Virus record (IMG/VR): IMGVR_UViG_3300035208_002098 | Coordinates: 96,001 to 160,000 of that record | Source: a virus | Taxonomy: Duplodnaviria; Caudoviricetes | Strand: one strand, 5' to 3' | DNA: 64,000 nucleotides | Part shown: piece after piece, positions 1-64,000 of the stretch | How positions within the stretch are numbered: the first letter of the stretch is position 1 | Layout: each line of letters begins with the position of its first letter | Position numbers and translations under genes: made by a program | The notes under the pieces: model-generated | What the model was told of the DNA's origin: nothing | Database searches by the model: none | Seen by the model: the letters and a program-made list of their open reading frames with translations, nothing else

Positions 1-4
1 TTTG

Positions 5-76
5 AGTCGATAATCAGAATCGAACTGACATCCTCAGTTTGGTAAACTGACGCACTAACCGTTGTGCTATATCGAC
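5..76 (-). tRNA. tRNA-Gly(ACC)
   Basis: Cloverleaf: GTCGATA/TATCGAC acceptor, TCAGT-TTACCAA-ACTGA anticodon arm, U73. Confidence 0.85.
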
Positions 77-78
77 AT

Positions 79-264
79 TTATTTTAAACCATCTTTTATT
101 AAAAATTTTAATTTTAATTTAGCTTTATCGTATTTAGCTTTAGTCTTTTCAAACTCTTCAGATGATACATTATCTTTAAAGTTTTTACTATCTAAACGTT
201 TCTTTAGAAATTCAACATATTTCTCTTCTTGACCTATTAAATCAATTTTTTTATTTTTACCCAT
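79..264 (-). CDS. small basic hypothetical protein
   Basis: 61 aa ORF between tRNAs. Confidence 0.6.
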   Translation of the reverse strand: MGKNKKIDLIGQEEKYVEFLKKRLDSKNFKDNVSSEEFEKTKAKYDKAKLKLKFLIKDGLK

Positions 265-281
265 AATTAAAAATTTTATTG

Positions 282-366
282 AGCCTTCTGTCAGATTCGA
301 ACTGACGTGTCATTTGCATGAACCGGGTTACAAATCCGGTATAATCGACCACTATATGAAGAAGGC
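282..366 (-). tRNA. tRNA-Thr(TGT), long variable arm
   Basis: GCCTTCT/AGAAGGC acceptor, loop TTTGTAA, V-arm TCAT-GCAA-ATGA. Confidence 0.85.
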
Positions 367-367
367 A

Positions 368-432
368 TGGTCGGAGGTAGCTTTTCCCATTCGTTCCGCT
401 TCAAAAGCTTACGGTTAACAATGGTACCCCCG
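368..432 (-). ncRNA. CCA-ended tRNA-like RNA with predicted pseudoknot
   Basis: CGGGGGTA/TACCTCCG stem followed by ACCA; inner hairpin CCATTGTT..CCG/CGGAAC.AATGG; loop GCTTTT pairs with downstream AAAAGC. Confidence 0.5.
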
Positions 433-434
433 TT

Positions 435-511
435 TGGAGCCACAAGAGGGACTCGAACCCCCAACACCCTGATTACAAGTCAGGTACTCTACCAATTAAA
501 GCTATTGTGGC
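435..511 (-). tRNA. tRNA-Thr(TGT)
   Basis: Canonical cloverleaf, loop CTTGTAA, encoded CCA. Confidence 0.93.
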
Positions 512-671
512 AATTATTTTACATCTATAAATTCAATAGATGTTATTTCAGAATTGTTTTGAATAGATTCAAAACTCTCATGTAATGTTTTATTTTTACA
601 CGATTCTAATATTTCACTTAACCAATGAAATGCTGATTTGTCTACTATTATTTTCATATTATGTTTTTTAG

Positions 672-743
672 TGCAGTAATTCGGACTTGAACCGAAAACC
701 CTCTCATTGGAAGTGAGACGCTCTTCATTGGAGCTATTACTGC
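672..743 (-). tRNA. tRNA-Gly(TCC)
   Basis: TCTCA-CTTCCAA-TGAGA anticodon arm. Confidence 0.9.
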
Positions 744-799
744 GTTATTTATTCTAAATCCTATGACATATATTCAATATCATGTTATTATTAATAATT

Positions 800-1063
800 A
801 AATAGATGACCGTAGCCAAGGTTCTGTTTTAATCTAACATTTATCTATATATCATATGATATATCCGGTTTTTCATTCCGGTGCCACTACCTGTCTATCA
901 TCGCAATCTGAGGACCCTTGCTAAGACTAATTTGTGTTGCATCCCATGTTGCAGTGGTATAACGTATAAATTAATATACTTCCACTTCTCAGAGAGATGC
1001 CTTGAACTTCCTCTTCACCACATTTAGTATTATGTGATAAAGCGTTAGAATGCCTGTCTATTT
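800..1063 (-). ncRNA. rnpB: RNase P RNA (compact, ~260 nt)
   Basis: GAGGAAGTTCAAGGC near the 5' end and AACAGAACCTTGGCTA near the 3' end form P4 with compensatory changes; AGATAAATG motif; terminal P1 AAATAGA/TCTATTT. Confidence 0.88.
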
Positions 1064-1064
1064 A

Positions 1065-1552
1065 TTATTTATTATTTTTTAATTGTTCTTTAATTTTATT
1101 ATCCCATAAATTAGTATCACGTAATTTAGTTAATCGTTTACAAAATTCTGATTCAGTTAATACTGTTTCACTTTGTTTATTTTTACCTATTGAATGTGTG
1201 AATACAGCATCATTAGTTGATAACAAATCTTTCTTAAAATTTTCATTAGTAAATAAAGCTTCGTATGCTCTATTTAATAATTCTTGGTATTCTTTAGATT
1301 TTCTCTGGAATGCTTCACCTTTCCACCATAATGTTTGTCCTGTTTTCCAAGCTTTATTACGACCACTACCTCGTTTCTTAGCACCAAACCCAACCAATTT
1401 ACAAACCTCAGCTTGAATAACTCATTCTCGAATTTAAAGGATTGTAATAACCCTTCCATTGATGCACATTCAACACCATCAAATATAAATTGTCTAGCCG
1501 TAAAATTACTTAGTCTACCAGCAACACCTTTATTATTTCCACCTATATCCAT
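1065..1552 (-). pseudogene. NADAR-family (T4 gp30.3-like) gene split by a 1-nt frameshift near 1415-1420
   Basis: ORF 1274-1552 (LSNF...SMEGLLQSFKF) continues in the other frame as IQAEVCKLVGFGAKKRG...TLWWKG...HSIG. Confidence 0.7.
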
Positions 1553-1618
1553 ATCATTATATTTTAATCAAAGTTACTACTTTTTATCTATTAAAACAAG
1601 TAATTAATACTATTTTTG

Positions 1619-1750
1619 TGACCCACGTTTGGAATCGAACCTAACACTTTTAATAAACTCATAAATGATATTTATTAAATTACCGAAGTCTTTTATTTGC
1701 TAGTAATACTCTTCCGAGCCCGTAACGATACCAACAGCAAGACGCAGACC
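1619..1750 (-). ncRNA. tRNA-like RNA with long insert
   Basis: T-loop GGTTCGATTCC, G-U-rich acceptor GGTCTGC/GTGGGTC, no canonical anticodon arm. Confidence 0.4.
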
Positions 1751-1760
1751 AATTTATTTG

Positions 1761-1857
1761 TGGGTCACAGGGGTATCGAACCCCACGTCATCTTATTCAC
1801 ATAAGATTTACCATGTATGTTATACTTTAACTCAACGTCAATCTCAATACGCAGCCC
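1761..1857 (-). ncRNA. tRNA-like RNA
   Basis: T-arm GGGG-TTCGATA-CCCC, acceptor GGGCTGC/GTGACCC, non-canonical core. Confidence 0.4.
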
Positions 1858-1863
1858 ATATTG

Positions 1864-1945
1864 TCCATCCGGTTGGATTCGAACCAACGCAACCCATATT
1901 AAAAGTATGGTGCCTCTCGCTTACGCTCCACTCGGCCACGGATGG
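1864..1945 (-). tRNA. tRNA-Lys(TTT), enlarged D-loop
   Basis: CCATA-CTTTTAA-TATGG; D-loop carries extra GCGTAAGC. Confidence 0.8.
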
Positions 1946-1954
1946 AAATTTTTG

Positions 1955-2039
1955 TGTATCCGGTGGGGCTCGAACCCACGTTGAACATACTGTTCCTACA
2001 TTAAAAGTGTAGAGCCTAAACCAACTCGGCCACAGATAC
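1955..2039 (-). tRNA. tRNA-Lys(TTT), long variable arm
   Basis: CTACA-CTTTTAA-TGTAG; V-arm GAACA-GTA-TGTTC. Confidence 0.85.
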
Positions 2040-2041
2040 AT

Positions 2042-2485
2042 TTATATTATGTCTTTATACCAATTAAATTGTTTAGCAGTTCTTCTCCTATGACAATTGG
2101 CACATCTAACATCACATTTTTTAATTTCTTCTAATATCACACCCCAAGAATACCCAGCATTAACCATATTACCAACACCATCTATTTTATCAACATTATC
2201 TTTATGGTCAAATTCTAATACAATAGGGTCTTTTTCACCACAATCAATACAATATGATTGTGATAGAACATCGAAATATTTTCTTTGGTTTTCTTTTCTA
2301 ATTCGTTTATTTCGTTCACCAATAATTATTTTATGTTTTTCTCTATTATCATTATAATATTCTTTAGATTTAAGATTACTACATTCACGACAAATATTAC
2401 TATGTCCATCTTTACGAGTTTTATTTTTATTAAAATCAGTTAATATCTTGATTTCTTTACATTTAGTACATATTTTAGTTTCCAT
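2042..2485 (-). CDS. HNH homing endonuclease with Zn fingers
   Basis: CxxC pairs, LEFDH...CANCHRRR. Confidence 0.85.
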   Translation of the reverse strand: METKICTKCKEIKILTDFNKNKTRKDGHSNICRECSNLKSKEYYNDNREKHKIIIGERNKRIRKENQRKYFDVLSQSYCIDCGEKDPIVLEFDHKDNVDKIDGVGNMVNAGYSWGVILEEIKKCDVRCANCHRRRTAKQFNWYKDII

Positions 2486-2544
2486 ATTTTTTCATTTAAT
2501 ATAATAAACTTTTAAACAAAAGTAAATGTTAAAAGCTATTGTTG

Positions 2545-2617
2545 TCACCCCAAAGAGACTTGAACTCTTGACTCCGATATTAAAAGTATCGTACTCTACC
2601 AACTGAGTTATGAGGTG
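2545..2617 (-). tRNA. tRNA-Lys(TTT)
   Basis: Canonical cloverleaf, CGATA-CTTTTAA-TATCG. Confidence 0.92.
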
Positions 2618-2705
2618 AAAAAGAAAGATGAATTTAAAGGAGGGATTAAGTTAGAAAAAATCCATCTCTCAAAGGATAACATTATCAGCACAATAATGTC
2701 AAGTG

Positions 2706-2791
2706 TATCGTATGTGGGATTCGAACCCACGAATCGATTACTCGAAGCCAGCTTGAAAAGCTGGTGACCTAGGCCGCTAGTCTAATACGAC
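2706..2791 (-). tRNA. tRNA-Glu(TTC), long variable arm
   Basis: CCAGC-TTTTCAA-GCTGG; V-arm TCGA-GTAA-TCGA. Confidence 0.85.
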
Positions 2792-2800
2792 ATAATATTG

Positions 2801-2872
2801 TAGCCCGTAGGGGAATCGAACCCCTGATTCTAGGTTGAAAACCTAACGACTTAACCGTTTGTCCAACGGGCC
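2801..2872 (-). tRNA. tRNA-Glu(TTC)
   Basis: Canonical cloverleaf. Confidence 0.92.
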
Positions 2873-2896
2873 ATTTAATAAAATTTATTTGATTTG

Positions 2897-2970
2897 TCAC
2901 ACATACCGGATTCGAACCGGTGATTTTTTGGTTGAAAACCAAACGTCCTAGGCCTCTAGACGAATGTGCG
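2897..2970 (-). tRNA. tRNA-Glu(TTC)
   Basis: Canonical cloverleaf. Confidence 0.92.
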
Positions 2971-3027
2971 AAATTGCGAGATAAACTCGCATTATTAAAG
3001 GGCAACCGGGTAGGTCGACATGTATAA

Positions 3028-3378
3028 TTACCCTTTAAAATAAGATGAATTAGCAAATTTAGCTTCTCTTGCAAAATCAGTATCATCGTGAACGTATTGA
3101 TTGAATTCTCTAGATTCTAATTGAACAATTGTTTCAACTTCCATAGTAAACATTAGAATTAATTTATCGTATTCTTCTGTTTTATCTACTGGTTGTATTA
3201 AATTTAAACGAATGTTTGTATCACCGTTATTAGCTTTTTTTAATAAGAATTTTAATTGTTTTAAAGCCTCTTCTTTATAATCGATTAATGCTTGTTGATA
3301 ATCAATTATATGTTGTTGTTTATTAGCTTTAATTTTTTCAATTAAGTCACTTTTGTTTACATTGATAATTCTACTCAT
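3028..3378 (-). CDS. hypothetical protein
   Basis: 116 aa ORF with plausible composition. Confidence 0.75.
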   Translation of the reverse strand: MSRIINVNKSDLIEKIKANKQQHIIDYQQALIDYKEEALKQLKFLLKKANNGDTNIRLNLIQPVDKTEEYDKLILMFTMEVETIVQLESREFNQYVHDDTDFAREAKFANSSYFKG

Positions 3379-3445
3379 AATTTTTATTTTTAATTTATGT
3401 TATTTTAAGAATAACAAAAATATATAATAAATTAAAAGATATCAA

Positions 3446-3844
3446 CTAAAAATTCACTTTTCTTTTATCAGTAACTAAAATATCATCATTTCTATCTAAT
3501 GTAATATATTCTAAATTTACTAATTCAAATTCTTTAAGATGTTCTATAACTTCATTAGCTGTAAATTCACTACAAGAATATATATCAAACTGAAATTTTT
3601 GTGGTGTTTCTGAGTCCCACACATGCATACTGGCATGTGATGTAGCTAAAGTAACAGTACCGGTTACACCTTCATTACCTAAATCATCAACATATACTGA
3701 TGTTGGTCCGGCCACAACTTTCATTCGTACTTTTTCAACTAATATACTTAACCATAAATTTAATTCTTTAACTGTTTTAGGTGCTTTTTTACATTCACCC
3801 TTACAAATAAAGTGTAGGTGATTTGGCTTGAAAATTTCATTCAT
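3446..3844 (-). CDS. S-adenosylmethionine decarboxylase proenzyme-like
   Basis: GVTGTVTLATSHASMHVW...DIYSC matches the SpeD/SpeH pyruvoyl cleavage motif. Confidence 0.8.
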   Translation of the reverse strand: MNEIFKPNHLHFICKGECKKAPKTVKELNLWLSILVEKVRMKVVAGPTSVYVDDLGNEGVTGTVTLATSHASMHVWDSETPQKFQFDIYSCSEFTANEVIEHLKEFELVNLEYITLDRNDDILVTDKRKVNF

Positions 3845-3906
3845 TTATTAAAATTATTACGATAATATTATTTAATAAATAAATATCAAGAAAACCATTA
3901 AAATTG

Positions 3907-3979
3907 TTGCGATAAAAGGATTCGAACCTTTGTTTGCGGTCTCCACGACCACCGTCCTGAACCACTAGACGATACCGCT
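3907..3979 (-). tRNA. atypical tRNA, anticodon TGG (Pro?)
   Basis: Cloverleaf with loop CGTGGAG (G33) and a 1-72 mismatch. Confidence 0.55.
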
Positions 3980-4076
3980 GAAACTCATTAAAATTTAGAC
4001 TGCATTCTTAACTTTTTTGAGATTGCTTAATATAATTCCGATATTTGCAGTTACGGTTTCATATCAAGTAATTTTG

Positions 4077-4157
4077 TGGGGCTGATGGGATTCGAACCCA
4101 CTAAGCGTAGCAGCGGTTTTACAGACCGCCTCAACTCTCCAACGTTGACGCATCCCC
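4077..4157 (-). tRNA. tRNA-Tyr(GTA)
   Basis: GCGGT-CTGTAAA-ACCGC. Confidence 0.88.
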
Positions 4158-4165
4158 AAATAGAG

Positions 4166-4247
4166 TGGGAGTAGTTGGACTCGAACCAACGAAGACCGAA
4201 GTCGAGGGATTTACAGTCCCTTGCAATTGCCGCTATGCGATACTCCC
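4166..4247 (-). tRNA. tRNA-Tyr(GTA)
   Basis: Canonical class II cloverleaf. Confidence 0.93.
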
Positions 4248-4253
4248 AAGTTA

Positions 4254-4392
4254 GAACAGGTTTGTCTTTTTGCGTTCTATTGCTCTACCAACTGAGCTAT
4301 ACCCCCAATATTAATATTTGTGGGGGCAATGGGATTCGAACCACATGACCCATAGATTTACCTAGCTTTTTATTTGCTGAATCAAACCTTTA
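4254..4392 (-). ncRNA. YrlA-like Y RNA (circularly permuted tRNA module)
   Basis: Order is T-arm, acceptor stem closed by a loop (TGCCCCCA..TGGGGGTA), then D-arm; ends pair AGGTTTG/CAAACCT; TTCAGCAA motif. Confidence 0.75.
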
Positions 4393-4397
4393 TCTAG

Positions 4398-4470
4398 TCG
4401 AGTATGCTGGCATCGAACCGACCAAGCGATGCCTCCAATGCACCGCTGCCTAAACCTTGGTCAATACTCG
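4398..4470 (-). tRNA. divergent tRNA-Pro(TGG)
   Basis: CGAGTAT/ATACTCG acceptor, GGTGC-ATTGGAG-GCATC. Confidence 0.7.
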
Positions 4471-4476
4471 TTAAAG

Positions 4477-4547
4477 TTGTCCTACTAAGATTCGAACTTA
4501 GAACAACGGTATCAAAAACCGTTGTGTTACCATTACACCATAGGACA
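4477..4547 (-). tRNA. tRNA-Gln(TTG)
   Basis: Canonical, ACGGT-TTTTGAT-ACCGT. Confidence 0.92.
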
Positions 4548-4562
4548 ATGTTTATTTTTTTG

Positions 4563-4647
4563 CAGACCCCGTAAGACTCGAACTTACAAACCAATTAAAG
4601 GCATTAGATTCAAAATCTAACGTGTTTACCAATTCCACCAGAGGTCT
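4563..4647 (-). tRNA. tRNA with Gln anticodon (TTG) on a Leu-like long-V-arm body
   Basis: D-arm GGTGGAATTGGTAAACAC, TTAGA-TTTTGAA-TCTAA, G73. Confidence 0.8.
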
Positions 4648-4694
4648 AAAATATTTTTTTTATTTTATAATTATATTAAATACCGTATTACTAA

Positions 4695-4895
4695 ATGATA
4701 TTTATTAGTATAATACTTAAAACAATGAAATTAAATTATTCTGATAAAGTTAAATTCCTTAGTGGTGAATACCAAGATAAAATTGGTACTTATGTTGACG
4801 AAAATTCTAGTGCTTTTTTAATTAAACTAGATACCCAATCTATTATTATAATAGTAAGTAAATATAATACTGAAACAATTATAGAAAAAATATAG
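4695..4895 (+). CDS. small hypothetical protein
   Basis: Plus-strand ORF after an ATATTTAT motif. Confidence 0.5.
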   Translation: MIFISIILKTMKLNYSDKVKFLSGEYQDKIGTYVDENSSAFLIKLDTQSIIIIVSKYNTETIIEKI

Positions 4896-4956
4896 AAACA
4901 GGATTGACGTTGTTTCAATTAAAATTTGATTTTGTTTATTGCTGAACCAATCCTTT
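4896..4956 (-). ncRNA. short Y-like RNA with Lys anticodon-loop mimic
   Basis: AGGATTG-GTTCAGCAA ... TCAA-ATTTTAA-TTGA ... CAATCCT-GT. Confidence 0.6.
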
Positions 4957-4965
4957 ATTCTATTG

Positions 4966-5050
4966 TCGAACTAGAGGGATTTGAACCCACAAACTAAGTT
5001 AATTACTCTTAGTACCACCTATGTACAGTATCACCGTAACAGTTAGCTCG
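4966..5050 (-). tRNA. atypical tRNA-Pro(AGG), long variable arm
   Basis: CGAGCTA/TAGTTCG, GTAC-ATAGGTG-GTAC, long variable region. Confidence 0.6.
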
Positions 5051-5056
5051 TTATTG

Positions 5057-5131
5057 TCGGGATGGTGAGATTCGAACTCACGAACCGAAGCTTCCAAGGC
5101 CCCGTTGTATAACCATCTGCATAACATCCCG
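5057..5131 (-). tRNA. tRNA-Pro(TGG)
   Basis: CGGGATG/CATCCCG, GGGGC-CTTGGAA-GCTTC. Confidence 0.88.
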
Positions 5132-5136
5132 TTTAG

Positions 5137-5207
5137 TCGAGTGATTTGGCATTCCACCAAATATACTAGGTCCCGATGACCACTGCACTATACTTGTGCT
5201 ACACTCG
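5137..5207 (-). tRNA. degenerate tRNA (Pro-like acceptor, anticodon uncertain)
   Basis: CGAGTG/CACTCG acceptor; non-canonical T and anticodon loops. Confidence 0.45.
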
Positions 5208-5236
5208 TTATTTTATTCCCAATATGTCAATGAAAA

Positions 5237-5965
5237 TTGGTTTTTGTAAAATATCTAGATATTTATAGATATATACAAATTATTATGATACCATTATACA
5301 CTGAAGAAGAATTTAAAACCGCCAAATCATTTGATGAATTATCATGCCAATGTTTAATTTGTGGTAAAACATTTAAACAAAAAAAATACATTGTAAAAAT
5401 GGCTTTAAGTCCAAAATATGAAAGGACTGGTGATTTTTGTTCACTTACATGTCAACAAAAATCTAATATAAAAAAAGATACATTTAAAATATTTAATTGT
5501 TGTAATTGCAATAAAGAAATTATAAAACAATCGTCAGCCAGTAAACGTCATAAAAATACTTTCTGTTCACATTCATGCTCTACAAAATATTTAAATTCAC
5601 ATAAAACTACCGGTACAAGACGTTCTAAATTAGAAATGTATGTTGAAGAACAACTTACATTACTTTACCCTAATCTAGATATTAAATATAATGATAAATC
5701 AGTTATTAATTCTGAATTAGATATCCACATACCATCACTTAACTTAGCATTCGAACTTAATGGTATATTCCATTATGAACCAATATTCGGTGTTAATAAA
5801 TTAGACCAAATACAAACTAATGATATATCTAAATCAAAAGCCTGTATAGATGCAAAGATTGATTTATGTATAATAGATACATCTGGTCATAAATATGTTA
5901 AACCTAAAACTAGTGAAAAATATCTTAATATTATAATTAAAATTATTAACACTAGATTAGCCTAA
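5237..5965 (+). CDS. Zn-finger + PD-(D/E)xK/Vsr-like putative homing endonuclease
   Basis: Repeated CxxC..FCS..C motifs; ELDIHIPSLNLAFELNGIFHY; paralog of 62643-63329. Confidence 0.8.
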   Translation: MVFVKYLDIYRYIQIIMIPLYTEEEFKTAKSFDELSCQCLICGKTFKQKKYIVKMALSPKYERTGDFCSLTCQQKSNIKKDTFKIFNCCNCNKEIIKQSSASKRHKNTFCSHSCSTKYLNSHKTTGTRRSKLEMYVEEQLTLLYPNLDIKYNDKSVINSELDIHIPSLNLAFELNGIFHYEPIFGVNKLDQIQTNDISKSKACIDAKIDLCIIDTSGHKYVKPKTSEKYLNIIIKIINTRLA

Positions 5966-5980
5966 CTTTTTAAAATTTAT

Positions 5981-5998
5981 CCAATATGTCAATGAACT
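5981..5998 (-). promoter_or_regulatory. boxA-like antitermination site (copies at 5219-5234, 14956-14968, 21342-21359, 54292-54310)
   Basis: AGTTCATTGACATATTGG recurs near the 5' end of each RNA operon. Confidence 0.7.
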
Positions 5999-6042
5999 TG
6001 TTTTTTTAATTCTATGTTTAGTCTATGAATTAATAACGGTCT

Positions 6043-6085
6043 AAAAACAAAAAACCCAATCTACATTTCTGAGGATTGGGTCTTT
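6043..6085 (-). terminator. attenuator terminator, tRNA operon 1
   Basis: AGACCCAATC/GATTGGGTTT hairpin followed by a T tract. Confidence 0.85.
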
Positions 6086-6114
6086 ATATTATTTTGAAAG
6101 AATACTCTAATTCT

Positions 6115-6201
6115 TTACATAAAATTATATAACATACCCAATCCGTTTTGGCCCTCGCCTTTCGGTTGTTTCGTTCCTTGATATGTTGTATACGTTTTCA
6201 T
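6115..6201 (-). CDS. leader peptide 1: MKTYTTYQGTKQPKGEGQNGLGMLYNFM
   Basis: 28 aa ORF between promoter repeat and terminator; codons 2-18 are only K,T,Y,Q,G,P,E. Confidence 0.88.
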   Translation of the reverse strand: MKTYTTYQGTKQPKGEGQNGLGMLYNFM

Positions 6202-6230
6202 TGTTTTAATTTTTATATTTTTAATATTCT

Positions 6231-6318
6231 ATTGTTTGTTTATAAATATACTGCAAAGATATGAAAAGTTTCAATACGAGTCAAGTATTTTCGCATTTAT
6301 TTTCAAATTATTTTTTAA
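6231..6318 (-). promoter_or_regulatory. tRNA-operon promoter repeat, copy 1
   Basis: ACTTGACTCGTATTGAAACTTTTCATATCTTTGCAGTATATTTATAA; TAnnTTTG element; near-identical at 21797-21880 and 54586-54678. Confidence 0.85.
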
Positions 6319-6333
6319 TGTGTTGATTTATAG

Positions 6334-6975
6334 CTATTTAATTTCTTTCATTTTATCTCTTAATATACAAGCTAATTCATATTCTTCATTTTTAACAGCG
6401 TCATCAAGTTGTTCTTGTAGAGATTTTTCTTTAATTGGTTCGATATCTGTTCTACTATCATTAAAATTAAGAATAAATTCTGTTGGGTTATCTAATATTA
6501 ATTCTTCAATAACTAAACCCTTATTTTCTTCTTCTTTCGTTAATTCTCTATGTCTAATTAAAACACCCTCACCAAGCACCCAAGTTTTTTCTTCAAATAA
6601 ACTTTCATCTTTTAAAACAATTTTAACACTTATTGGTTGACCTAATACATTACTTATTTTAGCATCTAATTCCCCATGTGTTATATTTTCTGTTGACCAA
6701 GCTTCAATTTGATTTTGTATTGATAATATCTCTGGTGGTGTCGTATTAAATTGCGACCCGTAGAATTCCATAAGTTTATTTATATATTCTTTATATTTAC
6801 TAGATATATGCTCATCGGTATCACCAGCATCACCACGAAATTTGTTTATATCATCTGGATTTTGGTTATTTGGTGTTTCACCTCGTTTACCAAAATCATG
6901 GAATAAAGGATTTGTATCATCATTACCTTTACCAAAAAACATATTACCAAATAAATCGAAAAAATTTTCATTCAT
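6334..6975 (-). CDS. hypothetical protein with C-terminal UVR motif
   Basis: LQEQLDDAVKNEEYELACILRDKM. Confidence 0.75.
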   Translation of the reverse strand: MNENFFDLFGNMFFGKGNDDTNPLFHDFGKRGETPNNQNPDDINKFRGDAGDTDEHISSKYKEYINKLMEFYGSQFNTTPPEILSIQNQIEAWSTENITHGELDAKISNVLGQPISVKIVLKDESLFEEKTWVLGEGVLIRHRELTKEEENKGLVIEELILDNPTEFILNFNDSRTDIEPIKEKSLQEQLDDAVKNEEYELACILRDKMKEIK

Positions 6976-7035
6976 AATCTATATTTTTAATTATACACAA
7001 ATTTAACACTTTTTTTTTAATTAAACAAGTAAAAC

Positions 7036-7175
7036 TATAGGTTTTTTATAATACCCTCAATAATTTTTTTTGCTTCATCATCAACATCAGACCCCTTTTT
7101 AATATTTTTTCTGTGTGGTATAAACCTCAAATTTTTAATATTCCCAATTGCTTCTGGTGGAATTTGATTCTTAAA
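7036..7175 (-). pseudogene. displaced 3' end of the HNH gene 8124-8612
   Basis: Translates NQIPPEAIGNIKNLRFIPHRKNIKKG...; paralogous to NQIPPEAIAHIDNLRFIYHTKNIKKG. Confidence 0.75.
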
Positions 7176-7932
7176 CTAAGTGTTTCCAACTTTTATATGT
7201 TACAATATTAAATACACTACTTTGTGAAATATTAAACATTTTAACTAACTCTTTTCTACTATAAGTCTTATCGATGTAATATTTTCTCATTAATATTACA
7301 TCACTATCAGTCAATTTTGACATTGAATGATTTTCACCGGTTGAGGCTTCCTTTATTTTATTAATAATATCGTCATTATGTTTTTTACCATACATACCAT
7401 TATTACTACCACTATTTTTATCGCTTATTTTTTCCTTAGTTATTGAATTATGATTCTTCCCTGACATACCAACATGATTAATTTTCATTAACTCAATAGT
7501 ATATTCACTTGCCTTTTTACCATAACATGGGTTTTTTGTACCTGAATATTTTAAACTTAAATCACGTTTGTATTCATCAGAATGAATATGATAACCACTA
7601 ATATATTTATTCCATGGTATAGAACCACATGAAAATCCATCGCCACCATGAGTCATATTTGTTAAATAAAAACCCCATGTTTTAAATTGAGATATCCAAT
7701 ATGTTTCCCAAAATTGCCATTCATTAATATCTACAACATCTATAACTTCTATTATTGGTTCTTTATTTTTATTTAATAATGAATTTACCCAAGCTTTTTT
7801 ATGTGATAAGGTAGAGTTTTTAGATTCGTTAATATGTCTTTCAAATCTAGTTTTAATATCACCGGTTTTACCAACATACCTAACCTGTTTTGTATTTGGG
7901 TCGGTTAAAGTATATATAAATATTTTATTCAT
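7171..7932 (-). CDS. GIY-YIG homing endonuclease with NUMOD3-like repeats
   Basis: FIYTL..RYVGKT..RFERH; GMYGKKH repeats. Confidence 0.88.
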   Translation of the reverse strand: MNKIFIYTLTDPNTKQVRYVGKTGDIKTRFERHINESKNSTLSHKKAWVNSLLNKNKEPIIEVIDVVDINEWQFWETYWISQFKTWGFYLTNMTHGGDGFSCGSIPWNKYISGYHIHSDEYKRDLSLKYSGTKNPCYGKKASEYTIELMKINHVGMSGKNHNSITKEKISDKNSGSNNGMYGKKHNDDIINKIKEASTGENHSMSKLTDSDVILMRKYYIDKTYSRKELVKMFNISQSSVFNIVTYKSWKHLV

Positions 7933-8074
7933 TTGTACTTAACATTTTTATTTCAGAATTTATAAAATTCCTTATTCTCTGACTCATATTAAAACCATTT
8001 TTATTACAAATGGTTTTATACGTTTTATGGGTTTCGTCATCTAACTTCACCAATATTCTTTTATCATTCCTCAT
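7925..8074 (-). CDS. ribbon-helix-helix-like small regulator
   Basis: MRNDKRILVKLDDETHKTYKTICNKNGFNMSQRIRNFI; overlaps the endonuclease start. Confidence 0.6.
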   Translation of the reverse strand: MRNDKRILVKLDDETHKTYKTICNKNGFNMSQRIRNFINSEIKMLSTNE

Positions 8075-8123
8075 CGTATATACGTTTATATATAAATATA
8101 TACTAAATAATAAAAAGGGATGG

Positions 8124-8612
8124 TTAAATTATTTTTTTGATTATATTATTTATCAGATTAATTGATTCTTCGGTTATTTCACCACCTTTCTTAATATTCT
8201 TTGTATGATATATGAATCTAAGATTATCGATATGTGCTATAGCTTCAGGTGGTATTTGATTCTTAAACCCGGAATGGATTGGGTATATATGGTCTAAATG
8301 ATATTTTCTAAAACCTCTTTTTTCATGATTCCTTAATATTGTTAAATCGTTTGCCTCTGTCAATAACCATACTTTAATATAATATATTTTTTTAGGTATA
8401 TTTTTAATTGATTTAACTCGATTCTTAATATAAGGGTTTTTCTTTAGTAATATCTGTAATTCCTTTTTTTGTTCTAATTCTTCGGGATTTACTATTATTA
8501 CACTAGCTTCTTTTACAAATTCATTATTACGTCTTACCCAAGTTCCTTTAGGGTCCCATACATATTCACGTTTCCCCTTATAATTTATTGCTCTATATTT
8601 AGTATTATCCAT
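8124..8612 (-). CDS. HNH-like protein
   Basis: YHLDHIYP...NLRFI...N. Confidence 0.7.
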   Translation of the reverse strand: MDNTKYRAINYKGKREYVWDPKGTWVRRNNEFVKEASVIIVNPEELEQKKELQILLKKNPYIKNRVKSIKNIPKKIYYIKVWLLTEANDLTILRNHEKRGFRKYHLDHIYPIHSGFKNQIPPEAIAHIDNLRFIYHTKNIKKGGEITEESINLINNIIKKII

Positions 8613-8814
8613 ACTTATAAATATAGTGTTATTAATTATAATATCAAGGTTTTATCTTATTAGGGTAATCCACTATTACAATATAATCATTTAATGGTTC
8701 AGACCATAGTTTAGTTGCTGGGCAACCATTTATATGACCAGCATTAATTGCTGGGTGCAAACTATTTTTATCTATAATTTTTTTAATTTCAGAAATAGTT
8801 AAATTTTTCATATT

Positions 8815-9507
8815 CTATTTGATTAAATTAGTGATAGCTTCAGCAATTTCAGGTTTACCAATTAATCTTTCAATTGGGTCAGTATCACCATATGTTCGAA
8901 ATAAGTTTAGATTTGTTTTTTCTAATAAATACCCAATGTGTTGATTTTCACGAACCATTTCAACATTATCATTAGCTATAACGGCATCGGAACCACTTTT
9001 ATCCATTGATTCAATAGCTATTGTAAATAATTCATTTAATGTTAAACCAACTTCATATTTAAAACTAACTAAATAAACATTGGGATTCCATTGCTTAATC
9101 ATAGGTAAAACCTTTGGGTTAACTTTAATAGTTTCTCTCATATATTCTATAAAACCTTCTGGGTCATTACTTTTAAGTTTAACCGGTTTAGTTCTATCAA
9201 AACCAAAATCACTAACGGCCATTGCGTGAATAACCACATCCATATTTGGTACTAACTCACTCATTATGGCTACTAGTGAGTTTACATCACTAATCTCATG
9301 ATATCTAATATTTCTATGATTACCATATAAGTTGTATAGTGTTGGTTTACGACTACCCGTTGCATAAACATAATATACTTCATAACCTAACTCATCAAAT
9401 TGTTGTGCTATTTCAGTACTTAAATTACCAGTACTAATATTAGTTAAAACACGAACATCATCAATATGTTCTTTAGTACCACCAGCTGTTATTAAAACTT
9501 TTTTCAT
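8815..9507 (-). CDS. coaB: phosphopantothenate-cysteine ligase
   Basis: VLITAGGTKEHIDDVRVLTNISTG, HAMAVSDF, SFKYE. Confidence 0.88.
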   Translation of the reverse strand: MKKVLITAGGTKEHIDDVRVLTNISTGNLSTEIAQQFDELGYEVYYVYATGSRKPTLYNLYGNHRNIRYHEISDVNSLVAIMSELVPNMDVVIHAMAVSDFGFDRTKPVKLKSNDPEGFIEYMRETIKVNPKVLPMIKQWNPNVYLVSFKYEVGLTLNELFTIAIESMDKSGSDAVIANDNVEMVRENQHIGYLLEKTNLNLFRTYGDTDPIERLIGKPEIAEAITNLIK

Positions 9508-9508
9508 A

Positions 9509-10597
9509 TTATATTTCTTTTGAATTAATTAAATATTGTGTTGGGTCTAATAACCCTTTAGGTTTTGATTCACCTATAAGCCAATCACCATTGTGTAGTG
9601 TATCTTTATCATGTAAAGCTAAATGTAACATACTCATTGGCCTACCTTTATCATGTTTTATTACTGTTCTAACTAAACCAATGGAATCACCAGCTTTAAT
9701 TATATTACCAACTTCTAAATCCTTAAATACCTCAATTTCACCATACACAACAATACCGGAATTACCTCTTGCATAAATAGCTTGTGTGTCATTCCACCAT
9801 GGATAACCAGCAGATGGACCGGTGAAAGCACATATTTCAAGTATTTCACCATCTTCAACTGCTTTAACGATAGCACCATCCGGAGCATATAAATCAACAC
9901 CTTTATGATGGTCGTGTCTTCTACGTACACCTAACGAACCAACGTGTGGGTATATTGGAATATCACATACTTTAGATAAATCAATTTGTCTATTTTCATC
10001 TAAATAATCCAAAAATGAATAAGAGTCATTTGTTGCTATTCGTTTTTTCGAATTTAATGGCCATACCCATTGTTTACTATTATTATATATTTCAAGTGAT
10101 TTACTAACAATATACTCTGGGTCGGGTAATTTACCAATCCCAATAACACCACAAGCTAATAAACCCTCTGTCGCACCAATTATATGATACCCATATGATA
10201 TTAACCCATTAATATTACTTTGAACTATGGGGTTATTATACATCTCAGTATTCATTGCCGGACAAATAATTTTAATTGTATTTTTTGGTATAGCTAAATT
10301 AATTGTTGATACTAAATCATCTGCAATACCATGATAATATTTACCAATAATATTTGCTGTAGCTGGTACAGTTAAAAATATATCACACGATTGAGCTTCT
10401 TCAATATGTGAAATATCGTGTACATTTTCAACAATAAATTTATTAGCTAGTACCCCTACTACAGTTGGTGTTATAAATTTAGTAGCGTTATCCGTCATAA
10501 CAACATGAACTGTGTGGTCACAACCTTTAAATATATTGATAATACTAGCTACTTTATATGCTGCTATACCGCCAGATATGGCAATTAAAACTTTCAT
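9509..10597 (-). CDS. CoaC-like HFCD flavoprotein fused to an M23 peptidase domain
   Basis: SGGIAAYK, PATANIIGK, PAMNTEM, LACG; then HKGVDL and LHLALH; start taken at MKVLIA. Confidence 0.82.
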   Translation of the reverse strand: MKVLIAISGGIAAYKVASIINIFKGCDHTVHVVMTDNATKFITPTVVGVLANKFIVENVHDISHIEEAQSCDIFLTVPATANIIGKYYHGIADDLVSTINLAIPKNTIKIICPAMNTEMYNNPIVQSNINGLISYGYHIIGATEGLLACGVIGIGKLPDPEYIVSKSLEIYNNSKQWVWPLNSKKRIATNDSYSFLDYLDENRQIDLSKVCDIPIYPHVGSLGVRRRHDHHKGVDLYAPDGAIVKAVEDGEILEICAFTGPSAGYPWWNDTQAIYARGNSGIVVYGEIEVFKDLEVGNIIKAGDSIGLVRTVIKHDKGRPMSMLHLALHDKDTLHNGDWLIGESKPKGLLDPTQYLINSKEI

Positions 10598-10602
10598 AAT
10601 TA

Positions 10603-11055
10603 TTACATTAAATAATTTAACACTGACTCCCAATCGGGAAATTTTTCTGTTCCAAAATGAATATGTTCCCATTCAGGGATAAAATGACCTGATTGTGGTA
10701 CATCATCAATAAGATAATTACCCCTAGCAATTGTTTTATCTGGGCATAATATAAGACTATGACACATTTCAAAACCTAAATGTTTCTCAATCCAAACCCG
10801 TTTTTCGGTGTATGATAATGGATTAAGAACTGATGGTTTAGTTAATATATAAACTCTATATTTTGTTTTAAGTTTATTTACACCATCTATGGCACCCGGA
10901 ATAGGTTCTAGATTTTCAAAAAATTTATATTGGCTCTGAGGCAATTTATTTCCGGGATTTTCGTGTAATGCTTTCCAAGCAGCATCTCTAAATTTACATA
11001 TGGTATCGTCCATATCTACATATACAACTTCCCGATTATCAACTTCTTCAATCAT
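10603..11055 (-). CDS. 5'(3')-deoxyribonucleotidase (NT5C, HAD)
   Basis: YVDMDDT, EKRVWIEKH, LIDD. Confidence 0.85.
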   Translation of the reverse strand: MIEEVDNREVVYVDMDDTICKFRDAAWKALHENPGNKLPQSQYKFFENLEPIPGAIDGVNKLKTKYRVYILTKPSVLNPLSYTEKRVWIEKHLGFEMCHSLILCPDKTIARGNYLIDDVPQSGHFIPEWEHIHFGTEKFPDWESVLNYLM

Positions 11056-11269
11056 ATTACGATTTTAATTTTGGAATACCTAATTTATCTCGTAGTTTAA
11101 TTAATTCTCTACGTTCTTTTGCACTAATAGCCATTGCTATTTTTTCTTCATTTGTAGGTTTATCTACGAAGCCTAGATAAGTAAGCATTACTTTATTCAT
11201 AGTTTTTAAATAATTATTTATTATTAAACAAAGATAATAAAAATATTTGAATAAAACAAATATTTACAC

Positions 11270-11500
11270 TTAATTTTTTGTGGAGTATGGTGTTTTATCA
11301 CCGTTTCGTTCTCTATTTAAAATAGCATATTGTCTTTCAGATGCCCAACCATTTTGTTTTTGCATAATTGTATTAAGTATATCTAGTGCATATTTACTAC
11401 TTAATACTTGCCTCCAATATTTTTCAGATTTAATCTCTTTAGAATAAATTGGATTATCAACTAAACCTTCTCTTAATCTATTTTTTATAAATTCTTTCAT
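11270..11500 (-). CDS. small protein with IKxxLRE N-terminal motif
   Basis: MKEFIKNRLREGL. Confidence 0.65.
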   Translation of the reverse strand: MKEFIKNRLREGLVDNPIYSKEIKSEKYWRQVLSSKYALDILNTIMQKQNGWASERQYAILNRERNGDKTPYSTKN

Positions 11501-11759
11501 ATACTATAAATATAATTTAATATAATAAAATAACCTAATAACTAGATTTAATTCCAATTATTAGGCATAATAAATAGATTTTTTTTATTTTTAATCTAAA
11601 TATAAATCAAAATTGTAGATACAAAATGAATCAAACCAAATTCCCCGGTTATACCAAAGATTTAAATCTTCTTTACTACATAATTCCATTTGATTTAAAA
11701 TGAAATCACCTACTTTTTGTAAAATTTTATTTCTTATTTTTATCATAATATTTTATTTA

Positions 11760-12815
11760 TTAATATCCGTAAGTTAATTGTTTTATTTGTGCTTTTTTAA
11801 GTTTAAATTCAACATCTTTAAATGTAAATTTAAAACCATTTTCGATTATACTAAAATTAGTGCATTCGTTATACATATAATATTCATCAAAGTCATCCAA
11901 AACGTCTTTATTATCTTCATTTTTAATTGTGCCACCCCAATAAAAATCTAAATTAAAACTACAATTAATATCTAAAGGGTTAAAGTCATTAAAAATACCA
12001 GAAGTTGTTTTATTTGTTATTAAATGTCTTGCTGTAAAATCAAATGATATAGCTTCACTTTCTAAATTTAAATAAAAGAATAACTCATTAACATTACTTG
12101 AATCATTAAAATTAATTTCTTCTATTATAGCATTTAATACGTCCATATTAACATTACCAAGTATAGTACAAGCTTTTATAGCATTATCGATATGTATTTT
12201 ATTTATTAATTTATCATTTAATATTAAACCAATTTCATCTAATGATAAATCTTTAAAATCTATTTTATAATAAATTCTAGATGGTCTATTTTTTAAAAAA
12301 TAATTAACTCGATTATCAGCATTTGAGGTCATTAAAACTAAAATTTTATTACGCCCCCACCCATCTAATAACGGTAATAAAACTTCCTGATGTTCATTAT
12401 CATAAACTTTCTCAAATTCATCAATAAATAATATAAATTTTTGGCTTATTTCACTAATGAAACCAACAAAATCACCTTCATCATATGCTTTATTCAATAT
12501 AATTATAGGTAATTTAGCTTCATTACATATTAATTTAGCTGTTAATGATTTACCAGAACCTTTTTTACCATTAAGTAAAACACCTAAGTTTTTATCTCTT
12601 TCATAATACCTTTTTAATACTTTATCACAAATTATTTGGCAATTACCATATATTTTAGTAGGCATTTCAAATGTACTAATATCATTCATCATAAGAGAAA
12701 ATTGTTTAGTTAATGGATTTTGTATTACAGTATATATACCTAATGGTAACCCTTTAATAAACTCAGCATCTGCTGAATGTAAACTATAATTTGTACCTTG
12801 TCTTAAAATCTTCAT
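11760..12815 (-). CDS. AAA+ ATPase
   Basis: GKKGSGKS, LFIDEFEK, NRPSR; start taken at MKILRQG because the longer ORF overlaps a tRNA. Confidence 0.85.
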   Translation of the reverse strand: MKILRQGTNYSLHSADAEFIKGLPLGIYTVIQNPLTKQFSLMMNDISTFEMPTKIYGNCQIICDKVLKRYYERDKNLGVLLNGKKGSGKSLTAKLICNEAKLPIIILNKAYDEGDFVGFISEISQKFILFIDEFEKVYDNEHQEVLLPLLDGWGRNKILVLMTSNADNRVNYFLKNRPSRIYYKIDFKDLSLDEIGLILNDKLINKIHIDNAIKACTILGNVNMDVLNAIIEEINFNDSSNVNELFFYLNLESEAISFDFTARHLITNKTTSGIFNDFNPLDINCSFNLDFYWGGTIKNEDNKDVLDDFDEYYMYNECTNFSIIENGFKFTFKDVEFKLKKAQIKQLTYGY

Positions 12816-12841
12816 ACATTTGTTTTTAAAATTAATAAAAG

Positions 12842-12925
12842 TGATGGTAATGGGATTCGAACCAACATACGTCATGACCTTCCGATTAAATGTCGGGTGC
12901 TCTAACCAGACTGAGCTATACCATC
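12842..12925 (-). tRNA. atypical tRNA-Lys(TTT)
   Basis: Loop CATTTAA (A33), extended variable region. Confidence 0.6.
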
Positions 12926-13062
12926 ATAAGTTTTTTAGTTGGTCAGGGCCAACATAGAACCGTATTTACCAAACTAAAAGCCCCACATGTGTCGGATGTG
13001 AACCGGTGGTTTATATTCTTGATTATCGAGCATTTAAAACAACCTAAAACTTTCGCTACGTG

Positions 13063-13189
13063 TGGTGATAATAGGATTTGAACCTATGCCATTATAAAGT
13101 TAATAGAAATCTCAATTAACCATTCAATTTCATCTTTATAACCTAACCTAACTATCGTTAGTGCTCTCACCGGACTGAGCTATACCATC
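13063..13189 (-). ncRNA. tRNA-scaffold RNA with ~50-nt variable-arm domain
   Basis: Normal D and T arms, no 7-nt anticodon loop, TTATAAAG/CTTTATAA stem. Confidence 0.55.
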
Positions 13190-13203
13190 ATTTTTGCCCT
13201 TAA

Positions 13204-13371
13204 GTTGAACACATGAGAGTTCAGTTATTGCCTTGGGACTTTTGGCTATTTAATACTAAATAAATACCCTCATGGACTTAACTACATTACCACTACTCTC
13301 TTTATCTCCTACTTATTTTTAGCTCTTTACCTTTGTAGTAGACTCAAGCCTTATTAAAGTGTACGTTCAAC
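13204..13371 (-). ncRNA. putative structured RNA
   Basis: Ends pair GTTGAAC/GTTCAAC; non-coding, inside the RNA array. Confidence 0.35.
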
Positions 13372-13381
13372 GAACAACCTG

Positions 13382-13476
13382 TGATACTAGATGGACTCGA
13401 ACCAACAACCCCTTGACCTACTTTACACATCATGTATTTCGTTGCAAGTCCTCTACCAATTAAGAGATATAGTACC
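13382..13476 (-). ncRNA. tRNA-scaffold RNA with expanded anticodon arm
   Basis: GGTACTA/TAGTATC acceptor; ~29 nt between CTTG and CAAG. Confidence 0.6.
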
Positions 13477-13518
13477 AAATTAATTTTTTATCTATTCAAT
13501 ATTCCATAATGTCTAAAG

Positions 13519-13590
13519 TGGTGATGGGTGGAATTGAACCACCGACACATGGATTTTCAGTCCATTGCTCTACCCCTGAGCTACATCACC
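13519..13590 (-). tRNA. tRNA-Phe(GAA)
   Basis: Canonical cloverleaf. Confidence 0.93.
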
Positions 13591-13672
13591 ATATTTACCT
13601 CGGTTACAAACCGAGGGTTTTTTCCACGACCAATTATATTATTAATTAACCTTAGAATTTTATTACATCCAG

Positions 13673-13834
13673 TAGAAATGATTGGATTCGAACCAATGAC
13701 CTTCTCACTTATGAGGTGAGTCGTTCTGATTAATATTTCTGACTTCCCTAGAAGTGTTTTACTCTATTAACCCCAAGTTGTGAATCCCATCCCTATTTTA
13801 CTAGAGCCAACTTAGCCACTCAACGTACATTTCT
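13673..13834 (-). tRNA. tRNA(CAT) with ~90-nt D-loop insertion
   Basis: AGAAATG/CATTTCT, D-stem CGTT/AACG enclosing the insert, CTCAC-CTCATAA-GTGAG, perfect T-arm. Confidence 0.75.
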
Positions 13835-13836
13835 AG

Positions 13837-13912
13837 TGGCGATTTACTGAATCGAACAGCAACGGGTATATCTACCAAAGGATTCATGAGGTCCTCGTTT
13901 CCACATATCGCC
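13837..13912 (-). tRNA. atypical tRNA(CAT), truncated D-arm
   Basis: GGCGAT/ATCGCC acceptor, loop CTCATGA. Confidence 0.5.
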
Positions 13913-14010
13913 AAATTTAACAATCTCTTACTTAAAGACAATCCACGAATTCCTAAACTCGCTTCTAAGCCCCTACTACTTCTTAAATTGTTTAATATTA
14001 AAAAATTAAT

Positions 14011-14136
14011 AACAATATTGATTTTTTTACGTGCTCTACCAACTGAGCTATATTATCAATTACTTGATAATAGGTGGGTTCGAACCACCGACCACGAGCT
14101 TAACAGGCTGATTTTAAATTGCTGAAACAATATTTT
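14011..14136 (-). ncRNA. YrlA-like Y RNA with Asn anticodon-loop mimic
   Basis: AATATTG-TTTCAGCAA..AGC-CTGTTAA-GCT, T-arm, loop-closed acceptor TATTATCAA/TTGATAATA, D-arm, CAATATT-GT. Confidence 0.75.
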
Positions 14137-14238
14137 ATATTAATTTAGTTCTATATTGAGGACTCGAACCCACATGTACTCCACTAATAGTAATATTAGT
14201 CAGTATTATAGTACCGTGAGATTTTACCCTCACAGCTT

Positions 14239-14378
14239 AATTAATTAAATGATAGGACTCGAACCTATACTAGACGGGAAACCGGGTTGGGACCTATTAG
14301 GCTGTTCTGATTACCGTGTACATACTATTTTAACCCTCGACCAGCGTGTATTCCAATTCCACCACACTTTAATTAATT
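14239..14378 (-). ncRNA. Leu-like tRNA scaffold with large anticodon-arm insert
   Basis: D-arm GGTGGAATTGGAATACAC, T-arm ATAGG-TTCGAGT-CCTAT, extended acceptor. Confidence 0.55.
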
Positions 14379-14391
14379 GTTTTTTTTTGAT

Positions 14392-14674
14392 TACAGATTC
14401 ATGACTAGTAGTAGACGAAACTACTGTATGTCTTTACGGCTGCCGTAAAACGTGCTTTCGGGCACAAGAGTCTATCCTTGCTAACCAACCCATTGTTTAC
14501 TAAACCCATGTGGTAAAACGAATATTTCTATTCTCCCACTGATTATTCAACCACATCGCCACCGGGCACTACATGCTTTTCTTTTACCGTACTAACATGA
14601 GTATATCGCTATCATATTTCTATGCTTCGCTACCTTAGAACCATTATTTTTTTATATTGCAGTAATGAATCTTT
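14392..14674 (-). ncRNA. long (~280 nt) Y-like RNA
   Basis: AGATTCAT-TACTGCAA ... ATGAATCT-GT terminal module; internal GAAA tetraloop hairpins. Confidence 0.55.
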
Positions 14675-14684
14675 AAATCATTTT

Positions 14685-14841
14685 AAGTAATTATTACGAG
14701 GTGAAGAAGCATATTCTCTTTGAACTATTACCATTCGAGAACCACACGGGTAGCGTGGTGACCAATATTAAACATCATCAGACATTTATTTATATATAGT
14801 CTATTCCTTAATTCTTTCTAAAGCGTGTACCTTAATTACTT
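14685..14841 (-). ncRNA. putative structured RNA
   Basis: Terminal AAGTAATTA/TAATTACTT; internal ACCACG/TGTGGT hairpin. Confidence 0.35.
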
Positions 14842-14850
14842 ATTTCTTTT

Positions 14851-14943
14851 AATTAATCACCAATGGATACTTCTTCTCGCTGCGGTCTTGTCTAAACAAA
14901 ACTAGTGGATACTGAAGATATTACACCATGGTATTGATTAATT
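14851..14943 (-). ncRNA. putative structured RNA
   Basis: Terminal AATTAATCA/TGATTAATT; first unit after boxA. Confidence 0.35.
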
Positions 14944-14980
14944 ATATTTTTATTCTGTCAATGAACTTTGTATTTTTAAT

Positions 14981-15025
14981 TACACTGCAAAGATAAATAT
15001 TATATTTGACATGTGCAAGTAAAAT
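14981..15025 (-). promoter_or_regulatory. Bacteroidota-type promoter of the ncRNA array
   Basis: CTTG...TATCTTTGCAG upstream of boxA; no leader or terminator seen. Confidence 0.65.
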
Positions 15026-15036
15026 CGTATTTATTT

Positions 15037-15894
15037 TTATAAAATGTTAAAATTATAATCAGATACTTTTTCAGGTAATGTTAATCTTTTACATTTTTCA
15101 CCACATCTAAATTTATTCCAAGCCATTACGATATAAGCGTTTACTGATGTTTGGGTTAAATCAAACTCTTTATCCATTTTTTTTCTTATCAATTTATTTC
15201 GTAAAATTGCTATTGGTGAATTAGCCTCTAACATTTCACCTGAAGATAATTTATGGATAAATATATCAGCATCTTCTTTATTAATAAGACTAAATAAATA
15301 ATGAAAACTACTTAAAGTTGTTGCATTACATATAGCATATTTTTTATAATAATGTAAACCAAATGTTATACTACCATCTATATTACCCTCTTCACCTAAT
15401 AAATCATAATATTCTAATATATCTGCATTTGATAAAGTTCTTATAGTACTTCTATTATGTGAGAATAAATTTTTTCGAAAACCAAATATAGTTTTAATTA
15501 CTGCAGCTGTTTGACAATAATTCTTAACACCAGCTATTGCTAACATATCAGCACCGTCACGTTTATCACCAGTATCCATTACTTTAAACGACTCATTATC
15601 TAAACCACGAATAACCGAAAATTTATAAGTTTTATTAGCTTTTACTAATGCAGTTAATCTATGTCGGCCATCAATTAATTCATTATTTTGATTAAATCTA
15701 ATTGGTGAACCATCAAATAACCAATTACCTATTTCCATTTCTTTCACCAAAAAATTAACATTAGTTTTTGATAACGGCCTATTATTATAAGTGTCCGCAT
15801 CTAATATTTCTTTAGCCATTTCTGGTGTTATATCTATTTCTTCATAAATACGCTTTTGGTCATTACTACCTTCTAAAATTTCATTTACTATCAT
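15037..15894 (-). CDS. ParB-like domain protein
   Basis: ITPEMAKEIL..NNRPL..LIDGRHRL. Confidence 0.75.
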   Translation of the reverse strand: MIVNEILEGSNDQKRIYEEIDITPEMAKEILDADTYNNRPLSKTNVNFLVKEMEIGNWLFDGSPIRFNQNNELIDGRHRLTALVKANKTYKFSVIRGLDNESFKVMDTGDKRDGADMLAIAGVKNYCQTAAVIKTIFGFRKNLFSHNRSTIRTLSNADILEYYDLLGEEGNIDGSITFGLHYYKKYAICNATTLSSFHYLFSLINKEDADIFIHKLSSGEMLEANSPIAILRNKLIRKKMDKEFDLTQTSVNAYIVMAWNKFRCGEKCKRLTLPEKVSDYNFNIL

Positions 15895-15960
15895 ATTACA
15901 TTATTTAATTATTTAATAATGCAAAGATAAAAAAAGAATTTGATATATTCAAGTTTTTTA

Positions 15961-16149
15961 CTAAAAATTAAAATAATTTTTAAATAAAATAAAAAGCATT
16001 ACTGTTGTAGCTAATGTTTCCAAAGCATTAACCCATTTCCAAAATAAACCCATATCAGTATTAAATGCTGACCGTACTCCTATTATTAATCTAATATTTA
16101 GGTAAATTAAATTAATAACACCTAGAAAAATTAAAACATTTATTATCAT
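15961..16149 (-). CDS. small membrane protein
   Basis: Two hydrophobic segments. Confidence 0.6.
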   Translation of the reverse strand: MIINVLIFLGVINLIYLNIRLIIGVRSAFNTDMGLFWKWVNALETLATTVMLFILFKNYFNF

Positions 16150-16218
16150 CTTATAAAATTTAAATTAATACTATGCAAATATAAATAAAATAATTAACAT
16201 TACCAAATAATTTAAGAA

Positions 16219-16861
16219 TTATTTCATAACACCTAAAAATTCCTTAGTTTTATTGAACCCTATTAAATTTGCTATATTTTTAAGGATACCAGTTCTACTG
16301 GCTACATTATGTGATTGATACTGACTTATTAAATTAACTATATCAGCTTCCTTATCTCTATTTAAAGCCATTTTATAATCTACTATATCACCAAGACTCA
16401 TAAATAATGACCATTTATAAATGTTGAATCTATTAATATTGAACTAGTTGGTCTAACTTTAACTGTGGCATAATCACCACCAGCCTTCGAAGGGTCCCAA
16501 ATATTAAAAGCTTCTATTATATTTGTTGGCCTGTATGGTACACCACTTTGATATTCTTTGGTTAATCCAGCATATTCCCAATACTTTTGTTCTGGTATTA
16601 CAATGTCTAAATCACCAATAGTAGAGTTTAAATTGAAGAATTCTCTTAATTTAGGGTATAAATATAATCTAGCTGAACCAGCTATAAAATAATTACGTTG
16701 TTTAGGGTCAATACCAAATTTATTGAATACTAATTCATCCGCTTGTTGTAATAACGAATTTAAATTTACATCACCAGATACTTCCTCTTCTAACGTGTTT
16801 AAAAAATCTTTTATTATTATATCTTTATTATATCTTTAGTGTATAACTCAAATAATCTCAT
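16219..16861 (-). pseudogene. frameshifted nucleotidyltransferase-fold gene
   Basis: YFIAGSARL...IGDLDIVI readable, but broken by a TAAAGATATAA duplication and two further frameshifts. Confidence 0.6.
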
Positions 16862-17144
16862 ATTTCCTAATTTTATCTACTTTATCTTTATTATAAATAT
16901 TATCAAAAGTTAATATCTTAAAAGATAACAAAATAAAAAATGGGTGTGGACCTTTTAAAAATAAAAAATTATATGCTGACCATTTAGCTTTTAAATAATA
17001 TTTTTCTTGTAACATATCAGGTAATAAATCTTCATTCTCATCAACATACTTCCAGTCATAGGTCATACATACATTATTAACCCTTTTCATGAAGAAGTAG
17101 AATTCGAATATTCTTACTAATATTATTATAACTAAAATTATCAT
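16848..17144 (-). CDS. hypothetical membrane-anchored protein
   Basis: N-terminal hydrophobic helix. Confidence 0.6.
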   Translation of the reverse strand: MIILVIIILVRIFEFYFFMKRVNNVCMTYDWKYVDENEDLLPDMLQEKYYLKAKWSAYNFLFLKGPHPFFILLSFKILTFDNIYNKDKVDKIRKYEII

Positions 17145-17276
17145 ATCTATAAATATTTAATACAAATATACAAATAATATTTTAATAAACAAAATAAATA
17201 CCATAAAAAAGCTCATTAGAGCTCATATTAAATCTTTTATGAGCTCTAATAGGTGAGAAAATGAGCTTAATTTGTG

Positions 17277-17351
17277 TGGAAGTCATGGGTATCGAACCCA
17301 CCTCACTCTGATTGCAAATCAAAATCGCCTTGCCTTGGTTCATGCACCCCC
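17277..17351 (-). tRNA. tRNA-Cys(GCA), divergent
   Basis: Loop TTGCAA, T-arm GTGGG-TTCGATA-CCCAT. Confidence 0.75.
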
Positions 17352-17354
17352 AGT

Positions 17355-17449
17355 TACAGGTTAGTTATTTTTTGACGGATTTGAACCGTCTAGCATTTGA
17401 GTTTGAATCAATTGTTTTAACCATTTAGTTTTTGCTGAAACTAACCTTT
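17355..17449 (-). ncRNA. Y-like RNA carrying a Leu(CAA) anticodon arm and T-arm
   Basis: AGGTTAGT-TTCAGCAA..TTGA-TTCAAAC-TCAA..GACGG-TTCAAAT-CCGTC..ACTAACCT-GT. Confidence 0.7.
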
Positions 17450-17520
17450 AGTTTAATTATTATTTTGTATACATATATGTTTACTTATTTACATTTTTGT
17501 AAACATATGTGATGACTTTG

Positions 17521-17594
17521 TGGAGCCAATGGGACTTGAACCCACAACCTCTTCCGTGCAAGGGAAGTATTCTAGCCAATTGAAATATGACCCC
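17521..17594 (-). tRNA. tRNA-Ala(TGC)
   Basis: G3:U70, CTTCC-CTTGCAC-GGAAG. Confidence 0.93.
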
Positions 17595-17599
17595 ATTAT

Positions 17600-18253
17600 T
17601 TATTTTCTACCTTTTACCCAACCTTCGTTTTCCCAATTAGGTAAATCGTCTTTTTTAATTTTTTTATTGTTATTATCTTTAGTAATCCAACAAGTACCAT
17701 ATTGTGAATTAGTTTCACCAACACCAGTACCACTTTTAATTTTAGACATTTTAACTTTAGTTTCATTTGAATGGATTTTACCTGTCCAATCAGGTATTAC
17801 TATTTTACCATCTTTATGCGTGTTTTTAGCTAAATTAGAAACCCTAAGACGATGTATTTCTCGATAATCACTATCGTTCTTTAATCTATTACCGTGTGCC
17901 TCACCACCTTTTTTACATTGATTCGCTTTATTATTTAAACCATTTTCATTTATAATGTAAAAACTACCACTACCACCGACAACTAAATTCATACATTCTT
18001 TCTTAGCTATTTCACTTAATGTAACTACTTCTTCCTCACGTTTCTTTAATTCATCTCTACTTTCACAGAATTCTAATATTTCTCTATTAAAATTAGTTTT
18101 ACCATGTTTCTTAATTGCTCTACTTAATCTAGTTCCACTACCTAGATAACCATCTTCTAGGTTATTGGTACTATGCATTCCTATATAATATCTACCACTT
18201 AATAGGTTAGTAGTTTTATAGATAAAATGATATTGTTTTTCTTTTCTCGCCAT
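17600..18253 (-). CDS. GIY-YIG (Seg-like) homing endonuclease
   Basis: FIYKTTN..YYIGMH..YLGSG. Confidence 0.88.
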   Translation of the reverse strand: MARKEKQYHFIYKTTNLLSGRYYIGMHSTNNLEDGYLGSGTRLSRAIKKHGKTNFNREILEFCESRDELKKREEEVVTLSEIAKKECMNLVVGGSGSFYIINENGLNNKANQCKKGGEAHGNRLKNDSDYREIHRLRVSNLAKNTHKDGKIVIPDWTGKIHSNETKVKMSKIKSGTGVGETNSQYGTCWITKDNNNKKIKKDDLPNWENEGWVKGRK

Positions 18254-18319
18254 AATATTCGTACTTTATTATATAAATATCATGTCATATTCAAAAAGTA
18301 CAAAAACATGACATTTGTG

Positions 18320-18391
18320 CGGCTTATCCGGGACTCGAACCCGGTTCTCCAGCGTGACAAGCTGGAAGGATAACCCATACCCTAATAAGCC
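18320..18391 (-). tRNA. tRNA-Asp(GTC)
   Basis: CCAGC-TTGTCAC-GCTGG, G73. Confidence 0.88.
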
Positions 18392-18396
18392 AAGTG

Positions 18397-18474
18397 CGGA
18401 CTAGAGGGAATTCGAATCCCTGTTTTAGAGGAGTGACAGTCCAATTCTCACACGCCAGTTGAGCACCCTAGTCC
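18397..18474 (-). tRNA. tRNA-Asp(GTC), divergent
   Basis: GGACTAG/CTAGTCC, loop CTGTCAC. Confidence 0.7.
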
Positions 18475-18475
18475 A

Positions 18476-19075
18476 TTATTTAATATTTTTACCACCATGT
18501 GTATCCAATGTTGCATTACAATTCGGACATACAATACGTAAATTTTCTATTCTATTATCATCATTAATACCATTTATATGGTCTAATATTAATGACATAT
18601 GTTTACCATCCCATTCTTCACCTTGACCACATAATTCACATTTACGTTCTTTTAAACCTTCTTTATATAATCTTTCTTTAAGGTTGGTAGTATAAATATA
18701 TGTAGAATTTTCAACTAATATTTCACTTAAATTTTTTTTAGCTGACGGTGTTTTCATACCATTCCTAAAATGAGAAATATCACATTTATATATTTTTATA
18801 TATTTTTTAATTGTTTGTCTATTACCCATTGTTGTAGATAGTTTTAAATTTCTACAAACATCTACATAATTAATAGAGTTTTTAATAATTTCAGTGAAAT
18901 ATAATTCTTCATATCTTTTATTAGGTAATCGTTTAATACCAAGTTTATCTATTTTTTGTTTAACATTTTTAATGTTTCTACCAGATAATAGTTCAAAGCA
19001 GTATTTACAACCATATTCTGGGTAATTGTTATATAAAATATCAATCTCATCCTTAGTCCATAATTTTCCAACCAT
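18476..19075 (-). CDS. HNH homing endonuclease
   Basis: LILDHINGINDDNRIENLRIVCPNCN. Confidence 0.9.
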   Translation of the reverse strand: MVGKLWTKDEIDILYNNYPEYGCKYCFELLSGRNIKNVKQKIDKLGIKRLPNKRYEELYFTEIIKNSINYVDVCRNLKLSTTMGNRQTIKKYIKIYKCDISHFRNGMKTPSAKKNLSEILVENSTYIYTTNLKERLYKEGLKERKCELCGQGEEWDGKHMSLILDHINGINDDNRIENLRIVCPNCNATLDTHGGKNIK

Positions 19076-19099
19076 ATATATTTATTTTTTAATTATTTG

Positions 19100-19171
19100 T
19101 GCCTAGAGTTGGAATTGAACCAACGACACCCGGCTCTTCAAACCGGTGCTCTACCCCTGAGCTACCTAGGC
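19100..19171 (-). tRNA. tRNA-Phe(GAA)
   Basis: Canonical cloverleaf. Confidence 0.9.
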
Positions 19172-19259
19172 TTTTTAAGGTTTTACCCTTATATTTTAAT
19201 TAATTTATAAGGTTATAAGCTTATAAACATACTTTATAAGCCTTTAAGCTTATATTTTG

Positions 19260-19290
19260 TGGAACCAATCGGAGTTGACCCGATGTCTAA
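19260..19290 (-). pseudogene. orphan tRNA 3' end (T-arm plus acceptor strand)
   Basis: ATCGG-GTCAACT-CCGAT-TGGTTCC-A directly after the HNH stop; no 5' half found. Confidence 0.55.
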
Positions 19291-19788
19291 CTAATGATTT
19301 CTTATATACTCTAATAACTTTTCATCATTATGTTTATTATGTTCCTCACTATGACAATTACCACATAATAATATACACTTATCTAATTCATTTTTTAACA
19401 CATCCCAACTTTTATTAGATGAACTAGAAATTGTGAATTCTTTTTCATTTTGTGATAAATGATGAAATTGTAGTCCTGATAAAGATTTATTATACCCACA
19501 TATTTGACAACAACCACCTTTATAGTCAATTGCTCTTACTTTAAATTTATATCTTCTCACCCTAATAGCACATGCACCACACGTTGACCGGTTTTTAAAA
19601 TTATTTTCAATTTCATGCCCACAAATAACACAATTATAATTTTTTACTTTTTCATTAGACTTAGTTAAACCTAATTTTTTTAATAATCTACCAACTGTTG
19701 TATCGTGACAATTTAAAATTGCACCTATTTTAACATTAGATAAACCACTTTCATACAGCCTTATTAACTCTTTTTCATCAACACCCAT
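19291..19788 (-). CDS. HTH + HNH homing endonuclease
   Basis: CQICGY...LQFHH...CGNCHSEEH. Confidence 0.85.
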   Translation of the reverse strand: MGVDEKELIRLYESGLSNVKIGAILNCHDTTVGRLLKKLGLTKSNEKVKNYNCVICGHEIENNFKNRSTCGACAIRVRRYKFKVRAIDYKGGCCQICGYNKSLSGLQFHHLSQNEKEFTISSSSNKSWDVLKNELDKCILLCGNCHSEEHNKHNDEKLLEYIRNH

Positions 19789-19820
19789 ATTTTTATATTT
19801 AATAATTTAATTATATTTTG

Positions 19821-19901
19821 TACTCTCGATGAGATTTGAACTCACACATCTTTCGATACCGGGTTTTGAATCCAGCTTGTCTACCGTTCCAGCACGAGAG
19901 C
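19821..19901 (-). tRNA. tRNA-Leu(CAA)
   Basis: Class II cloverleaf, loop TTCAAAA. Confidence 0.9.
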
Positions 19902-20003
19902 TTAATAAACCTATTTTTGCATGATAAACCAACCTAGTTTATTGTGCATAATAACATCGTTTTTACATAATATCATAATACATGTTATTATGCACGATTT
20001 ATG

Positions 20004-20660
20004 TTATTGTATAATATTTATTTTTCTACCTTTACACCACCCATTAGATTCATATTCAACTAATAATTCTACCTTAATCTTTTTATTACTATCTTCTTTG
20101 GTAATCCAACAAGTACCATAAGATGGGTTTTTATCACCATCATATTTACCTTTCATAGAATTAGATAAATTACTTTTAGTTTCATTAGTATGTTTTTTAT
20201 TTTTAAAGTTAGCGTGATTAAAATTAATCCGTTTATGACTATCACTTATTTTTTTACAATATTCTTTATACCAATCTTCATCATTTTCTCTCAACCATTT
20301 TATAATTTTATGTGATGCTTCATAATTAACCGTTTCAAAAAATTTTTTTCTATGTTCCTCACTACTAAAACCACCACCACCACCAACTTGTAAATTCATA
20401 CATTCTTTCTTAGCTATTTCACTTAATGTAACTATTTCAGATTCACGTTTCTTTAATTCTTCTCGTGAAGAACAGAATTCTAATATCACCCTACTAAAGT
20501 TCTCTTTACCGTGTTTCTTAATTGCTCTACTAATTAAATAACCACTACCTAGATAACCATCTTCTAAGTTATCTGTGCTATGCATTCCTATATAATATCT
20601 ACCACTTAATAAATTAGTAGTCTTATAGATGAAATGATATAATTTTTGTTTTCTTGCCAT
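20004..20660 (-). CDS. GIY-YIG (Seg-like) homing endonuclease
   Basis: Close paralog of 17600-18253. Confidence 0.88.
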   Translation of the reverse strand: MARKQKLYHFIYKTTNLLSGRYYIGMHSTDNLEDGYLGSGYLISRAIKKHGKENFSRVILEFCSSREELKKRESEIVTLSEIAKKECMNLQVGGGGGFSSEEHRKKFFETVNYEASHKIIKWLRENDEDWYKEYCKKISDSHKRINFNHANFKNKKHTNETKSNLSNSMKGKYDGDKNPSYGTCWITKEDSNKKIKVELLVEYESNGWCKGRKINIIQ

Positions 20661-20723
20661 GATATTTGTACTTTATTATAAATATCTAGTATTTACCAAA
20701 AAGTACAAAAACATGACATCGGG

Positions 20724-20806
20724 TGACCAAGGTGAGAGTCGAACTCACACGTCCTTTCAGACAGTAGCTTCTTAGACTACCGGGTCTGCCATTCCCCCAC
20801 TCGGCC
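20724..20806 (-). tRNA. tRNA-Leu(AAG)
   Basis: GTAGT-CTAAGAA-GCTAC. Confidence 0.88.
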
Positions 20807-20814
20807 AATAAAAG

Positions 20815-20886
20815 CGGTCCGGAAGGGACTCGAACCCTCAACCATCTCGCAGACAACGAGTTATACCACCATTGTACTACCGGACC
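20815..20886 (-). tRNA. tRNA-Asp(GTC)
   Basis: GGTCCGG/CCGGACC, loop TTGTCTG, G73. Confidence 0.8.
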
Positions 20887-20892
20887 ATTAAT

Positions 20893-21021
20893 AAAAGTTT
20901 CTTATATCATCACATTGGCCAGATGTGACCTTCCTATCAATATATGTTTGTCGACCAACATAAATAATAAGTGATTTATCTCCCTCACTCACGGAGGGCC
21001 TTACATCATAAAGATTCTTTT
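20893..21021 (-). ncRNA. three-hairpin RNA with palindromic loops
   Basis: CCCTC/GAGGG, TATGTT-GGTCGACA-AACATA, TCACAT-CTGGCCA-ATGTGA. Confidence 0.5.
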
Positions 21022-21024
21022 CTG

Positions 21025-21107
21025 TGACCTCAATGGGAGTCGAACCCATACGCTCTTAGAGCATTGCCTTTTAAGGACAACGTGTCTACCAATTCCACCA
21101 TGAGGCC
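21025..21107 (-). tRNA. tRNA-Leu(TAA)
   Basis: TTGTC-CTTAAAA-GGCAA. Confidence 0.92.
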
Positions 21108-21112
21108 ATTTG

Positions 21113-21187
21113 CAGTATAGGTAGGATTTGAACCTACAACCATAGGAAGGCCGTTCCCGTGCTCACCCATCTTCTCGCTTCTATACT
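21113..21187 (-). tRNA. atypical tRNA, anticodon GGC (Ala?)
   Basis: AGTATAG/CTATACT, loop ACGGCCT, lacks G3:U70. Confidence 0.5.
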
Positions 21188-21253
21188 AACACCTAAATCT
21201 TATTACGTAATTATATAAATAGGTGTGGTGATTACCTTCAAAGTAACCATTTG

Positions 21254-21335
21254 TCCCCCAAGAGAGATTCGAACTCTCACGCATTTTCAGCCACGGCTTC
21301 TAAGACCGCTGTGTCTACCGTTCCACCATCGGGGG
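21254..21335 (-). tRNA. tRNA-Leu(TAG)
   Basis: GCGGT-CTTAGAA-GCCGT. Confidence 0.92.
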
Positions 21336-21367
21336 ATATTACCAATATTTCAATGAACTAAATCCAG

Positions 21368-21452
21368 TACGACCTGTAGGATTCGAACCTACGTTATACT
21401 ATTCGCCTCTACTGTGTAAAAGTAGTGCTCTTACCAACTGAGCTAAGGTCGC
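21368..21452 (-). tRNA. tRNA-Val(TAC), long variable region
   Basis: CTACT-TTTACAC-AGTAG. Confidence 0.85.
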
Positions 21453-21459
21453 ATTTTTG

Positions 21460-21547
21460 AGTACCCGGTCAGATTTGAACTGACGATGAAGCTTTCGCTT
21501 TGGTGGTTTTGCAGACCACCCCCTTCGACCACTCGGAGCACAGATAC
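21460..21547 (-). tRNA. tRNA-Cys(GCA), long variable arm
   Basis: GTGGT-CTGCAAA-ACCAC, V-arm AAGC-GAAA-GCTT, U73. Confidence 0.85.
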
Positions 21548-21591
21548 ATTTTTATTTCAATTTTTAAACTTTAACTCTTTAAAGTATATGC

Positions 21592-21627
21592 AAAAAAAAA
21601 GTCCAATTCTTTTGTAGAACCGGACTT
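21592..21627 (-). terminator. attenuator terminator, tRNA operon 2
   Basis: AAGTCCGGTTCT/AGAATTGGACTT hairpin plus T tract. Confidence 0.85.
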
Positions 21628-21662
21628 AGTTTTTTATGTTTTTAAAAATTTGTTTTACCAAA

Positions 21663-21770
21663 TTATTTATATAACTTATTAACGTAGTCCGACCTCTTTA
21701 ACGCATCAAATGCATCAAATAAGACTGCTGTACAATCTAGAAGGGCTAATATGTTAAAAGTTGTTATCAT
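21663..21770 (-). CDS. leader peptide 2: MITTFNILALLDCTAVLFDAFDALKRSDYVNKLYK
   Basis: 35 aa ORF; 16 of codons 8-24 are L,A,D,C,V,F. Confidence 0.88.
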   Translation of the reverse strand: MITTFNILALLDCTAVLFDAFDALKRSDYVNKLYK

Positions 21771-21796
21771 TTTTATATTTTTTGTTTTATTACTAC

Positions 21797-21880
21797 TTGT
21801 TTGTTTATAAATATACTGCAAATATACGAAAAGTTTCAATACGAGTCAAGTATTTTCGCATTTATTTTTAAATTATTTTA
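21797..21880 (-). promoter_or_regulatory. tRNA-operon promoter repeat, copy 2
   Basis: Near-identical to 6231-6318. Confidence 0.85.
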
Positions 21881-21913
21881 CATTTATTTTTTAAAATGTT
21901 GATTACTAATACG

Positions 21914-22300
21914 TTAATTTACTCTAATAACCTTATAAAAAATATTATTACTACCGTATGGAATACAGTTTACTGATTTACCAACTTCAAGATTTGACAT
22001 TTCCACTATTTTTTTATCTCTAGTATACGACAGAACTCTTTTTTCATCTAATATATTTATGATATTATCTAATGTTTGATTTTCAGCTAATGTTTTATGA
22101 TTTGGTTTTGGTTCTTTATTATTAATAGGATTAAATATCGGATTACCCATATTACTACCCATTGATGTATCTATTAATATTAAATTATATAATTTATTAC
22201 CATCTATATCTTCTTTAACTATACTTCTATTAGAATTTTGTCTTTGTTCGGTTAACAGATTAACCTTTTTAATATTTTTTATTTTATCCGATTTTCTCAT
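21914..22300 (-). CDS. hypothetical protein
   Basis: 128 aa ORF after ATATTTATAA motif. Confidence 0.65.
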   Translation of the reverse strand: MRKSDKIKNIKKVNLLTEQRQNSNRSIVKEDIDGNKLYNLILIDTSMGSNMGNPIFNPINNKEPKPNHKTLAENQTLDNIINILDEKRVLSYTRDKKIVEMSNLEVGKSVNCIPYGSNNIFYKVIRVN

Positions 22301-22358
22301 AATATAAATGTTTATTATAAATATTTGACTTTTAATAAAAATTAGGTATATTATATGT

Positions 22359-22682
22359 ATGGGGTATGTTTATTTATTACATAATTGGGATTCAGAATGT
22401 GACTTATATAAGATAGGTGTAAGTAAACATGAAGATATAATTAAAAAACGTATTAATGGTTTGCAGACCGGTAACCCACATGAGATATTATTAGTTAATA
22501 AATATGAATGTGAAAATTACTATAGAGTTGAAACCATGTTACATAATTATTATTTTGGTAATCATAAACGTGGTGAATGGTTTACGTTAGAATTTGAACA
22601 AGTGAAAGAGTTTACGGATAAATGTAAATACTTTGACGATATGATTATATTATTGAAGAAAGAAAACCCATTTTATAAATAG
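22359..22682 (+). CDS. GIY-YIG / T5orf172-like protein
   Basis: GYVYLL..YKIGVS..RINGLQTGNP..GEWF. Confidence 0.82.
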   Translation: MGYVYLLHNWDSECDLYKIGVSKHEDIIKKRINGLQTGNPHEILLVNKYECENYYRVETMLHNYYFGNHKRGEWFTLEFEQVKEFTDKCKYFDDMIILLKKENPFYK

Positions 22683-22925
22683 TTACATAACAATAAAACA
22701 AGCAATATAACTTAATGTAGCTAATATTATAAATAATATAAACCCAGATTTACAAGTATAATACAAACAACCATATTTTGAATTTTTCAACCAAAAATTG
22801 TAATTCCAGATAGTATCTTCTTTTTTATATGCTGTTTTTAATCCTAATTTAAGTATAATGATAACTACCAACCAAACACCGAAAAAGCTGTATATTTTAA
22901 TACCCATTTCTATTTTTTCATTCAT
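22683..22925 (-). CDS. small membrane protein
   Basis: Two hydrophobic segments. Confidence 0.6.
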   Translation of the reverse strand: MNEKIEMGIKIYSFFGVWLVVIIILKLGLKTAYKKEDTIWNYNFWLKNSKYGCLYYTCKSGFILFIILATLSYIACFIVM

Positions 22926-22952
22926 AATAAAATCATTTATATTAAATAAGTT

Positions 22953-23234
22953 TTACTTTTTTGTAATTACAATTCTATGAACTTCTTCTATCCCATCACG
23001 TTCTAACTCACGCTTAACTTCTATATCAAACAGTTCTTCAATAGTTTTTACCTTTTTATAAATTTCGGGGCACATATATTTCTTTCCTAAAGAATAACCG
23101 TGTGTCCAAACCCAATTAAATCTATCTTCAAGATACCATTGGTACCACTTATTTATATTACTTAACTTGTATACCTTGAGTTCGTAACAATTACTTATTT
23201 GATTATCTATTATTTCTATTTTATATTTATCCAT
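22953..23234 (-). CDS. hypothetical protein
   Basis: 93 aa ORF. Confidence 0.6.
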   Translation of the reverse strand: MDKYKIEIIDNQISNCYELKVYKLSNINKWYQWYLEDRFNWVWTHGYSLGKKYMCPEIYKKVKTIEELFDIEVKRELERDGIEEVHRIVITKK

Positions 23235-23432
23235 TATGATTTAAGTTTTAAAACATCATTAATATAATTATCTACAATCACCCCAATACCAATGACCTTT
23301 ACTAACCCAAGTTACGGTTCCATCATAATAAGGATATTTCATACCATTATTAGAAACACTTATTTTTAATTTAGTATTTTCTTTTTCTAATTTATTAATC
23401 CTTTCTTCGAGTTTTTTTAAATCGTCCATAAC

Positions 23433-24440
23433 TTATAGTTTATTATTTAACATTTCTTCAAAATCATTATAAATAATCTGTTTTGGTGCACCTAATATAT
23501 ATTCTTCGAATGTATCATAAGTTAAGGCGTATTTATAAGTTATTTGTTCTTTAAAATCATTTAATGAATCACCAAGTTCTTTGCCTTGTAAACCAAATCT
23601 TCTCATAACTTCCCCACCATTGAATTTAGATTTAATATAAAGCCCTTTACAATATTCATATTCTAATCGTCTAATATTCTCTATTAGGTTAGCTTCCGGA
23701 AATGCTTTATCAATAACGTCAACATAATTTTCAACAGTATCAAATGTATATTCTTTTTTAGGTTGTTTATCCATCCATTCTAGGAATGACATATATGATT
23801 TGCGTTTAGCATTTCTGTCTCGGTTAATTTTATTAAGTTGACTTAATTGAAAGTTATCTTGATTGAAAAACTTTGATTGGTAGATAAATTCAAATATTTC
23901 TTCTAAACTATCAAAACCTTTTTCCCATTTAGAGAAATCTAAATCAAAAAAATTATAGATTCTATCATAATCTTTAGATATTGAGATTGAACCTATGTAT
24001 GACCCCTTAAATTTATGTTTATACCATAAACCTTCTTGACCATATTTAAGTCCAAATGATTGTGCTAATCTGCCAATAAAATTACCTAAATCATTATATG
24101 AAAGATACATTTGGTTTGTGTAGAAATCGTCTGGTGATGTTTTAATAAAATCAACTTGTATTTCTTTATAATCGAATGACCAACAATTTCCGTTATGAAA
24201 TATTTCATTAGGTGAAAATAATTTAGTTATTAAATCACCAATATTTGTGTTTGAATCTTTGTCTACACAACAAATAAGGTCAATATCACCAAAAGAATCC
24301 TTACTTTTGAAGAATAATGGTATTGCAGTGTCCATTACATGACCAACTAATTTACTACGAATTTCACTAGAAAATAAATCAAATTCTTCTCTAGTACAAC
24401 GTCTCGTATGCGTATTTTTTAATGCTAATCCTCCTAACAT
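23433..24440 (-). CDS. nucleotidyltransferase-fold protein
   Basis: KDSFGDIDL and QVDFI; C-terminal FNGGEVM..GKELG. Confidence 0.7.
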   Translation of the reverse strand: MLGGLALKNTHTRRCTREEFDLFSSEIRSKLVGHVMDTAIPLFFKSKDSFGDIDLICCVDKDSNTNIGDLITKLFSPNEIFHNGNCWSFDYKEIQVDFIKTSPDDFYTNQMYLSYNDLGNFIGRLAQSFGLKYGQEGLWYKHKFKGSYIGSISISKDYDRIYNFFDLDFSKWEKGFDSLEEIFEFIYQSKFFNQDNFQLSQLNKINRDRNAKRKSYMSFLEWMDKQPKKEYTFDTVENYVDVIDKAFPEANLIENIRRLEYEYCKGLYIKSKFNGGEVMRRFGLQGKELGDSLNDFKEQITYKYALTYDTFEEYILGAPKQIIYNDFEEMLNNKL

Positions 24441-24454
24441 GATATTTCAATTTT

Positions 24455-24667
24455 TTATTTATTATTTTCCAATATATCTAAACCAGATAATAGAATATCC
24501 AATTTAGCACCACAGTCAAAATCAACGGCTACAAACCTATCTTGACTACCCCATATTGACAATTTAGTGTGAGGTATTGTCTTACCTTCTTGACCAACAG
24601 TTAATCTACTGTCATATTTAGTTAAATCACACGTTAATTTAACTCTTCTTGAATTACCATATTCCAT
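24455..24667 (-). CDS. hypothetical protein
   Basis: 70 aa ORF after a TATCTTTG promoter. Confidence 0.65.
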   Translation of the reverse strand: MEYGNSRRVKLTCDLTKYDSRLTVGQEGKTIPHTKLSIWGSQDRFVAVDFDCGAKLDILLSGLDILENNK

Positions 24668-24744
24668 GTTATATTATTTTTTATTTATTATAACGCAAAG
24701 ATAAAACAAAAAAACGAGACTTACAAATAAATCTCGTTTTAATT

Positions 24745-25056
24745 TTATTTTTTTAATATTTCCCTAGTATATGGATTAAAATGTTCTGTTACATGACAAG
24801 GTAAAATATCGTCTTTAGTTAATGGATGTCCCAACCTATCTTCAATACAATTCATACATAACATCCCTTCACCGACACCATATTTAGCCCATAAATCATG
24901 TTGTAACATATAAAAATCACGGTCATCAATAAAACAATCAGTACCACAATCACAACAAATCCATTTACTTACCGGTGTAAGACGATTAGTTTTAGTGTAT
25001 AACGGTTTACCATTCTTTATCGTTCTAAGAGTTTTTTTAAACATTATTGGTTCCAT
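24745..25056 (-). CDS. Zn-finger hypothetical protein
   Basis: CCDC...LCMNCIEDRLG. Confidence 0.65.
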   Translation of the reverse strand: MEPIMFKKTLRTIKNGKPLYTKTNRLTPVSKWICCDCGTDCFIDDRDFYMLQHDLWAKYGVGEGMLCMNCIEDRLGHPLTKDDILPCHVTEHFNPYTREILKK

Positions 25057-25058
25057 AT

Positions 25059-25964
25059 TTAAACCAATTCAACTTTATTTAATGAAAAACTGCTATTATG
25101 TAATTCCATTTTATCTAATGAAAGGAATTTAGACATGATTTCAGGCTCATATAAGCTAACCTTAATATTATGCTTACCTTCTAATAGATAAGGGTAGAAA
25201 TTAGCTCCAAACGCTAATTTTGATTGGTCTTCCGGTAGTTTTGATACTAAATATTCCCAATCAATAGTTTTGTTAGCACCTTCTGCTCTACCTTGGTTAC
25301 CATGTGGTAATAATACGAAATAATCTACTTTATCTTCCCACGTATCGTATATCTCAATAAATGTATCAATTGATTTTCTATCTGAGATTATATTATGGAA
25401 ATTTAATTTGATACCGGCATTGTAAAAGAAATCCGCTGCATCACCCCAAGAGTCATTTAAATGTGGGTGACAACTTACTGCTACACCACCACAAAATTCT
25501 TGTGTTGCACTTAAAATTTTCTTAATTCTTGGTAATGCATCACTGATTGTCTCATTTGGTAAAGTTTGTGAGAACATACCATTTGTTGTATAATTAGGTA
25601 CAATACCTAAATCATGGAATGCTTTTAATATGTTATACCAATCAGGGTGTTCAAACAACTCACCAGAGCCGGGTATTGCAACTTGAAATGGTCTTTGATT
25701 TTCAGTCATTTGACCAAAATAATTAGTTATTCTTTGTGCAGCATCTTCAACACATTTACCATTAACATTACCTTTTAAATAACACCATGGGCAGTTAGCA
25801 CGACATAAACCATTCATTGTTTCAAATATATCCACATCGTAAAATTCAGGATATTTTAGTTCAGTAATAGGTTTTGTTGGGTCTAACGCAATTCTTAACG
25901 TTTTGTGATTATGGTATATACCCTTATAATTTGATTCAGGAAATACTCTAGTTTTAATATTCAT
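25059..25964 (-). CDS. radical SAM protein
   Basis: CRANCPWC (CxxxCxxC), NYTTNG. Confidence 0.85.
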   Translation of the reverse strand: MNIKTRVFPESNYKGIYHNHKTLRIALDPTKPITELKYPEFYDVDIFETMNGLCRANCPWCYLKGNVNGKCVEDAAQRITNYFGQMTENQRPFQVAIPGSGELFEHPDWYNILKAFHDLGIVPNYTTNGMFSQTLPNETISDALPRIKKILSATQEFCGGVAVSCHPHLNDSWGDAADFFYNAGIKLNFHNIISDRKSIDTFIEIYDTWEDKVDYFVLLPHGNQGRAEGANKTIDWEYLVSKLPEDQSKLAFGANFYPYLLEGKHNIKVSLYEPEIMSKFLSLDKMELHNSSFSLNKVELV

Positions 25965-26054
25965 ATTATTTTTTTATTGATTAAACATTTAATTATAACG
26001 CAAAGATAAAACAAAAAAACGAGACTACCAAATATAATCTCGTTTTTTTATTAA

Positions 26055-26549
26055 TTAGTTACTACCTTCTTCTGAGTGAAATAAACTATTTAAATTACTT
26101 AATAGTTCTGCAGCTATTTTAGTGTTTTCATTATCTAGTTTACTAGTAACCTTAATTTCCGTTGTACACTCATGACCACCATAATTACTACCGTAACCAT
26201 AAGCCCACCATTCAGGTTTTGGGTATTCACCGGATTGTATTTTATCAAAAAGTTCTTGTATCTTTTCGTTATAATCATTATCTCGATAAGATATTTCACG
26301 GCCAAGATATTCACTCAAAATACCTTCATCTCCCAATTTTTCCGTTCTTTGTTCATCTAATTGTTCCGATGTAATTTCGAATGTAAATAAATCATCGGCT
26401 GTTAATTCTGACCCACCAATTTTTAAGATACTATTGATAATACCTTTAACCGTTTCTATACCACCTTCAGAAACTTGTGTGTAAATAGTTGTTGAACTAT
26501 TAGTTATAACGTCAACTTCACTGTGTAATGTAATTTTTAAACTTTCCAT
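26055..26549 (-). CDS. DVITNSS-motif protein (paralog 4)
   Basis: HSEVDVITNSSTTIY. Confidence 0.75.
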   Translation of the reverse strand: MESLKITLHSEVDVITNSSTTIYTQVSEGGIETVKGIINSILKIGGSELTADDLFTFEITSEQLDEQRTEKLGDEGILSEYLGREISYRDNDYNEKIQELFDKIQSGEYPKPEWWAYGYGSNYGGHECTTEIKVTSKLDNENTKIAAELLSNLNSLFHSEEGSN

Positions 26550-26571
26550 TTTTTATATTTAATTTAATTTA

Positions 26572-26898
26572 TTATGAATCATATTGTGCGTCATGGTTAA
26601 ATAAATCATTTAATCCGTTTAGAATTCTACTTGCTACAATAGCATGTTCATTATCTGATATACAAGTAACAACCAAATCTACATCTGTGTAGCCGTAATC
26701 ACTTTCATCGTCACCACCCACTAAACTGAATGTAAATAAATCATCAGCTGTTAATTCTGAACCACCAATTTTTAATAAGGCATTAACCATATCTTTCACT
26801 GATGATATAGTACCCTCGTCAGCTTGTGTATAAATAGTCGTTGAACTATTGGTTATAACATCCACTACACTATGGATTTTAATTTTTAATGTTTTCAT
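26572..26898 (-). CDS. DVITNSS-motif protein (paralog 3)
   Basis: HSVVDVITNSSTTIY. Confidence 0.75.
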   Translation of the reverse strand: MKTLKIKIHSVVDVITNSSTTIYTQADEGTISSVKDMVNALLKIGGSELTADDLFTFSLVGGDDESDYGYTDVDLVVTCISDNEHAIVASRILNGLNDLFNHDAQYDS

Positions 26899-26921
26899 TC
26901 TTTTTTAATTATATTATGTTA

Positions 26922-27215
26922 TTAATTATCTGTTTTATAATTGAATATATCAGACACTGCATTACATGTGTTTTCCATTGACCAATCTATCATAAGAATA
27001 ACTCTATCATCATCATCCTCTGGTCCGTAAACTTCAACACACCCACCATTACCGGAAGAGTTACCTTCTTCTCTATCCATTTGTATAAATGGTTCTAAGA
27101 TTTCTAATATTTCTTTTTCTGTTTTACCATCATCAACAACATAAATCATTTCTGAACTATTTGTTATCACAGATGATACACTATGTATATTTAATACAAA
27201 TTTTCTTTTTTCCAT
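26922..27215 (-). CDS. DVITNSS-motif protein (paralog 2)
   Basis: HSVSSVITNSSEMIY. Confidence 0.75.
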   Translation of the reverse strand: MEKRKFVLNIHSVSSVITNSSEMIYVVDDGKTEKEILEILEPFIQMDREEGNSSGNGGCVEVYGPEDDDDRVILMIDWSMENTCNAVSDIFNYKTDN

Positions 27216-27227
27216 AACTATTATTTT

Positions 27228-27710
27228 TTAACCCATATGTATTCTATGTGAATTTTTTTCAAAAAGACTTTCGATAGCATCAAATAGTTCGTAAGGTATA
27301 CTATTATCACCAGTACCGATAATAACAACCATACCTAAAACACCTTCTTTGATTACATCAAAGTTTCTACGAACCCATTCTTTATCGGCTTTGTCGTATA
27401 AATCCCAATCTTTAAAGTCATTATATTCCGGTTATTCTGAATCAGTATTAATCCAATAAGGTAAATCCCAACCAGTTAAAGTATCAACCCACTCATCTAT
27501 ATTAGTTTCATTTATAACTTCAACTTTACAAATAGATTCTAATGAATCAATTGATGTGTTATTACTTTTATTATAAACTTCTAAATAATTTAATAAAAGT
27601 TCCTCAATAAATGAGATATTTTTATCTGTATTTCCAACAAATAATTCAGTTGAAGAATTAGTTATAACATCAACAAATGAATGCGGTTTTATTAATACAA
27701 TTTTTTTCAT
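27228..27710 (-). pseudogene. DVITNSS-motif protein (paralog 1) with in-frame TAA at 27432-27434
   Basis: HSFVDVITNSSTELF; the same frame continues PEYNDF...DNSIPYELFDAIE...HMG*. Confidence 0.65.
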
Positions 27711-27713
27711 TTT

Positions 27714-28205
27714 TTATAATTTAAATTCAGTTAACATTGAATCAGCTCGGCTAAATATAACTAATTTATCCCACATAGTCAATGCTTTCATAGCATCAAC
27801 CTTTGATTTATTCATATCATCTAATTGTTTCATACGCATATGGTTTGAAACAATAATTTCAACATTATCAACATTAGCACCAACACTTTTAATAAATTCA
27901 GCATCTTTAATAACCCATTTAGCACCAATATGTTCATGACCAAAGGCCCTAAATTTACCTTCTTTCTCTAATGTCTTTTCAGCAGCCAATAATTTACCAA
28001 TATCATGGTATAATCCAGCCATAATCAAATCAATATCACCAGTTGTAATTAATCTATTAACTACAATTTTAATATGTTCAAAAACGTTAGCTTCTGGATG
28101 CCATTTACTTTCTTCCTCATAAGTTTTAAGACGTTCTAATTCATCTTTAACATGTTGAGGTGCTAAAGCTACTAATTCTTCAAATATTTTAAATTCTTTT
28201 TCCAT
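27714..28205 (-). CDS. HD-domain phosphohydrolase
   Basis: WHPEANVFEH, YHDIGK, FGHE, NHM. Confidence 0.85.
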   Translation of the reverse strand: MEKEFKIFEELVALAPQHVKDELERLKTYEEESKWHPEANVFEHIKIVVNRLITTGDIDLIMAGLYHDIGKLLAAEKTLEKEGKFRAFGHEHIGAKWVIKDAEFIKSVGANVDNVEIIVSNHMRMKQLDDMNKSKVDAMKALTMWDKLVIFSRADSMLTEFKL

Positions 28206-28247
28206 TTTGCAAAGATATAAAATTTTTATTTAATAAACCAATTTAAA

Positions 28248-28685
28248 TTAAAGTATTTTACGAATAATTAATAATTCCTCAACTTTAACCCAATCAACAT
28301 ATGTATGACGGCCATCACTTGTAAGTGGAATACCTAACCCAATATCATCAATTATTAACTGACCATATGCTTTAGGGCTAGTTGTCCATGTTCTTTGTTC
28401 TGGATTTGTATTTATACCAAATAATGGTATATTATTACTTTTAAACCAATTAACAGCATCAGTTAAATAGTTACACGTTTCTTCGATAATTTCTTTACCA
28501 TTAGTTTTTTTAATAATAACATCACTACGCATTGTAAATAATATTAATCTATGACCTTTGTCAACTAATTTTCTCAAAACAGGTTGAGCACCTATATCAC
28601 TACCAACTATTGGGAATTCATGTCTCACACAAGTCCCGTCAAAATCTACAAGTATCGTAATACTTACATTGTTTTTCTTTTCCAT
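28248..28685 (-). CDS. HAD phosphatase (BT0820-like)
   Basis: VDFDGT, LFTMR, SPK..LIIDD. Confidence 0.8.
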   Translation of the reverse strand: MEKKNNVSITILVDFDGTCVRHEFPIVGSDIGAQPVLRKLVDKGHRLILFTMRSDVIIKKTNGKEIIEETCNYLTDAVNWFKSNNIPLFGINTNPEQRTWTTSPKAYGQLIIDDIGLGIPLTSDGRHTYVDWVKVEELLIIRKIL

Positions 28686-29374
28686 ATAAATTTTTTATGT
28701 GTTTTACGTTTATTTAAACAACATTGTACAATATGTGATGGGTTAAAACCACATAATGAAGCTTCGGTAGCACTTTTCCATTCTTTAACAAATACCTCAT
28801 CTAATGTATATTGAATTACTACCTTACTGATTTTATTAATTAAATTTTCAATTTGTTCTTTATTTTTTTTACACCCCTTATTTGGATTTGTATAACCATT
28901 TTCATACAATTTTTTATGTGTTTCACTCATTTTAGTCTTACTTTCAATACTAAAATTTTTAGTTTTAGTCCAATGATTTTCACCTGATTGTGATTCACCC
29001 TTTATTTTATTTCTCCATTCTGGATGTTTCAAACCTAAATTAGCCTGTCTTATTCTTTCTTTGGTTTCATCGCTACGTTTAGTACCTAATGATGAATTTG
29101 CTATCTTACATATATTAAAATACGGGTTTAATTTATCTATATAATATTGTTCTCTAGTAATTAAATTATTTAAATCCCCAACCTCTTCTAAAACATAAAA
29201 TATAAAAATGTCCTTACCATATTTATCATAAGACTTTTGTAATTTTATATTACCATGGTTTTTACGTTCCAATTCGTAAAAATGGGTACGTTTACGTTTT
29301 TCAATATTATTAGATGAACCAATATATTTTTTATTATTTAGTAAATTTTCTATACAATAAATACCACTTAACAT
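28664..29374 (-). CDS. GIY-YIG homing endonuclease (NUMOD)
   Basis: SGIYCI..KYIGSS. Confidence 0.9.
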   Translation of the reverse strand: MLSGIYCIENLLNNKKYIGSSNNIEKRKRTHFYELERKNHGNIKLQKSYDKYGKDIFIFYVLEEVGDLNNLITREQYYIDKLNPYFNICKIANSSLGTKRSDETKERIRQANLGLKHPEWRNKIKGESQSGENHWTKTKNFSIESKTKMSETHKKLYENGYTNPNKGCKKNKEQIENLINKISKVVIQYTLDEVFVKEWKSATEASLCGFNPSHIVQCCLNKRKTHKKFIWKRKTM

Positions 29375-29456
29375 TTCTTTATTTGATTAATATAACGTTA
29401 TATTAATAAATATATTAATAAATATTTTTACCCATCAAAATCTATTAATATATCCA

Positions 29457-29969
29457 TTATTCTGTTATTAACCCTTTTTTTATTAATCTATGTATGTATT
29501 TACTATGTTCCATATTTTTCTCATTTGCATACCCAATAGTTAAATGTAACCCCCAATGTGGTCTACCAAGTCCTAATTCAGCTCTAATAGCATGTAATTC
29601 ATCTCTATTTTCTTCTGGTATATTTAACCACCAATGACCTGAACTATATTTATCGTCAGAATCAGTTCTTGGTGATACATATAATATTATATCAATTTCT
29701 TTACCATCCCATTTAGATTTAACCTCATTCCAATTATCACTCATATCAGATGTTTTATCGTTGATGAAAGTAACGTGGGCATTTCTTAATGGTTTATTTA
29801 ATACTAAACCATAACGTTTTTCAATAAACCAACCATAGTAATATGTTATATCACCATCAATTTGAATCATAGCAGTTCTTTTCCAAGTGGATTGTGATTT
29901 ATGTTTATTAGTCACATCCACCGGGTCAAATACTATCTTACCTCTTTGTTTTATTATATTTGCTTCCAT
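29457..29969 (-). CDS. 2H phosphoesterase-family protein
   Basis: Two HxT motifs: AHVTF and LHLTIG. Confidence 0.7.
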   Translation of the reverse strand: MEANIIKQRGKIVFDPVDVTNKHKSQSTWKRTAMIQIDGDITYYYGWFIEKRYGLVLNKPLRNAHVTFINDKTSDMSDNWNEVKSKWDGKEIDIILYVSPRTDSDDKYSSGHWWLNIPEENRDELHAIRAELGLGRPHWGLHLTIGYANEKNMEHSKYIHRLIKKGLITE

Positions 29970-30058
29970 TATCTAGTAATTCAGTAATAATTTCATGTAT
30001 TATTTCATCATATTGTCTTTTTGACATATAAACTATAAATTTATTTTTATTTTTCATA

Positions 30059-30421
30059 TTATCTAAGTCTATTCATTAATCCAGCTAAAATATTTTGTCT
30101 TCTACGAGTATCCGCATCATCTTGGTCTTCTTCTCCTTCATCTTCTTCCACCTCACCATACCAACCATCATCATATCCAAGACCATCGTCATCGTAACAT
30201 TCGAGTGGGTTTGGGTTTAGTTTAACTTTAGTTTCGAACCAATCATCTTCAAGTTTATGACACTTACTAAACCATTGTCTAATAACATATTTTGATAATT
30301 GCTCATTATAACCAAAAACAGTCATAATATCTTCAAGCATTTTATAACCGATTAATTCGTGTAATGGTTTGGTCCAATGCCTTGAAAGATATCTAAATTC
30401 TAATTTATTCGAGTTCTTCAT
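30059..30421 (-). CDS. paralog family protein, acidic tail
   Basis: YLSRHW..GYKMLEDI..VFG..WF domain. Confidence 0.7.
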   Translation of the reverse strand: MKNSNKLEFRYLSRHWTKPLHELIGYKMLEDIMTVFGYNEQLSKYVIRQWFSKCHKLEDDWFETKVKLNPNPLECYDDDGLGYDDGWYGEVEEDEGEEDQDDADTRRRQNILAGLMNRLR

Positions 30422-30843
30422 AATTGCCCATAGCTATAATATCAGTACTTACCATTCTTATACCTACATTTCTTATAATAGGAAATGTAATACTTTCAAA
30501 CACATTTGGTTCTTTAAACCACTCATCATTTAGTATTTGGTTATAGTTGATTTCAAATAAAGTAGAAATATTGTTAGTACGTCCTCGTAACCCATCTAAA
30601 AAACCCGTTGCACTCCATTTTTCGGTTAATTCATCACGTAAATCTTCTTTTGTTGGAACAAAAGATATTTCACTTAAATGTTTCCCCCTTAAACCATTCA
30701 ATTATAACATGTTTAGCTATCTTATCATCATAGCCAAATACATTTTTGATATCATTTAATATTTTATAACCACTTATCTCATCAAATGGTTTATCCCAAT
30801 ATCTAGATATGTATTTATTAACTAATTTATGTTCGTGTTTCAT
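30405..30843 (-). CDS. paralog family domain plus capsid-like fragment, frameshift at G5 run (~30684-30688)
   Basis: MKHEHKLVNKYISRYW..VFG..EWF, then EKWSATGFLDGL...FESITFPIIRNV. Confidence 0.55.
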
Positions 30844-30865
30844 ATTATAATTTTTAATTACTTAA

Positions 30866-31399
30866 TTATACATCGAAATTACTTCTTGGTACACCTGACA
30901 TGGTAAACACATAATCCCTTAAATTATCTATATTAGTCATAGTATCTAAATAACCAACATCATCCTCAACAGGTAAATCTATAACGTTAAAATTACCATT
31001 ATGATTCATTTCACCAATCACATAATTATTTCTATCAGGTCCATTTGCAACATCAACACTAATGAACATTTGATTAATAATATTTCTATTTATGTTATTA
31101 GATAACTCAATAGCTAACATTGTTGTAAGTTGAGCCTCAACATCAATACCATGGAATGCTTGTAAATCCTGTAGCATTTCTGTTGACCAAACAAACTTAT
31201 ATGTTATTACTTCATCAAACCATTTGTCTTCAATTTCAAATTCAAAAAACCATTCTCTAATGATATCTTTTGCAACATCACAATTAACCCCAAAAACTAA
31301 TGTTATATCATATAGAATTTCATACCCTTCGATATCAATAAATTCTTTATCCCAATGTTTTGTTAGGTATTTCGATATAATATAAAAATCGTCATTCAT
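30866..31399 (-). CDS. paralog family domain plus major-capsid-like peptide
   Basis: WSTEMLQDLQAFHGIDVEAQLTTMLAIELSNNINRNII resembles the T4 gp23-type motif. Confidence 0.7.
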   Translation of the reverse strand: MNDDFYIISKYLTKHWDKEFIDIEGYEILYDITLVFGVNCDVAKDIIREWFFEFEIEDKWFDEVITYKFVWSTEMLQDLQAFHGIDVEAQLTTMLAIELSNNINRNIINQMFISVDVANGPDRNNYVIGEMNHNGNFNVIDLPVEDDVGYLDTMTNIDNLRDYVFTMSGVPRSNFDV

Positions 31400-31451
31400 A
31401 CCACAAAGATATATAATGACGATTAATATTTCAAGTATTTTATTAGATTAT

Positions 31452-31874
31452 TTATCTAAGTTCTATCGAACCACGTAATCTACTAGCCATAGCTTCTAAC
31501 GAATCTTCTGGTACATTGTGAGCATCTTTACCACCATGACGATTTTCAACAACTAGATAAAAAACTGTATAACCATAAAAGTTGGCCATTTCGGCATATG
31601 GTTTCATTTCTTTATTAGTTGTGTTTGTATTAGCAATTATAATTCTAGGACTATTAGCTTTCATCAAAAACTCACATTTATTTTGACATGCTTTATGAGC
31701 ATATCCTTGGTTTTCAGCTTTCCATTTGTATTCACCATCAACCATATGGTAATCATCGGCACAACAGATAACATCACCAGTTGCGGTGAAATGTTTTTTA
31801 GCTATTTCTTGTGCAACTGTTGATTTACCGCATCCCGGTACACCTCTTAATATGAATAATACTTTTTCTTCCAT
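31452..31874 (-). CDS. P-loop kinase, polynucleotide-kinase-like (AAA_33)
   Basis: LRGVPGCGKST, ADDY, NTN, HNVP. Confidence 0.8.
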   Translation of the reverse strand: MEEKVLFILRGVPGCGKSTVAQEIAKKHFTATGDVICCADDYHMVDGEYKWKAENQGYAHKACQNKCEFLMKANSPRIIIANTNTTNKEMKPYAEMANFYGYTVFYLVVENRHGGKDAHNVPEDSLEAMASRLRGSIELR

Positions 31875-32317
31875 TATTTCACTACGTTTAAATATGTATT
31901 TGTATAATATTCGCTAATTAAATGTCGACCATTTTTTTCGTAAAATATTAAAATTTTATCTTTAGAATATTGTAAATTTGAAGGATTATAAATGTCTCCA
32001 ATAATATAAACTGGGTAAGATTCAAACTCAACGCTAATTGGTTCTTTTATACAATCTAACAGTCTATTTTTAGTTTCGTTATCAATTGATATTGATTGAA
32101 TATCAACTAATACCTTATAATATTCAAACTTATTATGTTTAACATCGAAAAATGTTATAGTATCGGTGCCTTTACTTACAGATAAATTAATTATTTCAGT
32201 GCATAAGTAAGTATAAACACTATCATTATTTTCGTATGTTTTTTTTCTATTATATGTTTGAGAATAACAAGAAAATGACAATATTACAATTATTAATATA
32301 TTAAATACTTTTTTCAT
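31874..32317 (-). CDS. secreted hypothetical protein
   Basis: Signal peptide MKKVFNILIIVILSFSCYSQ. Confidence 0.65.
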   Translation of the reverse strand: MKKVFNILIIVILSFSCYSQTYNRKKTYENNDSVYTYLCTEIINLSVSKGTDTITFFDVKHNKFEYYKVLVDIQSISIDNETKNRLLDCIKEPISVEFESYPVYIIGDIYNPSNLQYSKDKILIFYEKNGRHLISEYYTNTYLNVVK

Positions 32318-32378
32318 ATTATTTTGTTTTTTTATTAAAAATTAAATGGTAGGTTTTTAGGCCTACCATTTAAAAATA

Positions 32379-32639
32379 TTATTCAGATACTTTTTTTGGC
32401 TTCCATACTAAGTAGATGAAATATAATCCTAATATTCCAATACCCGTTTTAATTAACCATAAATATTGTAAAATAAATGGTTTAGTTTTTAAAGCGTAAT
32501 ATGCACTATCATCATTTACTTGGTCTGCAGCAACTTGTGTATAGTTTTGAGTAATTGCGTAATGTCCAAAGCTAAAAAACATGTTAATAGCTATTAGGGC
32601 TACGACTATAACTAAGGTTAGAATTATATTCTTTTTCAT
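32379..32639 (-). CDS. membrane protein
   Basis: Two TM helices. Confidence 0.7.
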   Translation of the reverse strand: MKKNIILTLVIVVALIAINMFFSFGHYAITQNYTQVAADQVNDDSAYYALKTKPFILQYLWLIKTGIGILGLYFIYLVWKPKKVSE

Positions 32640-32641
32640 AC

Positions 32642-33606
32642 TTATTTTATTGTTGATAAACCTTTAAGACCATACAAATCTAACAACGATACTGAACCAC
32701 CAGCAGTTGTAAACGAACTTGGTACTGGTAATTTTCCTGTTCTAATACCTTCAGCTAAAGCTTGTTTAATTTCTATATCAGCATCTAAGTTCTTTTGAGC
32801 TGCGATAGCTTCTTTAGCTTGCATAAATTTATTAGCTGCTTTAACCTCATTTTCAGCGGTAGTAAATTTCATTTCAGATGCGAATTTCTCATTAATAGAT
32901 GTTTGGATAGATTTGTCTATATAATTAAATCCACCGGCAGCACCAATATTCATTATTTTGATACCAAATTCAGCAAAATGTTCAGTTGTTTTCTTACGCA
33001 TAATTTCAAATACTTCTTTACGTTGAGCTTGGCAAGTAGATAAATTTAATACACCAAATTCGGCAGTTAAGATATTTTGAATAAAACCACGTACATCATT
33101 ATCCATAACAGCTTCTAACGTTCTACCATTATACATATATAAAAACTTTGATGCCCATTCTTCTGGGATGGATGATGTGGCTGTTATACCAATACCAAAA
33201 CCAATAGATTCTTTAGACTCAACTTCAATATCTTCTTTTTTATTACCGGATGTACCACTACCATTAGCAACAGTCCATTCACGAGTAATTGGTGTTCTAT
33301 CAACTTTAATTACACGAACTGAAGGAATCCATTGACCTGTTGAACCTATACGACCAGTTTGATGCCATTGAGTTGGTGTCATTGAGTTGGTGTATAAATA
33401 CGTTTCGCAACAACTTTGTTTTTCTCAAGATAATCTTCAGATTTTAATTTTGTTTGACCATCTTTAGTTCCTTCTTCTAATGGAATTACATAGGCTGTTT
33501 CATTTGGAGCCACTTCCACGTAAATTTCCTCTTGATAAGGTTTCATACATGATGTCATTGATACTGCTAGAGCGATAACGCTCAAAATTAATGTTACTTT
33601 TTTCAT
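32642..33606 (-). pseudogene. SPFH/band-7-like lipoprotein split by a 14-bp tandem duplication
   Basis: Lipobox MTSC; CATTGAGTTGGTGT duplicated at ~33366-33393 shifts the frame. Confidence 0.7.
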
Positions 33607-33717
33607 TGTTTTTTAAATTTAAATTAATACTATTTGTTAAAATTGTTTATTATTGAGTCGCAAAGATAAATATAATTTTTGATATACGCAAATTTTTTCG
33701 TATATATTCTTAAAAAA

Positions 33718-33933
33718 TTATTTAAATCTTCTCATATCTTCTTTAAATAACTTGATATTCTTCATGTTAGCTACTAACCAATCATAAATTATTTTTTGTA
33801 AATTTTGTGATACTGGGTATCCACCCATATATATAACATCGGCTACTATTTCAAACTCAGTACCTTTTGGGAACTTTAAACCATGAGTTAATTCTGCATC
33901 CTGTAATAGGATTAAAATTTTTTGTGTAATCAT
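33718..33933 (-). CDS. hypothetical protein
   Basis: 71 aa ORF. Confidence 0.65.
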   Translation of the reverse strand: MITQKILILLQDAELTHGLKFPKGTEFEIVADVIYMGGYPVSQNLQKIIYDWLVANMKNIKLFKEDMRRFK

Positions 33934-33944
33934 TTTTAATTTAT

Positions 33945-34580
33945 TTATAATTTATTATTTATTTCTTTACCACAAAGATGAATTACCATCGATGATTCAT
34001 ATTGCATTTTTTTACCTAGTATATAATCAAAACCCTCTCTACGTGATGGTGCCGAGTATATAAACACATCAAAATTGTTATGGTTAATTTTTAGACCGTT
34101 TTTAGTCTTTTTTAAACCTTTTTTACAATGTGGTAAATCTATATCTTGGTAAAAATATTCTGTTGGTCTCCAATAACCTTCAGCTTTTAATTGTTTAGCG
34201 AAATCTAAATCAACTGGTGATTCAGAACCATTTAATGGTGGTGTTATTAATATACGTTCAACTAATTTAGCACTATCTTGTTTAATAACCCAATGGTTTT
34301 CATATACCTTATAATCATTTGATTCAAATATTGATATGTAATAACCATATTCTTCTAATTTAATTATATCATCTTTAGTAAACCAATTGAATAAATCTTC
34401 AAGTTTATCAGTCGTTGATAGATAACCAATAATATTTTCATCGTAAGGTATAGGTAATTTAGTATTAAGACAAAATGTAAATTTATCATGTATTAACCCC
34501 GTAAAATTACCATTAATATCATACCACAAACCTTGATTTGTTTCAGTATTAGCAACTCTATAAAATCTTTTTGTTTCCAT
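33945..34580 (-). CDS. hypothetical protein
   Basis: 211 aa ORF. Confidence 0.7.
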   Translation of the reverse strand: METKRFYRVANTETNQGLWYDINGNFTGLIHDKFTFCLNTKLPIPYDENIIGYLSTTDKLEDLFNWFTKDDIIKLEEYGYYISIFESNDYKVYENHWVIKQDSAKLVERILITPPLNGSESPVDLDFAKQLKAEGYWRPTEYFYQDIDLPHCKKGLKKTKNGLKINHNNFDVFIYSAPSRREGFDYILGKKMQYESSMVIHLCGKEINNKL

Positions 34581-34582
34581 TG

Positions 34583-34765
34583 TTAAAATCTTGTAACTAA
34601 TTTATCAATATCTTTATTTAATACGTTTTTAATCATAGCGTGAGCTTGTATAATATCTCTATCAACGCTGGTTTCCTTTTTTTGTGAATCAAGAATTCTA
34701 GATACCAAGCGAAGAGTGTCTTCTATATGTTTCGCTTGGTATTCGTAAATTGTTAGTTCTTCCAT
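34583..34765 (-). CDS. hypothetical protein
   Basis: 60 aa ORF coupled to the upstream gene. Confidence 0.6.
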   Translation of the reverse strand: MEELTIYEYQAKHIEDTLRLVSRILDSQKKETSVDRDIIQAHAMIKNVLNKDIDKLVTRF

Positions 34766-35328
34766 TATATACCAGCTTGTTCGTTTAACTTATCCATAAA
34801 CCATTTTCTAGCTTTATTTGAAATATTACCACTAATATCTTTAGGTTCAAATCCATTTTTAACGATAGTATCCAATTCTTCTTTTATTACGTCATTGTAC
34901 ACCCATTTTATATAAGTACCAAGACTTTTAATATCGAATGGTATGTTTTCTTGTCTTAAATAATCTAGTCCTTGCACTAACCTACCTTCTGCGACAATGG
35001 TATTAACTAATTCATTAATTGAATTAACTCGTTCAACATCAACTGGTACTTTTTCTTTAGTTGAACTACCTTTATGTTCTTCACCTTTAGCTTTGAATGC
35101 AAATCTATAGTTTTCCCATCCGGGTGTAATACAATTAAATACAATACCTTCACCGATACCTTCTATATCAAATGATTTTGATACTGGACATTCTTTTTCA
35201 ACTTCGCTAACCATAGAACCAATCTTATCCGCAGCTTCTTGTGGGTTATTAAAATCGATTATTATTTCGAACATTTTATAATCTTCAATATTGAAGATAC
35301 CATTTTCATGTGAACTTAAATTTTTCAT
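34765..35328 (-). CDS. Rnl2-like RNA ligase, C-terminal part
   Basis: GIGEGIVF (motif IV), FKAKGEEH (motif V). Confidence 0.8.
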   Translation of the reverse strand: MKNLSSHENGIFNIEDYKMFEIIIDFNNPQEAADKIGSMVSEVEKECPVSKSFDIEGIGEGIVFNCITPGWENYRFAFKAKGEEHKGSSTKEKVPVDVERVNSINELVNTIVAEGRLVQGLDYLRQENIPFDIKSLGTYIKWVYNDVIKEELDTIVKNGFEPKDISGNISNKARKWFMDKLNEQAGI

Positions 35329-35335
35329 AATTTAT

Positions 35336-36232
35336 TTATTTTATTTTTATACAATACCAATTAACATATTTTATTAAATCATTTTTTTCTAATCTACTTC
35401 TATTAGACCCAACATTTTGATATATTTTACGACCATTATTACTATAAGATTTTTTTAATGCCCCATAAGGTAACTTATTTTTCTTACAAAACTCGATAAA
35501 ATTTTCGTTTATTATATTATAAATCAAGTTATCGTTACAATCGTATATATAATATTCAGATTTTAAATTATTATCTCCTTTTGTTATACCTACCAACTCA
35601 CCAGATAATAATCGTTCATCAAAAATAGATACTCTCATAGTATTACCTAAACAGTCTTTAACTGTGGTAGTATTTTTATATATCGACACTAAATTACTAT
35701 TTTCATTAAACTCATCTTTAGTAACCCTAATTTTTTCACCATTTAGTGGATTTATAACACTAACTAAACCATTTTTTTCAAACGTCCTTTTTAATTCACC
35801 AGTTGTAAGTCTTATATCGTCACTATTCACTTGAAATGTCTCACCATTTTTATCGTATACAGGTACTTTATTTTTACAAACACCAAATAGAGAATCATTG
35901 TTATTGAAAACTTCTTTTGGTATTTGACAACCATTTAATGAAACATACCCACTTCTAAATCCACCAAACCCACCAACCTTAAGATTATAAACATCTGCTC
36001 GTTTAATAAAATCACTATTAACAAGTTTAGCCTCCATTTCTCTCATTTCAACTTCATTTTCGCATAAATGTAAAATTCTTTTCTCGAAATTTTCAATACC
36101 ATATTTTTTAATGACCCGTTTTATACGTAAACCAGAACCCATATACCCATCATCTAAATTTTTAGTTTTGTGGTACCCAATGTAAATTTTATTATTTATC
36201 TTATTTTTAATTTCGTAAATGGTGTAATACAT
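35336..36232 (-). CDS. GIY-YIG homing endonuclease splitting the RNA ligase
   Basis: TIYEI..IYIGYH..YMGSG. Confidence 0.88.
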
Positions 36233-36292
36233 AATAATAGTTTATTATAAAAATATAACAATATTAGAATAACACAACCACACCATTAAATA

Positions 36293-36799
36293 TTACGATA
36301 TTTTAGTTTTAACCCAATATGGTGACATATTCTCATCAAATGGAACTACTTTAGCGTTAGAAAATATAAAAACACTTTTATCCATTTTTGATATACCAAC
36401 CTTTGATTGTATACCTTTACCAACCCACTCACAAAATACTATAATCGTATTAGAATCTAAATCAACATCGTATTCTTTAGCTAATTGTTTTATTAAATCA
36501 ACCCAAACCATTCTTTTACTATAAACAAAGGTTGCAAATCCAGCGTTATCCTTTTGAGGTGTGATAATATTTTCTCTAGATTGAACATTTAACCCACGTA
36601 TATTATCATATGACACACCACCATTTGTACCATGTAATTTAACAGTACCACGATAATTTAATATCGGTAATGGTAACGTTTCATCTTGGATTGGGTCACC
36701 ATTTTCGTCTTTACCAGCATATTGTGCTCTATATTTAACGTTATAAATTGCGTTCCTGAATTGTTCAATGTCTGGGAACTTATGCATTTTAATTTCCAT
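36293..36799 (-). CDS. Rnl2-like RNA ligase, N-terminal part
   Basis: TVKLHGTN (motif I), QSR, FCEWVG (motif III). Confidence 0.8.
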   Translation of the reverse strand: MEIKMHKFPDIEQFRNAIYNVKYRAQYAGKDENGDPIQDETLPLPILNYRGTVKLHGTNGGVSYDNIRGLNVQSRENIITPQKDNAGFATFVYSKRMVWVDLIKQLAKEYDVDLDSNTIIVFCEWVGKGIQSKVGISKMDKSVFIFSNAKVVPFDENMSPYWVKTKIS

Positions 36800-36894
36800 A
36801 TTTATTTTAGTTTTAATTATTAATATACAAAAATAGGTATTATTTATCAGAAAAACAAATAATACCTATTAAATTTTTATAAAAAATCGAAAAA

Positions 36895-37374
36895 TTATAT
36901 TTTAACCATAATATAATCACTTTTATTTTCAATAACATCAAACTTTTTAATCTGAGTTATTGAAGTAACCGTTATTTCATCAGGTAAATTACATCTAAGT
37001 GACCAATCACCACACCATTCAGCCGAACAATGCACTTTAAGTTTAAATAATTTATCACCAACCATTACAAAATCATCAACACTTACCCCTTCATCTGGTA
37101 AGTCATCACCATAAAATCCGTCTTTGTAACCACTTTCTTCTTTAAAATATCTTTCAATCCTTGTTCTAATATCTTCACCGTCAACTAAATTCTCTAAAAC
37201 TATCTCAACGCATATTTTTGAGTCTTCTTCGTCTTGAATCCTTTTAGCTTCTAATTTTTCTATTTCAAGTTCTTTATTCATTGCTTCAATGAATTCATCA
37301 ACGTTTACAATTAGACCAATATCACTTAATACTTTTCTAATGATTGATTCTTTGTATTTATTTTCTTTACCCAT
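36895..37374 (-). CDS. hypothetical protein
   Basis: 159 aa ORF. Confidence 0.7.
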   Translation of the reverse strand: MGKENKYKESIIRKVLSDIGLIVNVDEFIEAMNKELEIEKLEAKRIQDEEDSKICVEIVLENLVDGEDIRTRIERYFKEESGYKDGFYGDDLPDEGVSVDDFVMVGDKLFKLKVHCSAEWCGDWSLRCNLPDEITVTSITQIKKFDVIENKSDYIMVKI

Positions 37375-37377
37375 AAT

Positions 37378-37809
37378 TTATGAATTTAACATCTTTTCAA
37401 TTTCTTCAAGTTCAAGTTGTCTTTTCATTTCAGGACTAACTAGTTGGTCAAGACGTTTCTCTAAATTAGCCAATTCTGATTGTTTAGATTTAATTTGAAG
37501 TTTATCAAATCTAGTCTTTAAGTCACTTTTCCATTCTTCAACTGTATAACCAGCAATTTTGAAATTGTAATTACACCCTAAATCTTTTGATGCTTCAGCA
37601 AAAGCTTTATCATCTGATATAATTGAAGCGTAAACTTCAACTATTTTCTCAAGGTCAGTAATAGTATGAAGATTCATATTACCACCACTTTTAAGAGGGA
37701 AAGAACAATTTGTTATCCAACTTGGTTTATCAAGTTTTTCTATTTCAGCTTTTTTCACCTGAATTACGTTAAACAATTTTTTTATTGTTTCATCTGCTTT
37801 ATCTGCCAT
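37378..37809 (-). CDS. coiled-coil hypothetical protein
   Basis: 143 aa ORF. Confidence 0.7.
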   Translation of the reverse strand: MADKADETIKKLFNVIQVKKAEIEKLDKPSWITNCSFPLKSGGNMNLHTITDLEKIVEVYASIISDDKAFAEASKDLGCNYNFKIAGYTVEEWKSDLKTRFDKLQIKSKQSELANLEKRLDQLVSPEMKRQLELEEIEKMLNS

Positions 37810-37843
37810 AATCTATTATTTGTTTATTTATTATTTACTTATT

Positions 37844-39022
37844 TTAATTAAAATACTCATCTATATTCATTTCAACACCATTACTTAATATAGCGTATAA
37901 ATCGATAAAAATCAAGTTTTTAAGTTCAGAAAATAAATATATTTTATCATCACTAACTCTAGAATATGAACGATAGTCGTATCTTGATATGTAATTAATT
38001 TTATTACCGTCAATATCAACTCTATATCGTTTTTCAACTTTAAAACCTTTAAGTTTTGGCGGATTTTGATGGTTATACCCATTATATTCATATTCTGGGC
38101 AAATAGTAACTTGATAATATGTATTATCTTCAACTAAATAAGCGTATGTTGAATTCCAACTTCTCTTACCTATAAGTTTATCTTCATCTAAATTAAATGG
38201 TTTAGTTGTATAACCACTCAAAGTTGAGAAATTTTTACTTTTTTGAAATTCTTCTAGAATATCTGAATAATTTTCAGCTACATCAAGTGTTAATCTTTCA
38301 CCTAAACTAGTAAAACCCTTTTCTGGATAACATTCTTTATCTTCAATATTATAAAAAATGTGAGCTGGATATATATCAATTTTTTTACTATATGGTGAAA
38401 TTTCAACCCAATTAAATCTACCCAAATACATTACCTCAACCTGTTTTTTTGTTTTATATAAACAACCCGGCAACATATCAGTTTTAGTAATTTTTTTACT
38501 TTGTAATTCGGTAAAATTAGTCGAAGTTTTATATTCATTACAACCCACAGGTAATAATATTAATTCTGGCCCACTCCAACCATATACAAATTCACCTTCT
38601 AACCCCTTACCTTTAATAGCTGAAGTTTCTTGTAAAATAAAGAGTAAATTAGGTATACTAATTTCAAATTCGAAATTTCTTGGGTCATAAACTCGAACTT
38701 TTTCAATCCTAGTATCCCAACCATAACTACGTCTAGCACCACCAACATCTTTATTTAATACAAAACCTTCTGTTGGTACATTTTCAAACGCTTGTGGGGC
38801 ATATTCTGGTCCACATATTGTATCTTCCCATTCTTCAGTTTGTTCGTTATAAATTCGCTCTTTTTGACCTTCTTTCCATCGCCAACTTTCCCATGAACCT
38901 TCTTTACGCAATTTACCCTTGTTATCCCAATAGATAACATAACCTAACTTACCTGTGTAAGTATCGTCTCTCCCTTGTAACCCAACATTTATTTTAGTTG
39001 GTATAAATAATTGATTTTCCAT
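37844..39022 (-). CDS. hypothetical phage protein
   Basis: 392 aa ORF. Confidence 0.8.
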   Translation of the reverse strand: MENQLFIPTKINVGLQGRDDTYTGKLGYVIYWDNKGKLRKEGSWESWRWKEGQKERIYNEQTEEWEDTICGPEYAPQAFENVPTEGFVLNKDVGGARRSYGWDTRIEKVRVYDPRNFEFEISIPNLLFILQETSAIKGKGLEGEFVYGWSGPELILLPVGCNEYKTSTNFTELQSKKITKTDMLPGCLYKTKKQVEVMYLGRFNWVEISPYSKKIDIYPAHIFYNIEDKECYPEKGFTSLGERLTLDVAENYSDILEEFQKSKNFSTLSGYTTKPFNLDEDKLIGKRSWNSTYAYLVEDNTYYQVTICPEYEYNGYNHQNPPKLKGFKVEKRYRVDIDGNKINYISRYDYRSYSRVSDDKIYLFSELKNLIFIDLYAILSNGVEMNIDEYFN

Positions 39023-39024
39023 AT

Positions 39025-39279
39025 TTAATTTATTTTTATTATATTATTTGCACTCACCTCATGTAAAGTAATGTTCGTATTTCTAGCTATTAAACCTTTG
39101 ATTCTAGGTTCTATTGGGTGGATACATTTCCCATCAATATATTCTGATTTTACATTAAACCCATTATCTGTTAACGCCTTATCTATTATTTCTTGAATAG
39201 TTGTTTTACCCGATGCTGAACGTCCAATGATACGAATTACAATATCATTAGCCTCTAAATTAATACTTTCTGTTCTCAT
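39025..39279 (-). CDS. small P-loop protein
   Basis: GRSASGKTT. Confidence 0.6.
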   Translation of the reverse strand: MRTESINLEANDIVIRIIGRSASGKTTIQEIIDKALTDNGFNVKSEYIDGKCIHPIEPRIKGLIARNTNITLHEVSANNIIKIN

Positions 39280-39280
39280 A

Positions 39281-40681
39281 TTATTTTGTTAAACCTTTAG
39301 CCATATTTTCAATATCCAAAATTTCTTGATATGAGTCAGCAACCTTTTTATCAGTTCTAAATTTGTTTTTACCAACTCTTGGGTGCATTAGAGAATGTTT
39401 ACCCTTACTATGTGTGATACCACAAGATTTAGTATCAACAATACTATGTAATAAGGTATCCATATTATCAGTAACATATCTCATAGTTTCTTCATCCATT
39501 CCACCGGGGTCTGCAGTTAATAATCCATCACTAGATTGACATTGTAATGATGAAATTACAAATTCATTTTTAGTGCCTTTATTTCCGTAATTAAACCCAA
39601 TTATTTCCAAATCAACATCCATATCTAATTTCATCTTAATTTGATACGATGGTTTGCTATCAACCCACTTACCATTAACCGATTTTATAATACAACCCTC
39701 TAATCCACGGTCTAAACATTCTTGGAAGAATTTTAATGCTTCTTCAAATGAATTTAAATATACCGTTTCAACTATTTTAACCATTGTTAAACCGTATTCT
39801 TTAATTAAATCAGCTGCTCTAGATAAACGTTCATTATATGGTGTATCTGATGCCTTATTATAATATTCGTAAGGTGTTATAGTATCCCATACTGTAAAAA
39901 TAATACGATTTAATGCTTCATCATATGTGCACCCATGTTTCTTTTGGAACTCAACTTTTTTCTTAGCTGTTTCTTCATCAGTTCTTTCATCAATTTTTTT
40001 AGCAATATCAATTAATGAACTCATAATACCATTAGCCGTTAAACGATTTGGTTCACCATCAATAGTAAACTCACCATTTAAAACACAATCAGGTAATTTA
40101 CCTAATTCATCTAAAAATATAGCACCGGTTAATATAGTTGGTTCACCTTGACGTGATTCACAATCAACATCACCACCACGAATAATAGCATTACCGTATT
40201 GCCCATCCATTTTAACTTGGCCATAACAAGTCTGACCACCCTTAAATAAATCTTGTACACTTTTAGCTTTATAAGGTTTACAACCCATATAAGGGGTTTC
40301 TTCGAATAAATCAGGTATTACTTTATTAATATTACCACCCATTTTTATTTTAAGGTCTTTAGCTATAATTCGCTCAATAACATATGCATCATCGGCTGAT
40401 AACCCAGATAATATTGTCTGTAAATGATTTGAAGCTGCTTGACCAGTATACACACGAGATGATAAGTCCTCTAACATTACAAATGCATTTTCTAATGTTA
40501 AATGTGGTACATCAGTTTTGTATTGTGGTATTTGTTTAATGAAAAACTTAATTCGACCCGAATTAGCTAGATATAAAACTCGTTGTAATGTTTTATTATC
40601 TTTATATTTTCTAAGAATTTCCATTTTATTCTTAGTACCACCCTCATTTGAGATTTCTGTTAAAATTGATTTTATATTCAT
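39281..40681 (-). CDS. ATP-dependent DNA ligase
   Basis: KMDG, LNGEF, WDTI, EGCIIK, KMK, HPR. Confidence 0.9.
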   Translation of the reverse strand: MNIKSILTEISNEGGTKNKMEILRKYKDNKTLQRVLYLANSGRIKFFIKQIPQYKTDVPHLTLENAFVMLEDLSSRVYTGQAASNHLQTILSGLSADDAYVIERIIAKDLKIKMGGNINKVIPDLFEETPYMGCKPYKAKSVQDLFKGGQTCYGQVKMDGQYGNAIIRGGDVDCESRQGEPTILTGAIFLDELGKLPDCVLNGEFTIDGEPNRLTANGIMSSLIDIAKKIDERTDEETAKKKVEFQKKHGCTYDEALNRIIFTVWDTITPYEYYNKASDTPYNERLSRAADLIKEYGLTMVKIVETVYLNSFEEALKFFQECLDRGLEGCIIKSVNGKWVDSKPSYQIKMKLDMDVDLEIIGFNYGNKGTKNEFVISSLQCQSSDGLLTADPGGMDEETMRYVTDNMDTLLHSIVDTKSCGITHSKGKHSLMHPRVGKNKFRTDKKVADSYQEILDIENMAKGLTK

Positions 40682-40968
40682 AATTTTACTTCTTTTTGAA
40701 TTTCTTCTATATATTGTTTAATTTTATCATTAACTTCATCAATGGAATTCATTTTTGAAAACTCATCTAAGAATGCTACTAGTTGAATAGCTGTTAAATT
40801 AACAGCGTTATCTATAAAGTCACCGATTTTAAACCCTTGTTCTGGTCTAGCCATTTCATCAAAGGTTTCCCAATGTTTATTTGCTATTTCAGCTAATACA
40901 TCACTATCATATATTGTTTGAACACCAAACTTAAGTGGTTTTTTATAAAATTTACTTCTATCTGTCAT
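40678..40968 (-). CDS. hypothetical protein
   Basis: 96 aa ORF. Confidence 0.65.
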   Translation of the reverse strand: MTDRSKFYKKPLKFGVQTIYDSDVLAEIANKHWETFDEMARPEQGFKIGDFIDNAVNLTAIQLVAFLDEFSKMNSIDEVNDKIKQYIEEIQKEVKL

Positions 40969-40972
40969 ATTT

Positions 40973-41875
40973 TTATTTATTATTATTTTTCATCCATTCT
41001 TGTACGTACCAAAGCTGCCCACATCCACCGCCAATATCATCTTGACCAGCTGGGTCAAATACTCTTACATTATACCCATCTCCCATAAATGTATTTGTTA
41101 CGTTATTTATGATATCGTGATTACGAAATCCAGCTGTTTTCATCGTTTCATCAGCCGAACATATAACACTAAAAGTAAAATGGAAAACCAATGGGTTAAA
41201 TAGGTCTTTTAAGCGATTTATTTCACCATCTGATATGTTTGTACCATCTATACAATAATTAAGGTATACGGGTCTTTTAGTTGCGTTATTCCAAAGAATA
41301 CCATAATCTCTTATTTCTCTAAGAGTTAATTTATTTTTAAATGGTATTAATTCATTACGTTTTTCATCATAAGCTTGGTGAATACTAAATTGCAAACCAA
41401 CTTGACGTATTGATTTACTTAAATTTAATAAATGATTTAAAGATATTTCATTATTAATACCAACAGTTGATATTAATAACTGTGCTTTAGGATATTTTAA
41501 ATGTAATTTAGTAATAGCCGTATCAAGTTCATTAAGATTAAGCATAGGTTCACCCATTGACATAAACATTATTTGAAATTTATCACAATCAAACATGCTT
41601 CTCATATCATCAGATTCATTTAAAACATTATCAATTATAGTATTTACTTGATAGAATATTTCTTCTGATGTTAAATTTCTTATAAATTTTTTACCGGTAC
41701 CACAAAACTTACACCCAACTGGGCAACCACTTTGTACAGAACAACAAATCACTGTTCGTTTACTAAATTTATCGTACTTGTATAGGACAGCTTCAGCTAT
41801 AGCATTTTCAAATTCATATACGTATTTCCATACGTTACCCTCTGAACTAGGGAATATTTTAACACTATTAATCAT
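40973..41875 (-). CDS. RlmN/Cfr-family radical SAM RNA methyltransferase
   Basis: SVQSGCPVGCKFCGTG, MSMGEP, ISTVG, DIGGGCGQL. Confidence 0.85.
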   Translation of the reverse strand: MINSVKIFPSSEGNVWKYVYEFENAIAEAVLYKYDKFSKRTVICCSVQSGCPVGCKFCGTGKKFIRNLTSEEIFYQVNTIIDNVLNESDDMRSMFDCDKFQIMFMSMGEPMLNLNELDTAITKLHLKYPKAQLLISTVGINNEISLNHLLNLSKSIRQVGLQFSIHQAYDEKRNELIPFKNKLTLREIRDYGILWNNATKRPVYLNYCIDGTNISDGEINRLKDLFNPLVFHFTFSVICSADETMKTAGFRNHDIINNVTNTFMGDGYNVRVFDPAGQDDIGGGCGQLWYVQEWMKNNNK

Positions 41876-41876
41876 A

Positions 41877-42254
41877 TTATTCTTTTATTAAATTAGAGTA
41901 TACCCACTTAAAATTACCTTGTATAACACCATTGATTATTGTATTTTCATTAACAATTTTTAAGAAATTTTGTAAATATATCTCAACTGTAAAACCTAGT
42001 GGGTGCATCAATTTAGCCCAATTCATGCTCATCCCAAATCTCCAACTAACTAATTTCCAACCAAACATATAGGTTTCTTCAATAACGTATGTAGGTAATT
42101 CATCTTTACTACCATACGATACACCAAAACTTTTAAAATCTTTGGGGATTGTACCATTTTTATTAAGTTTAGTCATAAACCCAGTTGAATCATCTCTAAT
42201 TTTTAAAAGATATTCATCATCTTTTAATTCATAACCATCAATATATTCTTTCAT
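41877..42254 (-). CDS. hypothetical protein
   Basis: 125 aa ORF. Confidence 0.7.
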   Translation of the reverse strand: MKEYIDGYELKDDEYLLKIRDDSTGFMTKLNKNGTIPKDFKSFGVSYGSKDELPTYVIEETYMFGWKLVSWRFGMSMNWAKLMHPLGFTVEIYLQNFLKIVNENTIINGVIQGNFKWVYSNLIKE

Positions 42255-42260
42255 ATTTAA

Positions 42261-43190
42261 TTATTTTAAATTTCTAAACCAAGTATATAGATTTTTTCTG
42301 GTTGATTCATTACCACACATACCTTGTAATTTTTTAAAAAACTTTTTATCTTCTTTTAATAGTGATATATATGTATCAAATTTATGTTCATTTTCATCTT
42401 TTAAGTTAGTTCTACGATAAGAAAGGTACATAATATAACTTGATAAAAACATATCGAAATTTTTGAATGGTGGTTCTTTATATTTATTTGATTGTATAAT
42501 ATCTTTAATATCATTTATAAAATTAACATGTGTTAATATTAACTTAATACCATAATAAGTATAATAAAAATCACCACTGAAATCTGACTCATTTTTAAAG
42601 TAAAAATCAATTACATTAATATCATCTTTATCATATTTTCTATTATAATAATCACGTTTATAATCTTTTTTTTCCTTATCAGCTTCTTTTTCGTTATAAT
42701 AAAATTCAATACCGAATTTTACATATAAGAAAAGTTTAAAACCCCTATCAAGAAAGGAGTCAAGAAAATGATAACGATAACCAGTGGTGTCACTACTATA
42801 TAATTTCCAATTATTTAATTTAAACATGACACCCATTAACTTATCATCTGGTAATTTATCGATTATAATTTTAATATAAACATTTAGATTAATATCTACC
42901 ATACAATAGTTAGTTAATAACCTATTAAAACCGTCTAACAAATAAAATTTATCATCTTCTTTATACGCAAAAAATAGATTACAAACTAAACCAGATTGTT
43001 TAGATTCTAATATTGAATTCTCATCCCTTATATATTTTTCATCAAATTCCCTAAAATTAATATTTGGGTACCAAGATTTAACCATTTCTTGTAAATCCTT
43101 ATATTTAACACTATATAGCTCATAATTAGAGCTAAGTAATTCATCATATCCAGTATCAATTAATTTCATATAAATTATATTAGTTTGCAA
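42261..43190 (-). CDS. ParB/DUF262-like protein
   Basis: FYLLDGFNRL. Confidence 0.55.
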   Translation of the reverse strand: MQTNIIYMKLIDTGYDELLSSNYELYSVKYKDLQEMVKSWYPNINFREFDEKYIRDENSILESKQSGLVCNLFFAYKEDDKFYLLDGFNRLLTNYCMVDINLNVYIKIIIDKLPDDKLMGVMFKLNNWKLYSSDTTGYRYHFLDSFLDRGFKLFLYVKFGIEFYYNEKEADKEKKDYKRDYYNRKYDKDDINVIDFYFKNESDFSGDFYYTYYGIKLILTHVNFINDIKDIIQSNKYKEPPFKNFDMFLSSYIMYLSYRRTNLKDENEHKFDTYISLLKEDKKFFKKLQGMCGNESTRKNLYTWFRNLK

Positions 43191-43256
43191 ATATACATAT
43201 AATATTCAACATATGCAAATATTTATATAGAAATAATACTAATTAAATTAAAAAAT

Positions 43257-43715
43257 ATGAGTAAGATAGATACATTACACCCAAAAATTAGAGCTGAGGT
43301 TCAAGAGTTAGTTAATACTATTAATAATACTATTTTAACATCAAATGTTAAAATGATTGTAACACAAGGTTTACGAACATTTGCCGAACAAGATGCTTTA
43401 TATAAACAAGTACCTAAAGTAACAAATGCTAAAGGTGGTCAAAGTATACATAATTATGGTTTAGCATTTGATTTTTGTTTAAAAAAAGATAAAACCGCAA
43501 TCTGGGATACAATGAAAGATTTTGATGGTGATAAACACTCTGATTGGATGGAAATAGTTGATTTATTTAAATCTAAAGGTTATGTTTGGGGTGGTGATTT
43601 TAAATCAATTAAAGATGCACCCCATTTTGAAAAATCATTTGGTAATACATGGAAACAATTATTAGCTATGAAGAATGCTGGTAAAGTGGATAAAGATGGT
43701 TATATAACTTTATAA
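43257..43715 (+). CDS. M15 peptidase endolysin (L-Ala-D-Glu peptidase-like)
   Basis: GLRTFAEQDALY, SIHNYGLAFD, WGGDF..DAPHFE. Confidence 0.9.
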   Translation: MSKIDTLHPKIRAEVQELVNTINNTILTSNVKMIVTQGLRTFAEQDALYKQVPKVTNAKGGQSIHNYGLAFDFCLKKDKTAIWDTMKDFDGDKHSDWMEIVDLFKSKGYVWGGDFKSIKDAPHFEKSFGNTWKQLLAMKNAGKVDKDGYITL

Positions 43716-43897
43716 TGGAAGTTAAAATTATTAGTATTATAAATGATATAGAAAAAAATATTATTTATGTTAAAAAAAGTGATGGTTCATTAAATCAAAT
43801 AATAAAAGATGAATTATTATATAATGAAAAAAAACTATTAGAAAAGTATATTAGTTTAATAACTAAAGTAGATAAAATAGAAAATGATACTGAATAA
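43715..43897 (+). CDS. hypothetical protein
   Basis: Coupled to the endolysin; terminator follows at ~43897-43925. Confidence 0.55.
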   Translation: MEVKIISIINDIEKNIIYVKKSDGSLNQIIKDELLYNEKKLLEKYISLITKVDKIENDTE

Positions 43898-44014
43898 AAA
43901 AGGGGCTTTTAGCCCATTTTTTTATAACATTTTGTAAAAAATAATTTATTTATTTATCCGGTAAAGGTAAAATACCGTTTATTTTCATAAAATTTATTTT
44001 ATATTTATAATCAT

Positions 44015-44146
44015 ATGAAAGATACTACCAAAATTAATATCACGTTACCAACAAACCTATTAACCAAAATAGAAACCGGTAATTACAATCGTAATAAACT
44101 TATTGTTGACTTATTTAAAAAATATATCGATAATAAACAAAAATAA
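44015..44146 (+). CDS. ribbon-helix-helix-like protein
   Basis: MKDTTKINITLPTNLLTKI...NRNKLIVDLF. Confidence 0.55.
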   Translation: MKDTTKINITLPTNLLTKIETGNYNRNKLIVDLFKKYIDNKQK

Positions 44147-44207
44147 TTACGGTTTTTTGACCGTTTTTATATTTTCTAGATATTTATAATAAAGAAACAA
44201 ATTTATT

Positions 44208-44351
44208 ATGGGAAGAAAGAAATTAATAGAAAAGAAACAAACGGTAAGTATCCGTATACCAAATGACTTATTACATCACCTAGATGGTATAGAAAATAAG
44301 TCAAAATTCTTCGAATGGTTATTACAAGAACATTTTAACACAGTTAAGTAA
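44208..44351 (+). CDS. ribbon-helix-helix-like protein
   Basis: MGRKK..TVSIRIPNDLL...NKSKFFEWLL; coupled to the HNH gene. Confidence 0.6.
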   Translation: MGRKKLIEKKQTVSIRIPNDLLHHLDGIENKSKFFEWLLQEHFNTVK

Positions 44352-44962
44352 TGGGTATGACACCAGAAGAATTAAAACGTAAGCGAAAAGAACGTTATGA
44401 CGCTAACGCTGAAGAATTAAGACGTAAAAGACGTGAATATTACTATAATAACAAAGAGAAATCAGCTGAATATAGTAAACAGTACCACGAAGTTAATCGT
44501 GATAAAAATCTAGAAGTTAAGAAAAAATATCGTGAAGCTAATAAAGAAAAAATAGCTGAAAGTAAAAAGATATGGGACACTAATAATCGTGATAGGATTA
44601 ATGAATACGTTACAAATAGGAAAAAATACGATAAATTATTTAAACTATCTGAAAACTATAGATGTGCTATAAATAAAGCTATTAATAGATTTGGTTACAC
44701 CAAAAAATCTAAAACCACTGAAATACTTGGTTGTACATTTGAGGAATTTAAAGCTTATATCGAATCTAAATTTGAATCATGGATGAATTGGTCCAACCAC
44801 GGATTGTATAATGGTGATTTTAATTATGGTTGGGATATTGACCATATAATACCACTTGCAACTGCAAAGACCGAAGATGATATAATAATGTTGAATCACT
44901 ATACCAATCTTCAGCCTTTATGTAGTCATATTAATAGAGATATTAAGAAAGATAATCTATAA
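44351..44962 (+). CDS. HNH homing endonuclease
   Basis: WDIDHIIPL...NHYTNLQPL. Confidence 0.85.
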   Translation: MGMTPEELKRKRKERYDANAEELRRKRREYYYNNKEKSAEYSKQYHEVNRDKNLEVKKKYREANKEKIAESKKIWDTNNRDRINEYVTNRKKYDKLFKLSENYRCAINKAINRFGYTKKSKTTEILGCTFEEFKAYIESKFESWMNWSNHGLYNGDFNYGWDIDHIIPLATAKTEDDIIMLNHYTNLQPLCSHINRDIKKDNL

Positions 44963-46088
44963 CTCGTTTATATAATTGTTTGTTATTGTATGTAACCATA
45001 TACTCTTTAATAGAATTATGTTTACCGTCATATAACCCAAAAAATAAACCGGTAAAATCACTAAACCCATTTTGTTTTGATATAGATAATACTATATTAG
45101 CTATTACTTTACGTTCAACAATAGTAGTAGATTGTGGTATATAATTAACTATATCTACCCAAGTATTTTCTAAATCATTAATGAAAACATCGTATTTACC
45201 TTTCAGTTCTAGCATTTCATCTTTTCTCTCAGGTACATAAACAAGGTATTCCTCAATTTCATTGGTTTTAATAACTTGCATTATTTCATATTGAGAAGAT
45301 TTAGATTTTAAATGATGTAAAGCGACATATGATGGAGTCTTCATTTTAACTCTATTAAAATTATCATCAACAATAACATAACCTTCAAAAAATGGGTCTG
45401 GCATATTCTCAAATGTTCTTCTAATAGCACCAATATCCATTGCATTTATATCAAATTGTTTAACCACTGGTACACGTAACGCCCAAATAATTTCATGTAA
45501 GTCATCGTATGACAACTCTTCTAAAGTTTCAAGGTTCCTAACACCTAATAATGTAAGTGAAGAAGTTTCATGTGGTTTAACAACTATATTATATGGGGTA
45601 GTTAACTCAAACGCATATGTAAAACCTTTTGTTAATACAGCTTCATGAAAATTAGGTACCATATTTTTAAGTGTAGTCCAAAATAATTTAGCGAATGTTG
45701 TACCAAATTTATTGTTTACTTCGCCATCAGCTTCTGGTGTACCTGTTGTACCAACTAACCATTGATTTTTATGCCAATCCCAATATAATTGAATTAAACT
45801 ACCATCAACTTTTTCTAAAATCTTCGCTGTATTCCAGTCTATTTTAGCTGCATGACCTTCTTCATGATTGAAGAATTTACGGAATGCCAATGACATAACT
45901 TTCCAAGTATCTCTTTCAAGGATAAGACCTCTACAGTCTTGAGTTTCTTCAAAAGCCATTGGTGATTCTAGTTGATTATATTTCAACAGAATCTTATTTT
46001 CACATACATTAGTTTTAAGCTTAAAAGTTTCAATTGCTTTCGCTAAACCATGTAATTTTATATATTTTACTATTGCTAATTCTTTCAT
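44943..46088 (-). CDS. Rnl1-like RNA ligase
   Basis: CRGLIL, FRKFFN, EKVDGSL, FEL, EGYVI, KMK. Confidence 0.88.
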   Translation of the reverse strand: MKELAIVKYIKLHGLAKAIETFKLKTNVCENKILLKYNQLESPMAFEETQDCRGLILERDTWKVMSLAFRKFFNHEEGHAAKIDWNTAKILEKVDGSLIQLYWDWHKNQWLVGTTGTPEADGEVNNKFGTTFAKLFWTTLKNMVPNFHEAVLTKGFTYAFELTTPYNIVVKPHETSSLTLLGVRNLETLEELSYDDLHEIIWALRVPVVKQFDINAMDIGAIRRTFENMPDPFFEGYVIVDDNFNRVKMKTPSYVALHHLKSKSSQYEIMQVIKTNEIEEYLVYVPERKDEMLELKGKYDVFINDLENTWVDIVNYIPQSTTIVERKVIANIVLSISKQNGFSDFTGLFFGLYDGKHNSIKEYMVTYNNKQLYKRVIDYLS

Positions 46089-46091
46089 TTT

Positions 46092-46424
46092 TTATAATTC
46101 TATATTATTTAAATTTCCAATTTTTTCGTCTACACCTAAAATAGCTTTTTTATATTCAATCTCTATTTTGCTCTTATAATGGATAAGTTCTGCTTTTCGA
46201 TAAGCTATATATTCTTCAACAGCTTGTTTAGTACTTAATACCATCTCATTGGTAACAGAGTCACCATCACGACTTACTGTTGTTTCTTTAAAATCATCAT
46301 ATGTAACAATTGTTACCTGACCTTTAGATATTTTAAGAACTTTACCATAAGTATTCCAAGCTTTAAACATTCTATCAGCGTCCCATTTAACGTAACACCC
46401 AGCTTTTAATTTTTTACCATCCAT
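46092..46424 (-). CDS. hypothetical protein
   Basis: 110 aa ORF. Confidence 0.65.
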   Translation of the reverse strand: MDGKKLKAGCYVKWDADRMFKAWNTYGKVLKISKGQVTIVTYDDFKETTVSRDGDSVTNEMVLSTKQAVEEYIAYRKAELIHYKSKIEIEYKKAILGVDEKIGNLNNIEL

Positions 46425-46493
46425 AATTAATAATCTTTAATTAAATTTATGCAAATATACAATATTATTTTGTAACCACCAAATAATTTATTA

Positions 46494-47528
46494 TTATTTT
46501 ATATATTCGTTAAGAATATCTTCATTATCAACCCAACTACCATTTAAATTACCATTTGGATGTAATACCATTTCATACACCGTATCAGGGTGTTTTTCCT
46601 TTTCATCATATAATTTAACTAGGTTAGCACCTTCCGAACACATATCAATATTTTGAAATTTATATACTTCAACATAATAATAGTATCCTAATAAATTTCT
46701 AATTGGTGTAAATCTATTATCATTATCAACTTTCGACCAAATATCATTTAATAAGATTTTATTATCTATATTATAATCCATTTTTTCTTGGTTAATCATT
46801 TTTGTTGTATCAAAATCCATTAATTCACGAAATATGATATTATCCATACCTAAATTTTGATAAAATTCCATATATTTAACCATTTCTTCTAATGAGTCGA
46901 TACCATCTTGTAACAATATACAACTCATACGTGGTCTTAACCCATTTGCTAATGATATTGTAGCTATTGTCTCAAGCATTTCGTTAGAACAATATCCAAT
47001 ATCATAACGCATAATATCTTTATTAATGGTTTCATCGTAATGTGATTTGCTTATATTCAAATGGTCAAATTTATTATCTATAATATGTTGTAATACTGTT
47101 TTACCTTCCATTATATCAAATAACCCACTACCATTAGTAGTTAAAGTCCTTTTACGATACCCATGTTTATTTATAATACGTAATATTTCCGGTAATCTTT
47201 TACTTTTAGTTGGTTCACCACCAGTAATTGAAATACTTGGGTTAATAGGTTTTAAGTATTCTAAAATAGCGTCAATTCTTTGAAAATATTCTTCATCATT
47301 TGTTATTTTTCCCTTTTTAAATGTTTGACTTCTATTTTCAAATCTTAATTGTGCTACACAAAACTTACAATCAGCATTACAATAATCATCAACAAAAATG
47401 GATAAATTTACATTACTATATACCTTTTTTTCCACACCATTAAAATTAAATGGGTATAAATTAAAATCTTCTACGTTGTAAAGTTCTTGTCTTTTTTCTC
47501 TAATCGGAGCAAATTTCATACATTTCAT
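46494..47528 (-). CDS. radical SAM protein
   Basis: CNADCKFC, ITGGEP, TTNG. Confidence 0.88.
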   Translation of the reverse strand: MKCMKFAPIREKRQELYNVEDFNLYPFNFNGVEKKVYSNVNLSIFVDDYCNADCKFCVAQLRFENRSQTFKKGKITNDEEYFQRIDAILEYLKPINPSISITGGEPTKSKRLPEILRIINKHGYRKRTLTTNGSGLFDIMEGKTVLQHIIDNKFDHLNISKSHYDETINKDIMRYDIGYCSNEMLETIATISLANGLRPRMSCILLQDGIDSLEEMVKYMEFYQNLGMDNIIFRELMDFDTTKMINQEKMDYNIDNKILLNDIWSKVDNDNRFTPIRNLLGYYYYVEVYKFQNIDMCSEGANLVKLYDEKEKHPDTVYEMVLHPNGNLNGSWVDNEDILNEYIK

Positions 47529-48202
47529 TATTTTAAATTTTTTTCGTATTCACTTCTACTAATCAAATCGATTCCAAAACATGTTCCATCTGAAGCATAT
47601 AGATTAAATTCTTCAATGTTTTGCACTATAAATGGTTTAACATACGTATTATCATCCATTCTCCCATAGTTCTGTAATTCATACACTATTGATTGTTCAA
47701 TTATCTTATATTCAGTTAGTTTATCAACTAACCAATCATCATCTTTACGTATTCTAACATTAAATTCAACCTTAAAATTAGGTATAAATTCGGTTGCTAA
47801 ATATAAATCACGACATTTCTTGAATATATCGTTATCCAAAATATAAAGATAATAATTTATACTTCTTTTAATAACCATAAAGATATTTGAACTATCACAA
47901 AAATCAGTTAAACGTTGAAGGTGTTTTGTCAAAATAATACCATTCGTTGAAATTGTTATCTTCTTACATCTACCAGAATATCTAGCATATTCTAAGAATA
48001 AATAAAAATCATCATGTAAAAATGGTTCCCCACCTTCTAATTGTAATTCAAAAAATTCATCAGACCCATCAATAATTTCTTTAAATTTTTCAAATTGAAG
48101 AAATGTAGTTTTATTAGGTTCACTAAACATACAACAGAAATCACATTTAACATTGCATTTATTAGTTAAATTCAAATATATTCGTCTTTTAGCAATACAC
48201 AT
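47528..48202 (-). CDS. radical SAM protein
   Basis: CNVKCDFC, EGGEPFL, STNG. Confidence 0.88.
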   Translation of the reverse strand: MCIAKRRIYLNLTNKCNVKCDFCCMFSEPNKTTFLQFEKFKEIIDGSDEFFELQLEGGEPFLHDDFYLFLEYARYSGRCKKITISTNGIILTKHLQRLTDFCDSSNIFMVIKRSINYYLYILDNDIFKKCRDLYLATEFIPNFKVEFNVRIRKDDDWLVDKLTEYKIIEQSIVYELQNYGRMDDNTYVKPFIVQNIEEFNLYASDGTCFGIDLISRSEYEKNLK

Positions 48203-48328
48203 AATTAATATTTTAAATTAAACATATGCAAATATACAACATTAATTCGTAACCACAAAATATTTTCAAAAAAAAGTGTTAACTTATTAAAATTAACACC
48301 CATTTTTAATTATTTATATTAAAAAATC

Positions 48329-49072
48329 TTAATATACACCTCTTTCAACTAAAATATTAGTTATTATCATTCTATGAATGTGACCAATGTGTTTAACATT
48401 AGCTAGTATATTTTGTAAGTGCTCAGTTTCACACTCGATTAATTTAACATACTTTAACGGGTCATTACCATCTTTACCATAAGTACCCCAAATAAGTTTA
48501 TTTTTAATTACTTCTAAATCATCAGTATCCATTAATTGTAATGATTCCGATGTGTTATTTTCACCAAAACTACATCTAAAATACTCACCACCTCCATCAA
48601 CCATTACATGATTATCACAACCACATTCTTTATAGTCATGTACATCCCTAGATGTTATAATATTACCACATTTTTTACAAAGCATGGCGTTTTGTATGAT
48701 TTTACCATTTTCTTTATAATCTGATTCTTGTTCAACCTCATTATCAGTTGTAGTTGGTAATAAACCCTTAGTTTGTAAGACTTTCTCCCAATCATTTAAT
48801 TTTTCAGACATCTTAGCGGTTATTTGTTCTTCAGTATAACCTTGTTTGAATAAATTATCATAAACCATAATTAAACTATCAGCACCTTCTTCTAATACAT
48901 GGTCATCTAATTCTTCCGGGGTTTTAGGTGTCTTAGCAACCTTAAATTCAATTTTTTCTAAGTAAGCTGCTGACCACTCACCTATTTCTTCAATAAGTTT
49001 CATAAAACGTGTTGGAACTTCAGCAATTTCTTTATCACTAAATGATTTTATCCTTTCAATAACTTCTTTCAT
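48329..49072 (-). CDS. MazG-like NTP pyrophosphohydrolase fused to a Zn-binding domain
   Basis: KLIEEIGE...EEGAD; CKKC..HDY..CGC..VDGG. Confidence 0.75.
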   Translation of the reverse strand: MKEVIERIKSFSDKEIAEVPTRFMKLIEEIGEWSAAYLEKIEFKVAKTPKTPEELDDHVLEEGADSLIMVYDNLFKQGYTEEQITAKMSEKLNDWEKVLQTKGLLPTTTDNEVEQESDYKENGKIIQNAMLCKKCGNIITSRDVHDYKECGCDNHVMVDGGGEYFRCSFGENNTSESLQLMDTDDLEVIKNKLIWGTYGKDGNDPLKYVKLIECETEHLQNILANVKHIGHIHRMIITNILVERGVY

Positions 49073-49191
49073 ATTAAATATTTTTAATTATGAGACAAAG
49101 ATACAAATAAATTTTGATATATGCAACAATATTGGTAAATTAATTTGTGACCCATGAGGAATTCGAATCCCCAACCTCTTGGTTATTATTG

Positions 49192-49271
49192 AACGAGTGG
49201 AGGGATTCGAACCCACATTTACAACTCCGTTTACGTTTATATAGTTCGTAGCTATACTCGGTTACACTCGC
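49192..49271 (-). tRNA. tRNA-Arg(ACG), D-arm absent or relocated
   Basis: GCGAGTG/CACTCGT, 8-nt linker, TATAG-CTACGAA-CTATA. Confidence 0.75.
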
Positions 49272-49917
49272 TTATGATATTATATCTTTTAACCCATTTT
49301 CTGACCGTATTATCACTAACACCATATTTTCTACCTATTGCACAATACGACATATTTTTAATCATATCATTAAGTTCTAATTCTGTTGGCCATTCAACTT
49401 TCCTAAGGTCTAATCTAATTTTATTTACTGTTCTACCATCTATTTTTTTTACTTTATTTTCCGGTAAACCTTTACTTCCAAGACAATGTGTTGGTAAAGT
49501 TGAATTACAATTTGGGCATAAAAACCTTAAATTTTCTAATCTGTTATCATTATTAACACCATTAATGTGGTCTAATATTAAAGTTATTTTTTCACCTAAC
49601 CATTCACCTTTATTACCACATTTAACACATTTATACTCTAATAAATTATCATTAATAATTCTTTTTTTTATACAAGCCCGACTTATAATCGAATCCTTAG
49701 TAAAAAGCACATCATTTTCATACTTTGTTCGAACTCCAATATTTTCACGTTTTATTGTAAAATGACTAACATCTATCTCATATCGAACCAATAATTTCTT
49801 TAATATTTTATACGAACCACCAGACTCATTCCTATTTAGTTTTACCAACACTTCTCTATAACTATTACAACCAGCAACTATTATAACCAGCTCACTCTTT
49901 TCATATCTTTTATACAT
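49252..49917 (-). CDS. HNH homing endonuclease with C-terminal HTH
   Basis: LILDHINGVNNDNRLENLRFLCPNCN. Confidence 0.9.
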   Translation of the reverse strand: MYKRYEKSELVIIVAGCNSYREVLVKLNRNESGGSYKILKKLLVRYEIDVSHFTIKRENIGVRTKYENDVLFTKDSIISRACIKKRIINDNLLEYKCVKCGNKGEWLGEKITLILDHINGVNNDNRLENLRFLCPNCNSTLPTHCLGSKGLPENKVKKIDGRTVNKIRLDLRKVEWPTELELNDMIKNMSYCAIGRKYGVSDNTVRKWVKRYNIISECNRV

Positions 49918-50059
49918 ATATCGAACCTTTATATATAAATATATCGAATAATATGAAAGTTCGAATTATTTTAAATATTATTAGGTATTCAAAATCATAA
50001 AAATATAATATTTAGTGCTCTAATCCGATTGAGCTAATGAGCCAAATATATAACGTTTG

Positions 50060-50143
50060 CGGAAGAAGTAGAGTCCGAGTCCAATGCCTTACGGCACACA
50101 TTGTTTAGCAAACAAGTCCACCAGCCCCAGTGGTTCATCTTCC
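50060..50143 (-). tRNA. tRNA-Ser(GCT)
   Basis: Loop TTGCTAA, long V-arm, G73. Confidence 0.78.
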
Positions 50144-50165
50144 ATTTAATAAGTATTTGTTTATG

Positions 50166-50237
50166 TGACCTCACTGGAATTCGAATCCAGATTTAAAGTT
50201 TAGGAAACTCCCGTTCTATCCATTAAACTATGTGGCC
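50166..50237 (-). tRNA. tRNA-Arg(CCT)
   Basis: Loop TTCCTAA. Confidence 0.85.
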
Positions 50238-50238
50238 A

Positions 50239-50481
50239 TTAAGGATTAATTTGTTGTTGAATATCTTTAATATGTGTTACAATATTTTGAACATTAACAT
50301 GTTTAACTGCTTTAGTTAAAAAATCTATTGTGGTCTCATCATTTTGATACATATCAATAGCACCTAGAATATTATTTAATTCGTTACGTAATCGTTCAAT
50401 TGGTGTTTCATTTTCTTCATATTCACCATTTGAAAATTCCATTAAATTTTCTCTAATTTTAATTTTAGTATCTCGTTTCAT
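50239..50481 (-). CDS. hypothetical protein (KIRE N-terminal motif)
   Basis: 80 aa ORF. Confidence 0.6.
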   Translation of the reverse strand: MKRDTKIKIRENLMEFSNGEYEENETPIERLRNELNNILGAIDMYQNDETTIDFLTKAVKHVNVQNIVTHIKDIQQQINP

Positions 50482-50511
50482 TGTATTAATATTATATACA
50501 ATAAATATCTA

Positions 50512-51114
50512 TCAATTCTTATAGTTCTTAACATACCTATCTTTTCTAGCAGAATTTTTATTCTTAGATTTATATGTTCCTAATTGCGAATCACAATTAG
50601 GGCATACACACCTTAAATTACTTCTAGTATTATTACTAGCATCACCATCAATATGGTCTAATATAAATACTATAGGTTTATTATTCCAAATATCTAACAT
50701 CCTACATATATCACATAAATTATTTTGTTCTTTTAAAATATGTGGTTTTATAGCTTTAGTATCATATAATATACCACGATATTGCTCTTGATTAATTAAA
50801 TAATTTTCATACGTTGAATTCATCTTATATTCACTAGAACATCTTATACTACAAAATTTTTGTTTATCATAACTAGTTGTAATACATTTACCACAATTTA
50901 AACAAATAATTTTTTTTATTGTACCAGTATTATATGGTTTAAAACCTTCAGGAAAAGTCTTCCTTGTAATCAATTGTATACCTAAACGTTTACATACTTT
51001 TTTTATGTAAGTATCACTAACACCATATATCTCACCTATTTTAGTATAGGGTAATTTTTCTTCAAAAATTAATTTTTCTAAATCACCCTTTTTGTATTTA
51101 TCTTCAAAATTCAT
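50512..51114 (-). CDS. HNH homing endonuclease
   Basis: FILDHIDGDASNNTRSNLRCVCPNC. Confidence 0.9.
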   Translation of the reverse strand: MNFEDKYKKGDLEKLIFEEKLPYTKIGEIYGVSDTYIKKVCKRLGIQLITRKTFPEGFKPYNTGTIKKIICLNCGKCITTSYDKQKFCSIRCSSEYKMNSTYENYLINQEQYRGILYDTKAIKPHILKEQNNLCDICRMLDIWNNKPIVFILDHIDGDASNNTRSNLRCVCPNCDSQLGTYKSKNKNSARKDRYVKNYKN

Positions 51115-51196
51115 AATATGTTTTATTATAAATATCTAGATAAATAATAAACGAACCAAAAGTAAATATTTTTTTAAGTTTACTTTTGGTTCGTTG

Positions 51197-51282
51197 TGAA
51201 CGAGGGGGGAGTCGAACCCACAAGTACTTTACAGTAAACGATTTAGAAGACCGTGACGCTTCCAATTACGTGCTACTCGTCC
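51197..51282 (-). tRNA. tRNA-Arg(TCT), long variable arm
   Basis: ACGGT-CTTCTAA-ATCGT. Confidence 0.8.
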
Positions 51283-51532
51283 ATTACACCATGAAGGCAT
51301 TTTTTAATGTTTATATAATTTGAATATAGTTTCTTCTATTTCATCACGAATATCTTCATCCGTTAATTTAATATCCTTCATCTCATCTTCTATCATAATA
51401 TCCTCATTAATAATAGTCATTTCTATTTTATCATCTATGTTTTTCATATGTTTATCCTTTTACTATAATTATCACAAATATACTAAATAGTTAAGATAAA
51501 TTCAATATTTTCTTAACCAATTTATTAAAAAG

Positions 51533-51612
51533 AGGTCTAGGTGGGGGTCGAACCCACATTTACAATATCCATTACCCGTAACAGTTTCGAAGACTGAGGG
51601 GATTACAAGACC
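51533..51612 (-). tRNA. tRNA-Arg(TCG), D-arm absent or relocated
   Basis: GGTCTTG/CTAGACC, 8-nt linker, CAGT-CTTCGAA-ACTG. Confidence 0.72.
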
Positions 51613-51613
51613 A

Positions 51614-52039
51614 TTACCCTATTGGTGCAACATATCTAGGGTTTTCGTTTCTTAATATAGCTATTAACTTTCTAATTTCTTTAGGTTGTTCACTATACCA
51701 ATTATTGGCTTCAATAACTAAATCATTATATTCTTCCTCACTATAACAGAATATTTTACCATCAATTTCGATATCAGTACTAGCGAGTGATAATTCCGGA
51801 TAGTCAATAATAGGTTCTAAAACAATACCAGCAACGTTAACCCAAAAATTATAATCCTCATCAGATAATTCAATTCTACCGTTACTAAATAAACTATCAA
51901 TCATAATTTTAGCATCAAATATAGTACAATTAAAATATTTTTTAGCTTCACTTATAGCATTATGTCTACCAAATTTAAATATACCGTTATACGATATTAC
52001 ATAATATTTTTTCATAATTAAATTGTTATTAGAATACAA
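51614..52039 (-). CDS. hypothetical protein
   Basis: 141 aa ORF; true start probably MKKYY. Confidence 0.65.
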   Translation of the reverse strand: MYSNNNLIMKKYYVISYNGIFKFGRHNAISEAKKYFNCTIFDAKIMIDSLFSNGRIELSDEDYNFWVNVAGIVLEPIIDYPELSLASTDIEIDGKIFCYSEEEYNDLVIEANNWYSEQPKEIRKLIAILRNENPRYVAPIG

Positions 52040-52083
52040 AGATAATACAATTAATTTAATTTACCAAATATTTTATTTTTTAG

Positions 52084-52168
52084 TACACCCGGAGGGATTC
52101 GAACCCCCAAGAACATAAAGTCACCTCTTTAGAAGAGAGGGACGCTTCCAATTACGTGCTACGGATGC
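52084..52168 (-). tRNA. tRNA-Arg(TCT), long variable arm
   Basis: CCTCT-CTTCTAA-AGAGG. Confidence 0.82.
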
Positions 52169-52178
52169 ATTTTTAAGA

Positions 52179-52264
52179 GGGAAGGGTGGGAGTCGAACCC
52201 ACGATGGAACTTACGTTCACCAGATTAACAGTCTGGACTTTTCGACCACTAAAGCAACCGACCC
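52179..52264 (-). tRNA. tRNA-Asn(GTT), long variable arm
   Basis: CCAGA-CTGTTAA-TCTGG, V-arm GAAC-GTAA-GTTC. Confidence 0.78.
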
Positions 52265-52351
52265 ATGGCGTGATTATTTGAACTAGCGTTCTGGAACTAC
52301 TAAACCTCGTCATACTCTAATCACAATAACCAATAAGTATGCAGAACCTCG

Positions 52352-52432
52352 TATTGATGGTGGGATTCGAACCCACGTTTTCAATTTACCACTACGAATA
52401 TCCAAGATATAAGCTTGGCTCGGTACATCAAT
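52352..52432 (-). tRNA. tRNA-Ile(TAT), D-arm absent or relocated
   Basis: ATTGATG/CATCAAT, 7-nt linker, CCAAG-CTTATAT-CTTGG. Confidence 0.75.
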
Positions 52433-52442
52433 ATATTTAAAG

Positions 52443-52515
52443 TGGGCCTACACAGACTTGAACTGTGAATCTTCTCCTTATGAGGGAGGTGCCTTCACCA
52501 TTTGGCTATAGGCCC
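52443..52515 (-). tRNA. tRNA(CAT), probably Ile2
   Basis: GGGCCTA acceptor typical of Ile2, loop CTCATAA, sits among Ile tRNAs. Confidence 0.8.
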
Positions 52516-52521
52516 AAACTT

Positions 52522-52818
52522 TTATACAATTTTAATAAATTCACCATTATCAATTGCTTTACCAATCCACCTATTTAAGAAAGATGCTTTAATTTGATTT
52601 TCAAAAGATGTTGTACCTAAATCAGCTGATAATTTAATGAATGGTAATTCAACTTCAGGTTTACCAATTACTTTAACAGTCTCAATAGTTTCGATTGGAA
52701 ATTGAAAAATACCTTCTTCTATTTCTACTGTATAATATAAATTACCAGAACAATAATGTGAAAATTTAGCACTTACTTTAGATTTTAATAATTGTTTTTG
52801 AACATTTAATTTTTCCAT
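52522..52818 (-). CDS. hypothetical protein
   Basis: Start taken at MEKLNV because the longer ORF overlaps a tRNA. Confidence 0.65.
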   Translation of the reverse strand: MEKLNVQKQLLKSKVSAKFSHYCSGNLYYTVEIEEGIFQFPIETIETVKVIGKPEVELPFIKLSADLGTTSFENQIKASFLNRWIGKAIDNGEFIKIV

Positions 52819-52844
52819 TTTAATAATTGTTTTTAATTTATTTG

Positions 52845-52918
52845 TCCGCTTGATAGGACTTGAACCTATAACCTCTTCCGTATCAGGGAAGTAATCTAAC
52901 CAATTGATATACAAGCGG
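52845..52918 (-). tRNA. tRNA-Ile(GAT)
   Basis: CTTCC-CTGATAC-GGAAG. Confidence 0.88.
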
Positions 52919-52934
52919 ATTTATTATTTCTTAG

Positions 52935-53010
52935 GTACCTAAATTGGACTCGAACCAAAAACTAACTAGTATAAGGCTCCACAAGCCTCAGTGCCATCCC
53001 GGCTAGGTAC
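52935..53010 (-). tRNA. atypical tRNA-His(GTG)
   Basis: 8-bp acceptor GTACCTAG/TTAGGTAC, GAGGC-TTGTGGA-GCCTT. Confidence 0.65.
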
Positions 53011-53015
53011 ATTTG

Positions 53016-53100
53016 TCGTCTGGGTGAGATTTGAACTCACGTTGAGAATTAATCTCACAGCTTATCAGGCTGTTTTCTGCCACCACTCGAATACCAGACA
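53016..53100 (-). tRNA. tRNA-Ile(GAT), long variable arm
   Basis: ACAGC-CTGATAA-GCTGT, V-arm GAGA..TCTC. Confidence 0.82.
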
Positions 53101-53146
53101 ATGTTAGACTCCGATTTTTTTCTAGGCAGAACGTTGTCTAAGTAAA

Positions 53147-53803
53147 CTACACAAGATATCGACCTTTTATCCAACCTTCATTTTCCCAGTTAGATAAGTC
53201 TTCGTTTTTAATCTTCTTATTAATATTATCTTTAGTAATCCAACAGGTACCATATTGTGAATTAGTTTCACCAACACCAGTACCACTTTTAATTTCAGAC
53301 ATTTTTAGTTTAGTTTCATTTGAATGGTTTTTATCTGTCCAATTATAAAAATATTTTCGTTCTAAAACTTCATCATCATATAATTTCTTAATAGTCTTAA
53401 CAAATTTTCCACTTCTTTTTTTAACCCAATCTGGGTTTGTTTCTCTAAGTTCTTTTTGTCTCTCATTAGATTTAAACGCATTTAATCTTTGTTCTTCTGA
53501 AGTAAAACCTCTTCCACCTTCACCACCAATCATTAGATTCATACATAAATCTTCCTTTAATAATTGTTTATTTACAAGCTCTTTTTCACGCTCTTTTAAT
53601 GATTCTCTATCTGGTAAAAATTCTAATATCTCTTTAATGAAATTTTCTTTACCATAATAATTAATTGAAAACCATAATCGTTTACCTGAACCTAGATAAC
53701 CATCTTCTAGGTTATTAGTACTATGCATTCCTATATAGTACTTATTGTTTATTACATTTGTTGTTTTATAAATGTAATGATATTGTTTTTGTCTTCTACC
53801 CAT
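53147..53803 (-). CDS. GIY-YIG (Seg-like) homing endonuclease
   Basis: Paralog of 17600 and 20004. Confidence 0.88.
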   Translation of the reverse strand: MGRRQKQYHYIYKTTNVINNKYYIGMHSTNNLEDGYLGSGKRLWFSINYYGKENFIKEILEFLPDRESLKEREKELVNKQLLKEDLCMNLMIGGEGGRGFTSEEQRLNAFKSNERQKELRETNPDWVKKRSGKFVKTIKKLYDDEVLERKYFYNWTDKNHSNETKLKMSEIKSGTGVGETNSQYGTCWITKDNINKKIKNEDLSNWENEGWIKGRYLV

Positions 53804-53854
53804 ATTTATATCGTTTATTATATAAATATAAGGTAAAGTACAAAAATGTCAAGT

Positions 53855-53928
53855 GGGTGTAAGCACGGTATCGAACCGAGTTCTCGTGATTCACAGTCAC
53901 GCACATCACCTTAATGCTTCAAACACCA
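53855..53928 (-). tRNA. tRNA-His(GTG)
   Basis: CGTGA-CTGTGAA-TCACG, C73. Confidence 0.85.
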
Positions 53929-53936
53929 TATATTTG

Positions 53937-54018
53937 AGGAAGATAGAAGAATCGAACTCCATACCTACAGGTATCCCTAGGGTTCAAGCCTAGTTTGCCA
54001 CCGATGGCGGTACCTTCC
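53937..54018 (-). tRNA. tRNA-Ser(TGA)
   Basis: CTAGG-CTTGAAC-CCTAG, V-arm. Confidence 0.8.
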
Positions 54019-54027
54019 ATAAATTTG

Positions 54028-54112
54028 CGGAGGTAGTAGGGCTCGAACCCACACGGGTGTTACCCCGACCACGGTTTTCAAGACCGGTACAATACCATTC
54101 TGTCACACCTCC
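54028..54112 (-). tRNA. tRNA-Ser(TGA)
   Basis: Loop CTTGAAA, V-arm, G73. Confidence 0.9.
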
Positions 54113-54116
54113 ATTG

Positions 54117-54187
54117 CACAGGTAGAAAGGGTCGAACTCTCACGGAAGGTTTTGGAGACCTTAATGCTACCATTACATTATACCTGT
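54117..54187 (-). tRNA. tRNA-Trp(CCA)
   Basis: AAGGT-CTCCAAA-ACCTT. Confidence 0.88.
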
Positions 54188-54195
54188 ATATTTTG

Positions 54196-54284
54196 CACAT
54201 CGGTAGGGATTCGAACCCTCATCTAATCTTACGACCCTTAAGGACTGGGTTGGAGCCAGCTAGTCACGCCTAATGAGCCGATGT
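54196..54284 (-). tRNA. atypical tRNA-Trp(CCA), long variable region
   Basis: GCTGG-CTCCAAC-CCAGT. Confidence 0.65.
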
Positions 54285-54315
54285 GTATTTACCAATATGT
54301 CAAAGAACTTTGTTG

Positions 54316-54387
54316 CGGACAAGGAGAATTTCGAAATCCCGACCCTCTGGTTAACGGCCAGACGCTCTGCCTCTGAGCTACGTGTCC
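54316..54387 (-). tRNA. tRNA-Asn(GTT)
   Basis: TCTGG-CCGTTAA-CCAGA, G73. Confidence 0.85.
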
Positions 54388-54401
54388 AATTATTTTAAAA
54401 T

Positions 54402-54437
54402 AAAAAAGCCTGAAACGTTTTTACGAATCAGGCTTTT
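54402..54437 (-). terminator. attenuator terminator, tRNA operon 3
   Basis: AAAAGCCTGA/TCAGGCTTTT hairpin plus T tract. Confidence 0.85.
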
Positions 54438-54469
54438 AAGCTTTTAATATTTTTAATATCTTATCTTGT

Positions 54470-54562
54470 TTACAAGAAATTAAACATACCTGATTCGGAA
54501 TGGATAGAACGTCTAATGTTCGACCAATTACTATGAATACTATGTATATTATTATTTCTCAT
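54470..54562 (-). CDS. leader peptide 3: MRNNNIHSIHSNWSNIRRSIHSESGMFNFL
   Basis: 30 aa ORF; codons 2-22 are only R,N,I,H,S,W. Confidence 0.9.
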   Translation of the reverse strand: MRNNNIHSIHSNWSNIRRSIHSESGMFNFL

Positions 54563-54585
54563 TTTTTCTATTTGTTTATTGTTTA

Positions 54586-54678
54586 ATTCTATTGTTTGTT
54601 TATAAATATACTGCAAAGATATGAAAAGTTTCAATACAAGTCAAGTATTTTCGCAATTATTTTCAATTTATTTTTTAA
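54586..54678 (-). promoter_or_regulatory. tRNA-operon promoter repeat, copy 3
   Basis: Near-identical to 6231-6318. Confidence 0.85.
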
Positions 54679-54700
54679 TTTGTTGATTATCAGACAATTA

Positions 54701-55228
54701 TTATTTTAAAAATTTAGCTGGTACGTGGTCAGTTAACCAGACACCGTTAGTTGATTGATAGAAAATAAACCCTTCGTTATACATTTCACCGGCTAATACT
54801 TCAAATATAATTGGTTTACCATGTCTACTACCGACATTTGTGGCCGTTTCAATATCATTACTTAAATGAACATAGTCTCTTTTTAATTTTAGTAATCCAT
54901 TTTCATTAATCGATTTAACACTATCAATACTAGTACCATGATATAATATATTAGGTGGTGTTTTACTTTCATATTGTAGGTCAATACCTAATGAATGGCC
55001 TTGACTAGCTCTGATTTTTGATTTATCATTATTAAACTCAAATCTTTTTTTATTATTAGTTCTAACAATAAACTCAAGTTCTTCAATGTCTATTTTTCTA
55101 CCATTTTTATTCATTTGTAATAGTAATTGGGTAACTTCTACCCAACCACTATTATCTAATTTTAAACCTATTGTTTCTGGTTTATGTCTTAATATAAGAC
55201 TTAAAAACCTACTATTATCGTTACTCAT
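54701..55228 (-). CDS. kptA: RNA 2'-phosphotransferase Tpt1/KptA
   Basis: SLILRH, KKRF, IRASQGHS, YHGT, VHLS. Confidence 0.93.
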   Translation of the reverse strand: MSNDNSRFLSLILRHKPETIGLKLDNSGWVEVTQLLLQMNKNGRKIDIEELEFIVRTNNKKRFEFNNDKSKIRASQGHSLGIDLQYESKTPPNILYHGTSIDSVKSINENGLLKLKRDYVHLSNDIETATNVGSRHGKPIIFEVLAGEMYNEGFIFYQSTNGVWLTDHVPAKFLK

Positions 55229-56390
55229 TTAACATTTTATTAAAGTTTTCTAATTCAAGTTCATGTATTTTTTTACCCATTTCAGGTCCGGGTTTAATAC
55301 CTAATTTTTCTATATCTTCACCGGTAACTGTAAATTTAAAATCTAAGAATTTATCAATTAATTCGATGTCCATATTGTTTAATTCAGCGAATCTAATAAC
55401 TTCATCATTAGAAATTTTAGATAAAATTTGTGATTTTTTCGCATTATAAACTAAATTTGGTTCAAAATATAAGAATGACATTAAGAAGTATATTTTACCT
55501 ATTTCATCACTAGTATATTTTAACTCAGCTAACACTTTTTTTACGAGTGCTGGTGAATTACCTTCAAATATTATGGCCATTAAAACAATTGGACTTTTAA
55601 CTTCAATTAAATTAAAATGTCTAATGTTTAAACCGGGAAAAATAAGTTTAAACATATCATAAACAAATAAACTATTTAAAAATTGTCTAACTGATTTTGC
55701 TGTTTTAACACCTTTAATAAATTCATCTCGAATTCTTTCTGGTGACACACCAATTAAGTTATTATCTTTAGTTATAGCACCAGCTGTTTTGGAGTTCATA
55801 TTAAAACCAAATCTAGCTGAAAATCTAATAGCTCTTAATTTTCTAAGTTTATCTTCATTAAATCTATCAATTGGTTCACCAACAGTTCTAATTTCGCTAA
55901 AACGTAAATCGTAAATACCATCAACTAAGTCAACTATTTGACTTTTTTCTATATCATAGAATAAAGCATTGATTGTTAAATCTCTTCTAAGTACATCCTT
56001 TTCTATAGTTGAGAATATAACTTCATCAGGTCTTCTTGAGTCGGTATAATCACCATCTTCTCTGAATGTCGCAATTTCATATTCGTCATTACCAGTAATA
56101 ACATTAATAACACCAAATGCTTTACCGGTTTCCAAGATATTAGTAACAAATGGTTGACCTTTAAGAATTTCAATTATTTTATCTGGTATTGCATTTGTAG
56201 CTAAATCCCAATCTTTTGGTTTTAACCCTAAATATGCATCACGAACTGAACCACCGACTAGGAATAAGTCAAACCCAAATGTTTTAAAAACTTTATTGAT
56301 TTTTATAACATCTTCTGGTAAATCTATTTTAAAATCTAATCTTGTTTCCATTTTATTGTTCTTTTTAATTAGGATACAAAGATAACACAA
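55221..56390 (-). CDS. cca: CCA-adding tRNA nucleotidyltransferase
   Basis: VGGSVRD, KDWDLAT, RRDLTINA, EDKLR.LRAIRF; most tRNAs here lack an encoded CCA. Confidence 0.88.
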   Translation of the reverse strand: MCYLCILIKKNNKMETRLDFKIDLPEDVIKINKVFKTFGFDLFLVGGSVRDAYLGLKPKDWDLATNAIPDKIIEILKGQPFVTNILETGKAFGVINVITGNDEYEIATFREDGDYTDSRRPDEVIFSTIEKDVLRRDLTINALFYDIEKSQIVDLVDGIYDLRFSEIRTVGEPIDRFNEDKLRKLRAIRFSARFGFNMNSKTAGAITKDNNLIGVSPERIRDEFIKGVKTAKSVRQFLNSLFVYDMFKLIFPGLNIRHFNLIEVKSPIVLMAIIFEGNSPALVKKVLAELKYTSDEIGKIYFLMSFLYFEPNLVYNAKKSQILSKISNDEVIRFAELNNMDIELIDKFLDFKFTVTGEDIEKLGIKPGPEMGKKIHELELENFNKMLNE

Positions 56391-56408
56391 TAAAATGAGA
56401 AAAACAAA

Positions 56409-57110
56409 TTATTTGTTAGAAATATCTGATAAAGATGATGAACCACCCTCAATGAATAACTCTGCTAAGTCACTACGTTGATGTGCAACATCTAATATTT
56501 TATTTATCACGACAATAATTTCTTCTGGGGTAGTCTTATCATCTAATTCATGGGCTAATTTTAATAAAGGTTCTAAACCATAGTCTGACATCATATATTG
56601 ACCATTACTAAAGGTAGGTATAACATCATCAACATTTTTAACATCATGTAAAAATTCTGAAGCTGCGTAAAAATCACGATTATTAATATAATCTTTATTT
56701 TCTGGTTCTTCTTCATGTCTTTGTCTTAACCAAGCAGAAAATTCACCATTATGTTCTTCACCGGTTTCTTGATTGTAATCAAAAACATCTAAGAATTCAT
56801 CAATAGGGAAATGTGTTGTATGACCAAATATTTCAGTTGTTGCATTTAACTTAAAAATATTTGTTAAACATCTATACTTCCAAGCTTCTATATATTTAAC
56901 CGGAAAATGTTGGAATTTACCGTTACCTCTTGTAAAATCTTGTAAGGCCTTATGGTATTGTGTTTTAGGAATTAATTTAAATTCTAGTTTTTCACCAACT
57001 TTAATCATACTTAACACTTCTCTAGTCATGTTATAATATAAATCTTCTAAATCATCAGACATTTCTCTGATTAAACTTTCCCTTAATAATGTTTTAATTA
57101 ACTGTTTCAT
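56409..57110 (-). CDS. hypothetical protein with IKxLLRE N-terminus
   Basis: MKQLIKTLLRESLIRE. Confidence 0.75.
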   Translation of the reverse strand: MKQLIKTLLRESLIREMSDDLEDLYYNMTREVLSMIKVGEKLEFKLIPKTQYHKALQDFTRGNGKFQHFPVKYIEAWKYRCLTNIFKLNATTEIFGHTTHFPIDEFLDVFDYNQETGEEHNGEFSAWLRQRHEEEPENKDYINNRDFYAASEFLHDVKNVDDVIPTFSNGQYMMSDYGLEPLLKLAHELDDKTTPEEIIVVINKILDVAHQRSDLAELFIEGGSSSLSDISNK

Positions 57111-57444
57111 CTACTATTTGAGTGGTTTCTTGCGTTACATCATTATTTTTTGGTTCAACACCAGCAACCTTTTGTTTTGTTTCATGGTATTTATTAATAC
57201 CCAATAAAGTTAATTGATGTGTTAATAACATACCTAAAATAATAACGATTTCATTAGGAATTACTTTAGTTGATATTGCAATATATATACCAGCACCTAA
57301 AGATAATATTGTTATTATTATAACTAATACTGTTATTATATAAGCTATTATTCTAGTTGAACTAACACTATTATTTTTTTCACATGATATTTTAATTATA
57401 TTTAATATTTTATTAAGATAATTAAATTTTATAAAATTTAACAT
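57094..57444 (-). CDS. membrane protein (holin-like topology)
   Basis: SSTR followed by two TM helices. Confidence 0.55.
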   Translation of the reverse strand: MLNFIKFNYLNKILNIIKISCEKNNSVSSTRIIAYIITVLVIIITILSLGAGIYIAISTKVIPNEIVIILGMLLTHQLTLLGINKYHETKQKVAGVEPKNNDVTQETTQIVDETVN

Positions 57445-57465
57445 TTTTTTTATTTTTTAAATTTG

Positions 57466-58182
57466 TTATTTACGTCTATAATATGTTGTTAAAACATCAT
57501 CTGTGGCACCAAAATCAATTACAACGACTGTTGGTTCGCCATTTCTTAATACTTCACCATAAGTAGATATTTTGGCAAAATCACCCGGTACTGGGTAATT
57601 AAAATCATTAACAAAATCAGATAAACTCCTAGGCCACCCATCTTCATTGTTAATATAATAATCAAACCTTTCTTGTGTTAATAAATAAAATATTGGTTTT
57701 AAACTTCTACTCATACGTAAAAAATCGGTTAATTCTTTAAACCACATACCAGATAATTGTTCAAATCTTTTAGGTGATATTTTTTTAGCTAATTCCATTT
57801 CAACCCACATGTAATCATCATCAACATCAAATACTTTAGCGATAACATCATAATTTTGTTTATAACCCTGAGCTTCAGCTTCATTTTGTGCTATACCTTT
57901 ATTATTTAACGCTACTTTAAGTACTTTTTCATCATCTATTTTAAATACAGCTCTTGATGAACCAGACCCAAGTTTACCTAGCAATTTATCTTTAGCATAT
58001 TTAATTTTACTAGAATATGATGTTAAATTCTTAAATTCTTCAGGGTTAAATTCTGATGGGTACGCCATTTCATCAATCAATTCTTCATCAATTTTCAAAT
58101 GATAACCTTCATTTAATAACCCATTCCTTAATAACCCTTTATCATTTTTATTCAACACTTTGTAATTTAAATACCATATCAA
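57466..58182 (-). CDS. protein-kinase-like fold protein
   Basis: LGSGSSRAVF..VLKVA..QNEAE..VIDFG. Confidence 0.65.
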   Translation of the reverse strand: MIWYLNYKVLNKNDKGLLRNGLLNEGYHLKIDEELIDEMAYPSEFNPEEFKNLTSYSSKIKYAKDKLLGKLGSGSSRAVFKIDDEKVLKVALNNKGIAQNEAEAQGYKQNYDVIAKVFDVDDDYMWVEMELAKKISPKRFEQLSGMWFKELTDFLRMSRSLKPIFYLLTQERFDYYINNEDGWPRSLSDFVNDFNYPVPGDFAKISTYGEVLRNGEPTVVVIDFGATDDVLTTYYRRK

Positions 58183-58555
58183 TTACATGTAATAGTTTAT
58201 TCTTTTCTATTGGTTTTAATATATACGCTATGGCACCAGCCGAATATACTTTATCTTTGAATTCGGTATTACCAGTACACATAATAACATCAATGTTGGA
58301 ATTTATTTCTTTTAATTTAACTAACGTTTCAAAACCATTCATATTTGGCATATTAACATCTAAAATAATTAAATCTATCTTATTAGTTATGAATTTTGTA
58401 ATACCATCACAACCACTTTTAGCTGAAATTAAATTACTTTTAGACCCTTCTAAATAAAGTTTTAATAATGTATGAACATTATCATCATCATCAATTAGTA
58501 ATATATTTTTTTTATTAAAATTTTTTATCATTTTCTTCAGTATTAAATTCGACAT
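58148..58555 (-). CDS. response regulator receiver domain
   Basis: LLIDDD, LDVNMPNMNG, YILKP. Confidence 0.85.
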   Translation of the reverse strand: MSNLILKKMIKNFNKKNILLIDDDDNVHTLLKLYLEGSKSNLISAKSGCDGITKFITNKIDLIILDVNMPNMNGFETLVKLKEINSNIDVIMCTGNTEFKDKVYSAGAIAYILKPIEKNKLLHVIDMVFKLQSVE

Positions 58556-59138
58556 CTCTTACCTCAATAATTGATGGGTTATATATTATAATATGTTTAC
58601 AATTTTTAAAACCTTCAAATCTTTCAAAATCCTTCTTATCCACCAAAACACCATCAATACCTAACGTTACCATATCTCTAATATATGATATACCGTTTGA
58701 ATACCCGTAAAAATCAACCCAAACTTGTAGAAAGACATCTTTTTCATTATCATTATATTCAATAAATGATTTAATCGCCATATCTAAACCAATGTTAGGG
58801 TTCATATGCCAATTTTGTGCAGTTAATTCCCACCCATCTATCATCTTAATAAGTTTTTTTAATACAGATGATATATTATATGTTAATTTATTGATTGGAG
58901 CTTCAGTTAGTAATTTTCTTGGGGATAATTTTAAGGTATATATATTATTACCATATTGTCTGGCATCATTATATATATTTGTTGTGTAGATGCCCGGACC
59001 TTCAGCATCATTAGATTTTTCACCACTAACAAATTCATCACTAAATTTAGCAATTTTTGTTGGTGAACCATGATAAACCAAAAAACCTTGATTTTCAATA
59101 TATTCTTTTAAATATTTTCTTAGTAAACCATTAATCAT
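58515..59138 (-). CDS. ADP-ribosyltransferase-like protein
   Basis: VYHGS...GPGIYTT...ARQYG. Confidence 0.55.
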   Translation of the reverse strand: MINGLLRKYLKEYIENQGFLVYHGSPTKIAKFSDEFVSGEKSNDAEGPGIYTTNIYNDARQYGNNIYTLKLSPRKLLTEAPINKLTYNISSVLKKLIKMIDGWELTAQNWHMNPNIGLDMAIKSFIEYNDNEKDVFLQVWVDFYGYSNGISYIRDMVTLGIDGVLVDKKDFERFEGFKNCKHIIIYNPSIIEVRDVEFNTEENDKKF

Positions 59139-59208
59139 TATAAATAACTATTTACTATAAATATATTTAAAAATCAAAAAAAAAGCCCTAAAATTTAGGG
59201 CTTTATAT

Positions 59209-59715
59209 TTATTTTAATATAATTTTACCAATTCGCTTAACTTTTTCTTCTAAGTCAGATAATGTACCATTATTATCTATTATAATATCAGCACATGATA
59301 TATCTATATTAAACGAATCCGGACTTTCTGGTGGTAATCTTTTTGAAGAATCAACCCATATTATCAAATCAAATAAATTTTGTTTAATACATTCATTAAT
59401 TTCATCACGGTCTCGCATACCAACATAACAATCAGAATTTTCAAGAATACTTTTAGCTAATCTAGCTCTATCGTATTTATTATATTCACAAATCATATTA
59501 TACCATTCAGCTCTATGATTCATTCTATCTTCAAAACATTCTTCAGGTGTTTTATAGCCATATTTACCTTTAAGTTCATCATAAATAAAAATATTTGATG
59601 CTTCTAATGATGATGATTTAAATTTTAAACTGTAATGTTTTTCTAGTAACTCAGCAAACGTGTCTTTTCCCCATCTCTTATGGGAAATAATTAATAATTT
59701 AGGTGATTTTTTCAT
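59209..59715 (-). CDS. dNMP-kinase-like P-loop protein
   Basis: HKRWGKDT, GMRDRDE, IIDNNGT. Confidence 0.7.
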   Translation of the reverse strand: MKKSPKLLIISHKRWGKDTFAELLEKHYSLKFKSSSLEASNIFIYDELKGKYGYKTPEECFEDRMNHRAEWYNMICEYNKYDRARLAKSILENSDCYVGMRDRDEINECIKQNLFDLIIWVDSSKRLPPESPDSFNIDISCADIIIDNNGTLSDLEEKVKRIGKIILK

Positions 59716-59716
59716 T

Positions 59717-60514
59717 TTATTTATATTTAAATTTATTATTTCTACATTTATTATTTATAGATTTTGTACAAGCATACTGAATAGCACCACCTGTAACACC
59801 TATATAGTTAGCAGCTTCCTTAGCTGATTTAAATTCCGTTATAAAATTCCAATTATCATCATACATTAAAACTTGTTTACTTCTAATACCAACACAATTT
59901 TTAGTGAATGACCCACTATTAGGTTTATATGTTATTTTAAAACGTTCAGATATCTTATTATTTATTTCAATTTTATCTAATTTAGAAATATCATCATAAT
60001 AAAACCAAGCAAACCCAAAACTTGTTTTACGTTTACCTAAAGCACAATTTGGTATTGTACTTCTATGTAATTTAAAAAATTTTGTTGCATCATCAGCACA
60101 TTCAAAGTCATGTACTAAATTATATTCTTTATCGTAACCAATAACTCGTTTACATTTATGACCTTTTTTAAAACTGGTTTGATTTCCAAATGTAGCACCA
60201 TCACCACCATTTGTATAATTAATAAGGTTAAAACCCCATGTTTTCATTTGACTAATCCAATATGTTTCCCAAAATTGCCAATCATTTATCAATACTATAT
60301 CAACTATACTTATTATAGGTTTTAAACCTTTTTTTCTTAACGATTCAATCCAATTTTTTTTATGTATTTGATGTTTCCTAGCTCTATTTAGATGAGCCTT
60401 ATATCGTTCATCAATTCTATTTGCCTTACCAACATATCTAATCTCATTTGTTATTGGGTCAGTTAATGTGTAAATATTTGTTGTTTTCATATTATTCTTT
60501 ATTATAAATATCAC
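59717..60514 (-). CDS. GIY-YIG homing endonuclease (NUMOD1-like)
   Basis: NIYTL..RYVGK; paralog of 7171-7932. Confidence 0.88.
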   Translation of the reverse strand: MIFIIKNNMKTTNIYTLTDPITNEIRYVGKANRIDERYKAHLNRARKHQIHKKNWIESLRKKGLKPIISIVDIVLINDWQFWETYWISQMKTWGFNLINYTNGGDGATFGNQTSFKKGHKCKRVIGYDKEYNLVHDFECADDATKFFKLHRSTIPNCALGKRKTSFGFAWFYYDDISKLDKIEINNKISERFKITYKPNSGSFTKNCVGIRSKQVLMYDDNWNFITEFKSAKEAANYIGVTGGAIQYACTKSINNKCRNNKFKYK

Positions 60515-60641
60515 AAGTATTTAAAAAATTACAACCCCATGTCTACCGTGCCCTAATAATAAAATTCTTTTTTTCATAATATTTATATTTTTACAAAGAT
60601 ATATCAAGAAACTTTAGATTTCAAGTTAATATTTATATAAT

Positions 60642-61685
60642 ATGAAAAAAGACATTAAAAACCTATTAAATGAAGGTATAATTAACCTTTATGAAACCAA
60701 ACTTACCAAATCAGTTGGTGAAGGTCCTAATACCCTAGTAAAATTATTTAGAGAATATAATAAATTAACGTTAGATTTAATCGAGGATACATTATATATT
60801 GAAGAATTCTACAATCTATTAAAGGAAGATGATTTTGACCCATTTAGTCATTTACAAGGTACTGGTAAAATAGATGATGAAAATGATTGTGTTTTAAGTA
60901 TATCAAAACCTAATGATAAATTAGGTCAAATAAATGCTGCATCATTAGCATTACCGGCTGGTTATACATGCCCTTTTGCTGATAAATGTAAATCATTAGT
61001 TAATAGAAGTGGTGAAAAATTTAAACATGGAACTAATATTAAAGATTTTGGTGATACTAGGTGTTTTGCAGCTAGTGGTGAAAGTAGATTACCAAATGTA
61101 AGAAATAGTCGTTGGAGGAATTTTGATTTATTAAAAGACACCTATACCGACAAAGGTATTAATGGTATGACAGATTTATTAGTTAAATCAATTAGATATT
61201 ATGAATCAAATGAAGGTAAACTAAGATTATTTCGAATTCATGATTCTGGTGACTTTTATTCTCAAGAATATTTTGATGCTTGGATTTCTGCAGCTAAAGC
61301 AATGCCAGATATATTATTTTATGCTTACACAAAATCATTACCTTTTTGGGGTGATAGAAAAAATGAAATTCCTAGAAATTTAAGGTTAATCGCATCTGAA
61401 GGTGGTAAAGCAGATGAAATGATTAGTAAAGAAGGTTTTAGGAAAGCTGTGATAGTTAAAGATACTGGTGAGGCTATAAAACGTAAATTAAATATTGATG
61501 TTAACGATTTCTTAGCAGCATTTGGTGAAAATGATTTTGCTTTATTATTACATGGTATCCAATCTAAATCAGGTGGTAATAATTCACAAGCTATTAAAAA
61601 TAGTAAAATAATAAAATTTGTGGCTAGTAAATTTAATACTACACCACAAGAAATTGATAGATTATTATCTTATTATACTAACTAA
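60642..61685 (+). CDS. Gp88-like protein
   Basis: LPAGYTCP, FRIHDSGDFYS, FYAYTKS. Confidence 0.7.
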   Translation: MKKDIKNLLNEGIINLYETKLTKSVGEGPNTLVKLFREYNKLTLDLIEDTLYIEEFYNLLKEDDFDPFSHLQGTGKIDDENDCVLSISKPNDKLGQINAASLALPAGYTCPFADKCKSLVNRSGEKFKHGTNIKDFGDTRCFAASGESRLPNVRNSRWRNFDLLKDTYTDKGINGMTDLLVKSIRYYESNEGKLRLFRIHDSGDFYSQEYFDAWISAAKAMPDILFYAYTKSLPFWGDRKNEIPRNLRLIASEGGKADEMISKEGFRKAVIVKDTGEAIKRKLNIDVNDFLAAFGENDFALLLHGIQSKSGGNNSQAIKNSKIIKFVASKFNTTPQEIDRLLSYYTN

Positions 61686-62140
61686 TGAAAAACTCAATTA
61701 AAATATTATTACGAGAAGGTTTAATGCGAGAAGACATTGAAACTTTAATAGTTGATGACATAGATGATGATGATACATATAATAGTTTGATAAAACAATC
61801 TAAAGAATTATTAAAATCTGGTGAAATAAGCTTTGGGCAAGCAGATTTATTTGGTGCGTTAGTTGATGGTTCTATATTAATTGGTGCTACTTGGGCCGAT
61901 GTTTCAGGTACATTTAGTTTCCATATTCAAATTAAACCAGAATACCGAAACAAAGGGTATAGTAAATTGTTATTAGACGATTTATTTACTAAATATAAAC
62001 AAATGTTATCGTATCGTGGTGAAGATTTTAAAATGAGAGTTAATGTTGTTAATGATAATCTAGCTAAATCACTATCTAAACATTATGGACTTAAAGTAAT
62101 TGAAGATAATGGTTCTCATGGTGTTATAATGGGTAATTAA
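61685..62140 (+). CDS. GNAT acetyltransferase-like protein
   Basis: IKPEYRNKGYSKLL. Confidence 0.7.
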   Translation: MKNSIKILLREGLMREDIETLIVDDIDDDDTYNSLIKQSKELLKSGEISFGQADLFGALVDGSILIGATWADVSGTFSFHIQIKPEYRNKGYSKLLLDDLFTKYKQMLSYRGEDFKMRVNVVNDNLAKSLSKHYGLKVIEDNGSHGVIMGN

Positions 62141-62141
62141 T

Positions 62142-62576
62142 ATGAGAAAGATTATAAAACAGTTATTACGTGAAGGTTATGAAGATATTGGTATTGAATA
62201 TACTAAGACTAAAACACCTAAATTAGATTCATACCCAAATAATTTAGAAAAAGTTGAATTTGGTAATTTTATCATGATAAACGTACCGTATGATGAAAAG
62301 ACAATAAAATTATATGATTTATTAGGTTCTGTTAAAGTATTTGATAAATATGATGGTACTGAAGTTGGTAATTCATCATATACCGTAGTACATGGATTAC
62401 TTAAAGCTAGTGTTGATGTTAGACCAGATATGCGTAGAAATGGTATTGCCAGTGCTATGTATAAATTTATTGAACAACTTAATAAACAAACTATATACCC
62501 CGATTATCCACATACTGATAAAGCTGAAAAATTTTGGAGACAACCTAATAGAAATTTCGGCCCAAAAGAAATATAG
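62142..62576 (+). CDS. GNAT acetyltransferase-like protein
   Basis: VRPDMRRNGIASAMY...AEKFW. Confidence 0.7.
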   Translation: MRKIIKQLLREGYEDIGIEYTKTKTPKLDSYPNNLEKVEFGNFIMINVPYDEKTIKLYDLLGSVKVFDKYDGTEVGNSSYTVVHGLLKASVDVRPDMRRNGIASAMYKFIEQLNKQTIYPDYPHTDKAEKFWRQPNRNFGPKEI

Positions 62577-62642
62577 TGTCCGGCCAACTGGATTCGAAAA
62601 TGGGTTTTTAATATTTTAAGATATTTACATATAAATAATATC

Positions 62643-63329
62643 ATGAAACCATTATATACTGAAGAAGAATTTAATAATAGTAAATCTATGGATTTATTAC
62701 CATTAGAGTGTTATACTTGCGGTAATACTTTTTATAAATATAAAAAGAAAATAACTTTTGTATATAAACATAATATTGGTGAAAATAGATTTTGTTCACA
62801 TAAATGTCATAATGATTTTAGAGTTAAAACTAATAATATTATATTAAACTGTACTAATTGTAATAAAGAATTTAGTAAAATAATTTCCGTAGTTAATAAA
62901 TCTAATACAGGTAATCATTTCTATTCTAAATCTTGTTCAGCTTCTTATAATAATAAACATAAAACTACTGGTAATAGACGCTCTAAACTTGAAATATACT
63001 TAGAGCAACAACTTGCTTTATTATACCCTAATTTAACTATTATTTATAATGATAAATTTATAATAGGTTCTGAATTAGATATCTATATACCATCCTTAAA
63101 CCTAGCATTTGAACTTAATGGTATCTTTCATTATGAACCAATATTTGGTATTGATAAGTTAGGGCAGATACAAAACAATGATATAAGTAAATCAAAAGCT
63201 TGTATAGATAATAAGATTGATTTATGTATAATAGATACATCTAATCAAACTTATGTAAAGGAAAGTACATCTAAGAAGTATCTTGATATAATAATCAAGA
63301 TACTAGATGGGCGTTTGTTAATTTCTTAG
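62643..63329 (+). CDS. Zn-finger + PD-(D/E)xK/Vsr-like putative homing endonuclease
   Basis: Paralog of 5237-5965. Confidence 0.8.
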   Translation: MKPLYTEEEFNNSKSMDLLPLECYTCGNTFYKYKKKITFVYKHNIGENRFCSHKCHNDFRVKTNNIILNCTNCNKEFSKIISVVNKSNTGNHFYSKSCSASYNNKHKTTGNRRSKLEIYLEQQLALLYPNLTIIYNDKFIIGSELDIYIPSLNLAFELNGIFHYEPIFGIDKLGQIQNNDISKSKACIDNKIDLCIIDTSNQTYVKESTSKKYLDIIIKILDGRLLIS

Positions 63330-63387
63330 TCACCAATAAATTTGTGTGCAGTAACCACTACGTGCAAGTGAATTAACTTTGGTTACC

Positions 63388-63470
63388 TCCGGCTAGTAGG
63401 ATTCGAACCTACGGGTTCCTAAGAACGTGGGATATGAGCCCAGTGCGATTGTCCACTCTGCCATAGCCGG
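63388..63470 (-). tRNA. tRNA-Met(CAT), long variable arm
   Basis: CCGGCTA/TAGCCGG, TGGG-CTCATAT-CCCA, V-arm GTTC..GAAC. Confidence 0.78.
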
Positions 63471-63477
63471 TGATATT

Positions 63478-63999
63478 TTAGTGTAATAATTGAATATTAC
63501 CTCTTAGTATATCTTTTAATTTAGCTCTTTTATTAGTAATATGGTCGATAACTAAATCATCTTTAACTCTATATGTTCTTCTTTTGTCAGAACGAGCACC
63601 ATTACCAATTTGTTGTTTTCTAAATTCTATTTCTTCGTCATTTATCTTATTAAAATAAATATCTCTAATTCTTTTTTCTATTTCTTCCCAAGCTAATTCT
63701 TCATTTCTATGTCTTTCTCGATTATTACCAATTCTAACCATGATACCTGTAGGTATATGAGTTAATACAACACAAGTTTCAACCTTATTTCTATGTTGAC
63801 CACCTTTACCACTACTACGAGTGTATTTGCGATTAACCTCATCACGGTTTAATTTAAAATTATATTCTTCTTCTGGAATTAAAGCAACGGTTATACAACT
63901 AGTTTGAATCCTACCCCTCTTTTCAGTTGGTGGTATTCTTTGCCATCTATGTGACCCGATTTCTTCTTGGAAATACTTTTCTACATCTTTACCGCTAAA
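63478..63999 (-). CDS. class I peptide chain release factor (RF1-like), 5' end outside window
   Basis: HRWQRIPPTEKRGRIQTS, RSSGKGGQHRNKVET, RSDKRRTY. Confidence 0.88.
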   Translation of the reverse strand, partial: FSGKDVEKYFQEEIGSHRWQRIPPTEKRGRIQTSCITVALIPEEEYNFKLNRDEVNRKYTRSSGKGGQHRNKVETCVVLTHIPTGIMVRIGNNRERHRNEELAWEEIEKRIRDIYFNKINDEEIEFRKQQIGNGARSDKRRTYRVKDDLVIDHITNKRAKLKDILRGNIQLLH

Positions 64000-64000
64000 G

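What the first reader, a model, noticed from the sequence alone, without database searches (positions are those of the whole stretch)
5..54678. Three leader-peptide attenuators that each sense the amino acids of their own phage tRNA operon
Seen: three tRNA operons (5-5207, 17277-21547, 49148-54387) share one architecture: an ~80-bp promoter repeat, a 28-35 aa ORF, a terminator hairpin with T tract, and a boxA-like site near the operon start. The sensor runs are KTYTTYQGTKQPKGEGQ (operon: Lys, Thr, Tyr, Gln, Gly, Pro, Glu), LALLDCTAVLFDAFDAL (Leu, Ala, Asp, Cys, Val, Phe) and RNNNIHSIHSNWSNIRRSIHS (Arg, Asn, Ile, His, Ser, Trp). The sets do not overlap and cover 19 amino acids; Met-type tRNAs lie outside these operons. 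Each leader has a 9-11 nt stretch complementary to its own terminator's 5' strand, 15-19 nt before the stop, although the three sequences differ. Known: this is the trp/his/thr-type attenuation layout, normally upstream of biosynthetic genes. Inference: the phage monitors the translatable tRNA pool and transcribes a replacement tRNA set when ribosomes stall, for example after host anticodon-nuclease defence or starvation. I know of no described case for tRNA operons. Caveat: which stall positions free the antiterminator needs modelling, because the last sensor codons abut it.
Basis: partly seen in the sequence, partly recalled or inferred. Interest (0 to 1): 0.97.

Follow-up and report, generated by a model that had tools for sequence, protein, structure and literature searches.

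The report
Leader-peptide attenuators gating phage tRNA operons
Each of three tRNA gene blocks in this large phage of Bacteroidota bacteria sits behind a tiny test gene written in the codons those tRNAs read and a switchable stop signal, so the phage probably makes a tRNA set only when ribosomes run short of it, a control I could not find described for tRNA genes.

Summary
Confirmed and extended. On the minus strand, three tRNA operons each follow a shared Bacteroidota-type promoter, a 28-35-codon ORF, an in-ORF antiterminator and an intrinsic terminator. Sensor codons match their own operon's amino acids (17/17, 15/19, 14/14; P 1e-5 to 1e-9).

In 33 leader-operon pairs from 17 phage records, the 20 amino acids are divided among operons in many ways and the leader follows: 77% of residues in set, against 29% shuffled (maximum 45%). 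Matching reaches isoacceptor level (24/30 Ile/Arg codons). Phages with one all-purpose operon carry leaders holding 19-20 amino acids. Antiterminator and terminator change together. Folding models free the antiterminator for stalls up to codons 16-23 and disfavour it when the ribosome is on it or at the stop.

Best reading: kinetic, ribosome-mediated attenuation that feeds back on tRNA supply. No expression data were obtained; the trigger (anticodon nucleases, demand, starvation) is inferred. No paper describing this was found. This scan reported the same design earlier on other DNA (Caulobacter and other phages); I saw it myself in cultured Caulobacter phage BL47.

The parts
6241..6295 (-). 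Promoter core of unit B: Bacteroidota -33/-7 (TAnnTTTG) elements followed by the phage's own AT-rich promoter-like motif
   Evidence: consensus from PMC6847099
6115..6201 (-). Leader ORF B, 28 codons, sensing Lys/Thr/Tyr/Gln/Gly/Pro/Glu
   Evidence: homologues L057, L039:7423, L175:6150
6136..6144 (-). Antiterminator strand B (codons 20-22)
6049..6082 (-). Intrinsic terminator B
5237..5965 (+). HNH homing endonuclease gene inserted between terminator B and the first tRNA, with a boxA-like copy on each side (5996, 5234)
4..5207 (-). tRNA operon B (Pro, Gln, Tyr, Glu, Lys, Gly, Thr); continues beyond the window start
21806..21860 (-). Promoter core of unit C
21663..21770 (-). Leader ORF C, 35 codons, sensing Leu/Ala/Asp/Cys/Val/Phe
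   Evidence: same partition with a diverged leader in L176:1026
21686..21697 (-). Antiterminator strand C (from codon 25)
21594..21627 (-). Intrinsic terminator C
17277..21547 (-). tRNA operon C (Cys, Val, Leu x4, Asp x3, Phe, Ala) with homing endonuclease genes; boxA-like site at 21357
54601..54655 (-). Promoter core of unit A
54470..54562 (-). Leader ORF A, 30 codons, sensing Arg/Asn/Ile/His/Ser/Trp
   Evidence: homologues L001, L031, L033
54488..54496 (-). Antiterminator strand A (codons 23-25)
   Evidence: changes together with the terminator in L033
54402..54435 (-). Intrinsic terminator A
49148..54387 (-). tRNA operon A (Asn, Trp, Ser, His, Ile incl. Ile2-like CAU, Arg); boxA-like site at 54307; candidate internal promoters at 52067 and 51505
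54701..56390 (-). Context: CCA-adding enzyme-like gene and Tpt1/KptA gene directly upstream of unit A
44943..46088 (-). Context: T4 Rnl1-type RNA ligase

Best explanation
Each unit is a ribosome-mediated transcription attenuator that feeds back on tRNA supply. Host RNA polymerase (probably also a phage-directed form, through the AT-rich motif) starts at the shared promoter, and a ribosome translates the leader. If the leader's codons are read at normal speed, the ribosome is on or just past the antiterminator when the terminator's 5' arm emerges; the terminator folds and transcription stops before the tRNA genes. If any tRNA of the set is scarce, the ribosome lags in the first 16-23 codons. 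The free antiterminator then pairs with the terminator's 5' arm before the 3' arm is made, and polymerase reads into the operon, helped by an rRNA-type boxA. The new tRNAs relieve the stall and close the loop. It is a kinetic timer summed over many codons with 1-5 copies per amino acid, not one long run. The likely trigger is loss of host tRNA in infection (anticodon nucleases, host decay or phage demand). SHOWN: layout, composition match, co-variation, complementarity. MODELLED: switch geometry. INFERRED: translation, regulation in vivo, trigger.
For: Window match 14/14, 15/19, 17/17. 33 pairs from 17 records: 77% of sensor residues in set against 29+/-4% (maximum 45% in 20,000 shuffles); 93% of operon amino acids present in the leader against 45%; the leader tail (last codons before, on and after the antiterminator) falls to 33%. 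Natural experiments: L051 splits Cys/Val/Leu from Phe/Glu/Asp/Ala with two matching leaders; the Lys/Thr/Tyr/Gln/Pro/Gly leader of L039 has no Glu in its sensor stretch. The 372-kb phage G004 has five units with other partitions. Isoacceptor match 24/30: AUA where the operon has Ile2 or a UAU anticodon, CGN or AGR following the Arg anticodon. Single-operon phages: 21 leaders at median 54% identity, 16 with all 20 amino acids and 5 with 19, against 1-3% chance for 20. Antiterminators prefer their own terminator (median rank 0.034; 19/20 within one family). The antiterminated state costs 4-7 kcal/mol more with the ribosome at the stop than mid-leader in the window, and more than 1 kcal/mol more in 39/40 leaders. 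A at -3 and -13 in all three starts (PMC6847099). The boxA motif maps to Bacteroidota rRNA spacers in 65/81 genome hits. Same layout in Caulobacter phage BL47.
Against: At equilibrium the terminator wins in A and C at every ribosome position, so the switch must be kinetic. In the window the antiterminator ends 16-21 nt before the stop, and a terminating ribosome blocks it fully only if it covers 20-24 nt upstream. No protector hairpin was seen: with no ribosome the antiterminator forms. Candidate internal promoters in A (52067, 51505) and B (3445) could bypass control of distal tRNAs. Leaders of related phages are not independent, so the shuffle statistics overstate significance.
Confidence: 0.88

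Rival explanations
1. Same switch, but its purpose is sensing amino-acid starvation (uncharged tRNA), as in trp or his, not the supply of tRNA molecules.
For: Starvation would stall the same codons; this is how classical attenuators work (own knowledge).
Against: The output is tRNA, not amino acid, so it cannot relieve starvation (inference). Leaders follow isoacceptors, 24/30. Tpt1, a CCA enzyme and an RNA ligase are neighbours.
Confidence: 0.15
2. A general translation-speed or ribosome-availability sensor; composition is incidental, or the peptide acts as an arrest peptide.
For: With no ribosome the antiterminator forms, so any block of translation would open the operon. All-20 leaders would respond to global slowing.
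Against: Peptide sequence is not conserved while composition follows each operon's partition; the three window leaders are unrelated in sequence.
Confidence: 0.06
3. Opposite polarity: stalling near the end of the sensor covers the antiterminator and shuts the operon.
For: The last 2-4 in-set codons put the ribosome on the antiterminator.
Against: Every amino acid of each window set occurs earlier, where a stall leaves the antiterminator free, and a scarce tRNA stalls at its first codon.
Confidence: 0.03
4. Chance ORFs in AT-rich spacers before ordinary terminators.
For: Short ORFs are common in spacers.
Against: P 1e-5 to 1e-9 per unit; dozens of homologues with intact frames, in-frame length changes, synonymous differences and compensatory pairs.
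Confidence: 0.01

Closest known systems
Multivalent leader-peptide attenuators of amino-acid operons (thrL Thr/Ile, ilvGMEDA leader Ile/Val/Leu; also trpL, hisL, pheL) (own knowledge; pheL in PMC3082878)
   Same: Promoter, short leader ORF with control codons, mutually exclusive antiterminator and intrinsic terminator; a stall gives read-through.
   Different: Controls tRNA genes of a phage; samples 6-7, up to 20, amino acids with few copies each; matches isoacceptors; the antiterminator lies inside the ORF before the stop; no protector hairpin seen; several units tile the code.
pheM attenuator of E. coli pheST (own knowledge)
   Same: Attenuation controlling a part of the translation apparatus by charged-tRNA supply.
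   Different: One amino acid; the target is a synthetase, not tRNA genes; bacterial.
T-box riboswitches (own knowledge)
   Same: tRNA-responsive terminator/antiterminator switch.
   Different: T-boxes bind uncharged tRNA directly with no translation; no Rfam T-box match here.
Anabaena trn operon under repressor TrcR (PMC8421152, PMC10272220)
   Same: A tRNA array, silent by default and induced by translational stress, with HNH and RNA-ligase neighbours.
   Different: Protein repressor at promoter repeats; not codon-specific; no attenuation mentioned.
Phage tRNAs countering tRNA-cleaving defence (T5 tRNAs against PARIS/AriB, PMC12409363; jumbo-phage RNA repair, PMC7824862)
   Same: Plausible purpose; same neighbouring repair genes.
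   Different: No on-demand control of the phage tRNAs was seen in the passages read.

Membership tests
Leader-peptide transcription attenuator | Short ORF with a usable start between promoter and first regulated gene | tested here: met
Leader-peptide transcription attenuator | Control codons tied to the operon's product | tested here: met
   the product is the tRNA set
Leader-peptide transcription attenuator | Intrinsic terminator before the first gene | tested here: met
Leader-peptide transcription attenuator | Antiterminator mutually exclusive with the terminator, conserved by compensatory change | tested here: met
Leader-peptide transcription attenuator | Stall on control codons frees the antiterminator; full translation blocks it | tested here: inconclusive
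   Model supports it for codons up to 16-23 and on the antiterminator; at the stop the block depends on footprint and kinetics
Classical trp/his type (narrow sense) | Protector (1:2) hairpin giving termination when the leader is untranslated | tested here: not met
   Antiterminator forms with P 0.99-1.0 without a ribosome; model only
Classical trp/his type (narrow sense) | Regulated genes encode amino-acid biosynthesis, transport or synthetases | tested here: not met
   Regulated genes are tRNAs
Leader-peptide transcription attenuator | Leader translated and read-through regulated in vivo | not testable with these tools
T-box riboswitch | Stem I with specifier loop and T-box bulge | tested here: not met
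   Rfam gathering scan gives only tRNAs
Arrest-peptide sensors (TnaC, ErmCL, SecM) | Conserved nascent-peptide motif | tested here: not met
   Sequences differ between units and lineages; composition follows the operon
rrn boxA antitermination site | Same motif as host rRNA operon boxA | tested here: met
   65 of 81 matches lie after tRNA-Ile/Ala in rRNA-spacer context, nearly all in Bacteroidota records; Nus binding not tested

The most novel reading that the evidence does not exclude
Large phages run a codon-resolved surveillance of the host tRNA pool. The genetic code is divided into feedback modules; each leader lists the isoacceptors of its operon, and cleavage of any one host tRNA by an immune nuclease opens only the module that replaces it. 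The design recurs in phages of at least two host phyla.
Probability: 0.55. Interest if true: 0.95.

Novelty: new variant of a known kind. Interest (0 to 1): 0.9.

Why it matters
Why phages carry tRNAs is a long-open question (codon bias, host tRNA decay, anticodon-nuclease defence). A switch that opens on shortage of exactly the encoded tRNAs makes it testable: the conditions that open each operon name the pressure. It extends attenuation to tRNA genes and to viruses; a 2021 paper calls mechanisms of differential tRNA gene regulation largely unknown (PMC8421152). The leaders are also ready-made reporters for tRNA-cleaving defence systems, and their codons help assign odd phage tRNAs such as Ile2.

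Tried and rejected
Exact full-promoter scan of IMG/VR: no hit. Antiterminator-terminator pattern scans: only L001 real, the rest chance. No close relative among GenBank phages. No TilS in the phage record, which is rated 70% complete; Ile2 would need the host enzyme. No leader-terminator-tRNA unit in 80 bacterial boxA loci, mostly rRNA spacers, so a weak test of host origin. Ten literature searches found no description of attenuation of tRNA operons; subscription papers are not covered. A review that I recall mentioning a T-box before a Bacillus tRNA operon was not held, so that precedent is unchecked. Left out of the pair test: single-operon leaders, operons cut to fewer than 4 tRNAs, duplicates, L113, L116, and L036/L042, whose hairpin contains a promoter-like element and whose array was poorly called.
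Full report
Setting. The window lies in a single-contig 248-kb virus record of 27.7% G+C, rated 70% complete. Its promoters fit the Bacteroidota -33/-7 consensus (PMC6847099), and its boxA-like motif occurs almost only in Bacteroidota records, so the host is inferred to be a Bacteroidota bacterium. ARAGORN finds 43 tRNA genes in the window, all on the minus strand. Rfam finds only tRNAs, with no T-box or other riboswitch. tRNA repair and maturation genes lie nearby: Tpt1, a CCA-adding enzyme and a T4-type RNA ligase.

Observation. The three ORFs are at 6201-6115, 21770-21663 and 54562-54470. Each starts about 50 nt after a promoter whose 55-nt core occurs only three times in the genome. The core is followed by an AT-rich motif that also precedes many structural and endonuclease genes; I read this as the phage's own promoter (inference). 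Each start has A at -3 and -13, as favoured in Flavobacterium. A terminator follows 34-37 nt after each stop, and a 9-12-nt stretch inside the ORF pairs with its 5' arm. Taking the sensor as codon 4 up to four codons before the antiterminator, a boundary set without looking at the tRNAs, 14/14, 15/19 and 17/17 residues belong to the own operon's set, and every amino acid of each set is present in the leader. The sensors use 31 different codons in 50 positions, with 12 G/C-ending codons against 6.7 +/- 2.2 expected, as if sampling isoacceptors. Two ARAGORN labels needed correction: Trp at 1863 is Lys-like, and the CAU gene at 52442 is Ile2-like.

Comparative test. Neighbouring proteins gave homologues of unit A (L001, L031, L033) and unit B (L057). 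In L033 the antiterminator and the terminator arm have both changed and still pair. A promoter scan of metagenomes gave the key natural experiment: L051 holds one operon of Cys/Val/Leu and another of Phe/Glu/Asp/Ala, each with its own matching leader. A boxA scan of IMG/VR, with leaders detected by position only, gave 68 leader-terminator-tRNA units including the window's. Regions of near-complete genomes showed further partitions. G004 (372 kb): Gln/Phe/Arg/Val; Asn/His/Thr/Lys; Leu/Cys; Asp/Gly/Ala/Tyr/Met/Pro; Ser/Arg/Trp. G003: Gln/Pro/His; Asp/Val/Glu/Leu/Ala/Trp; Lys/Tyr. G011 has essentially the window's three-way partition with diverged leaders. Over 33 split-operon pairs from 17 records, 77% of sensor residues are in set, against 29% for shuffled pairings (maximum 45% in 20,000), and 93% of operon amino acids appear in the leader, against 45%. 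The tail beyond the sensor is at background, 33%. Related leaders are not independent and I chose the split pairs by eye, so these figures show direction and size, not an exact probability. Where an operon carries only one class of Ile or Arg tRNA, 24 of 30 sensor codons are of that class; some misses coincide with low-scoring or cut-off tRNA genes, such as the window's own gene at 49191-49271. Phages with one all-purpose operon carry 44-51-codon leaders; 16 of 21 hold all 20 amino acids and the rest 19, at median 54% identity, against 1-3% chance for all 20. Leader diversity rises with operon diversity (Spearman 0.63, n = 45). Cultured Caulobacter phage BL47 shows two composition-matched ORFs before tRNA blocks, one with a clear terminator and a complementary stretch in the ORF. 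I looked there because earlier notes of this scan reported the design in Caulobacter phages.

Mechanism. In nascent RNA ending at the terminator loop, the antiterminator forms with P near 1 while the ribosome's A site is at or before codon 16 (B), 23 (C) or 18 (A). It cannot form once the ribosome is 2-3 codons from it or on it. On full-length RNA the terminator wins in A and C, so the choice is kinetic. With the ribosome at the stop codon the result depends on the footprint: a full block needs 20-24 nt of upstream cover. Even with 18 nt, the antiterminated state loses 4-7 kcal/mol relative to a mid-leader stall, and the same sign holds in 39 of 40 leaders. Across lineages the antiterminator ends a median 8 nt before the stop and 41 nt before the terminator arm, which suits a race between ribosome and polymerase. 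No protector hairpin appears, so failure to translate at all should also open the operon (inference). Met tRNAs, which a leader could not easily sense at its start, sit here behind a promoter without an attenuator. Because the output is tRNA and the match follows isoacceptors, feedback on tRNA supply fits better than amino-acid starvation. Loss of host tRNA to immune nucleases is a documented pressure that phage tRNAs relieve (PMC12409363, PMC7824862), but nothing here singles it out over host decay or high demand.

Comparison and novelty. It works like a multivalent thr or ilv attenuator and meets the structural criteria of leader-peptide attenuation. It fails two marks of the narrow trp/his type (protector hairpin, biosynthetic target) and is not a T-box. 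The nearest regulated tRNA array in the literature is the Anabaena trn operon, which uses a protein repressor. Ten searches found no report of attenuated tRNA operons; subscription journals are not covered. This scan has noted the same design before on other phage DNA and in overlapping windows of this genome; those notes are not counted as evidence.

Verdict. A real, widespread and apparently unpublished variant of ribosome-mediated attenuation, strongly supported by comparative sequence evidence and untested by experiment. Interest 0.9.

Noticed in passing
window 12841-14990 (-): Fourth array with host-type promoter (15018) and boxA-like site (14965) but no leader or terminator; mostly aberrant tRNA-like genes, one canonical Phe, and a weak YrlA/Y-RNA-like match at 14003-14117 (E 0.0011, below threshold). 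An ORF at genome 168471-169904 looked TROVE-like by eye (not tested). Possible decoy or repair RNAs.
   Followed up: partly
window 63388-65209 (-), partly beyond the window: Three Met/CAU tRNAs behind a promoter with a boxA-like site and no attenuator; a tmRNA call lies further upstream (genome 162504-162870).
   Followed up: partly
window 5237-5965 (+): HNH gene inserted at the boxA site of operon B, with boxA on both sides; a similar-looking insert follows boxA in L039.
   Followed up: partly
window 281-5131, 52083-54284: Many tRNAs come as twins: one canonical and one odd copy with a long variable arm or altered D arm and the same anticodon (Trp, Ser, Ile, Gln, Glu, Thr, Lys). Possibly nuclease-resistant or decoy forms.
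   Followed up: no
genome 93270-93343 (about 2.7 kb before the window): tRNA with a CUA (amber) anticodon although long ORFs use TAG as a stop 20 times; similar genes in G004 and G011.
   Followed up: partly
window 52067, 51505, 3445 (-): Candidate host-type promoters inside operons A and B, before embedded protein genes; they may uncouple distal tRNAs from the attenuator.
   Followed up: no
L173:10714 (G004): A leader that starts with GTG and contains an internal Met codon, before an operon that includes Met tRNAs.
   Followed up: partly
L036 and L042: Another lineage with a 33-codon ORF and a strong terminator whose loop holds a promoter-like element, before poorly recognised tRNA-like genes.
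   Followed up: no

Follow-up and report, generated by a model that had tools for sequence, protein, structure and literature searches.

An RNA of 264 nt encoded on the minus strand of a large-phage contig (1063 to 800) appears to be the product of an intact miniature RNase P RNA gene of bacterial type A descent, which likely cuts the 5' leaders of phage pre-tRNAs. We assign this reading, which is drawn from sequence comparison, a probability of roughly 0.7. The element is embedded in a tRNA array. Its family has at least 50 copies on large-phage contigs of up to 735 kb, and the members combine the catalytic half of the bacterial RNA with the loss of the specificity domain. RNase P RNA is viewed as a housekeeping ribozyme of cells and organelles, and our literature searches turned up no account of one encoded by a phage. 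A compact phage RNase P RNA within a tRNA array was what the preliminary description of this DNA had proposed, and covariation, reciprocal covariance-model homology and genomic context all bear this out.

Source Record and Locus

The window, a stretch of 64,000 nucleotides, comes from an IMG/VR virus record of 248 kb (IMGVR_UViG_3300035208_002098, positions 96,001 to 160,000), which is about 70% complete and has a G+C content of 28%. The distant DNA relatives of this record are solely 'uncultured phage' genomes of 595–735 kb. The record holds one copy of the element, and the limits given in Table 1, which the preliminary description had already proposed, are the outer ends of helix P1. The 5' end of the RNA lies 2 nt past the stop codon of a split gene of the T4 gp30.3 family (PF08010; window 1065-1552, minus strand). 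This gene consists of two overlapping frames, of which 1274-1552 covers profile positions 3-50 and 1065-1397 covers positions 46-138. The split might stem from a frameshift, from faulty sequencing or from programmed shifting. Promoter and terminator scans gave results at chance level and were uninformative.

Table 1. Parts of the RNase P-type RNA gene in the window and two companion genes (window coordinates; motifs are given as read on the RNA strand).
Feature	Position	Strand	Remarks
Whole RNase P-type RNA gene	800..1063	-	P1 5' strand to P1 3' strand; family alignment
P1 5' strand, AAAUAGA + GGC	1052..1063	-	2-nt internal loop; pairs with 800-810
P1 3' strand, GUC + UCUAUUU	800..810	-	
P2 5' strand, UCUAAC	1044..1049	-	Pairs with 833-838; P3 then opens with an invariant G-C
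P2 3' strand, GUUAGA	833..838	-	
P3 hairpin	1013..1042	-	11 bp, 8-nt loop; RNAfold -12.0 kcal/mol; family covariation
J3/4 + P4 5' strand, AGGAAGUUCAAGG	1000..1012	-	E. coli A62-G74; bulged U69 kept
P4 5' strand, AGUUCAAGG	1000-1008	-	Reverse complement
P4 3' strand, CCUUGGCU	814-821	-	Reverse complement
J2/4 UUAAAACAGAA + P4 3' strand CCUUGGCU	814..832	-	J2/4 = E. coli A347-A352
P5 5' strand, CAUC	996..999	-	Pairs with 940-943
P6 pseudoknot 5' strand, UCUGAG	988..993	-	Pairs with CUCAGA (907-912) in the P17 loop
Vestigial specificity-domain arm, GUGG-AAG-hairpin-CGUUAUA-CCAC	954..985	-	RNAfold; stem covariation
J5/15 (CAA), P15, P16, P17, L15 loop AGGUA	885..939	-	
Two hairpins at the P18 position, CCGG..CCGG + AUAUAUC..GAUAUAU	847..881	-	RNAfold
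AGAUAAAU block, J18/2	839..846	-	E. coli A328-U335; A-G and A-U invariant in the family
tRNA-Gly(UCC)	671..743	-	56 nt downstream of the element; nearest likely substrate
CCA-adding-type nucleotidyltransferase, 389 aa	55221..56390	-	PF01743, 123.8 bits, E 1e-36

Correspondence with Bacterial Type A RNase P RNA

For comparison of the conserved blocks, the E. coli rnpB sequence was aligned to RF00010 as reference. The phage RNAs share with rnpB, in the same order, the C-G-C junction of P2/P3, GAGGAAAGUCC, GCAA-P15-AAAUAG, CGGGUa-P15', CuAGAugAAUG-P2' and ACAGAAcccGGCUUA. The CR-IV block AGNNNNAU, which precedes the 3' strand of P2 (J18/2), is present in the window as AGAUAAAU and is aligned to E. 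coli positions 328-335 by the phage covariance model R1 described below. The CR-I/CR-V flanks of P4 are likewise present (GAGGAA.. and ACAGAA..GGCU.A, window 1000-1012 with 814-832), and within the J3/4-P4 5' block GAGGAAGUUC is invariant in the family. Both strands of P4 had been recognized in the preliminary description, and the minus-strand pair AGUUCAAGG/CCUUGGCU indeed forms a helix with the geometry of E. coli A66-G74/C353-U360, that is 3 bp, a bulged U and 5 bp. In the window copy the pairs are A-U, G-C and U.G, followed after the bulge by C-G, A-U, A-U, G-C and G-C. Relative to E. coli, A67-U359 is replaced by G-C and G68-C358 by U.G, which leaves the geometry unaltered, and G61-A66, the bulged U69 and C70 are retained throughout the family.

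Several E. coli positions are invariant in the family without having been imposed by the search pattern, namely A248, A249, G292, G293, U294, A328, G329, A334 and U335. The GCAA and GGU motifs are invariant in all 32 sequences compared, and GGU lies outside the search pattern. In the enzyme, A248 and A249 are the J5/15 adenosines by the cleavage site, G292 G293 U294 form the loop to which the 3'-CCA of the tRNA base-pairs, and A328, G329, A334 and U335 belong to the J18/2 core. In the window copy, A248/A249 correspond to the J5/15 sequence CAA and G292 G293 U294 to the L15 loop AGGUA, and all columns that are invariant in the family are kept.

Searches in both directions show homology to the RNase P RNA of bacterial type A. 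R1, a covariance model of the 3' half that was built from phage copies alone, scored 73.9 bits on window positions 797-947. In an 830-kb background it recovered E. coli rnpB over the entire 3' half, with the blocks in register (25.8 bits, E 1e-4), and handled P18 as an insertion. In the opposite direction, a permissive cmscan aligned positions 1-367 of RF00010 to the element of Stenotrophomonas phage DLP6 (54.7 bits) and to those of loci L123 (46.2 bits) and L111 (45.3 bits), with E-values of about 1e-11 to 1e-14, all of them below the gathering cut-off of 100 bits. The archaeal model RF00373 aligned the copies of L097 and L100, far below its gathering score, and the type T model RF02357 had no match in all-Rfam scans of the window and six relatives.

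The preliminary description had named the Rfam models as a check and a missing covariance-model hit as evidence against it. The outcome is divided: when the whole window was searched, its AT-rich copy matched none of the Rfam RNase P models at gathering or at E<=1, and its relatives do align over the full length of the model below threshold. It is only because the GC-richer relatives match RF00010 or RF00373 in this way and the phage model matches rnpB that we identify the window copy as a member of the same homologous family. The length of the searched sequence also matters, as cmscan drops RNase P matches with large internal deletions when the query is cut down to some hundred bases. Since such a slice lost the 54.7-bit match, negative results from short slices are a search artefact.

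A Family of Compact Copies in Large Phages

The starting lead came from two huge phages, in which blastn matched the 3' block weakly. In both, the two conserved blocks were the same and the inner letters differed, yet were complementary. IMG/VR was scanned with the pattern GAGGAAGTTC - 130 to 190 nt - AACAGRANNNNGGCTACG, in which four positions per P4 strand were left free, and 41 contigs were found. Together with the two huge-phage copies and the window this gave 44 elements with 34 distinct sequences. The free P4 positions were complementary in 42 of the 44, via 13 helix sequences. This complementarity is well beyond chance, and it confirms the compensatory changes in P4 that had been claimed beforehand.

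A relaxed pattern added seven elements, the largest of their contigs being 494 kb. Four other viral contigs contain compact copies whose P4 has the canonical letters of bacteria (GAGGAAAGUCC ... ACAGAAnnnGGCUUA), and the phage-derived model recovered three of these (L137, L139 and L140; L138 is unconfirmed). Because of these canonical copies, the phage class must be wider than the GUUC variant. The compact pattern had 19 matches in viral contigs versus only two among 185,579 species genomes, both in small MAG contigs; the compact form is thus nearly restricted to viral contigs. A first scan with 15-mers had returned 87 loci, which all, except the window's own (L088), were without the 3' P4 block. 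These were taken as chance matches and reused as negative background. Locus L074 has a weak R1 match at 1171-1324 (17.3 bits).

One carrier is an isolated phage, DLP6 (KU682439.2; locus label L133). Its element, at about 105774-106022, occupies an unannotated 258-bp gap of the tRNA array, directly upstream of tRNA-Arg, and neither RNase P nor a ribozyme is mentioned in the DLP6 genome paper. Since DLP6 and its host are in culture, direct functional testing is feasible. DLP6 also carries a permuted tmRNA (L133 25-246, KU682439.2 ~102838-103059; RF04321, 136.8 bits) for which the record has no RNA feature.

Selection on the Fold

The secondary structure, first derived by reading the sequences, was tested on a MAFFT alignment of 32 distinct sequences, using the 39 pairs of P1-P5, P15 and P16. 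Standard pairs made up 92.1% of the cells, compared to 63.7% after shuffling and 28-40% when the partners were slid. Changes on both sides of a pair were seen at 32 pairs (345 cells), and the observed measures were reached by none of 500 shuffles. This is decisive evidence that the fold of the family is under selection.

The signal extends over all helices tested. P2, which crosses P4 in a pseudoknot, is 99% paired and has both-sided changes at all six pairs. P3 and P4 are 99% paired as well, the former with both-sided changes and the latter with four covarying pairs. P5 is 89% paired with both-sided changes at all five pairs, and P15 (94%) and P16 (94.5%) both show covariation. In P1 all eight pairs covary, although only 77% are formed because of bulges. 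The P6 pseudoknot connects the stretch after P5 with the loop of P17. A subclass of 12 members, DLP6 among them, was used for a column test, in which P6 was 93.8% paired and seven of eight pairs had changed on both sides; a per-sequence shuffle test, which is a weak one, gave 6.8 versus 5.2 bp.

The hairpin in the arm that replaces the specificity domain was misaligned by MAFFT. It was therefore excluded from the formal count, and its stem was checked sequence by sequence. The consensus of this arm is GUGG - GAG/AAG - hairpin - CGUUAAnA - CCAC, and the stem covaries in 24 of 32 members, versus 28% in a cross-member control. For the window copy itself, RNAfold reproduced the local hairpins. Its P15 has only 3 bp with an A.A mismatch. 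The two hairpins at the P18 position form a variable insert in the family alignments and are missing from compact members.

Loss of the Specificity Domain

The catalytic half of the RNA is complete. It comprises P1-P6, P15-P17, the bulged U of P4, the J5/15 A-A, the L15 GGU, J18/2 and J2/4. P6 is lengthened to 6-9 bp and P18 is optional in the family. The specificity domain P7-P14, with its T-loop-reading module, has been lost almost entirely. In the window copy a 32-nt arm stands at the site of bacterial P7-P14, which agrees with the reduction of this domain noted in the preliminary description. In DLP6 about 140 RF00010 positions (P7-P14) are replaced by about 49 unaligned nucleotides, and the limits of the deletion are the same throughout the family. 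Homology of the short arm to P10-P12 could not be established. AGCAAGG and UGCAACA had been considered as motifs of the specificity domain, but this was wrong, as AGCAAGG belongs to P17/L17.

The suggestion that the reduction suits the processing of non-canonical tRNAs found no support. The specificity domain is reduced across the family, including DLP6 and many contigs with tRNAs of ordinary length. Because the relatives mostly have such ordinary tRNAs, the reduction is a trait of the family and not an adaptation to the long-arm tRNAs of the window.

The tRNA Array and Companion Genes

Within the window ARAGORN found 43 tRNA genes, and over the record as a whole the tRNA model matched 54 times, always on the minus strand. 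Across 33 family loci, all 361 tRNA genes counted are on the strand of the element. tRNAs are present at 30 of the 33 loci; the nearest lies within 20 nt at 12 loci and more than 1 kb away at several others. Only two of the 43 tRNA genes of the window encode the CCA end, and the window contains a gene for a CCA-adding-type nucleotidyltransferase (Table 1). A search of the record (248 kb, about 70% complete) for RnpA (PF00825) gave nothing at E<=1; the same search found RnpA in 10 of 10 bacterial control genomes (10 of 14 overall).

The window further contains a parallel set of long-arm tRNAs of 82-90 nt with an extra arm of 4-5 bp (class II shape). They are located, among others, at 281-366, 1954-2039, 2705-2791, 4562-4647, 52177-52264 and 53015-53100 (all minus strand). 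Their anticodons (Thr-UGU, Lys-UUU, Glu-UUC, Gln-UUG, Asn-GUU and Ile-GAU; also Trp, Arg, Val and Cys) are those usual for short-arm tRNAs, and most of them adjoin a tRNA of normal length with the same anticodon. This set is peculiar to the window. Two tRNA-model matches of 127 and 133 nt (window 13063-13189 and G000:C1:52918-53050, both minus strand) probably contain an intervening sequence. Weak matches to YrlA (Y RNA-like) were seen in the tRNA region at 14003-14117 (-) (30.4 bits, E 0.014) and 4276-4354 (-) (24.9 bits).

Unusual tRNAs also occur elsewhere in the family. A tRNA-Ile(UAU) of 91-95 nt recurs in many family phages (L133 1925-2019, L094 1748-1842, L108 5623-5715, L110 8274-8365, L113 7425-7519, L124 266-357 and L128 638-729), and several have a short tRNA-Leu of 75-78 nt that lacks the usual long arm. 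tRNAs with a CUA anticodon (amber suppressors, named 'Pyl' by ARAGORN) are found at L101 5497-5648 and L110 4321-4395, which hints at stop-codon recoding in these two family members.

Proposed Function and Alternatives

We propose that the element RNA is probably transcribed along with the tRNA array, which lies on its strand, and is then freed from the precursor. Its most likely action is cleavage of the 5' leaders of pre-tRNAs encoded by the phage itself. As no RnpA gene occurs in the phage record, the protein partner would probably be the RnpA of the host. The RNA and the CCA-adding enzyme of the phage may jointly form part of a phage-owned tRNA-maturation line, from which the phage could benefit. 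The C-domain of E. coli RNase P RNA alone is active, with an efficiency that is lowered when the S-domain is missing; it needs a P6-like pairing and can do without P18 (PMC5839562). The long P6 and optional P18 of the family fit these dependencies, which makes activity without an S-domain plausible. Some features argue against this proposal. The S-domain that reads the tRNA elbow is absent, P1 has an internal loop, P15 has 3 bp with a mismatch, no Rfam RNase P model matches the window copy, rnpA is missing from the incomplete record, and the GGU that binds CCA is retained even though CCA is not encoded in the tRNA genes. In addition, a viral RNase P-like RNA from orthopoxviruses is inactive in vitro (PMC3001073).

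One alternative is a non-catalytic mimic, in which the C-domain-like fold would bind host RnpA or pre-tRNAs and titrate or redirect the host enzyme. The lost S-domain, the kept protein-contact regions and the absence of rnpA from the phage record would agree with such a role, and the orthopoxvirus RNA is an example that is expressed but inactive (PMC3001073). Still, we consider a mimic unlikely, as the positions for chemistry and docking are invariant (P4 bulged U, J5/15 A-A, L15 GGU, ACAGAA), the element is strictly co-oriented with tRNA genes and the isolated E. coli C-domain is catalytic (PMC5839562). It is also rather improbable that the RNA is mainly a cis module, which would cut the adjoining tRNAs of a polycistronic transcript and free itself without being a general trans enzyme. 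An RNA that has lost its S-domain should bind less well in trans (PMC5839562), and the 12 of 33 loci with a tRNA within 20 nt would suit action in cis. However, the nearest tRNA of the window is 54-56 nt off and that of several loci more than 1 kb, a single copy accompanies 54 tRNAs, and the L15 GGU for intermolecular CCA pairing is conserved.

A decaying, functionless fragment of a captured host rnpB could be expected to have a large internal deletion and, as in the window copy, no Rfam match. Yet more than 50 copies in diverse phages keep every helix by compensatory changes, the deletion has the same limits in all of them and the window copy retains all invariant columns. For practical purposes, covariation refutes this explanation, and we regard it as extremely improbable. 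We favor an intact RNase P RNA gene that acts on phage pre-tRNAs. A more far-reaching form of this proposal would be an autonomous viral RNase P that cuts the tRNAs on either side and so excises itself, supplants or circumvents the RNase P of the host, works with the phage CCA enzyme and, as it does not read the elbow, could handle the long-arm tRNAs. This is conceivable, though doubtful.

Relation to Known RNase P RNAs

The closest known system is bacterial type A (E. coli M1 RNA/rnpB; RF00010). The phage RNA shares with it P1, P2, the G-C junction, P3, P4 with the bulged U, P5, the P6 pseudoknot, the J5/15 GCAA, P15-P17, the L15 GGU, AGAUnAAUG, ACAGAA and GGCU-A, all in the same order. It differs in being phage-encoded, in its length of 264 nt versus 377, in having a short arm instead of P7-P14, and in its optional P18 and P6 of 6-9 bp. 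Whereas the Rfam cut-off is 100 bits, the relatives reach 45-55 bits and the window copy has no score.

Eco CP RPR, an engineered C-domain ribozyme of E. coli, resembles the phage RNA as a catalytic domain without S-domain, and its P18 is dispensable once P8 is removed (PMC5839562). It is, however, a laboratory deletion of lower efficiency, whereas the phage RNA is a natural, selected gene with a short conserved arm. The archaeal type T RNA of Thermoproteaceae (RF02357) is a natural diminutive form without most of its S-domain and was missed by older Rfam models (PMC3579882), but it belongs to an archaeal lineage with an archaeal protein set, while the phage RNAs have the bacterial P15-P17 with GGU and P6. 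Diverged or reduced RNase P RNAs of CPR bacteria, found only with lowered cmsearch thresholds, are without P12-P14, P16-P18 or GGU/UGG (PMC8172020). These are cellular and essential and mostly keep the S-domain, in contrast to the viral RNA, in which the S-domain is nearly gone and GGU is kept. The RNase P-like RNA of camelpox virus and other orthopoxviruses (recounted in PMC3001073) is likewise virus-encoded and was proposed to resemble RNase P. That candidate has a loose structural similarity and is inactive in vitro, whereas the phage family has position-by-position homology of the core and lies among tRNA genes.

A survey of huge phages listed tRNAs, tmRNAs and CCA-adding enzymes but not RNase P. 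Because the relatives score about half the Rfam cut-off and the window copy scores nothing, the element is probably unannotated in many phage genomes. A conserved and widespread phage version would be the first viral RNase P RNA with true homology of the catalytic core, and the ribozyme would join the translation-related genes known from large phages. The family would also represent a natural experiment on the minimal RNA, in which a bacterial catalytic domain was long kept without its specificity domain, with dependencies that are those of the deletion studies, i.e., a strong P6 and a dispensable P18.

Follow-up and report, generated by a model that had tools for sequence, protein, structure and literature searches.

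Introduction

Control of tRNA gene transcription is usually placed at the promoter and ascribed to growth rate and the stringent response, and the tRNA arrays of phages are treated as constitutively co-expressed cargo. Leader-peptide attenuators are well established in enterobacteria, where they include trpL, hisL, leuL and pheL, and in the pheM-pheST system of Escherichia coli a leader peptide controls an aminoacyl-tRNA synthetase operon. The enterobacterial leaders also include multivalent ones, such as those of ilvGMEDA (Leu/Val/Ile) and thrL (Thr/Ile) (Elf & Ehrenberg 2005, PMC1183508).

Here we analyse a phage locus in which a short open reading frame (ORF) and a terminator lie ahead of a tRNA array. 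An earlier note had read it, from its letters alone, as an attenuator. A predicted promoter, an ORF with cognate codons, mutually exclusive helices, a terminator, and the recurrence of this arrangement in paralogues and orthologues support that interpretation, and we propose with good confidence that the locus is a trp-operon-type, ribosome-mediated transcription attenuator gating a phage tRNA operon. A full-text literature search found no published account of leader-peptide attenuation of tRNA genes, either in phages or in cells. The literature also yielded no description of leader-peptide control of phage tRNA clusters (T4, jumbo-phage) and no substantiation of possible attenuator-like leaders before the E. 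coli pheU and pheV tRNA genes.

Results

The phage genome is a single virus record of 248,412 bp with 27.7% G+C, and the window, the whole stretch of 64,000 nucleotides analysed here, comprises its bases 96001-160000. The genome bears 48 tRNA genes in addition to a tmRNA and a tRNA(CUA), and carries the T4-like markers gp30.3, a Seg-like GIY-YIG endonuclease and an Rnl1-like RNA ligase. No match to positions 4800-7200 of the window was obtained among GenBank phages by blastn. The host is very probably a member of the Bacteroidota, as indicated by the lack of Shine-Dalgarno (SD) sequences, TAnnTTTG promoters, the similarity of the phage Tpt1 and a 17-nt motif identical to one in Bacteroidota rRNA operons. 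An SD sequence precedes 2% of 234 ORFs, which is the random rate; starts are A-rich instead, with A at -3 and at -11 to -13. The proteins most similar to the phage Tpt1 (~60% identity) belong to Flavobacteriales and Sphingobacteriales.

The putative attenuator, referred to as unit 1, lies on the minus strand. It is headed by an upstream block (6228..6318) that takes in an A/T-rich stretch and the promoter and reaches into the 5' UTR. A motif search and alignment showed that this block, of about 90-120 nt, has exactly three copies in the genome, nearly identical to each other, one in each of three attenuator units. The promoter was recognized by a pattern match at 6254..6284 as a Bacteroidota-type TTG-N20-TATCTTTG with a conserved core, from which transcription of unit 1 would start near 6247. 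The pattern TTG-N18-21-TAnnTTTG is found 91 times on the minus (coding) strand versus 15 in shuffles.

The leader ORF (6201..6115) comprises 28 codons plus a stop in an ATG frame and reads MKTYTTYQGTKQPKGEGQNGLGMLYNFM*. Its start context is that of the genome's genes, with A at -3 and -11 to -13 and no SD. The earlier note had stated that codons 2-18 (KTYTTYQGTKQPKGEGQ) all belong to the seven isotypes encoded downstream and that each is represented; indeed, 17/17 fall within {K,T,Y,Q,G,P,E}, with none of the seven missing. Since this set has a frequency of 0.387 in the amino-acid usage of this genome, the binomial P for 17/17 is 9.8e-8. Among the 2,732 ATG frames of at least 22 codons in the 248-kb genome, 17/17 is reached in this leader only, and the runner-up has 13. 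By standard wobble rules, applied manually, the anticodons of the array suffice to read all 17 codons. Each isotype is present 1-4 times and never in runs, so that sensitivity to mild starvation may be low. Several leader codons are rare in the phage's own genes (ACG 6%, GGC 3%, CCG 9%, GAG 13%). Some of these rare codons sit in paired segments.

Four segments of the leader RNA can pair in a trp-type set of mutually exclusive 1:2, 2:3 and 3:4 helices, as predicted in silico. Region 1 (TATACAACATATC, 6180..6192) covers codons 4-8, forms the 5' strand of the anti-antiterminator, and is paired in both the minimum free energy (MFE) and the centroid structures. Region 2 (6126..6145), which includes GGATTGGGT (6144-6136), pairs with either region 1 or region 3. 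A hairpin over the stop codon (6096..6118, AAAGAAT/ATTCTTT) is also part of the predicted fold and could serve as a pause or loop-closing hairpin. The intrinsic terminator (6043..6081) is made of region 3 (ACCCAATCC, 6081-6073), region 4 (GATTGGGT, 6061-6054) and a T-tract (6053-6043). Its hairpin, ACCCAATC/GATTGGGT, has an 8-bp G+C-rich stem of -12.7 to -14.6 kcal/mol and is followed by TTTTTTGTTTTT down to 6043. It was detected by a custom scan and is missed by a standard terminator scan with a loop limit.

The exact complementarity of 6136-6144 to the 5' strand of the terminator, also pointed out in the earlier note, was confirmed: GGATTGGGT (6144-6136) is the exact complement of ACCCAATCC (6081-6073) in the 5' arm, with a duplex energy of -15.0 kcal/mol that none of 2000 shuffles of the ORF reaches. 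None of 200 shuffles folds as well as the RNA spanning the ATG through the T-tract (z = -3.8). The centroid of the full-length RNA contains a long hairpin pairing region 1 (TATACAACATATC) with region 2 (CGGATTGGGTATGTTATATA), the stop-codon hairpin and the terminator. When the RNA is cut just 5' of the 3' arm of the terminator (region 4), the MFE fold is the 2:3 helix. In this truncated RNA without a ribosome, 2:3 is more stable than 1:2, and the untranslated default would therefore be set by folding kinetics.

Folding with and without a ribosome mask, a check proposed in the earlier note, was run in silico. It supported a position-dependent choice of helix: with a 28-nt mask, 2:3 forms fully when the A-site is at codons 2-16, whereas none remains once it has moved to codons 17-27. 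For a ribosome at the stop codon, however, the outcome was ambiguous, as the 28-nt footprint leaves GGAUUGGGU just free. Termination in the replete state would thus depend on timing, steric hindrance or re-formation of 1:2. A search of 6043-6318 with T-box and other cis-regulatory Rfam models gave no match at E<=1.

The gated tRNA array (4..5131, minus strand) comprises, in order, Pro, Gln x2, Tyr x2, Pro, Glu x3, Lys x2, Gly, Thr x2 and Gly, and is interspersed with small ORFs. Past the edge of the window the array continues with Gly(GCC) and Thr(GGU). Its members outside the seven-isotype set are the suppressor tRNA(CUA) and, at 1863-1945, a doubtful Trp-like candidate that scores 32 bits, lacks U33 and has a weak D arm. 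The custom scan found no strong intrinsic terminator on the minus strand between 6043 and window coordinate -4856; transcription could therefore run ~11 kb, through all K/T/Y/Q/G/P/E tRNAs to the suppressor tRNA. Two promoter-like sites within the array, at 3445-3415 and 1599-1569 (pattern match), could feed its distal part independently of the attenuator.

The earlier note had added that the operon would carry the RNase P RNA at 800-1063. This remark was not upheld by Rfam: none of its models matches 800-1063, and no RNase P RNA match was obtained over 1-6400, at E<=1. With RF00010, no match was found in the whole genome at E<=10, and the same model matches 11/14 control genomes. By eye, 800-1063 contains a CR-I-like GAGGAAGTTCAAGGC, a CR-V-like ACAGAACCTTGGCTACGGTCA and an end pairing AATAGA/TCTATT, a likeness judged against the E. 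coli M1 RNA.

A boxA-like motif, TTCATTGACATATTGG, is present in two copies on the minus strand, one directly after the terminator (5981..5996) and the other (5219..5234) ~90 nt before the first tRNA gene, tRNA-Pro. These copies flank a homing-endonuclease gene (5237..5965) that lies on the plus strand, opposite to the array, and matches PHROG 559, 9084 and 3339. About 900 nt separate the terminator from tRNA-Pro in this genome. The distance is ~70-300 nt, with a single boxA and spacer, in three related contigs (L006, L009 and L012) that lack the endonuclease gene, which was therefore inserted in this genome. Readthrough must here cross about 750 nt antisense to the inserted gene. The motif also occurs once each in arrays 2 and 3 and is present in the related contig L002. 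An exact search for GTTC(A/T)TTGAC(A/G)TATTGG found the 17-mer in more than 120 genomes, mostly of Bacteroidota, and in 5/5 annotated loci it is located in the 16S-23S spacer, downstream of the spacer tRNAs and ahead of the 23S gene. Because this is the site of the rrn spacer boxA, we read the phage motif as a borrowed rrn antitermination box, which may protect the long untranslated array from premature termination. Two other identities considered for TTCATTGACATATTGG, the -35 element of a sigma-70 promoter and the target of an endonuclease, were rejected in favour of boxA given the occurrence of the 17-mer in Bacteroidota rrn spacers.

The other two tRNA arrays of the genome are each headed by a paralogous attenuator unit in which antiterminator and terminator are matched to each other. 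In unit 2, the leader (21770-21663) is followed by tRNAs for Cys, Val, Leu x4, Asp x3, Phe and Ala, and 17/23 of its regulatory residues are in C/V/L/D/F/A. In unit 3, the leader (54562-54470) stands ahead of tRNAs for Asn, Trp, Ser, His, Ile, Met and Arg, and 21/21 of its regulatory residues are in N/W/S/H/I/M/R. The three sets of leaders and arrays are disjoint and together account for all 20 amino acids (7 + 6 + 7). Genes for tRNA repair and maturation adjoin unit 3, encoding a CCA-adding enzyme, Tpt1 and the Rnl1-like ligase. Terminator sequences differ from unit to unit, and the matching antiterminator is always located 6-7 codons before the stop; covariation of antiterminator and terminator is thus seen between units. 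Duplex energies with the own terminator arm are -15.0 kcal/mol for unit 1, -15.6 for unit 3 and -13.3 for the unit 3 of L002, with 0-2 of 2000 shuffles as good; the unit 2 duplex is weaker (-10.1 kcal/mol). In a cross matrix, the own arm is the best partner for units 1, 3 and L002, and not clearly the best for unit 2.

Orthologues of unit 1 were reached via a profile of the upstream UVR-motif protein, on contigs from five other samples. As judged from these sequences, the predicted attenuator is conserved among related uncultured phages of other metagenomes. The leader peptides read MKKYTTYQGTKQPKGEGQNGLGMLYNFM in L005, MRTYTTYQGKQQEPKGTSLNGLDMLYNLT in L006, MRTYTTYQGKQEPKGTSHSGLDMLYNLT in L009, MRSHITYQPTEGKQPKGEGQFGLGMLYTLT in L010 and MRTYTTYQGKQQEPKGTSLNGLDMLYHLT in L012, and the neighbouring proteins are 30-37% identical to that of the window. 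All five contigs keep the promoter core, TTG-N20-TA(T/n)(C/A)TTTG, with a diverging spacer between its boxes, together with an ORF of 28-30 codons, the seven isotypes in varying order, the helices and the terminator. Leaders differ in length by in-frame indels of 3 and 6 nt, and synonymous changes are observed (TTA>CTG, ACG>ACT, AAG>AAA, CAA>CAG). Between the window and L005, the ORF differs at 1/87 positions (T>K, within the set) and the terminator at none, versus 7 of ~33 in the spacer. The boxA and tRNA-Pro/Gln are kept in L006, L009, L010 and L012, the four contigs that reach that far, and where the contig continues the tRNA order is Pro, Pro, Gln, Gln.

Across the six unit-1 sequences the terminator stem is invariant and its loops vary. 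Pairing is maintained at 96% in the 1:2 helix and at 93% in the 2:3 helix, and all helices lie at 93-97%. A hairpin at the stop codon is predicted in every orthologue, with differing sequences. Three-stage folding (1:2 with the terminator; 2:3 before region 4; a ribosome-dependent state) is reproduced in 5/6 sequences. Of 30 pairs in the helices, a single one shows a double change, and it is not in 2:3; as the helices hardly vary, unit 1 displays conservation without covariation. In three of the orthologues, region 2 bears a G>A for which there is no compensating change.

An orthologue of unit 3 was found in L002, whose Tpt1 is 65% identical and whose leader reads MKTINIHSIHNNSWNIRRSNDNGSGMFIVT. 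Its terminator (ACCGAC/GTCGGT) differs and is matched by its antiterminator, GGGTCTGGT, and the tRNAs after the terminator are Trp, Ser, His, Ile, Met, Asn and Arg. Left out of the comparison were L001 (83% Tpt1), which ends 138 nt past Tpt1 with unrelated sequence, and L004 and L008, in which the contig ends short of the attenuator region. Exact-pattern scans of viral contigs for the promoter block and for a degenerate C-terminal leader pattern gave 0 matches, and neighbouring-protein searches of viral contigs and a profile search of metagenome contigs gave no confirmed relatives.

Discussion

Taken as a trp-type attenuator, the locus would operate as follows. Host RNA polymerase would start at the Bacteroidota-type promoter and transcribe the 28-codon leader. 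Upon quick reading of codons 2-18, the ribosome would run into region 2, 3:4 would pair and transcription would stop at about 6043-6053; with no ribosome loaded, 1:2 would pair and the terminator would form too. Scarcity of any one of the seven aminoacyl-tRNAs would stall the ribosome on region 1, leaving region 2 (GGAUUGGGU) to pair with region 3 (ACCCAAUCC), so that the terminator is blocked and the polymerase reads on. Before reaching the tRNA array it would meet the host-type rrn boxA, where the antitermination factors that shield long untranslated operons would be recruited. Leader translation, stalling, readthrough and the role of boxA are steps that we infer from sequence and folding models. 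With an isotype-spelled leader wired to a switchable terminator, the tRNAs are probably made only when their codons are read slowly. The outcome would be a negative feedback on tRNA supply, and the two paralogous units would act likewise on the other two arrays. Transcription of the tRNA array is thus most likely coupled to the decoding speed of cognate codons.

Other readings of the locus were weighed. It might be a true attenuator that senses general translation status, such as ribosome availability, coupling or global starvation, rather than seven tRNAs. The leader has no single-codon runs, its seven isotypes are mixed so that any slowing of elongation favours 2:3, and the promoter block common to the three units suggests common control. 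Such a sensor, however, would need neither three disjoint amino-acid sets, each matching its own array, nor the retention of seven isotypes through reshuffling in five lineages, and we consider it unlikely.

Less probable still, and with only a slight chance in our view, is a terminator governed, instead of by tRNA-limited stalling, by the nascent peptide or by a trans-acting factor, such as a small RNA or an RNA-binding protein of phage or host. The C-terminal residues of the leader, G-L-G/D-M-L-Y-x-x-x, are conserved at the amino-acid level, including through the synonymous TTA>CTG, and units 1 and 3 share the leader motif G-M-(L/F)-x-N-(F/L). Yet the pairing of region 2 with region 1 accounts for much of the C-terminal conservation, no riboswitch or T-box model matches the region, and the codon-isotype match would be left unexplained.

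An ordinary gene end, in which the hairpin terminates the upstream gene (6334-6975) or serves the convergent endonuclease gene as a bidirectional terminator and the ORF is a chance frame, is hardly credible: the hairpin does fold on the plus strand too (-13 kcal/mol), ~80 nt past the endonuclease stop, and L007 has a plain terminator and no leader after the orthologous upstream gene, but the upstream gene is separated from the ORF by a conserved promoter, this ORF is the genome's single 17/17 outlier, ORF and terminator persist in orthologues without the endonuclease gene, the T-tract is poor on the plus strand (CTTTATATTATTTTG), and units 2 and 3 directly precede their tRNAs with no other promoter between.

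Ribosome-mediated attenuation sensing the cognate tRNAs is therefore the reading that we retain. More tentatively, and as a possibility that we hold to be somewhat doubtful, the three attenuators might form a surveillance circuit for the decoding of all 20 amino acids, which would switch on the matching tRNA block upon depletion of host tRNAs by host shut-off or an anticodon-nuclease defence. The CCA-adding enzyme, Tpt1 and the Rnl1-like ligase might then belong to the same counter-defence programme, with boxA borrowed for transcription of the arrays.

If the attenuator operates as proposed, it would represent the first case in which decoding speed feeds back directly, and isotype by isotype, on the transcription of tRNA genes. 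Such a unit would also show that attenuation logic works in Bacteroidota, without SD-led initiation, and would explain the sorting of the tRNAs of these phages into fixed amino-acid groups. A natural seven-input sensor of aminoacyl-tRNA supply would be on offer, with a bearing on how phages handle codon-usage mismatch and tRNA-targeting defences.

Compared with described systems, the predicted unit is a known mechanism on a new target class, with a new multivalent layout. Like enterobacterial attenuators, it has a promoter-proximal short ORF with regulatory codons and a terminator before the structural genes. As in those attenuators, four segments pair as 1:2 plus 3:4 or as 2:3, more than one amino acid can be sensed, and a stalled ribosome would select the antiterminator. 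It differs from them in gating tRNA genes and not biosynthetic enzymes, so that tRNA supply, rather than amino-acid supply, would be fed back. Its leader would sense seven isotypes by 1-4 scattered codons each, in place of runs, and its region 2 falls within the ORF, 6 codons short of the stop. Furthermore, it is phage-borne, has three copies with a joint coverage of all 20 amino acids, and belongs to a probable Bacteroidota host, with a TAnnTTTG promoter and no SD.

The pheM-pheST system is similar in that leader-peptide attenuation acts on the translation machinery and not on amino-acid synthesis, but it senses one amino acid and gates a protein-coding operon. With T-box riboswitches, the phage unit would share the tying of terminator readthrough to the state of specific tRNAs, via a choice between antiterminator and terminator. 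A T-box, however, uses a specifier codon and the T-box sequence to bind uncharged tRNA itself, without translation, whereas the phage unit has an ORF predicted to be translated. The boxA motif is reminiscent of rrn boxA and NusB-NusE antitermination, being the same 17-mer as in the Bacteroidota 16S-23S spacer. Unlike the rrn copy, it is found in a tRNA operon, downstream of a conditional terminator, where it would presumably serve the same function. Finally, the clustering of tRNA genes interspersed with homing endonucleases resembles the T4 tRNA region and the arrays of jumbo-phages, and in the present phage such clusters would be placed under the control of leader peptides that spell out the isotypes they precede.

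A boxA-like motif and endonuclease genes

All tRNA arrays contain the motif G(T/C)TC(A/T)TTGAC(A/G)TATTGG, with copies in the window at 5981-5996, 5219-5234, 21342-21357 and 54292-54307, and in contigs from other metagenomes that carry orthologous leader-terminator units (L002, ~8833; L006, ~1766; L009, ~1011). In Bacteroidota rrn operons, the spacer between the 16S and 23S genes has the same 17-mer. This sequence identity suggests that the phage has borrowed a boxA-type antitermination site for its arrays, and offers a clue to the identity of the host.

A homing-endonuclease gene (5237-5965, + strand, PHROG 559/9084/3339) is inserted between attenuator 1 and the first tRNA of its array, on the opposite strand; the boxA-like motif, duplicated over 16 bp, stands on either side of it. 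Other endonuclease genes occupy nearby sites in relatives, at 3340-3948 of L005 and 3' of tRNA-Pro in L006.

Attenuator promoters and neighboring genes

The promoters of the three attenuators (6228-6318, 21793-21890 and 54588-54690) are near-identical to one another across ~90-120 nt inside this genome, and the orthologous promoter in L005 shows differences in the spacer. This pattern suggests either concerted evolution or a site for a shared regulator. In the 5' UTR of the unit 1 leader, three orthologues harbor a small hairpin (L006, ~1556-1575; L009, ~813-830; L012, ~5277-5293) that is absent from the window copy. Its arms vary and remain complementary (GGGG..CCC, GGGTG..ACCC and GACC..GGTC).

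Genes for tRNA maturation and repair lie directly upstream of attenuator 3 or close by (54701-56390 and 44943-46088, - strand), namely those for a CCA-adding enzyme, a Tpt1 RNA 2'-phosphotransferase and an Rnl1-like RNA ligase. In L001, the closest relative, Tpt1 is 83% identical. The sequence that follows it (7007-7144, where the contig ends) bears no relation to the unit 3 promoter of the window, and the site 3' of Tpt1 in L001 could have undergone an insertion or rearrangement.

Paired tRNAs and other RNA-like segments

Many isotypes in the window, among them Lys, Glu, Thr, Gln, Ile, Trp, Asn and Arg, are represented by a pair of tRNAs, one of canonical length (72-76 nt) and one of 82-90 nt that carries an extra arm despite belonging to an isotype outside class II (1954-2039, 2705-2791, 281-366, 4562-4647, 53015-53100, 54195-54284 and others).

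Between boxA and tRNA-Pro lies a conserved segment of ~85 nt (GTAGCACAAGTATAGTGCAG...; window 5131-5218, - strand; L010 ~5640-5715), in which tRNA calling found no tRNA. The earlier note pointed out tRNA-like or Y-RNA-like RNAs, and this segment may belong among them.

That note had also proposed an RNase P RNA at 800-1063, where the Rfam RNase P models gave no match. On the - strand, this segment contains a CR-I-like (GAGGAAGTTCAAGGC) and a CR-V-like (ACAGAACCTTGGCTACGGTCA) motif, and its ends are complementary; in these features it resembles a shrunken RNase P RNA.

Follow-up and report, generated by a model that had tools for sequence, protein, structure and literature searches.

A jumbo phage block of tRNA-derived and stem-closed RNAs behind a promoter and a boxA-like element

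Extent, units and head of the block

The block runs along the minus strand from 12842 to 15025 of the window (the whole 64,000-nt stretch of phage DNA that was analysed), covers ~2.2 kb, and is a real non-coding RNA operon composed of known but unexplained kinds of RNA. As the first-pass annotation had proposed, it is free of credible ORFs, the longest reading 46 aa on the sense (minus) strand and 79 aa on the opposite strand. At 35.5%, its G+C content exceeds that of both flanking genes (23-26%), and AU-rich UUAAUUAA spacers, 8-fold enriched, lie between the short units. We counted about 16 units, tRNA-Phe and ~15 tRNA-derived or stem-closed RNAs (Table 1). Alongside the canonical tRNA-Phe and a defective tRNA of Lys type stand four tRNA scaffolds with sizeable expansions inside them, a pair of CAU tRNA-like RNAs, a pair of handle RNAs, of which one is a circularly permuted tRNA, several stem-closed RNAs, and at least one decayed stretch. 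The single ordinary tRNA of the first-pass annotation was thereby confirmed, whereas its total of 11 units, about ten of them odd, was too low; most units are non-canonical and tRNA-derived, as it had stated. Folding z-scores are mostly modest (-0.5 to -1.8). The phage occurs in the samples ERZ27247350 and SRR18595299. Two independent assemblies carry the array with 99.99-100% identity, which excludes an assembly artefact; identical-protein look-ups returned no other copies than these 99.99-100% identical ones, so that there is no microdiversity to use.

Table 1. Features of the block, from the promoter to the distal end (window positions).
Feature	Position	Strand	Evidence or description
Promoter	14988..15018	-	TTG-N20-TATCTTTG; phage's common Bacteroidota-type class
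boxA-like element	14954..14968	-	AAGTTCATTGACAGA; core GTTCATTGACA at 14966-14956
Stem-closed RNA, ~90 nt	14852..14942	-	Terminal helix and inner hairpin; z -1.7
Stem-closed multi-hairpin RNA, ~160 nt	14684..14842	-	14-pair terminal stem around 3-4 hairpins; z -2.74
Probable handle RNA, ~280 nt, 265-nt payload	14393..14672	-	Handle scan: AGAUUCA-UU-ACUGCAA ... UGAAUCU-GU
Leu-type (class II D-arm) scaffold, ~75-nt domain replacing anticodon and variable arms	14245..14371	-	D-arm UGGUGGAAUUGGAAUACAC
Two hairpins and degenerate T-loop-like motif; maybe decayed tRNA	14145..14236	-	z -2.6; T-stem of 3 pairs only
Handle RNA with circularly permuted tRNA	14012..14134	-	Fold; handle scan; Rfam YrlA 30.4 bits (match 14003-14117)
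Long irregular hairpin	13919..13992	-	z -1.8
CAU tRNA-like RNA without D-stem, hairpin variable arm	13838..13912	-	Fold is a cloverleaf minus D-arm; acceptor 6/7, T-arm 5/5
tRNA(CAU), ~94-nt two-hairpin D-loop expansion after GG	13673..13834	-	Acceptor 7/7, T-arm 5/5
Two hairpins, the second a free-standing Thr(UGU)-like anticodon stem-loop	13597..13657	-	z -3.46
Canonical tRNA-Phe(GAA)	13518..13590	-	ARAGORN and Rfam, 75.1 bits
tRNA scaffold, 29-nt structured insert as anticodon loop, non-decoding	13382..13476	-	Rfam tRNA 32.7 bits; acceptor stem 7/7
Stem-closed RNA, ~165 nt, weakly supported	13207..13371	-	10-pair terminal helix; z -0.5
tRNA scaffold: GAUA-capped anticodon stem, ~60-nt variable-arm helix	13063..13189	-	Rfam tRNA 39.6 bits, 64-nt insert; fold
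Poorly structured stretch with T-loop remnant GGUUCACAUCC	12930..13060	-	z +1.3; 3 stem pairs only
Lys(UUU)-like tRNA: A33, T-stem mismatch, unpaired 14-nt variable loop	12842..12925	-	ARAGORN and Rfam, 49.7 bits

The promoter motif class occurs genome-wide in 78 minus-strand and 15 plus-strand copies, against 10-22 (both strands) in shuffled sequence, and ten paralogous promoter copies align. Some 20-30 nt downstream of the block promoter comes the boxA-like motif AAGTTCATTGACA, and this promoter-boxA head is paralogous to the heads of other non-coding RNA clusters of the genome. Indeed, the boxA-like motif has six minus-strand copies in the genome (~0.5 expected), all of which head or sit inside non-coding RNA clusters, including a CRISPR-like array. 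In rRNA operons and CRISPR arrays, rrn boxA is the site of NusB/NusE antitermination. In the 16S-23S spacer of 4/4 Flavobacteriia rRNA-operon contigs examined (Flavobacterium, Polaribacter, and Winogradskyella), an identical motif is placed after the spacer tRNAs and ahead of the 23S gene, and the analysis points to Flavobacteriia as the host class of this jumbo phage. The phage element therefore combines the sequence of a host-class rRNA operon with a position early in an untranslated transcript, as rrn-type boxA does; from its position in the rRNA operons, the motif would be the Nus-binding boxA of Flavobacteriia.

The promoter and boxA that the first-pass annotation had assigned to the block were both recovered, one of a common class and the other shared with Flavobacteriia rRNA operons. 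Its description of a separate, non-attenuated unit without leader or terminator also agrees with our findings, given that the only ATG frame past the promoter has 2 codons and that no sense-strand terminator-like site was detected within the block. On the opposite strand, the Thr(UGU)-like hairpin doubles as a terminator (plus-strand terminator-like site at 13598-13616). The stretch that separates the block from the AAA ATPase gene downstream has no promoter of the common class. Since there is no terminator, the block probably reads into this gene, and would thus be the leader-like part of a mixed operon; the proposed RNA operon stands as a separate non-coding unit, but probably not as a closed one.

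RNAs built on a tRNA body

Tested against the Rfam tRNA model (RF00005), only 13518-13590 has, in addition to a passing score, four arms and a 7-nt anticodon loop bearing U33. The Lys-like unit (12842-12925) passes the score and carries A33, while 13063-13189, 13382-13476, and 13673-13740 pass only by skipping 64 nt, 29 nt, and the D-arm, respectively; 13838-13912 receives no score from the model. Unit 13673-13834, in which Rfam matches 13673-13740 alone, has a 4-bp D-stem (CGUU/AACG) and the anticodon loop CUCAUAA. The insert-bearing scaffolds anticipated at 13063, 13382, and 14239 were found at 13063-13189, 13382-13476, and 14245-14371, and the anticipated CAT tRNAs correspond to the two CAU tRNA-like RNAs at 13673-13834 and 13838-13912. 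The Leu-type scaffold at 14245-14371 (T-arm 5/5 pairs, acceptor stem 6/7) has genomic paralogues at about 51700, 51462, and 32149. Furthermore, A-C directly follows each of the five units, insert-bearing or odd tRNA-like, whose acceptor stem is clear, and any base plus C follows every ARAGORN tRNA for which the 3' end was examined. Since the acceptor/T-arm stack of the phage's real tRNAs and their discriminator-C74 context are retained in most units, we propose that RNase P, RNase Z, and the CCA-adding enzyme could cut the precursor into ~15 stable RNAs.

Expanded scaffolds are not restricted to the block. At least 10 RNAs of the genome carry unrelated inserts on a common scaffold (7-bp acceptor stem, D-arm, T-arm, and discriminator plus C74). 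Among IMG/VR expanded Leu-type scaffolds, the acceptor pairs 7/7 in 77/101 matches, against 0 in a slid control, so that comparable RNAs number at least 77; 48 different acceptor sequences occur among the IMG/VR expanded scaffolds. One Leu(UAA) subfamily has a conserved, covarying insert of 49 nt and has lost the anticodon in two members. No insert motif common to the Leu-type scaffolds of the phage and low-G+C IMG/VR scaffolds was found. Stable RNAs from the tRNA regions of T4 and T5 have been known for decades and, to our knowledge, have no assigned function, species 1 and 2 RNAs of T4 being comparable to those of T5. In the T5 record (NC_005859), RNA1 (144 nt) and RNA2 (125 nt) are annotated as 'tRNA-like stable RNA with unknown functions', together with RNAI, RNAIII, RNAIV, and RNA2H in the same tRNA region. 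The T5-type build, i.e., an acceptor/D/T scaffold with an expanded middle within a phage tRNA array, is that of the expanded scaffolds of the block.

In this context, the earlier suggestion of tRNA scaffolds as a possible means to process and stabilise cargo RNAs is plausible: one scaffold carries unrelated inserts both in this genome and in IMG/VR, and T5 RNA1 and RNA2 are annotated as stable. On the other hand, the inserts have no match to a known RNA family (Rfam), blastn of the block against the genome gave same-strand repeats only, with zero reverse-complement matches that could mark antisense targets, and the stem mismatches seen in some units, including the acceptor stems of 13063-13189, 13838-13912, and 14245-14371, suggest decay.

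The genome encodes an Rnl1-type ligase, a CCA-adding enzyme, and Tpt1, all of which would suit an alternative in which the inserts are protein-spliced introns. After cutting by an unspecified endonuclease, the ligase would reseal the halves and Tpt1 would clear the 2'-phosphate, giving ordinary decoding tRNAs, and the permuted unit would mature via a circular intermediate. The tRNA(CAU) of 13673-13834 would be perfect if most of its D-loop were removed, the permuted unit at 14012-14134 holds every part of tRNA-Asn, and 'enigmatic' tRNA introns have been reported in Lak megaphages (Devoto et al., 2019, PMC6784885), beyond which nothing directly relevant was found in the literature on long-variable-arm or interrupted phage tRNAs. 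However, neither an EndA family endonuclease nor RtcB was detected in the genome searches, there is no group I intron signal, and excision plausibly yields a canonical tRNA for 13673-13834 only. For 13063-13189, 13382-13476, and 14245-14371, no single excision was seen to restore a 7-nt anticodon loop with U33, and the ARAGORN intron calls are low-grade, with odd intron positions; moreover, the anticodon is missing entirely from two members of the Leu subfamily in IMG/VR. We consider splicing into decoding tRNAs improbable.

A further alternative is that the block consists mostly of tRNA genes decayed or rearranged by recombination and homing-endonuclease traffic, lying passively in the long 5' leader of the AAA ATPase gene, with only tRNA-Phe, and perhaps the handle RNAs, functional. 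Unit 13063-13189 is indeed a chimera, its 5' half being 93.5% identical to the 5' half of the Lys-like unit (12842-12925) and its 3' half different (an internal repeat). Stem mismatches and T-loop remnants recur (T-stem and A33 of the Lys-like unit, T-arm of 14145-14236, and the unstructured 12930-13060, which is probably decayed tRNA DNA and not an RNA unit), and the neighbouring arrays are dense with endonuclease genes of the GIY-YIG and HNH types. Relatives lack an array here, as contigs with the closest relatives of the AAA ATPase show, and orthologues of the array or the odd units were found neither in GenBank phages (blastn) nor among IMG/VR relatives of both flanking proteins, in an exact-pattern search from the CAU tRNA, in the CCA-enzyme neighbourhoods, or in whole-record searches of four related phage records. 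Consequently, the covariation check proposed in the first-pass annotation provides no unit of the block with comparative support of its own. Against general decay, most stems are intact (acceptor 7/7, T 5/5, D 4/4), the inserts fold into long helices, the G+C content clearly exceeds the value of the flanking genes, the promoter-boxA head is dedicated and paralogous to those of other non-coding RNA clusters, and RNAs built in this way are stable in T5 and reappear, with covariation, in many phages. Hence passive decay of the block as a whole seems unlikely to us, though it deserves serious weight.

Among the stem-closed units, 3/200 shuffles fold as well as 14684-14842, and no homologue of 14852-14942 was found; the end-paired RNAs proposed earlier correspond to these two and to 13207-13371, the last being weakly supported. 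That the 280-nt and 160-nt stem-closed units have no family match, and that the genome has a HEARO-like RNA below the Rfam cut-off, would fit one or more larger unrecognised RNAs, such as a ribozyme or an RNA guiding the IscB-like system of the phage, in which case the unit boundaries drawn here would be wrong. Yet an Rfam search of the block at E<=10 returned only tRNA and a weak YrlA match, with no group I intron, tmRNA, RNase P, ROOL/GOLLD, or ribozyme family; CRISPR-repeat copies are absent from the block, though present in other odd-RNA clusters; and the AU-rich spacers set short units apart. Larger RNAs of this kind are accordingly a poor candidate.

Handle RNAs and the DUF2828 protein

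The handle combines a terminal stem of 7-9 bp with a gap of 2 nt and (A/U)CAGCAA, and G(U/G) follows the 3' strand; 14012-14134 has every one of these elements. Mounted on its handle come, in this order, the anticodon hairpin, which is Asn(GUU)-like, the T-arm, an acceptor stem closed by a loop, and the D-arm; the hairpin and T-arm are 89-92% identical to phage tRNA-Asn genes. The design recurs in IMG/VR, and there is a paralogue in the genome at 4256-4389. In 14393-14672, CUGCAA replaces the CAGCAA core (ACUGCAA), and its fold has no exceptional stability (z -0.9). A 13-nt identity between this unit and a 23S rRNA segment, CUAAGGUAGCGAA, was dropped as compatible with chance.

The handle scan found seven copies in the genome, all on the minus strand within tRNA arrays, and 6/7 handle stem positions show Watson-Crick pairs changed on both sides across these copies. 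In phage Felix O1, four handle copies lie directly 3' of ORF42. Across IMG/VR, the handle pattern has a 7/7 closing stem in 74/119 matches (~9 expected), with a GU tail in 45/74, and a DUF2828 homologue is present at 45/118 such loci (38%), compared with 7/100 and 9/80 in comparison sets (7-11%). The DUF2828+DUF7788 gene of our phage (L083:8471-9904; PF11443 and PF25043, E 1e-37 to 9e-51) encodes a protein 39.5% identical to Felix O1 ORF42 (E 6e-99) and lies 57 kb from the block, not adjacent to it. The handle RNAs of the block belong to a widespread uncatalogued family linked to DUF2828 proteins, and they probably bind the DUF2828 protein of the phage as Y-RNA-like partners.

We know of no defined RNA partners of phage Ro-like proteins. 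In 711 phage records, members of the DUF2828 family carry a Ro-like or RNA-binding annotation; a 'Ro-like' member is Bas63 gp130 (bioRxiv 10.1101/2024.10.10.617714), and a literature search on DUF2828 gave nothing directly relevant apart from the PhageMaP paper. YrlA-type Y RNAs are associated with Ro60/Rsr (RF02553; Chen et al., 2014, PMC4201824). Unit 14012-14134 has the permuted order of YrlA (T-arm, loop-closed acceptor-like stem, D-arm), but it scores 30.4 bits, against a gathering score of 69, and the match rests on the tRNA-like module, the Ro-binding stem columns being mostly non-canonical. A TROVE (Ro60/Rsr) gene had no match in the 248 kb searched (record ~70% complete), and a search for a VWA_2 partner was negative. 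Thus, the Y-like RNAs of the first-pass annotation are present, but not as YrlA; they are better described as a stem-CAGCAA handle family tied to DUF2828.

Interpretation and comparison with known systems

We favor, at slightly better than even odds (about 0.55), the reading that the block is a transcribed and processed non-coding operon of a jumbo phage infecting Flavobacteriia, made of non-decoding RNAs. A host-type promoter would initiate transcription, and the copy of the host rrn boxA would recruit Nus antitermination factors, through which the ~2.2 kb of untranslated RNA could escape premature termination before reading on into the AAA ATPase gene. Of the processed products, tRNA-Phe would be the sole ordinary decoder. 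The others would comprise (a) the two stem-CAGCAA handle RNAs, as probable partners of the DUF2828 protein, (b) tRNA-shaped RNAs whose anticodon, variable arm, or D-loop is replaced or expanded, presumably non-decoding tRNA mimics of the T5 RNA1/RNA2 kind, and (c) some decaying remnants. Group (b) could serve as decoys or substrates in a tRNA cleavage/repair contest, the least certain step.

A broader and rather doubtful extension is that the tRNA body, often of leucine type, is a general natural chassis of phages, and the operon a battery of modules and isolated tRNA parts. In this extension, the acceptor/T-arm end would provide for cutting, CCA addition, and stability, and the anticodon, variable arm, or D-loop position would carry interchangeable functional modules; the free Thr-like anticodon hairpin and the sealed permuted tRNA would be the isolated parts; and, together with the DUF2828 protein, Rnl1 ligase, and Tpt1, they might act in decoy and repair against host tRNA-cleaving defences.

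The block joins T4/T5-type stable RNAs and RNAs linked to a Ro-like protein behind one promoter and one host-derived antitermination signal; with both kinds behind a single promoter-boxA head, it would be a deliberate expression unit and not scattered debris. Both kinds are common in phages, with 77 perfect-acceptor Leu-type scaffolds and 74 closed handle-plus-permuted-tRNA RNAs in IMG/VR. The block is therefore a compact, testable construct set for the role of non-decoding tRNA mimics in infection, notably in the tRNA cleavage/repair contest.

Like the T5 stable RNAs, the block RNAs are sited among tRNA and homing-endonuclease genes. The Leu-type scaffold recalls T5 RNA1, whose insert of ~45 nt stands before a UAA loop, and several block units share with RNA2 a closed acceptor stem, T-arm, and ACA tail. 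The block RNAs differ in being gathered in a dedicated promoter-boxA unit, in their insert sequences, and in one D-loop expansion, and stability is documented for T5 only. In Lak megaphages, oversized tRNA genes with internal inserts likewise occur in large Bacteroidota phages, but are read as introns in decoding tRNAs, whereas most block inserts leave no usable anticodon.

With the YrlA/Ro60 system, the block shares a T-arm, loop-closed acceptor stem, and D-arm on a terminal stem (14012-14134), and the phage encodes a Ro-like protein. In contrast, there is no TROVE protein, the candidate partner being the distant DUF2828+DUF7788 protein, and the stem of 14012-14134 has a CAGCAA motif not described for YrlA and keeps an Asn-like anticodon hairpin. 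Dictyostelium class I RNAs (RF01414), which have a short terminal stem plus CCUUACAGCAA, gave no Rfam match in the block at E<=10; they resemble the handle RNAs in that a short stem pairs the two ends and its 5' strand leads into (A/U)CAGCAA, and differ in host kingdom and in that handle payloads here are tRNA parts. Finally, as with rrn boxA, the same 13-15-nt motif as in the host-class spacer stands just after the promoter of long untranslated transcripts, and also heads the CRISPR-like array of the phage; the difference is that, as a candidate Nus site, it is carried here by a phage and heads arrays of tRNAs and tRNA mimics.

Setting and transcription signals of the block

The IMG/VR virus record, of which the window spans bases 96001-160000, is 248 kb long and about 70% complete; in the window, G+C is near 28%, nearly all genes are carried by the minus strand, and homing-endonuclease genes are interspersed with 43 tRNA genes (ARAGORN). 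The genome further encodes a T4 Rnl1-type RNA ligase, a CCA-adding enzyme, Tpt1, and a tmRNA (L083:2504-2870, genome 162504-162870; tag peptide ending ...NLGSIA by ARAGORN). The block at window 12842-15025, a minus-strand array of non-coding RNAs upstream of an AAA ATPase gene, has a G+C of 35.5% against 23-26% in both flanking genes, and its description in the first-pass annotation as lacking credible ORFs was borne out: ORFs reach at most 46 aa on the sense strand and 79 aa on the opposite one. An ENA contig and a Logan contig, both from other samples, carry this DNA at 99.99-100% identity, so the block is not an assembly artefact; these copies hold no sequence variation to analyse.

The first ~70 nt of the block are repeated at about ten genome sites (blastn, block against genome), and the aligned repeats yield the promoter consensus TTG-N20-TATCTTTG(CA), which resembles the Bacteroidota -33/-7 form (TTG ... 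TAnnTTTG). Genome-wide, the pattern TTG-N18-22-TA[TC][CAT]TTTG had 78 minus-strand and 15 plus-strand copies (10-22 in shuffles, both strands summed), nearly all immediately 5' of gene starts. The copy heading the block fits this class well, in agreement with the promoter of its own proposed earlier. The absence of leader and terminator, also noted then, was upheld: the sole ATG frame 3' of the promoter spans two codons, so a leader peptide is absent, and a terminator scan of the block gave no terminator-like site on the sense strand. Because the pattern scan also detected no additional promoter-class copy between the block and the AAA ATPase gene (12815-11760), the transcript probably continues into this gene.

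The boxA-like motif GTTCATTGA[CA]A has six minus-strand copies, where about 0.5 would be expected for the whole genome, and all 6/6 head or fall within non-coding RNA clusters; the block and the cluster at genome 32.6 kb have paralogous promoter-boxA heads. In E. coli rrn operons, the spacer boxA is located between the spacer tRNAs and 23S. When 185,579 species genomes were scanned, AAGTTCATTGACAKA matched mostly Flavobacteriia and other Bacteroidota, many matches being on high-coverage contigs of ~5 kb, and in 4/4 such contigs examined the motif lay between the spacer tRNAs and the 23S rRNA start. Since the motif is shared with these rRNA-operon spacers, the earlier boxA call stands, and Flavobacteriia are very probably the host class; Nus factors would presumably bind the boxA of the block.

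Elsewhere in the genome, a CRISPR-like array (26971-27519, minus strand, L093; nine 36-nt repeats, period 66) is headed by a promoter and boxA-like motif (genome ~27628-27570). On its 3' side are a HEARO/omega-RNA-like match (57 bits, where the cut-off is 83) and an ORF whose motifs are PLMP-like and RuvC-I-like, a putative IscB- or Cas9-like gene. Orphan single CRISPR repeats occur in odd-RNA clusters (genome 32084, 52550, 52294, 53518).

Units of the block and their conservation

The units were read along the minus strand from the promoter, on the basis of ARAGORN, Rfam matches, and folding.

Table. Units of the block and associated features (window coordinates unless marked; z, folding z-score against shuffled sequence, negative being more stable)
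Feature	Position	Strand	Score or remark
Promoter	15018-14988	minus	good member of the genome's promoter class
Stem-closed RNA, ~90 nt	14852-14942	minus	z -1.7
RNA of 160 nt, long closing terminal stem	14684-14842	minus	z -2.7
280-nt RNA, handle-like closing stem	14393-14672	minus	
Leu-type tRNA scaffold	14245-14371	minus	
Two hairpins and degenerate T-loop	14145-14236	minus	
Handle RNA enclosing permuted tRNA	14012-14134	minus	
Hairpin	13919-13992	minus	
CAU tRNA-like RNA, hairpin variable arm, without D-stem	13838-13912	minus	
tRNA(CAU), ~94-nt D-loop, otherwise perfect	13673-13834	minus	
Two hairpins, one a free Thr(UGU)-like anticodon stem-loop	13597-13657	minus	z -3.5
tRNA-Phe	13518-13590	minus	75 bits
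tRNA scaffold, 29-nt anticodon loop	13382-13476	minus	
Stem-closed RNA, 165 nt, weakly supported	13207-13371	minus	z -0.5
tRNA scaffold, GAUA-capped anticodon stem, 60-nt variable-arm helix	13063-13189	minus	
Unstructured stretch with T-loop remnant	12930-13060	minus	z +1.3
Lys(UUU)-like tRNA: A33, T-stem mismatch, 14-nt variable loop	12842-12925	minus	
boxA-like copy	14966	minus	this block
boxA-like copies	5997, 21358	minus	tRNA arrays
boxA-like copies	genome 52911, 32571	minus	two other odd-RNA clusters
boxA-like copy	genome 27582	minus	CRISPR-like array
tRNA array positions, examples (arrays with two tRNA forms for many amino acids)	1954-2039, 2705-2791, 4562-4647, 53015-53100, 52083-52168		

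UUAAUUAA is eight-fold enriched in the block and stands at several unit borders. Directly 3' of five odd tRNA-like units we found A-C, and in every ARAGORN tRNA with a displayed 3' end, C is the second base after the acceptor stem, the first being any base. Five C of five are unlikely by chance at a C frequency near 0.15, which suggests that the odd units have the 3'-end context of real tRNAs. Read on the plus strand, the Thr-like anticodon hairpin (13598-13616) looks like a good intrinsic terminator, with GTTTTTT after its 8-bp stem, and could stop antisense transcription entering the array.

The evidence best supports a non-coding unit that is transcribed and protected by its boxA. Searches of GenBank phages, IMG/VR, and related phage records yielded no orthologue, either of the block or of any odd unit. 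At the position of the block, ordinary ORFs stand in the nearest AAA ATPase relatives (36-47% identity), which marks it as a lineage-specific insertion. Several units have mismatched stems, one is chimeric, joining two tRNA halves (blastn repeat), and one stretch is unstructured, so part of the block is probably decaying. An array that is as a whole a tRNA graveyard would display such defects; given the dedicated promoter-boxA head, we regard this reading as unlikely. The inserts matched no Rfam family and had no antisense match in the genome (blastn). A further reading, that the block contains one or more unrecognised larger RNAs, is improbable.

Handle RNAs and expanded tRNA scaffolds

Handle RNAs are closed by a terminal stem with a CAGCAA motif and belong to a family linked to DUF2828 (Ro60-like) proteins. 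A genome scan for a 7-bp stem, 0-2-nt gap, (T/A)C(A/T)GCAA, complementary strand, and terminal GT returned 8 matches on the minus strand. Seven have a 2-nt gap, and each of the seven falls within a tRNA array; in shuffled genomes, the total over both strands and every gap class was 1-7. The six distinct stems vary at 6/7 positions with Watson-Crick pairing throughout. Among 119 IMG/VR matches to CAGCAA...T-loop...D-arm, a 7/7 closing stem stood at a fixed offset in 74 (about 9 expected), with GT directly 3' in 45 of them, and 64 matches had a 7/7 loop-closed acceptor stem. DUF2828 homologues were present at 45/118 handle loci vs 7/100 and 9/80 in two other phage-locus sets, and the family occurs in 711 cultured phage records, under names including "Ro-like RNA binding protein". 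Felix O1 carries four handle RNAs directly 3' of ORF42, annotated as an RNA-binding protein, whose homologue in this phage (477 aa, 39.5% identity, E 6e-99; Pfam DUF2828 and DUF7788) is encoded 57 kb away from the block. Given these scan, stem, IMG/VR, and DUF2828 results, 14012-14134 is, by sequence, a solid member of a widespread handle-RNA family; it retains an Asn(GUU)-like anticodon hairpin and thus holds all tRNA parts in permuted order. The RNA at 14393-14672, where CUGCAA replaces CAGCAA, is a probable member.

An 82-nt stretch (window 17275-17355) immediately 3' of the handle RNA at 17356-17447 is 78% identical to L296:4461-4542, between two tRNA-Ser genes of a related phage (DUF2828 57% identical), and may be a conserved small RNA. 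Among IMG/VR loci with relatives of the AAA ATPase (L037, L047, L073, L076, L077, L080), several T4-like ones have no more than a few kb between the DUF2828 and AAA ATPase genes, which hints at an older linkage of this neighbourhood and the Ro-like system.

Expanded scaffolds, in which a tRNA acceptor/D/T body holds a large internal insert, number at least ten in this genome (95-204 nt), several sharing the Leu-type D-arm UGGUGGAAUUGGUA(U/G)ACAC. This D-arm followed by a T-loop 65-95 nt on had 101 IMG/VR matches, 77 with a perfect 7-bp acceptor stem vs 0 with the 3' strand slid 9 nt; they comprise 48 distinct acceptor sequences, are 112-140 nt long, and have discriminator A in 58. In one subfamily, a tRNA-Leu(UAA) holds an insert of ~49 nt, in which motifs are conserved and stems covary. 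Inserts of the block would, in another reading, belong to interrupted tRNAs spliced by proteins; we hold this improbable. Two subfamily members lack the anticodon entirely, so they cannot be simple intron-bearing tRNAs. The subfamily insert precedes the anticodon loop and carries CAGUG, GGCAGCAC, and CACCA (loci L113, L133, L138, L139, L146, L148, L161, L167, L129, L147). DUF2828 matches occur at six loci of the set, five (L139, L148, L113, L167, L151) in or near this subfamily.

Two more clusters of expanded scaffolds (127-204 nt) lie at genome 31500-32640 and 51450-53230 (L091, L092), one with a promoter-boxA head near-identical to that of the block; L092 has Rfam tRNA matches of 133 and 128 nt. 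Bacterial long variable arms are normally limited to Leu, Ser, and Tyr tRNAs. This phage has two tRNAs for many amino acids (Lys, Glu, Gln, Thr, Ile, Arg, Asn, Trp, Val, Cys): one is of ordinary class I form, the other is 82-90 nt long, has a variable arm folded as a hairpin, and often bears a D-arm of Leu/Ser type.

Proposed role and comparison with known systems

In the transcribed-unit account, tRNA-processing enzymes would cut the precursor into separate RNAs: a single decoding tRNA, two Y-like handle RNAs that would partner the DUF2828 protein, a set of T5-type non-decoding tRNA mimics, and some debris. The mimics may act as decoys or substrates in a contest over tRNA cleavage and repair, a role in keeping with the phage's genes for Rnl1, Tpt1, and the CCA-adding enzyme, and with the part in anti-defence that is reported for Bas63 gp130 (bioRxiv 10.1101/2024.10.10.617714).

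Both RNA kinds have precedents, in the T4/T5 stable RNAs and YrlA. The T5 reference record lists RNA1 (144 nt) and RNA2 (125 nt) as "tRNA-like stable RNA with unknown functions"; their folds show the build of the expanded scaffolds of the block, and RNA2 has an ACA tail, as do several block units. Furthermore, tRNAs with enigmatic introns were reported in Lak megaphages of Prevotella (PMC6784885). New here are the gathering of both RNA kinds in one dedicated promoter-boxA operon, an expansion located in the D-loop, and counts showing that both kinds are common in phage metagenomes.
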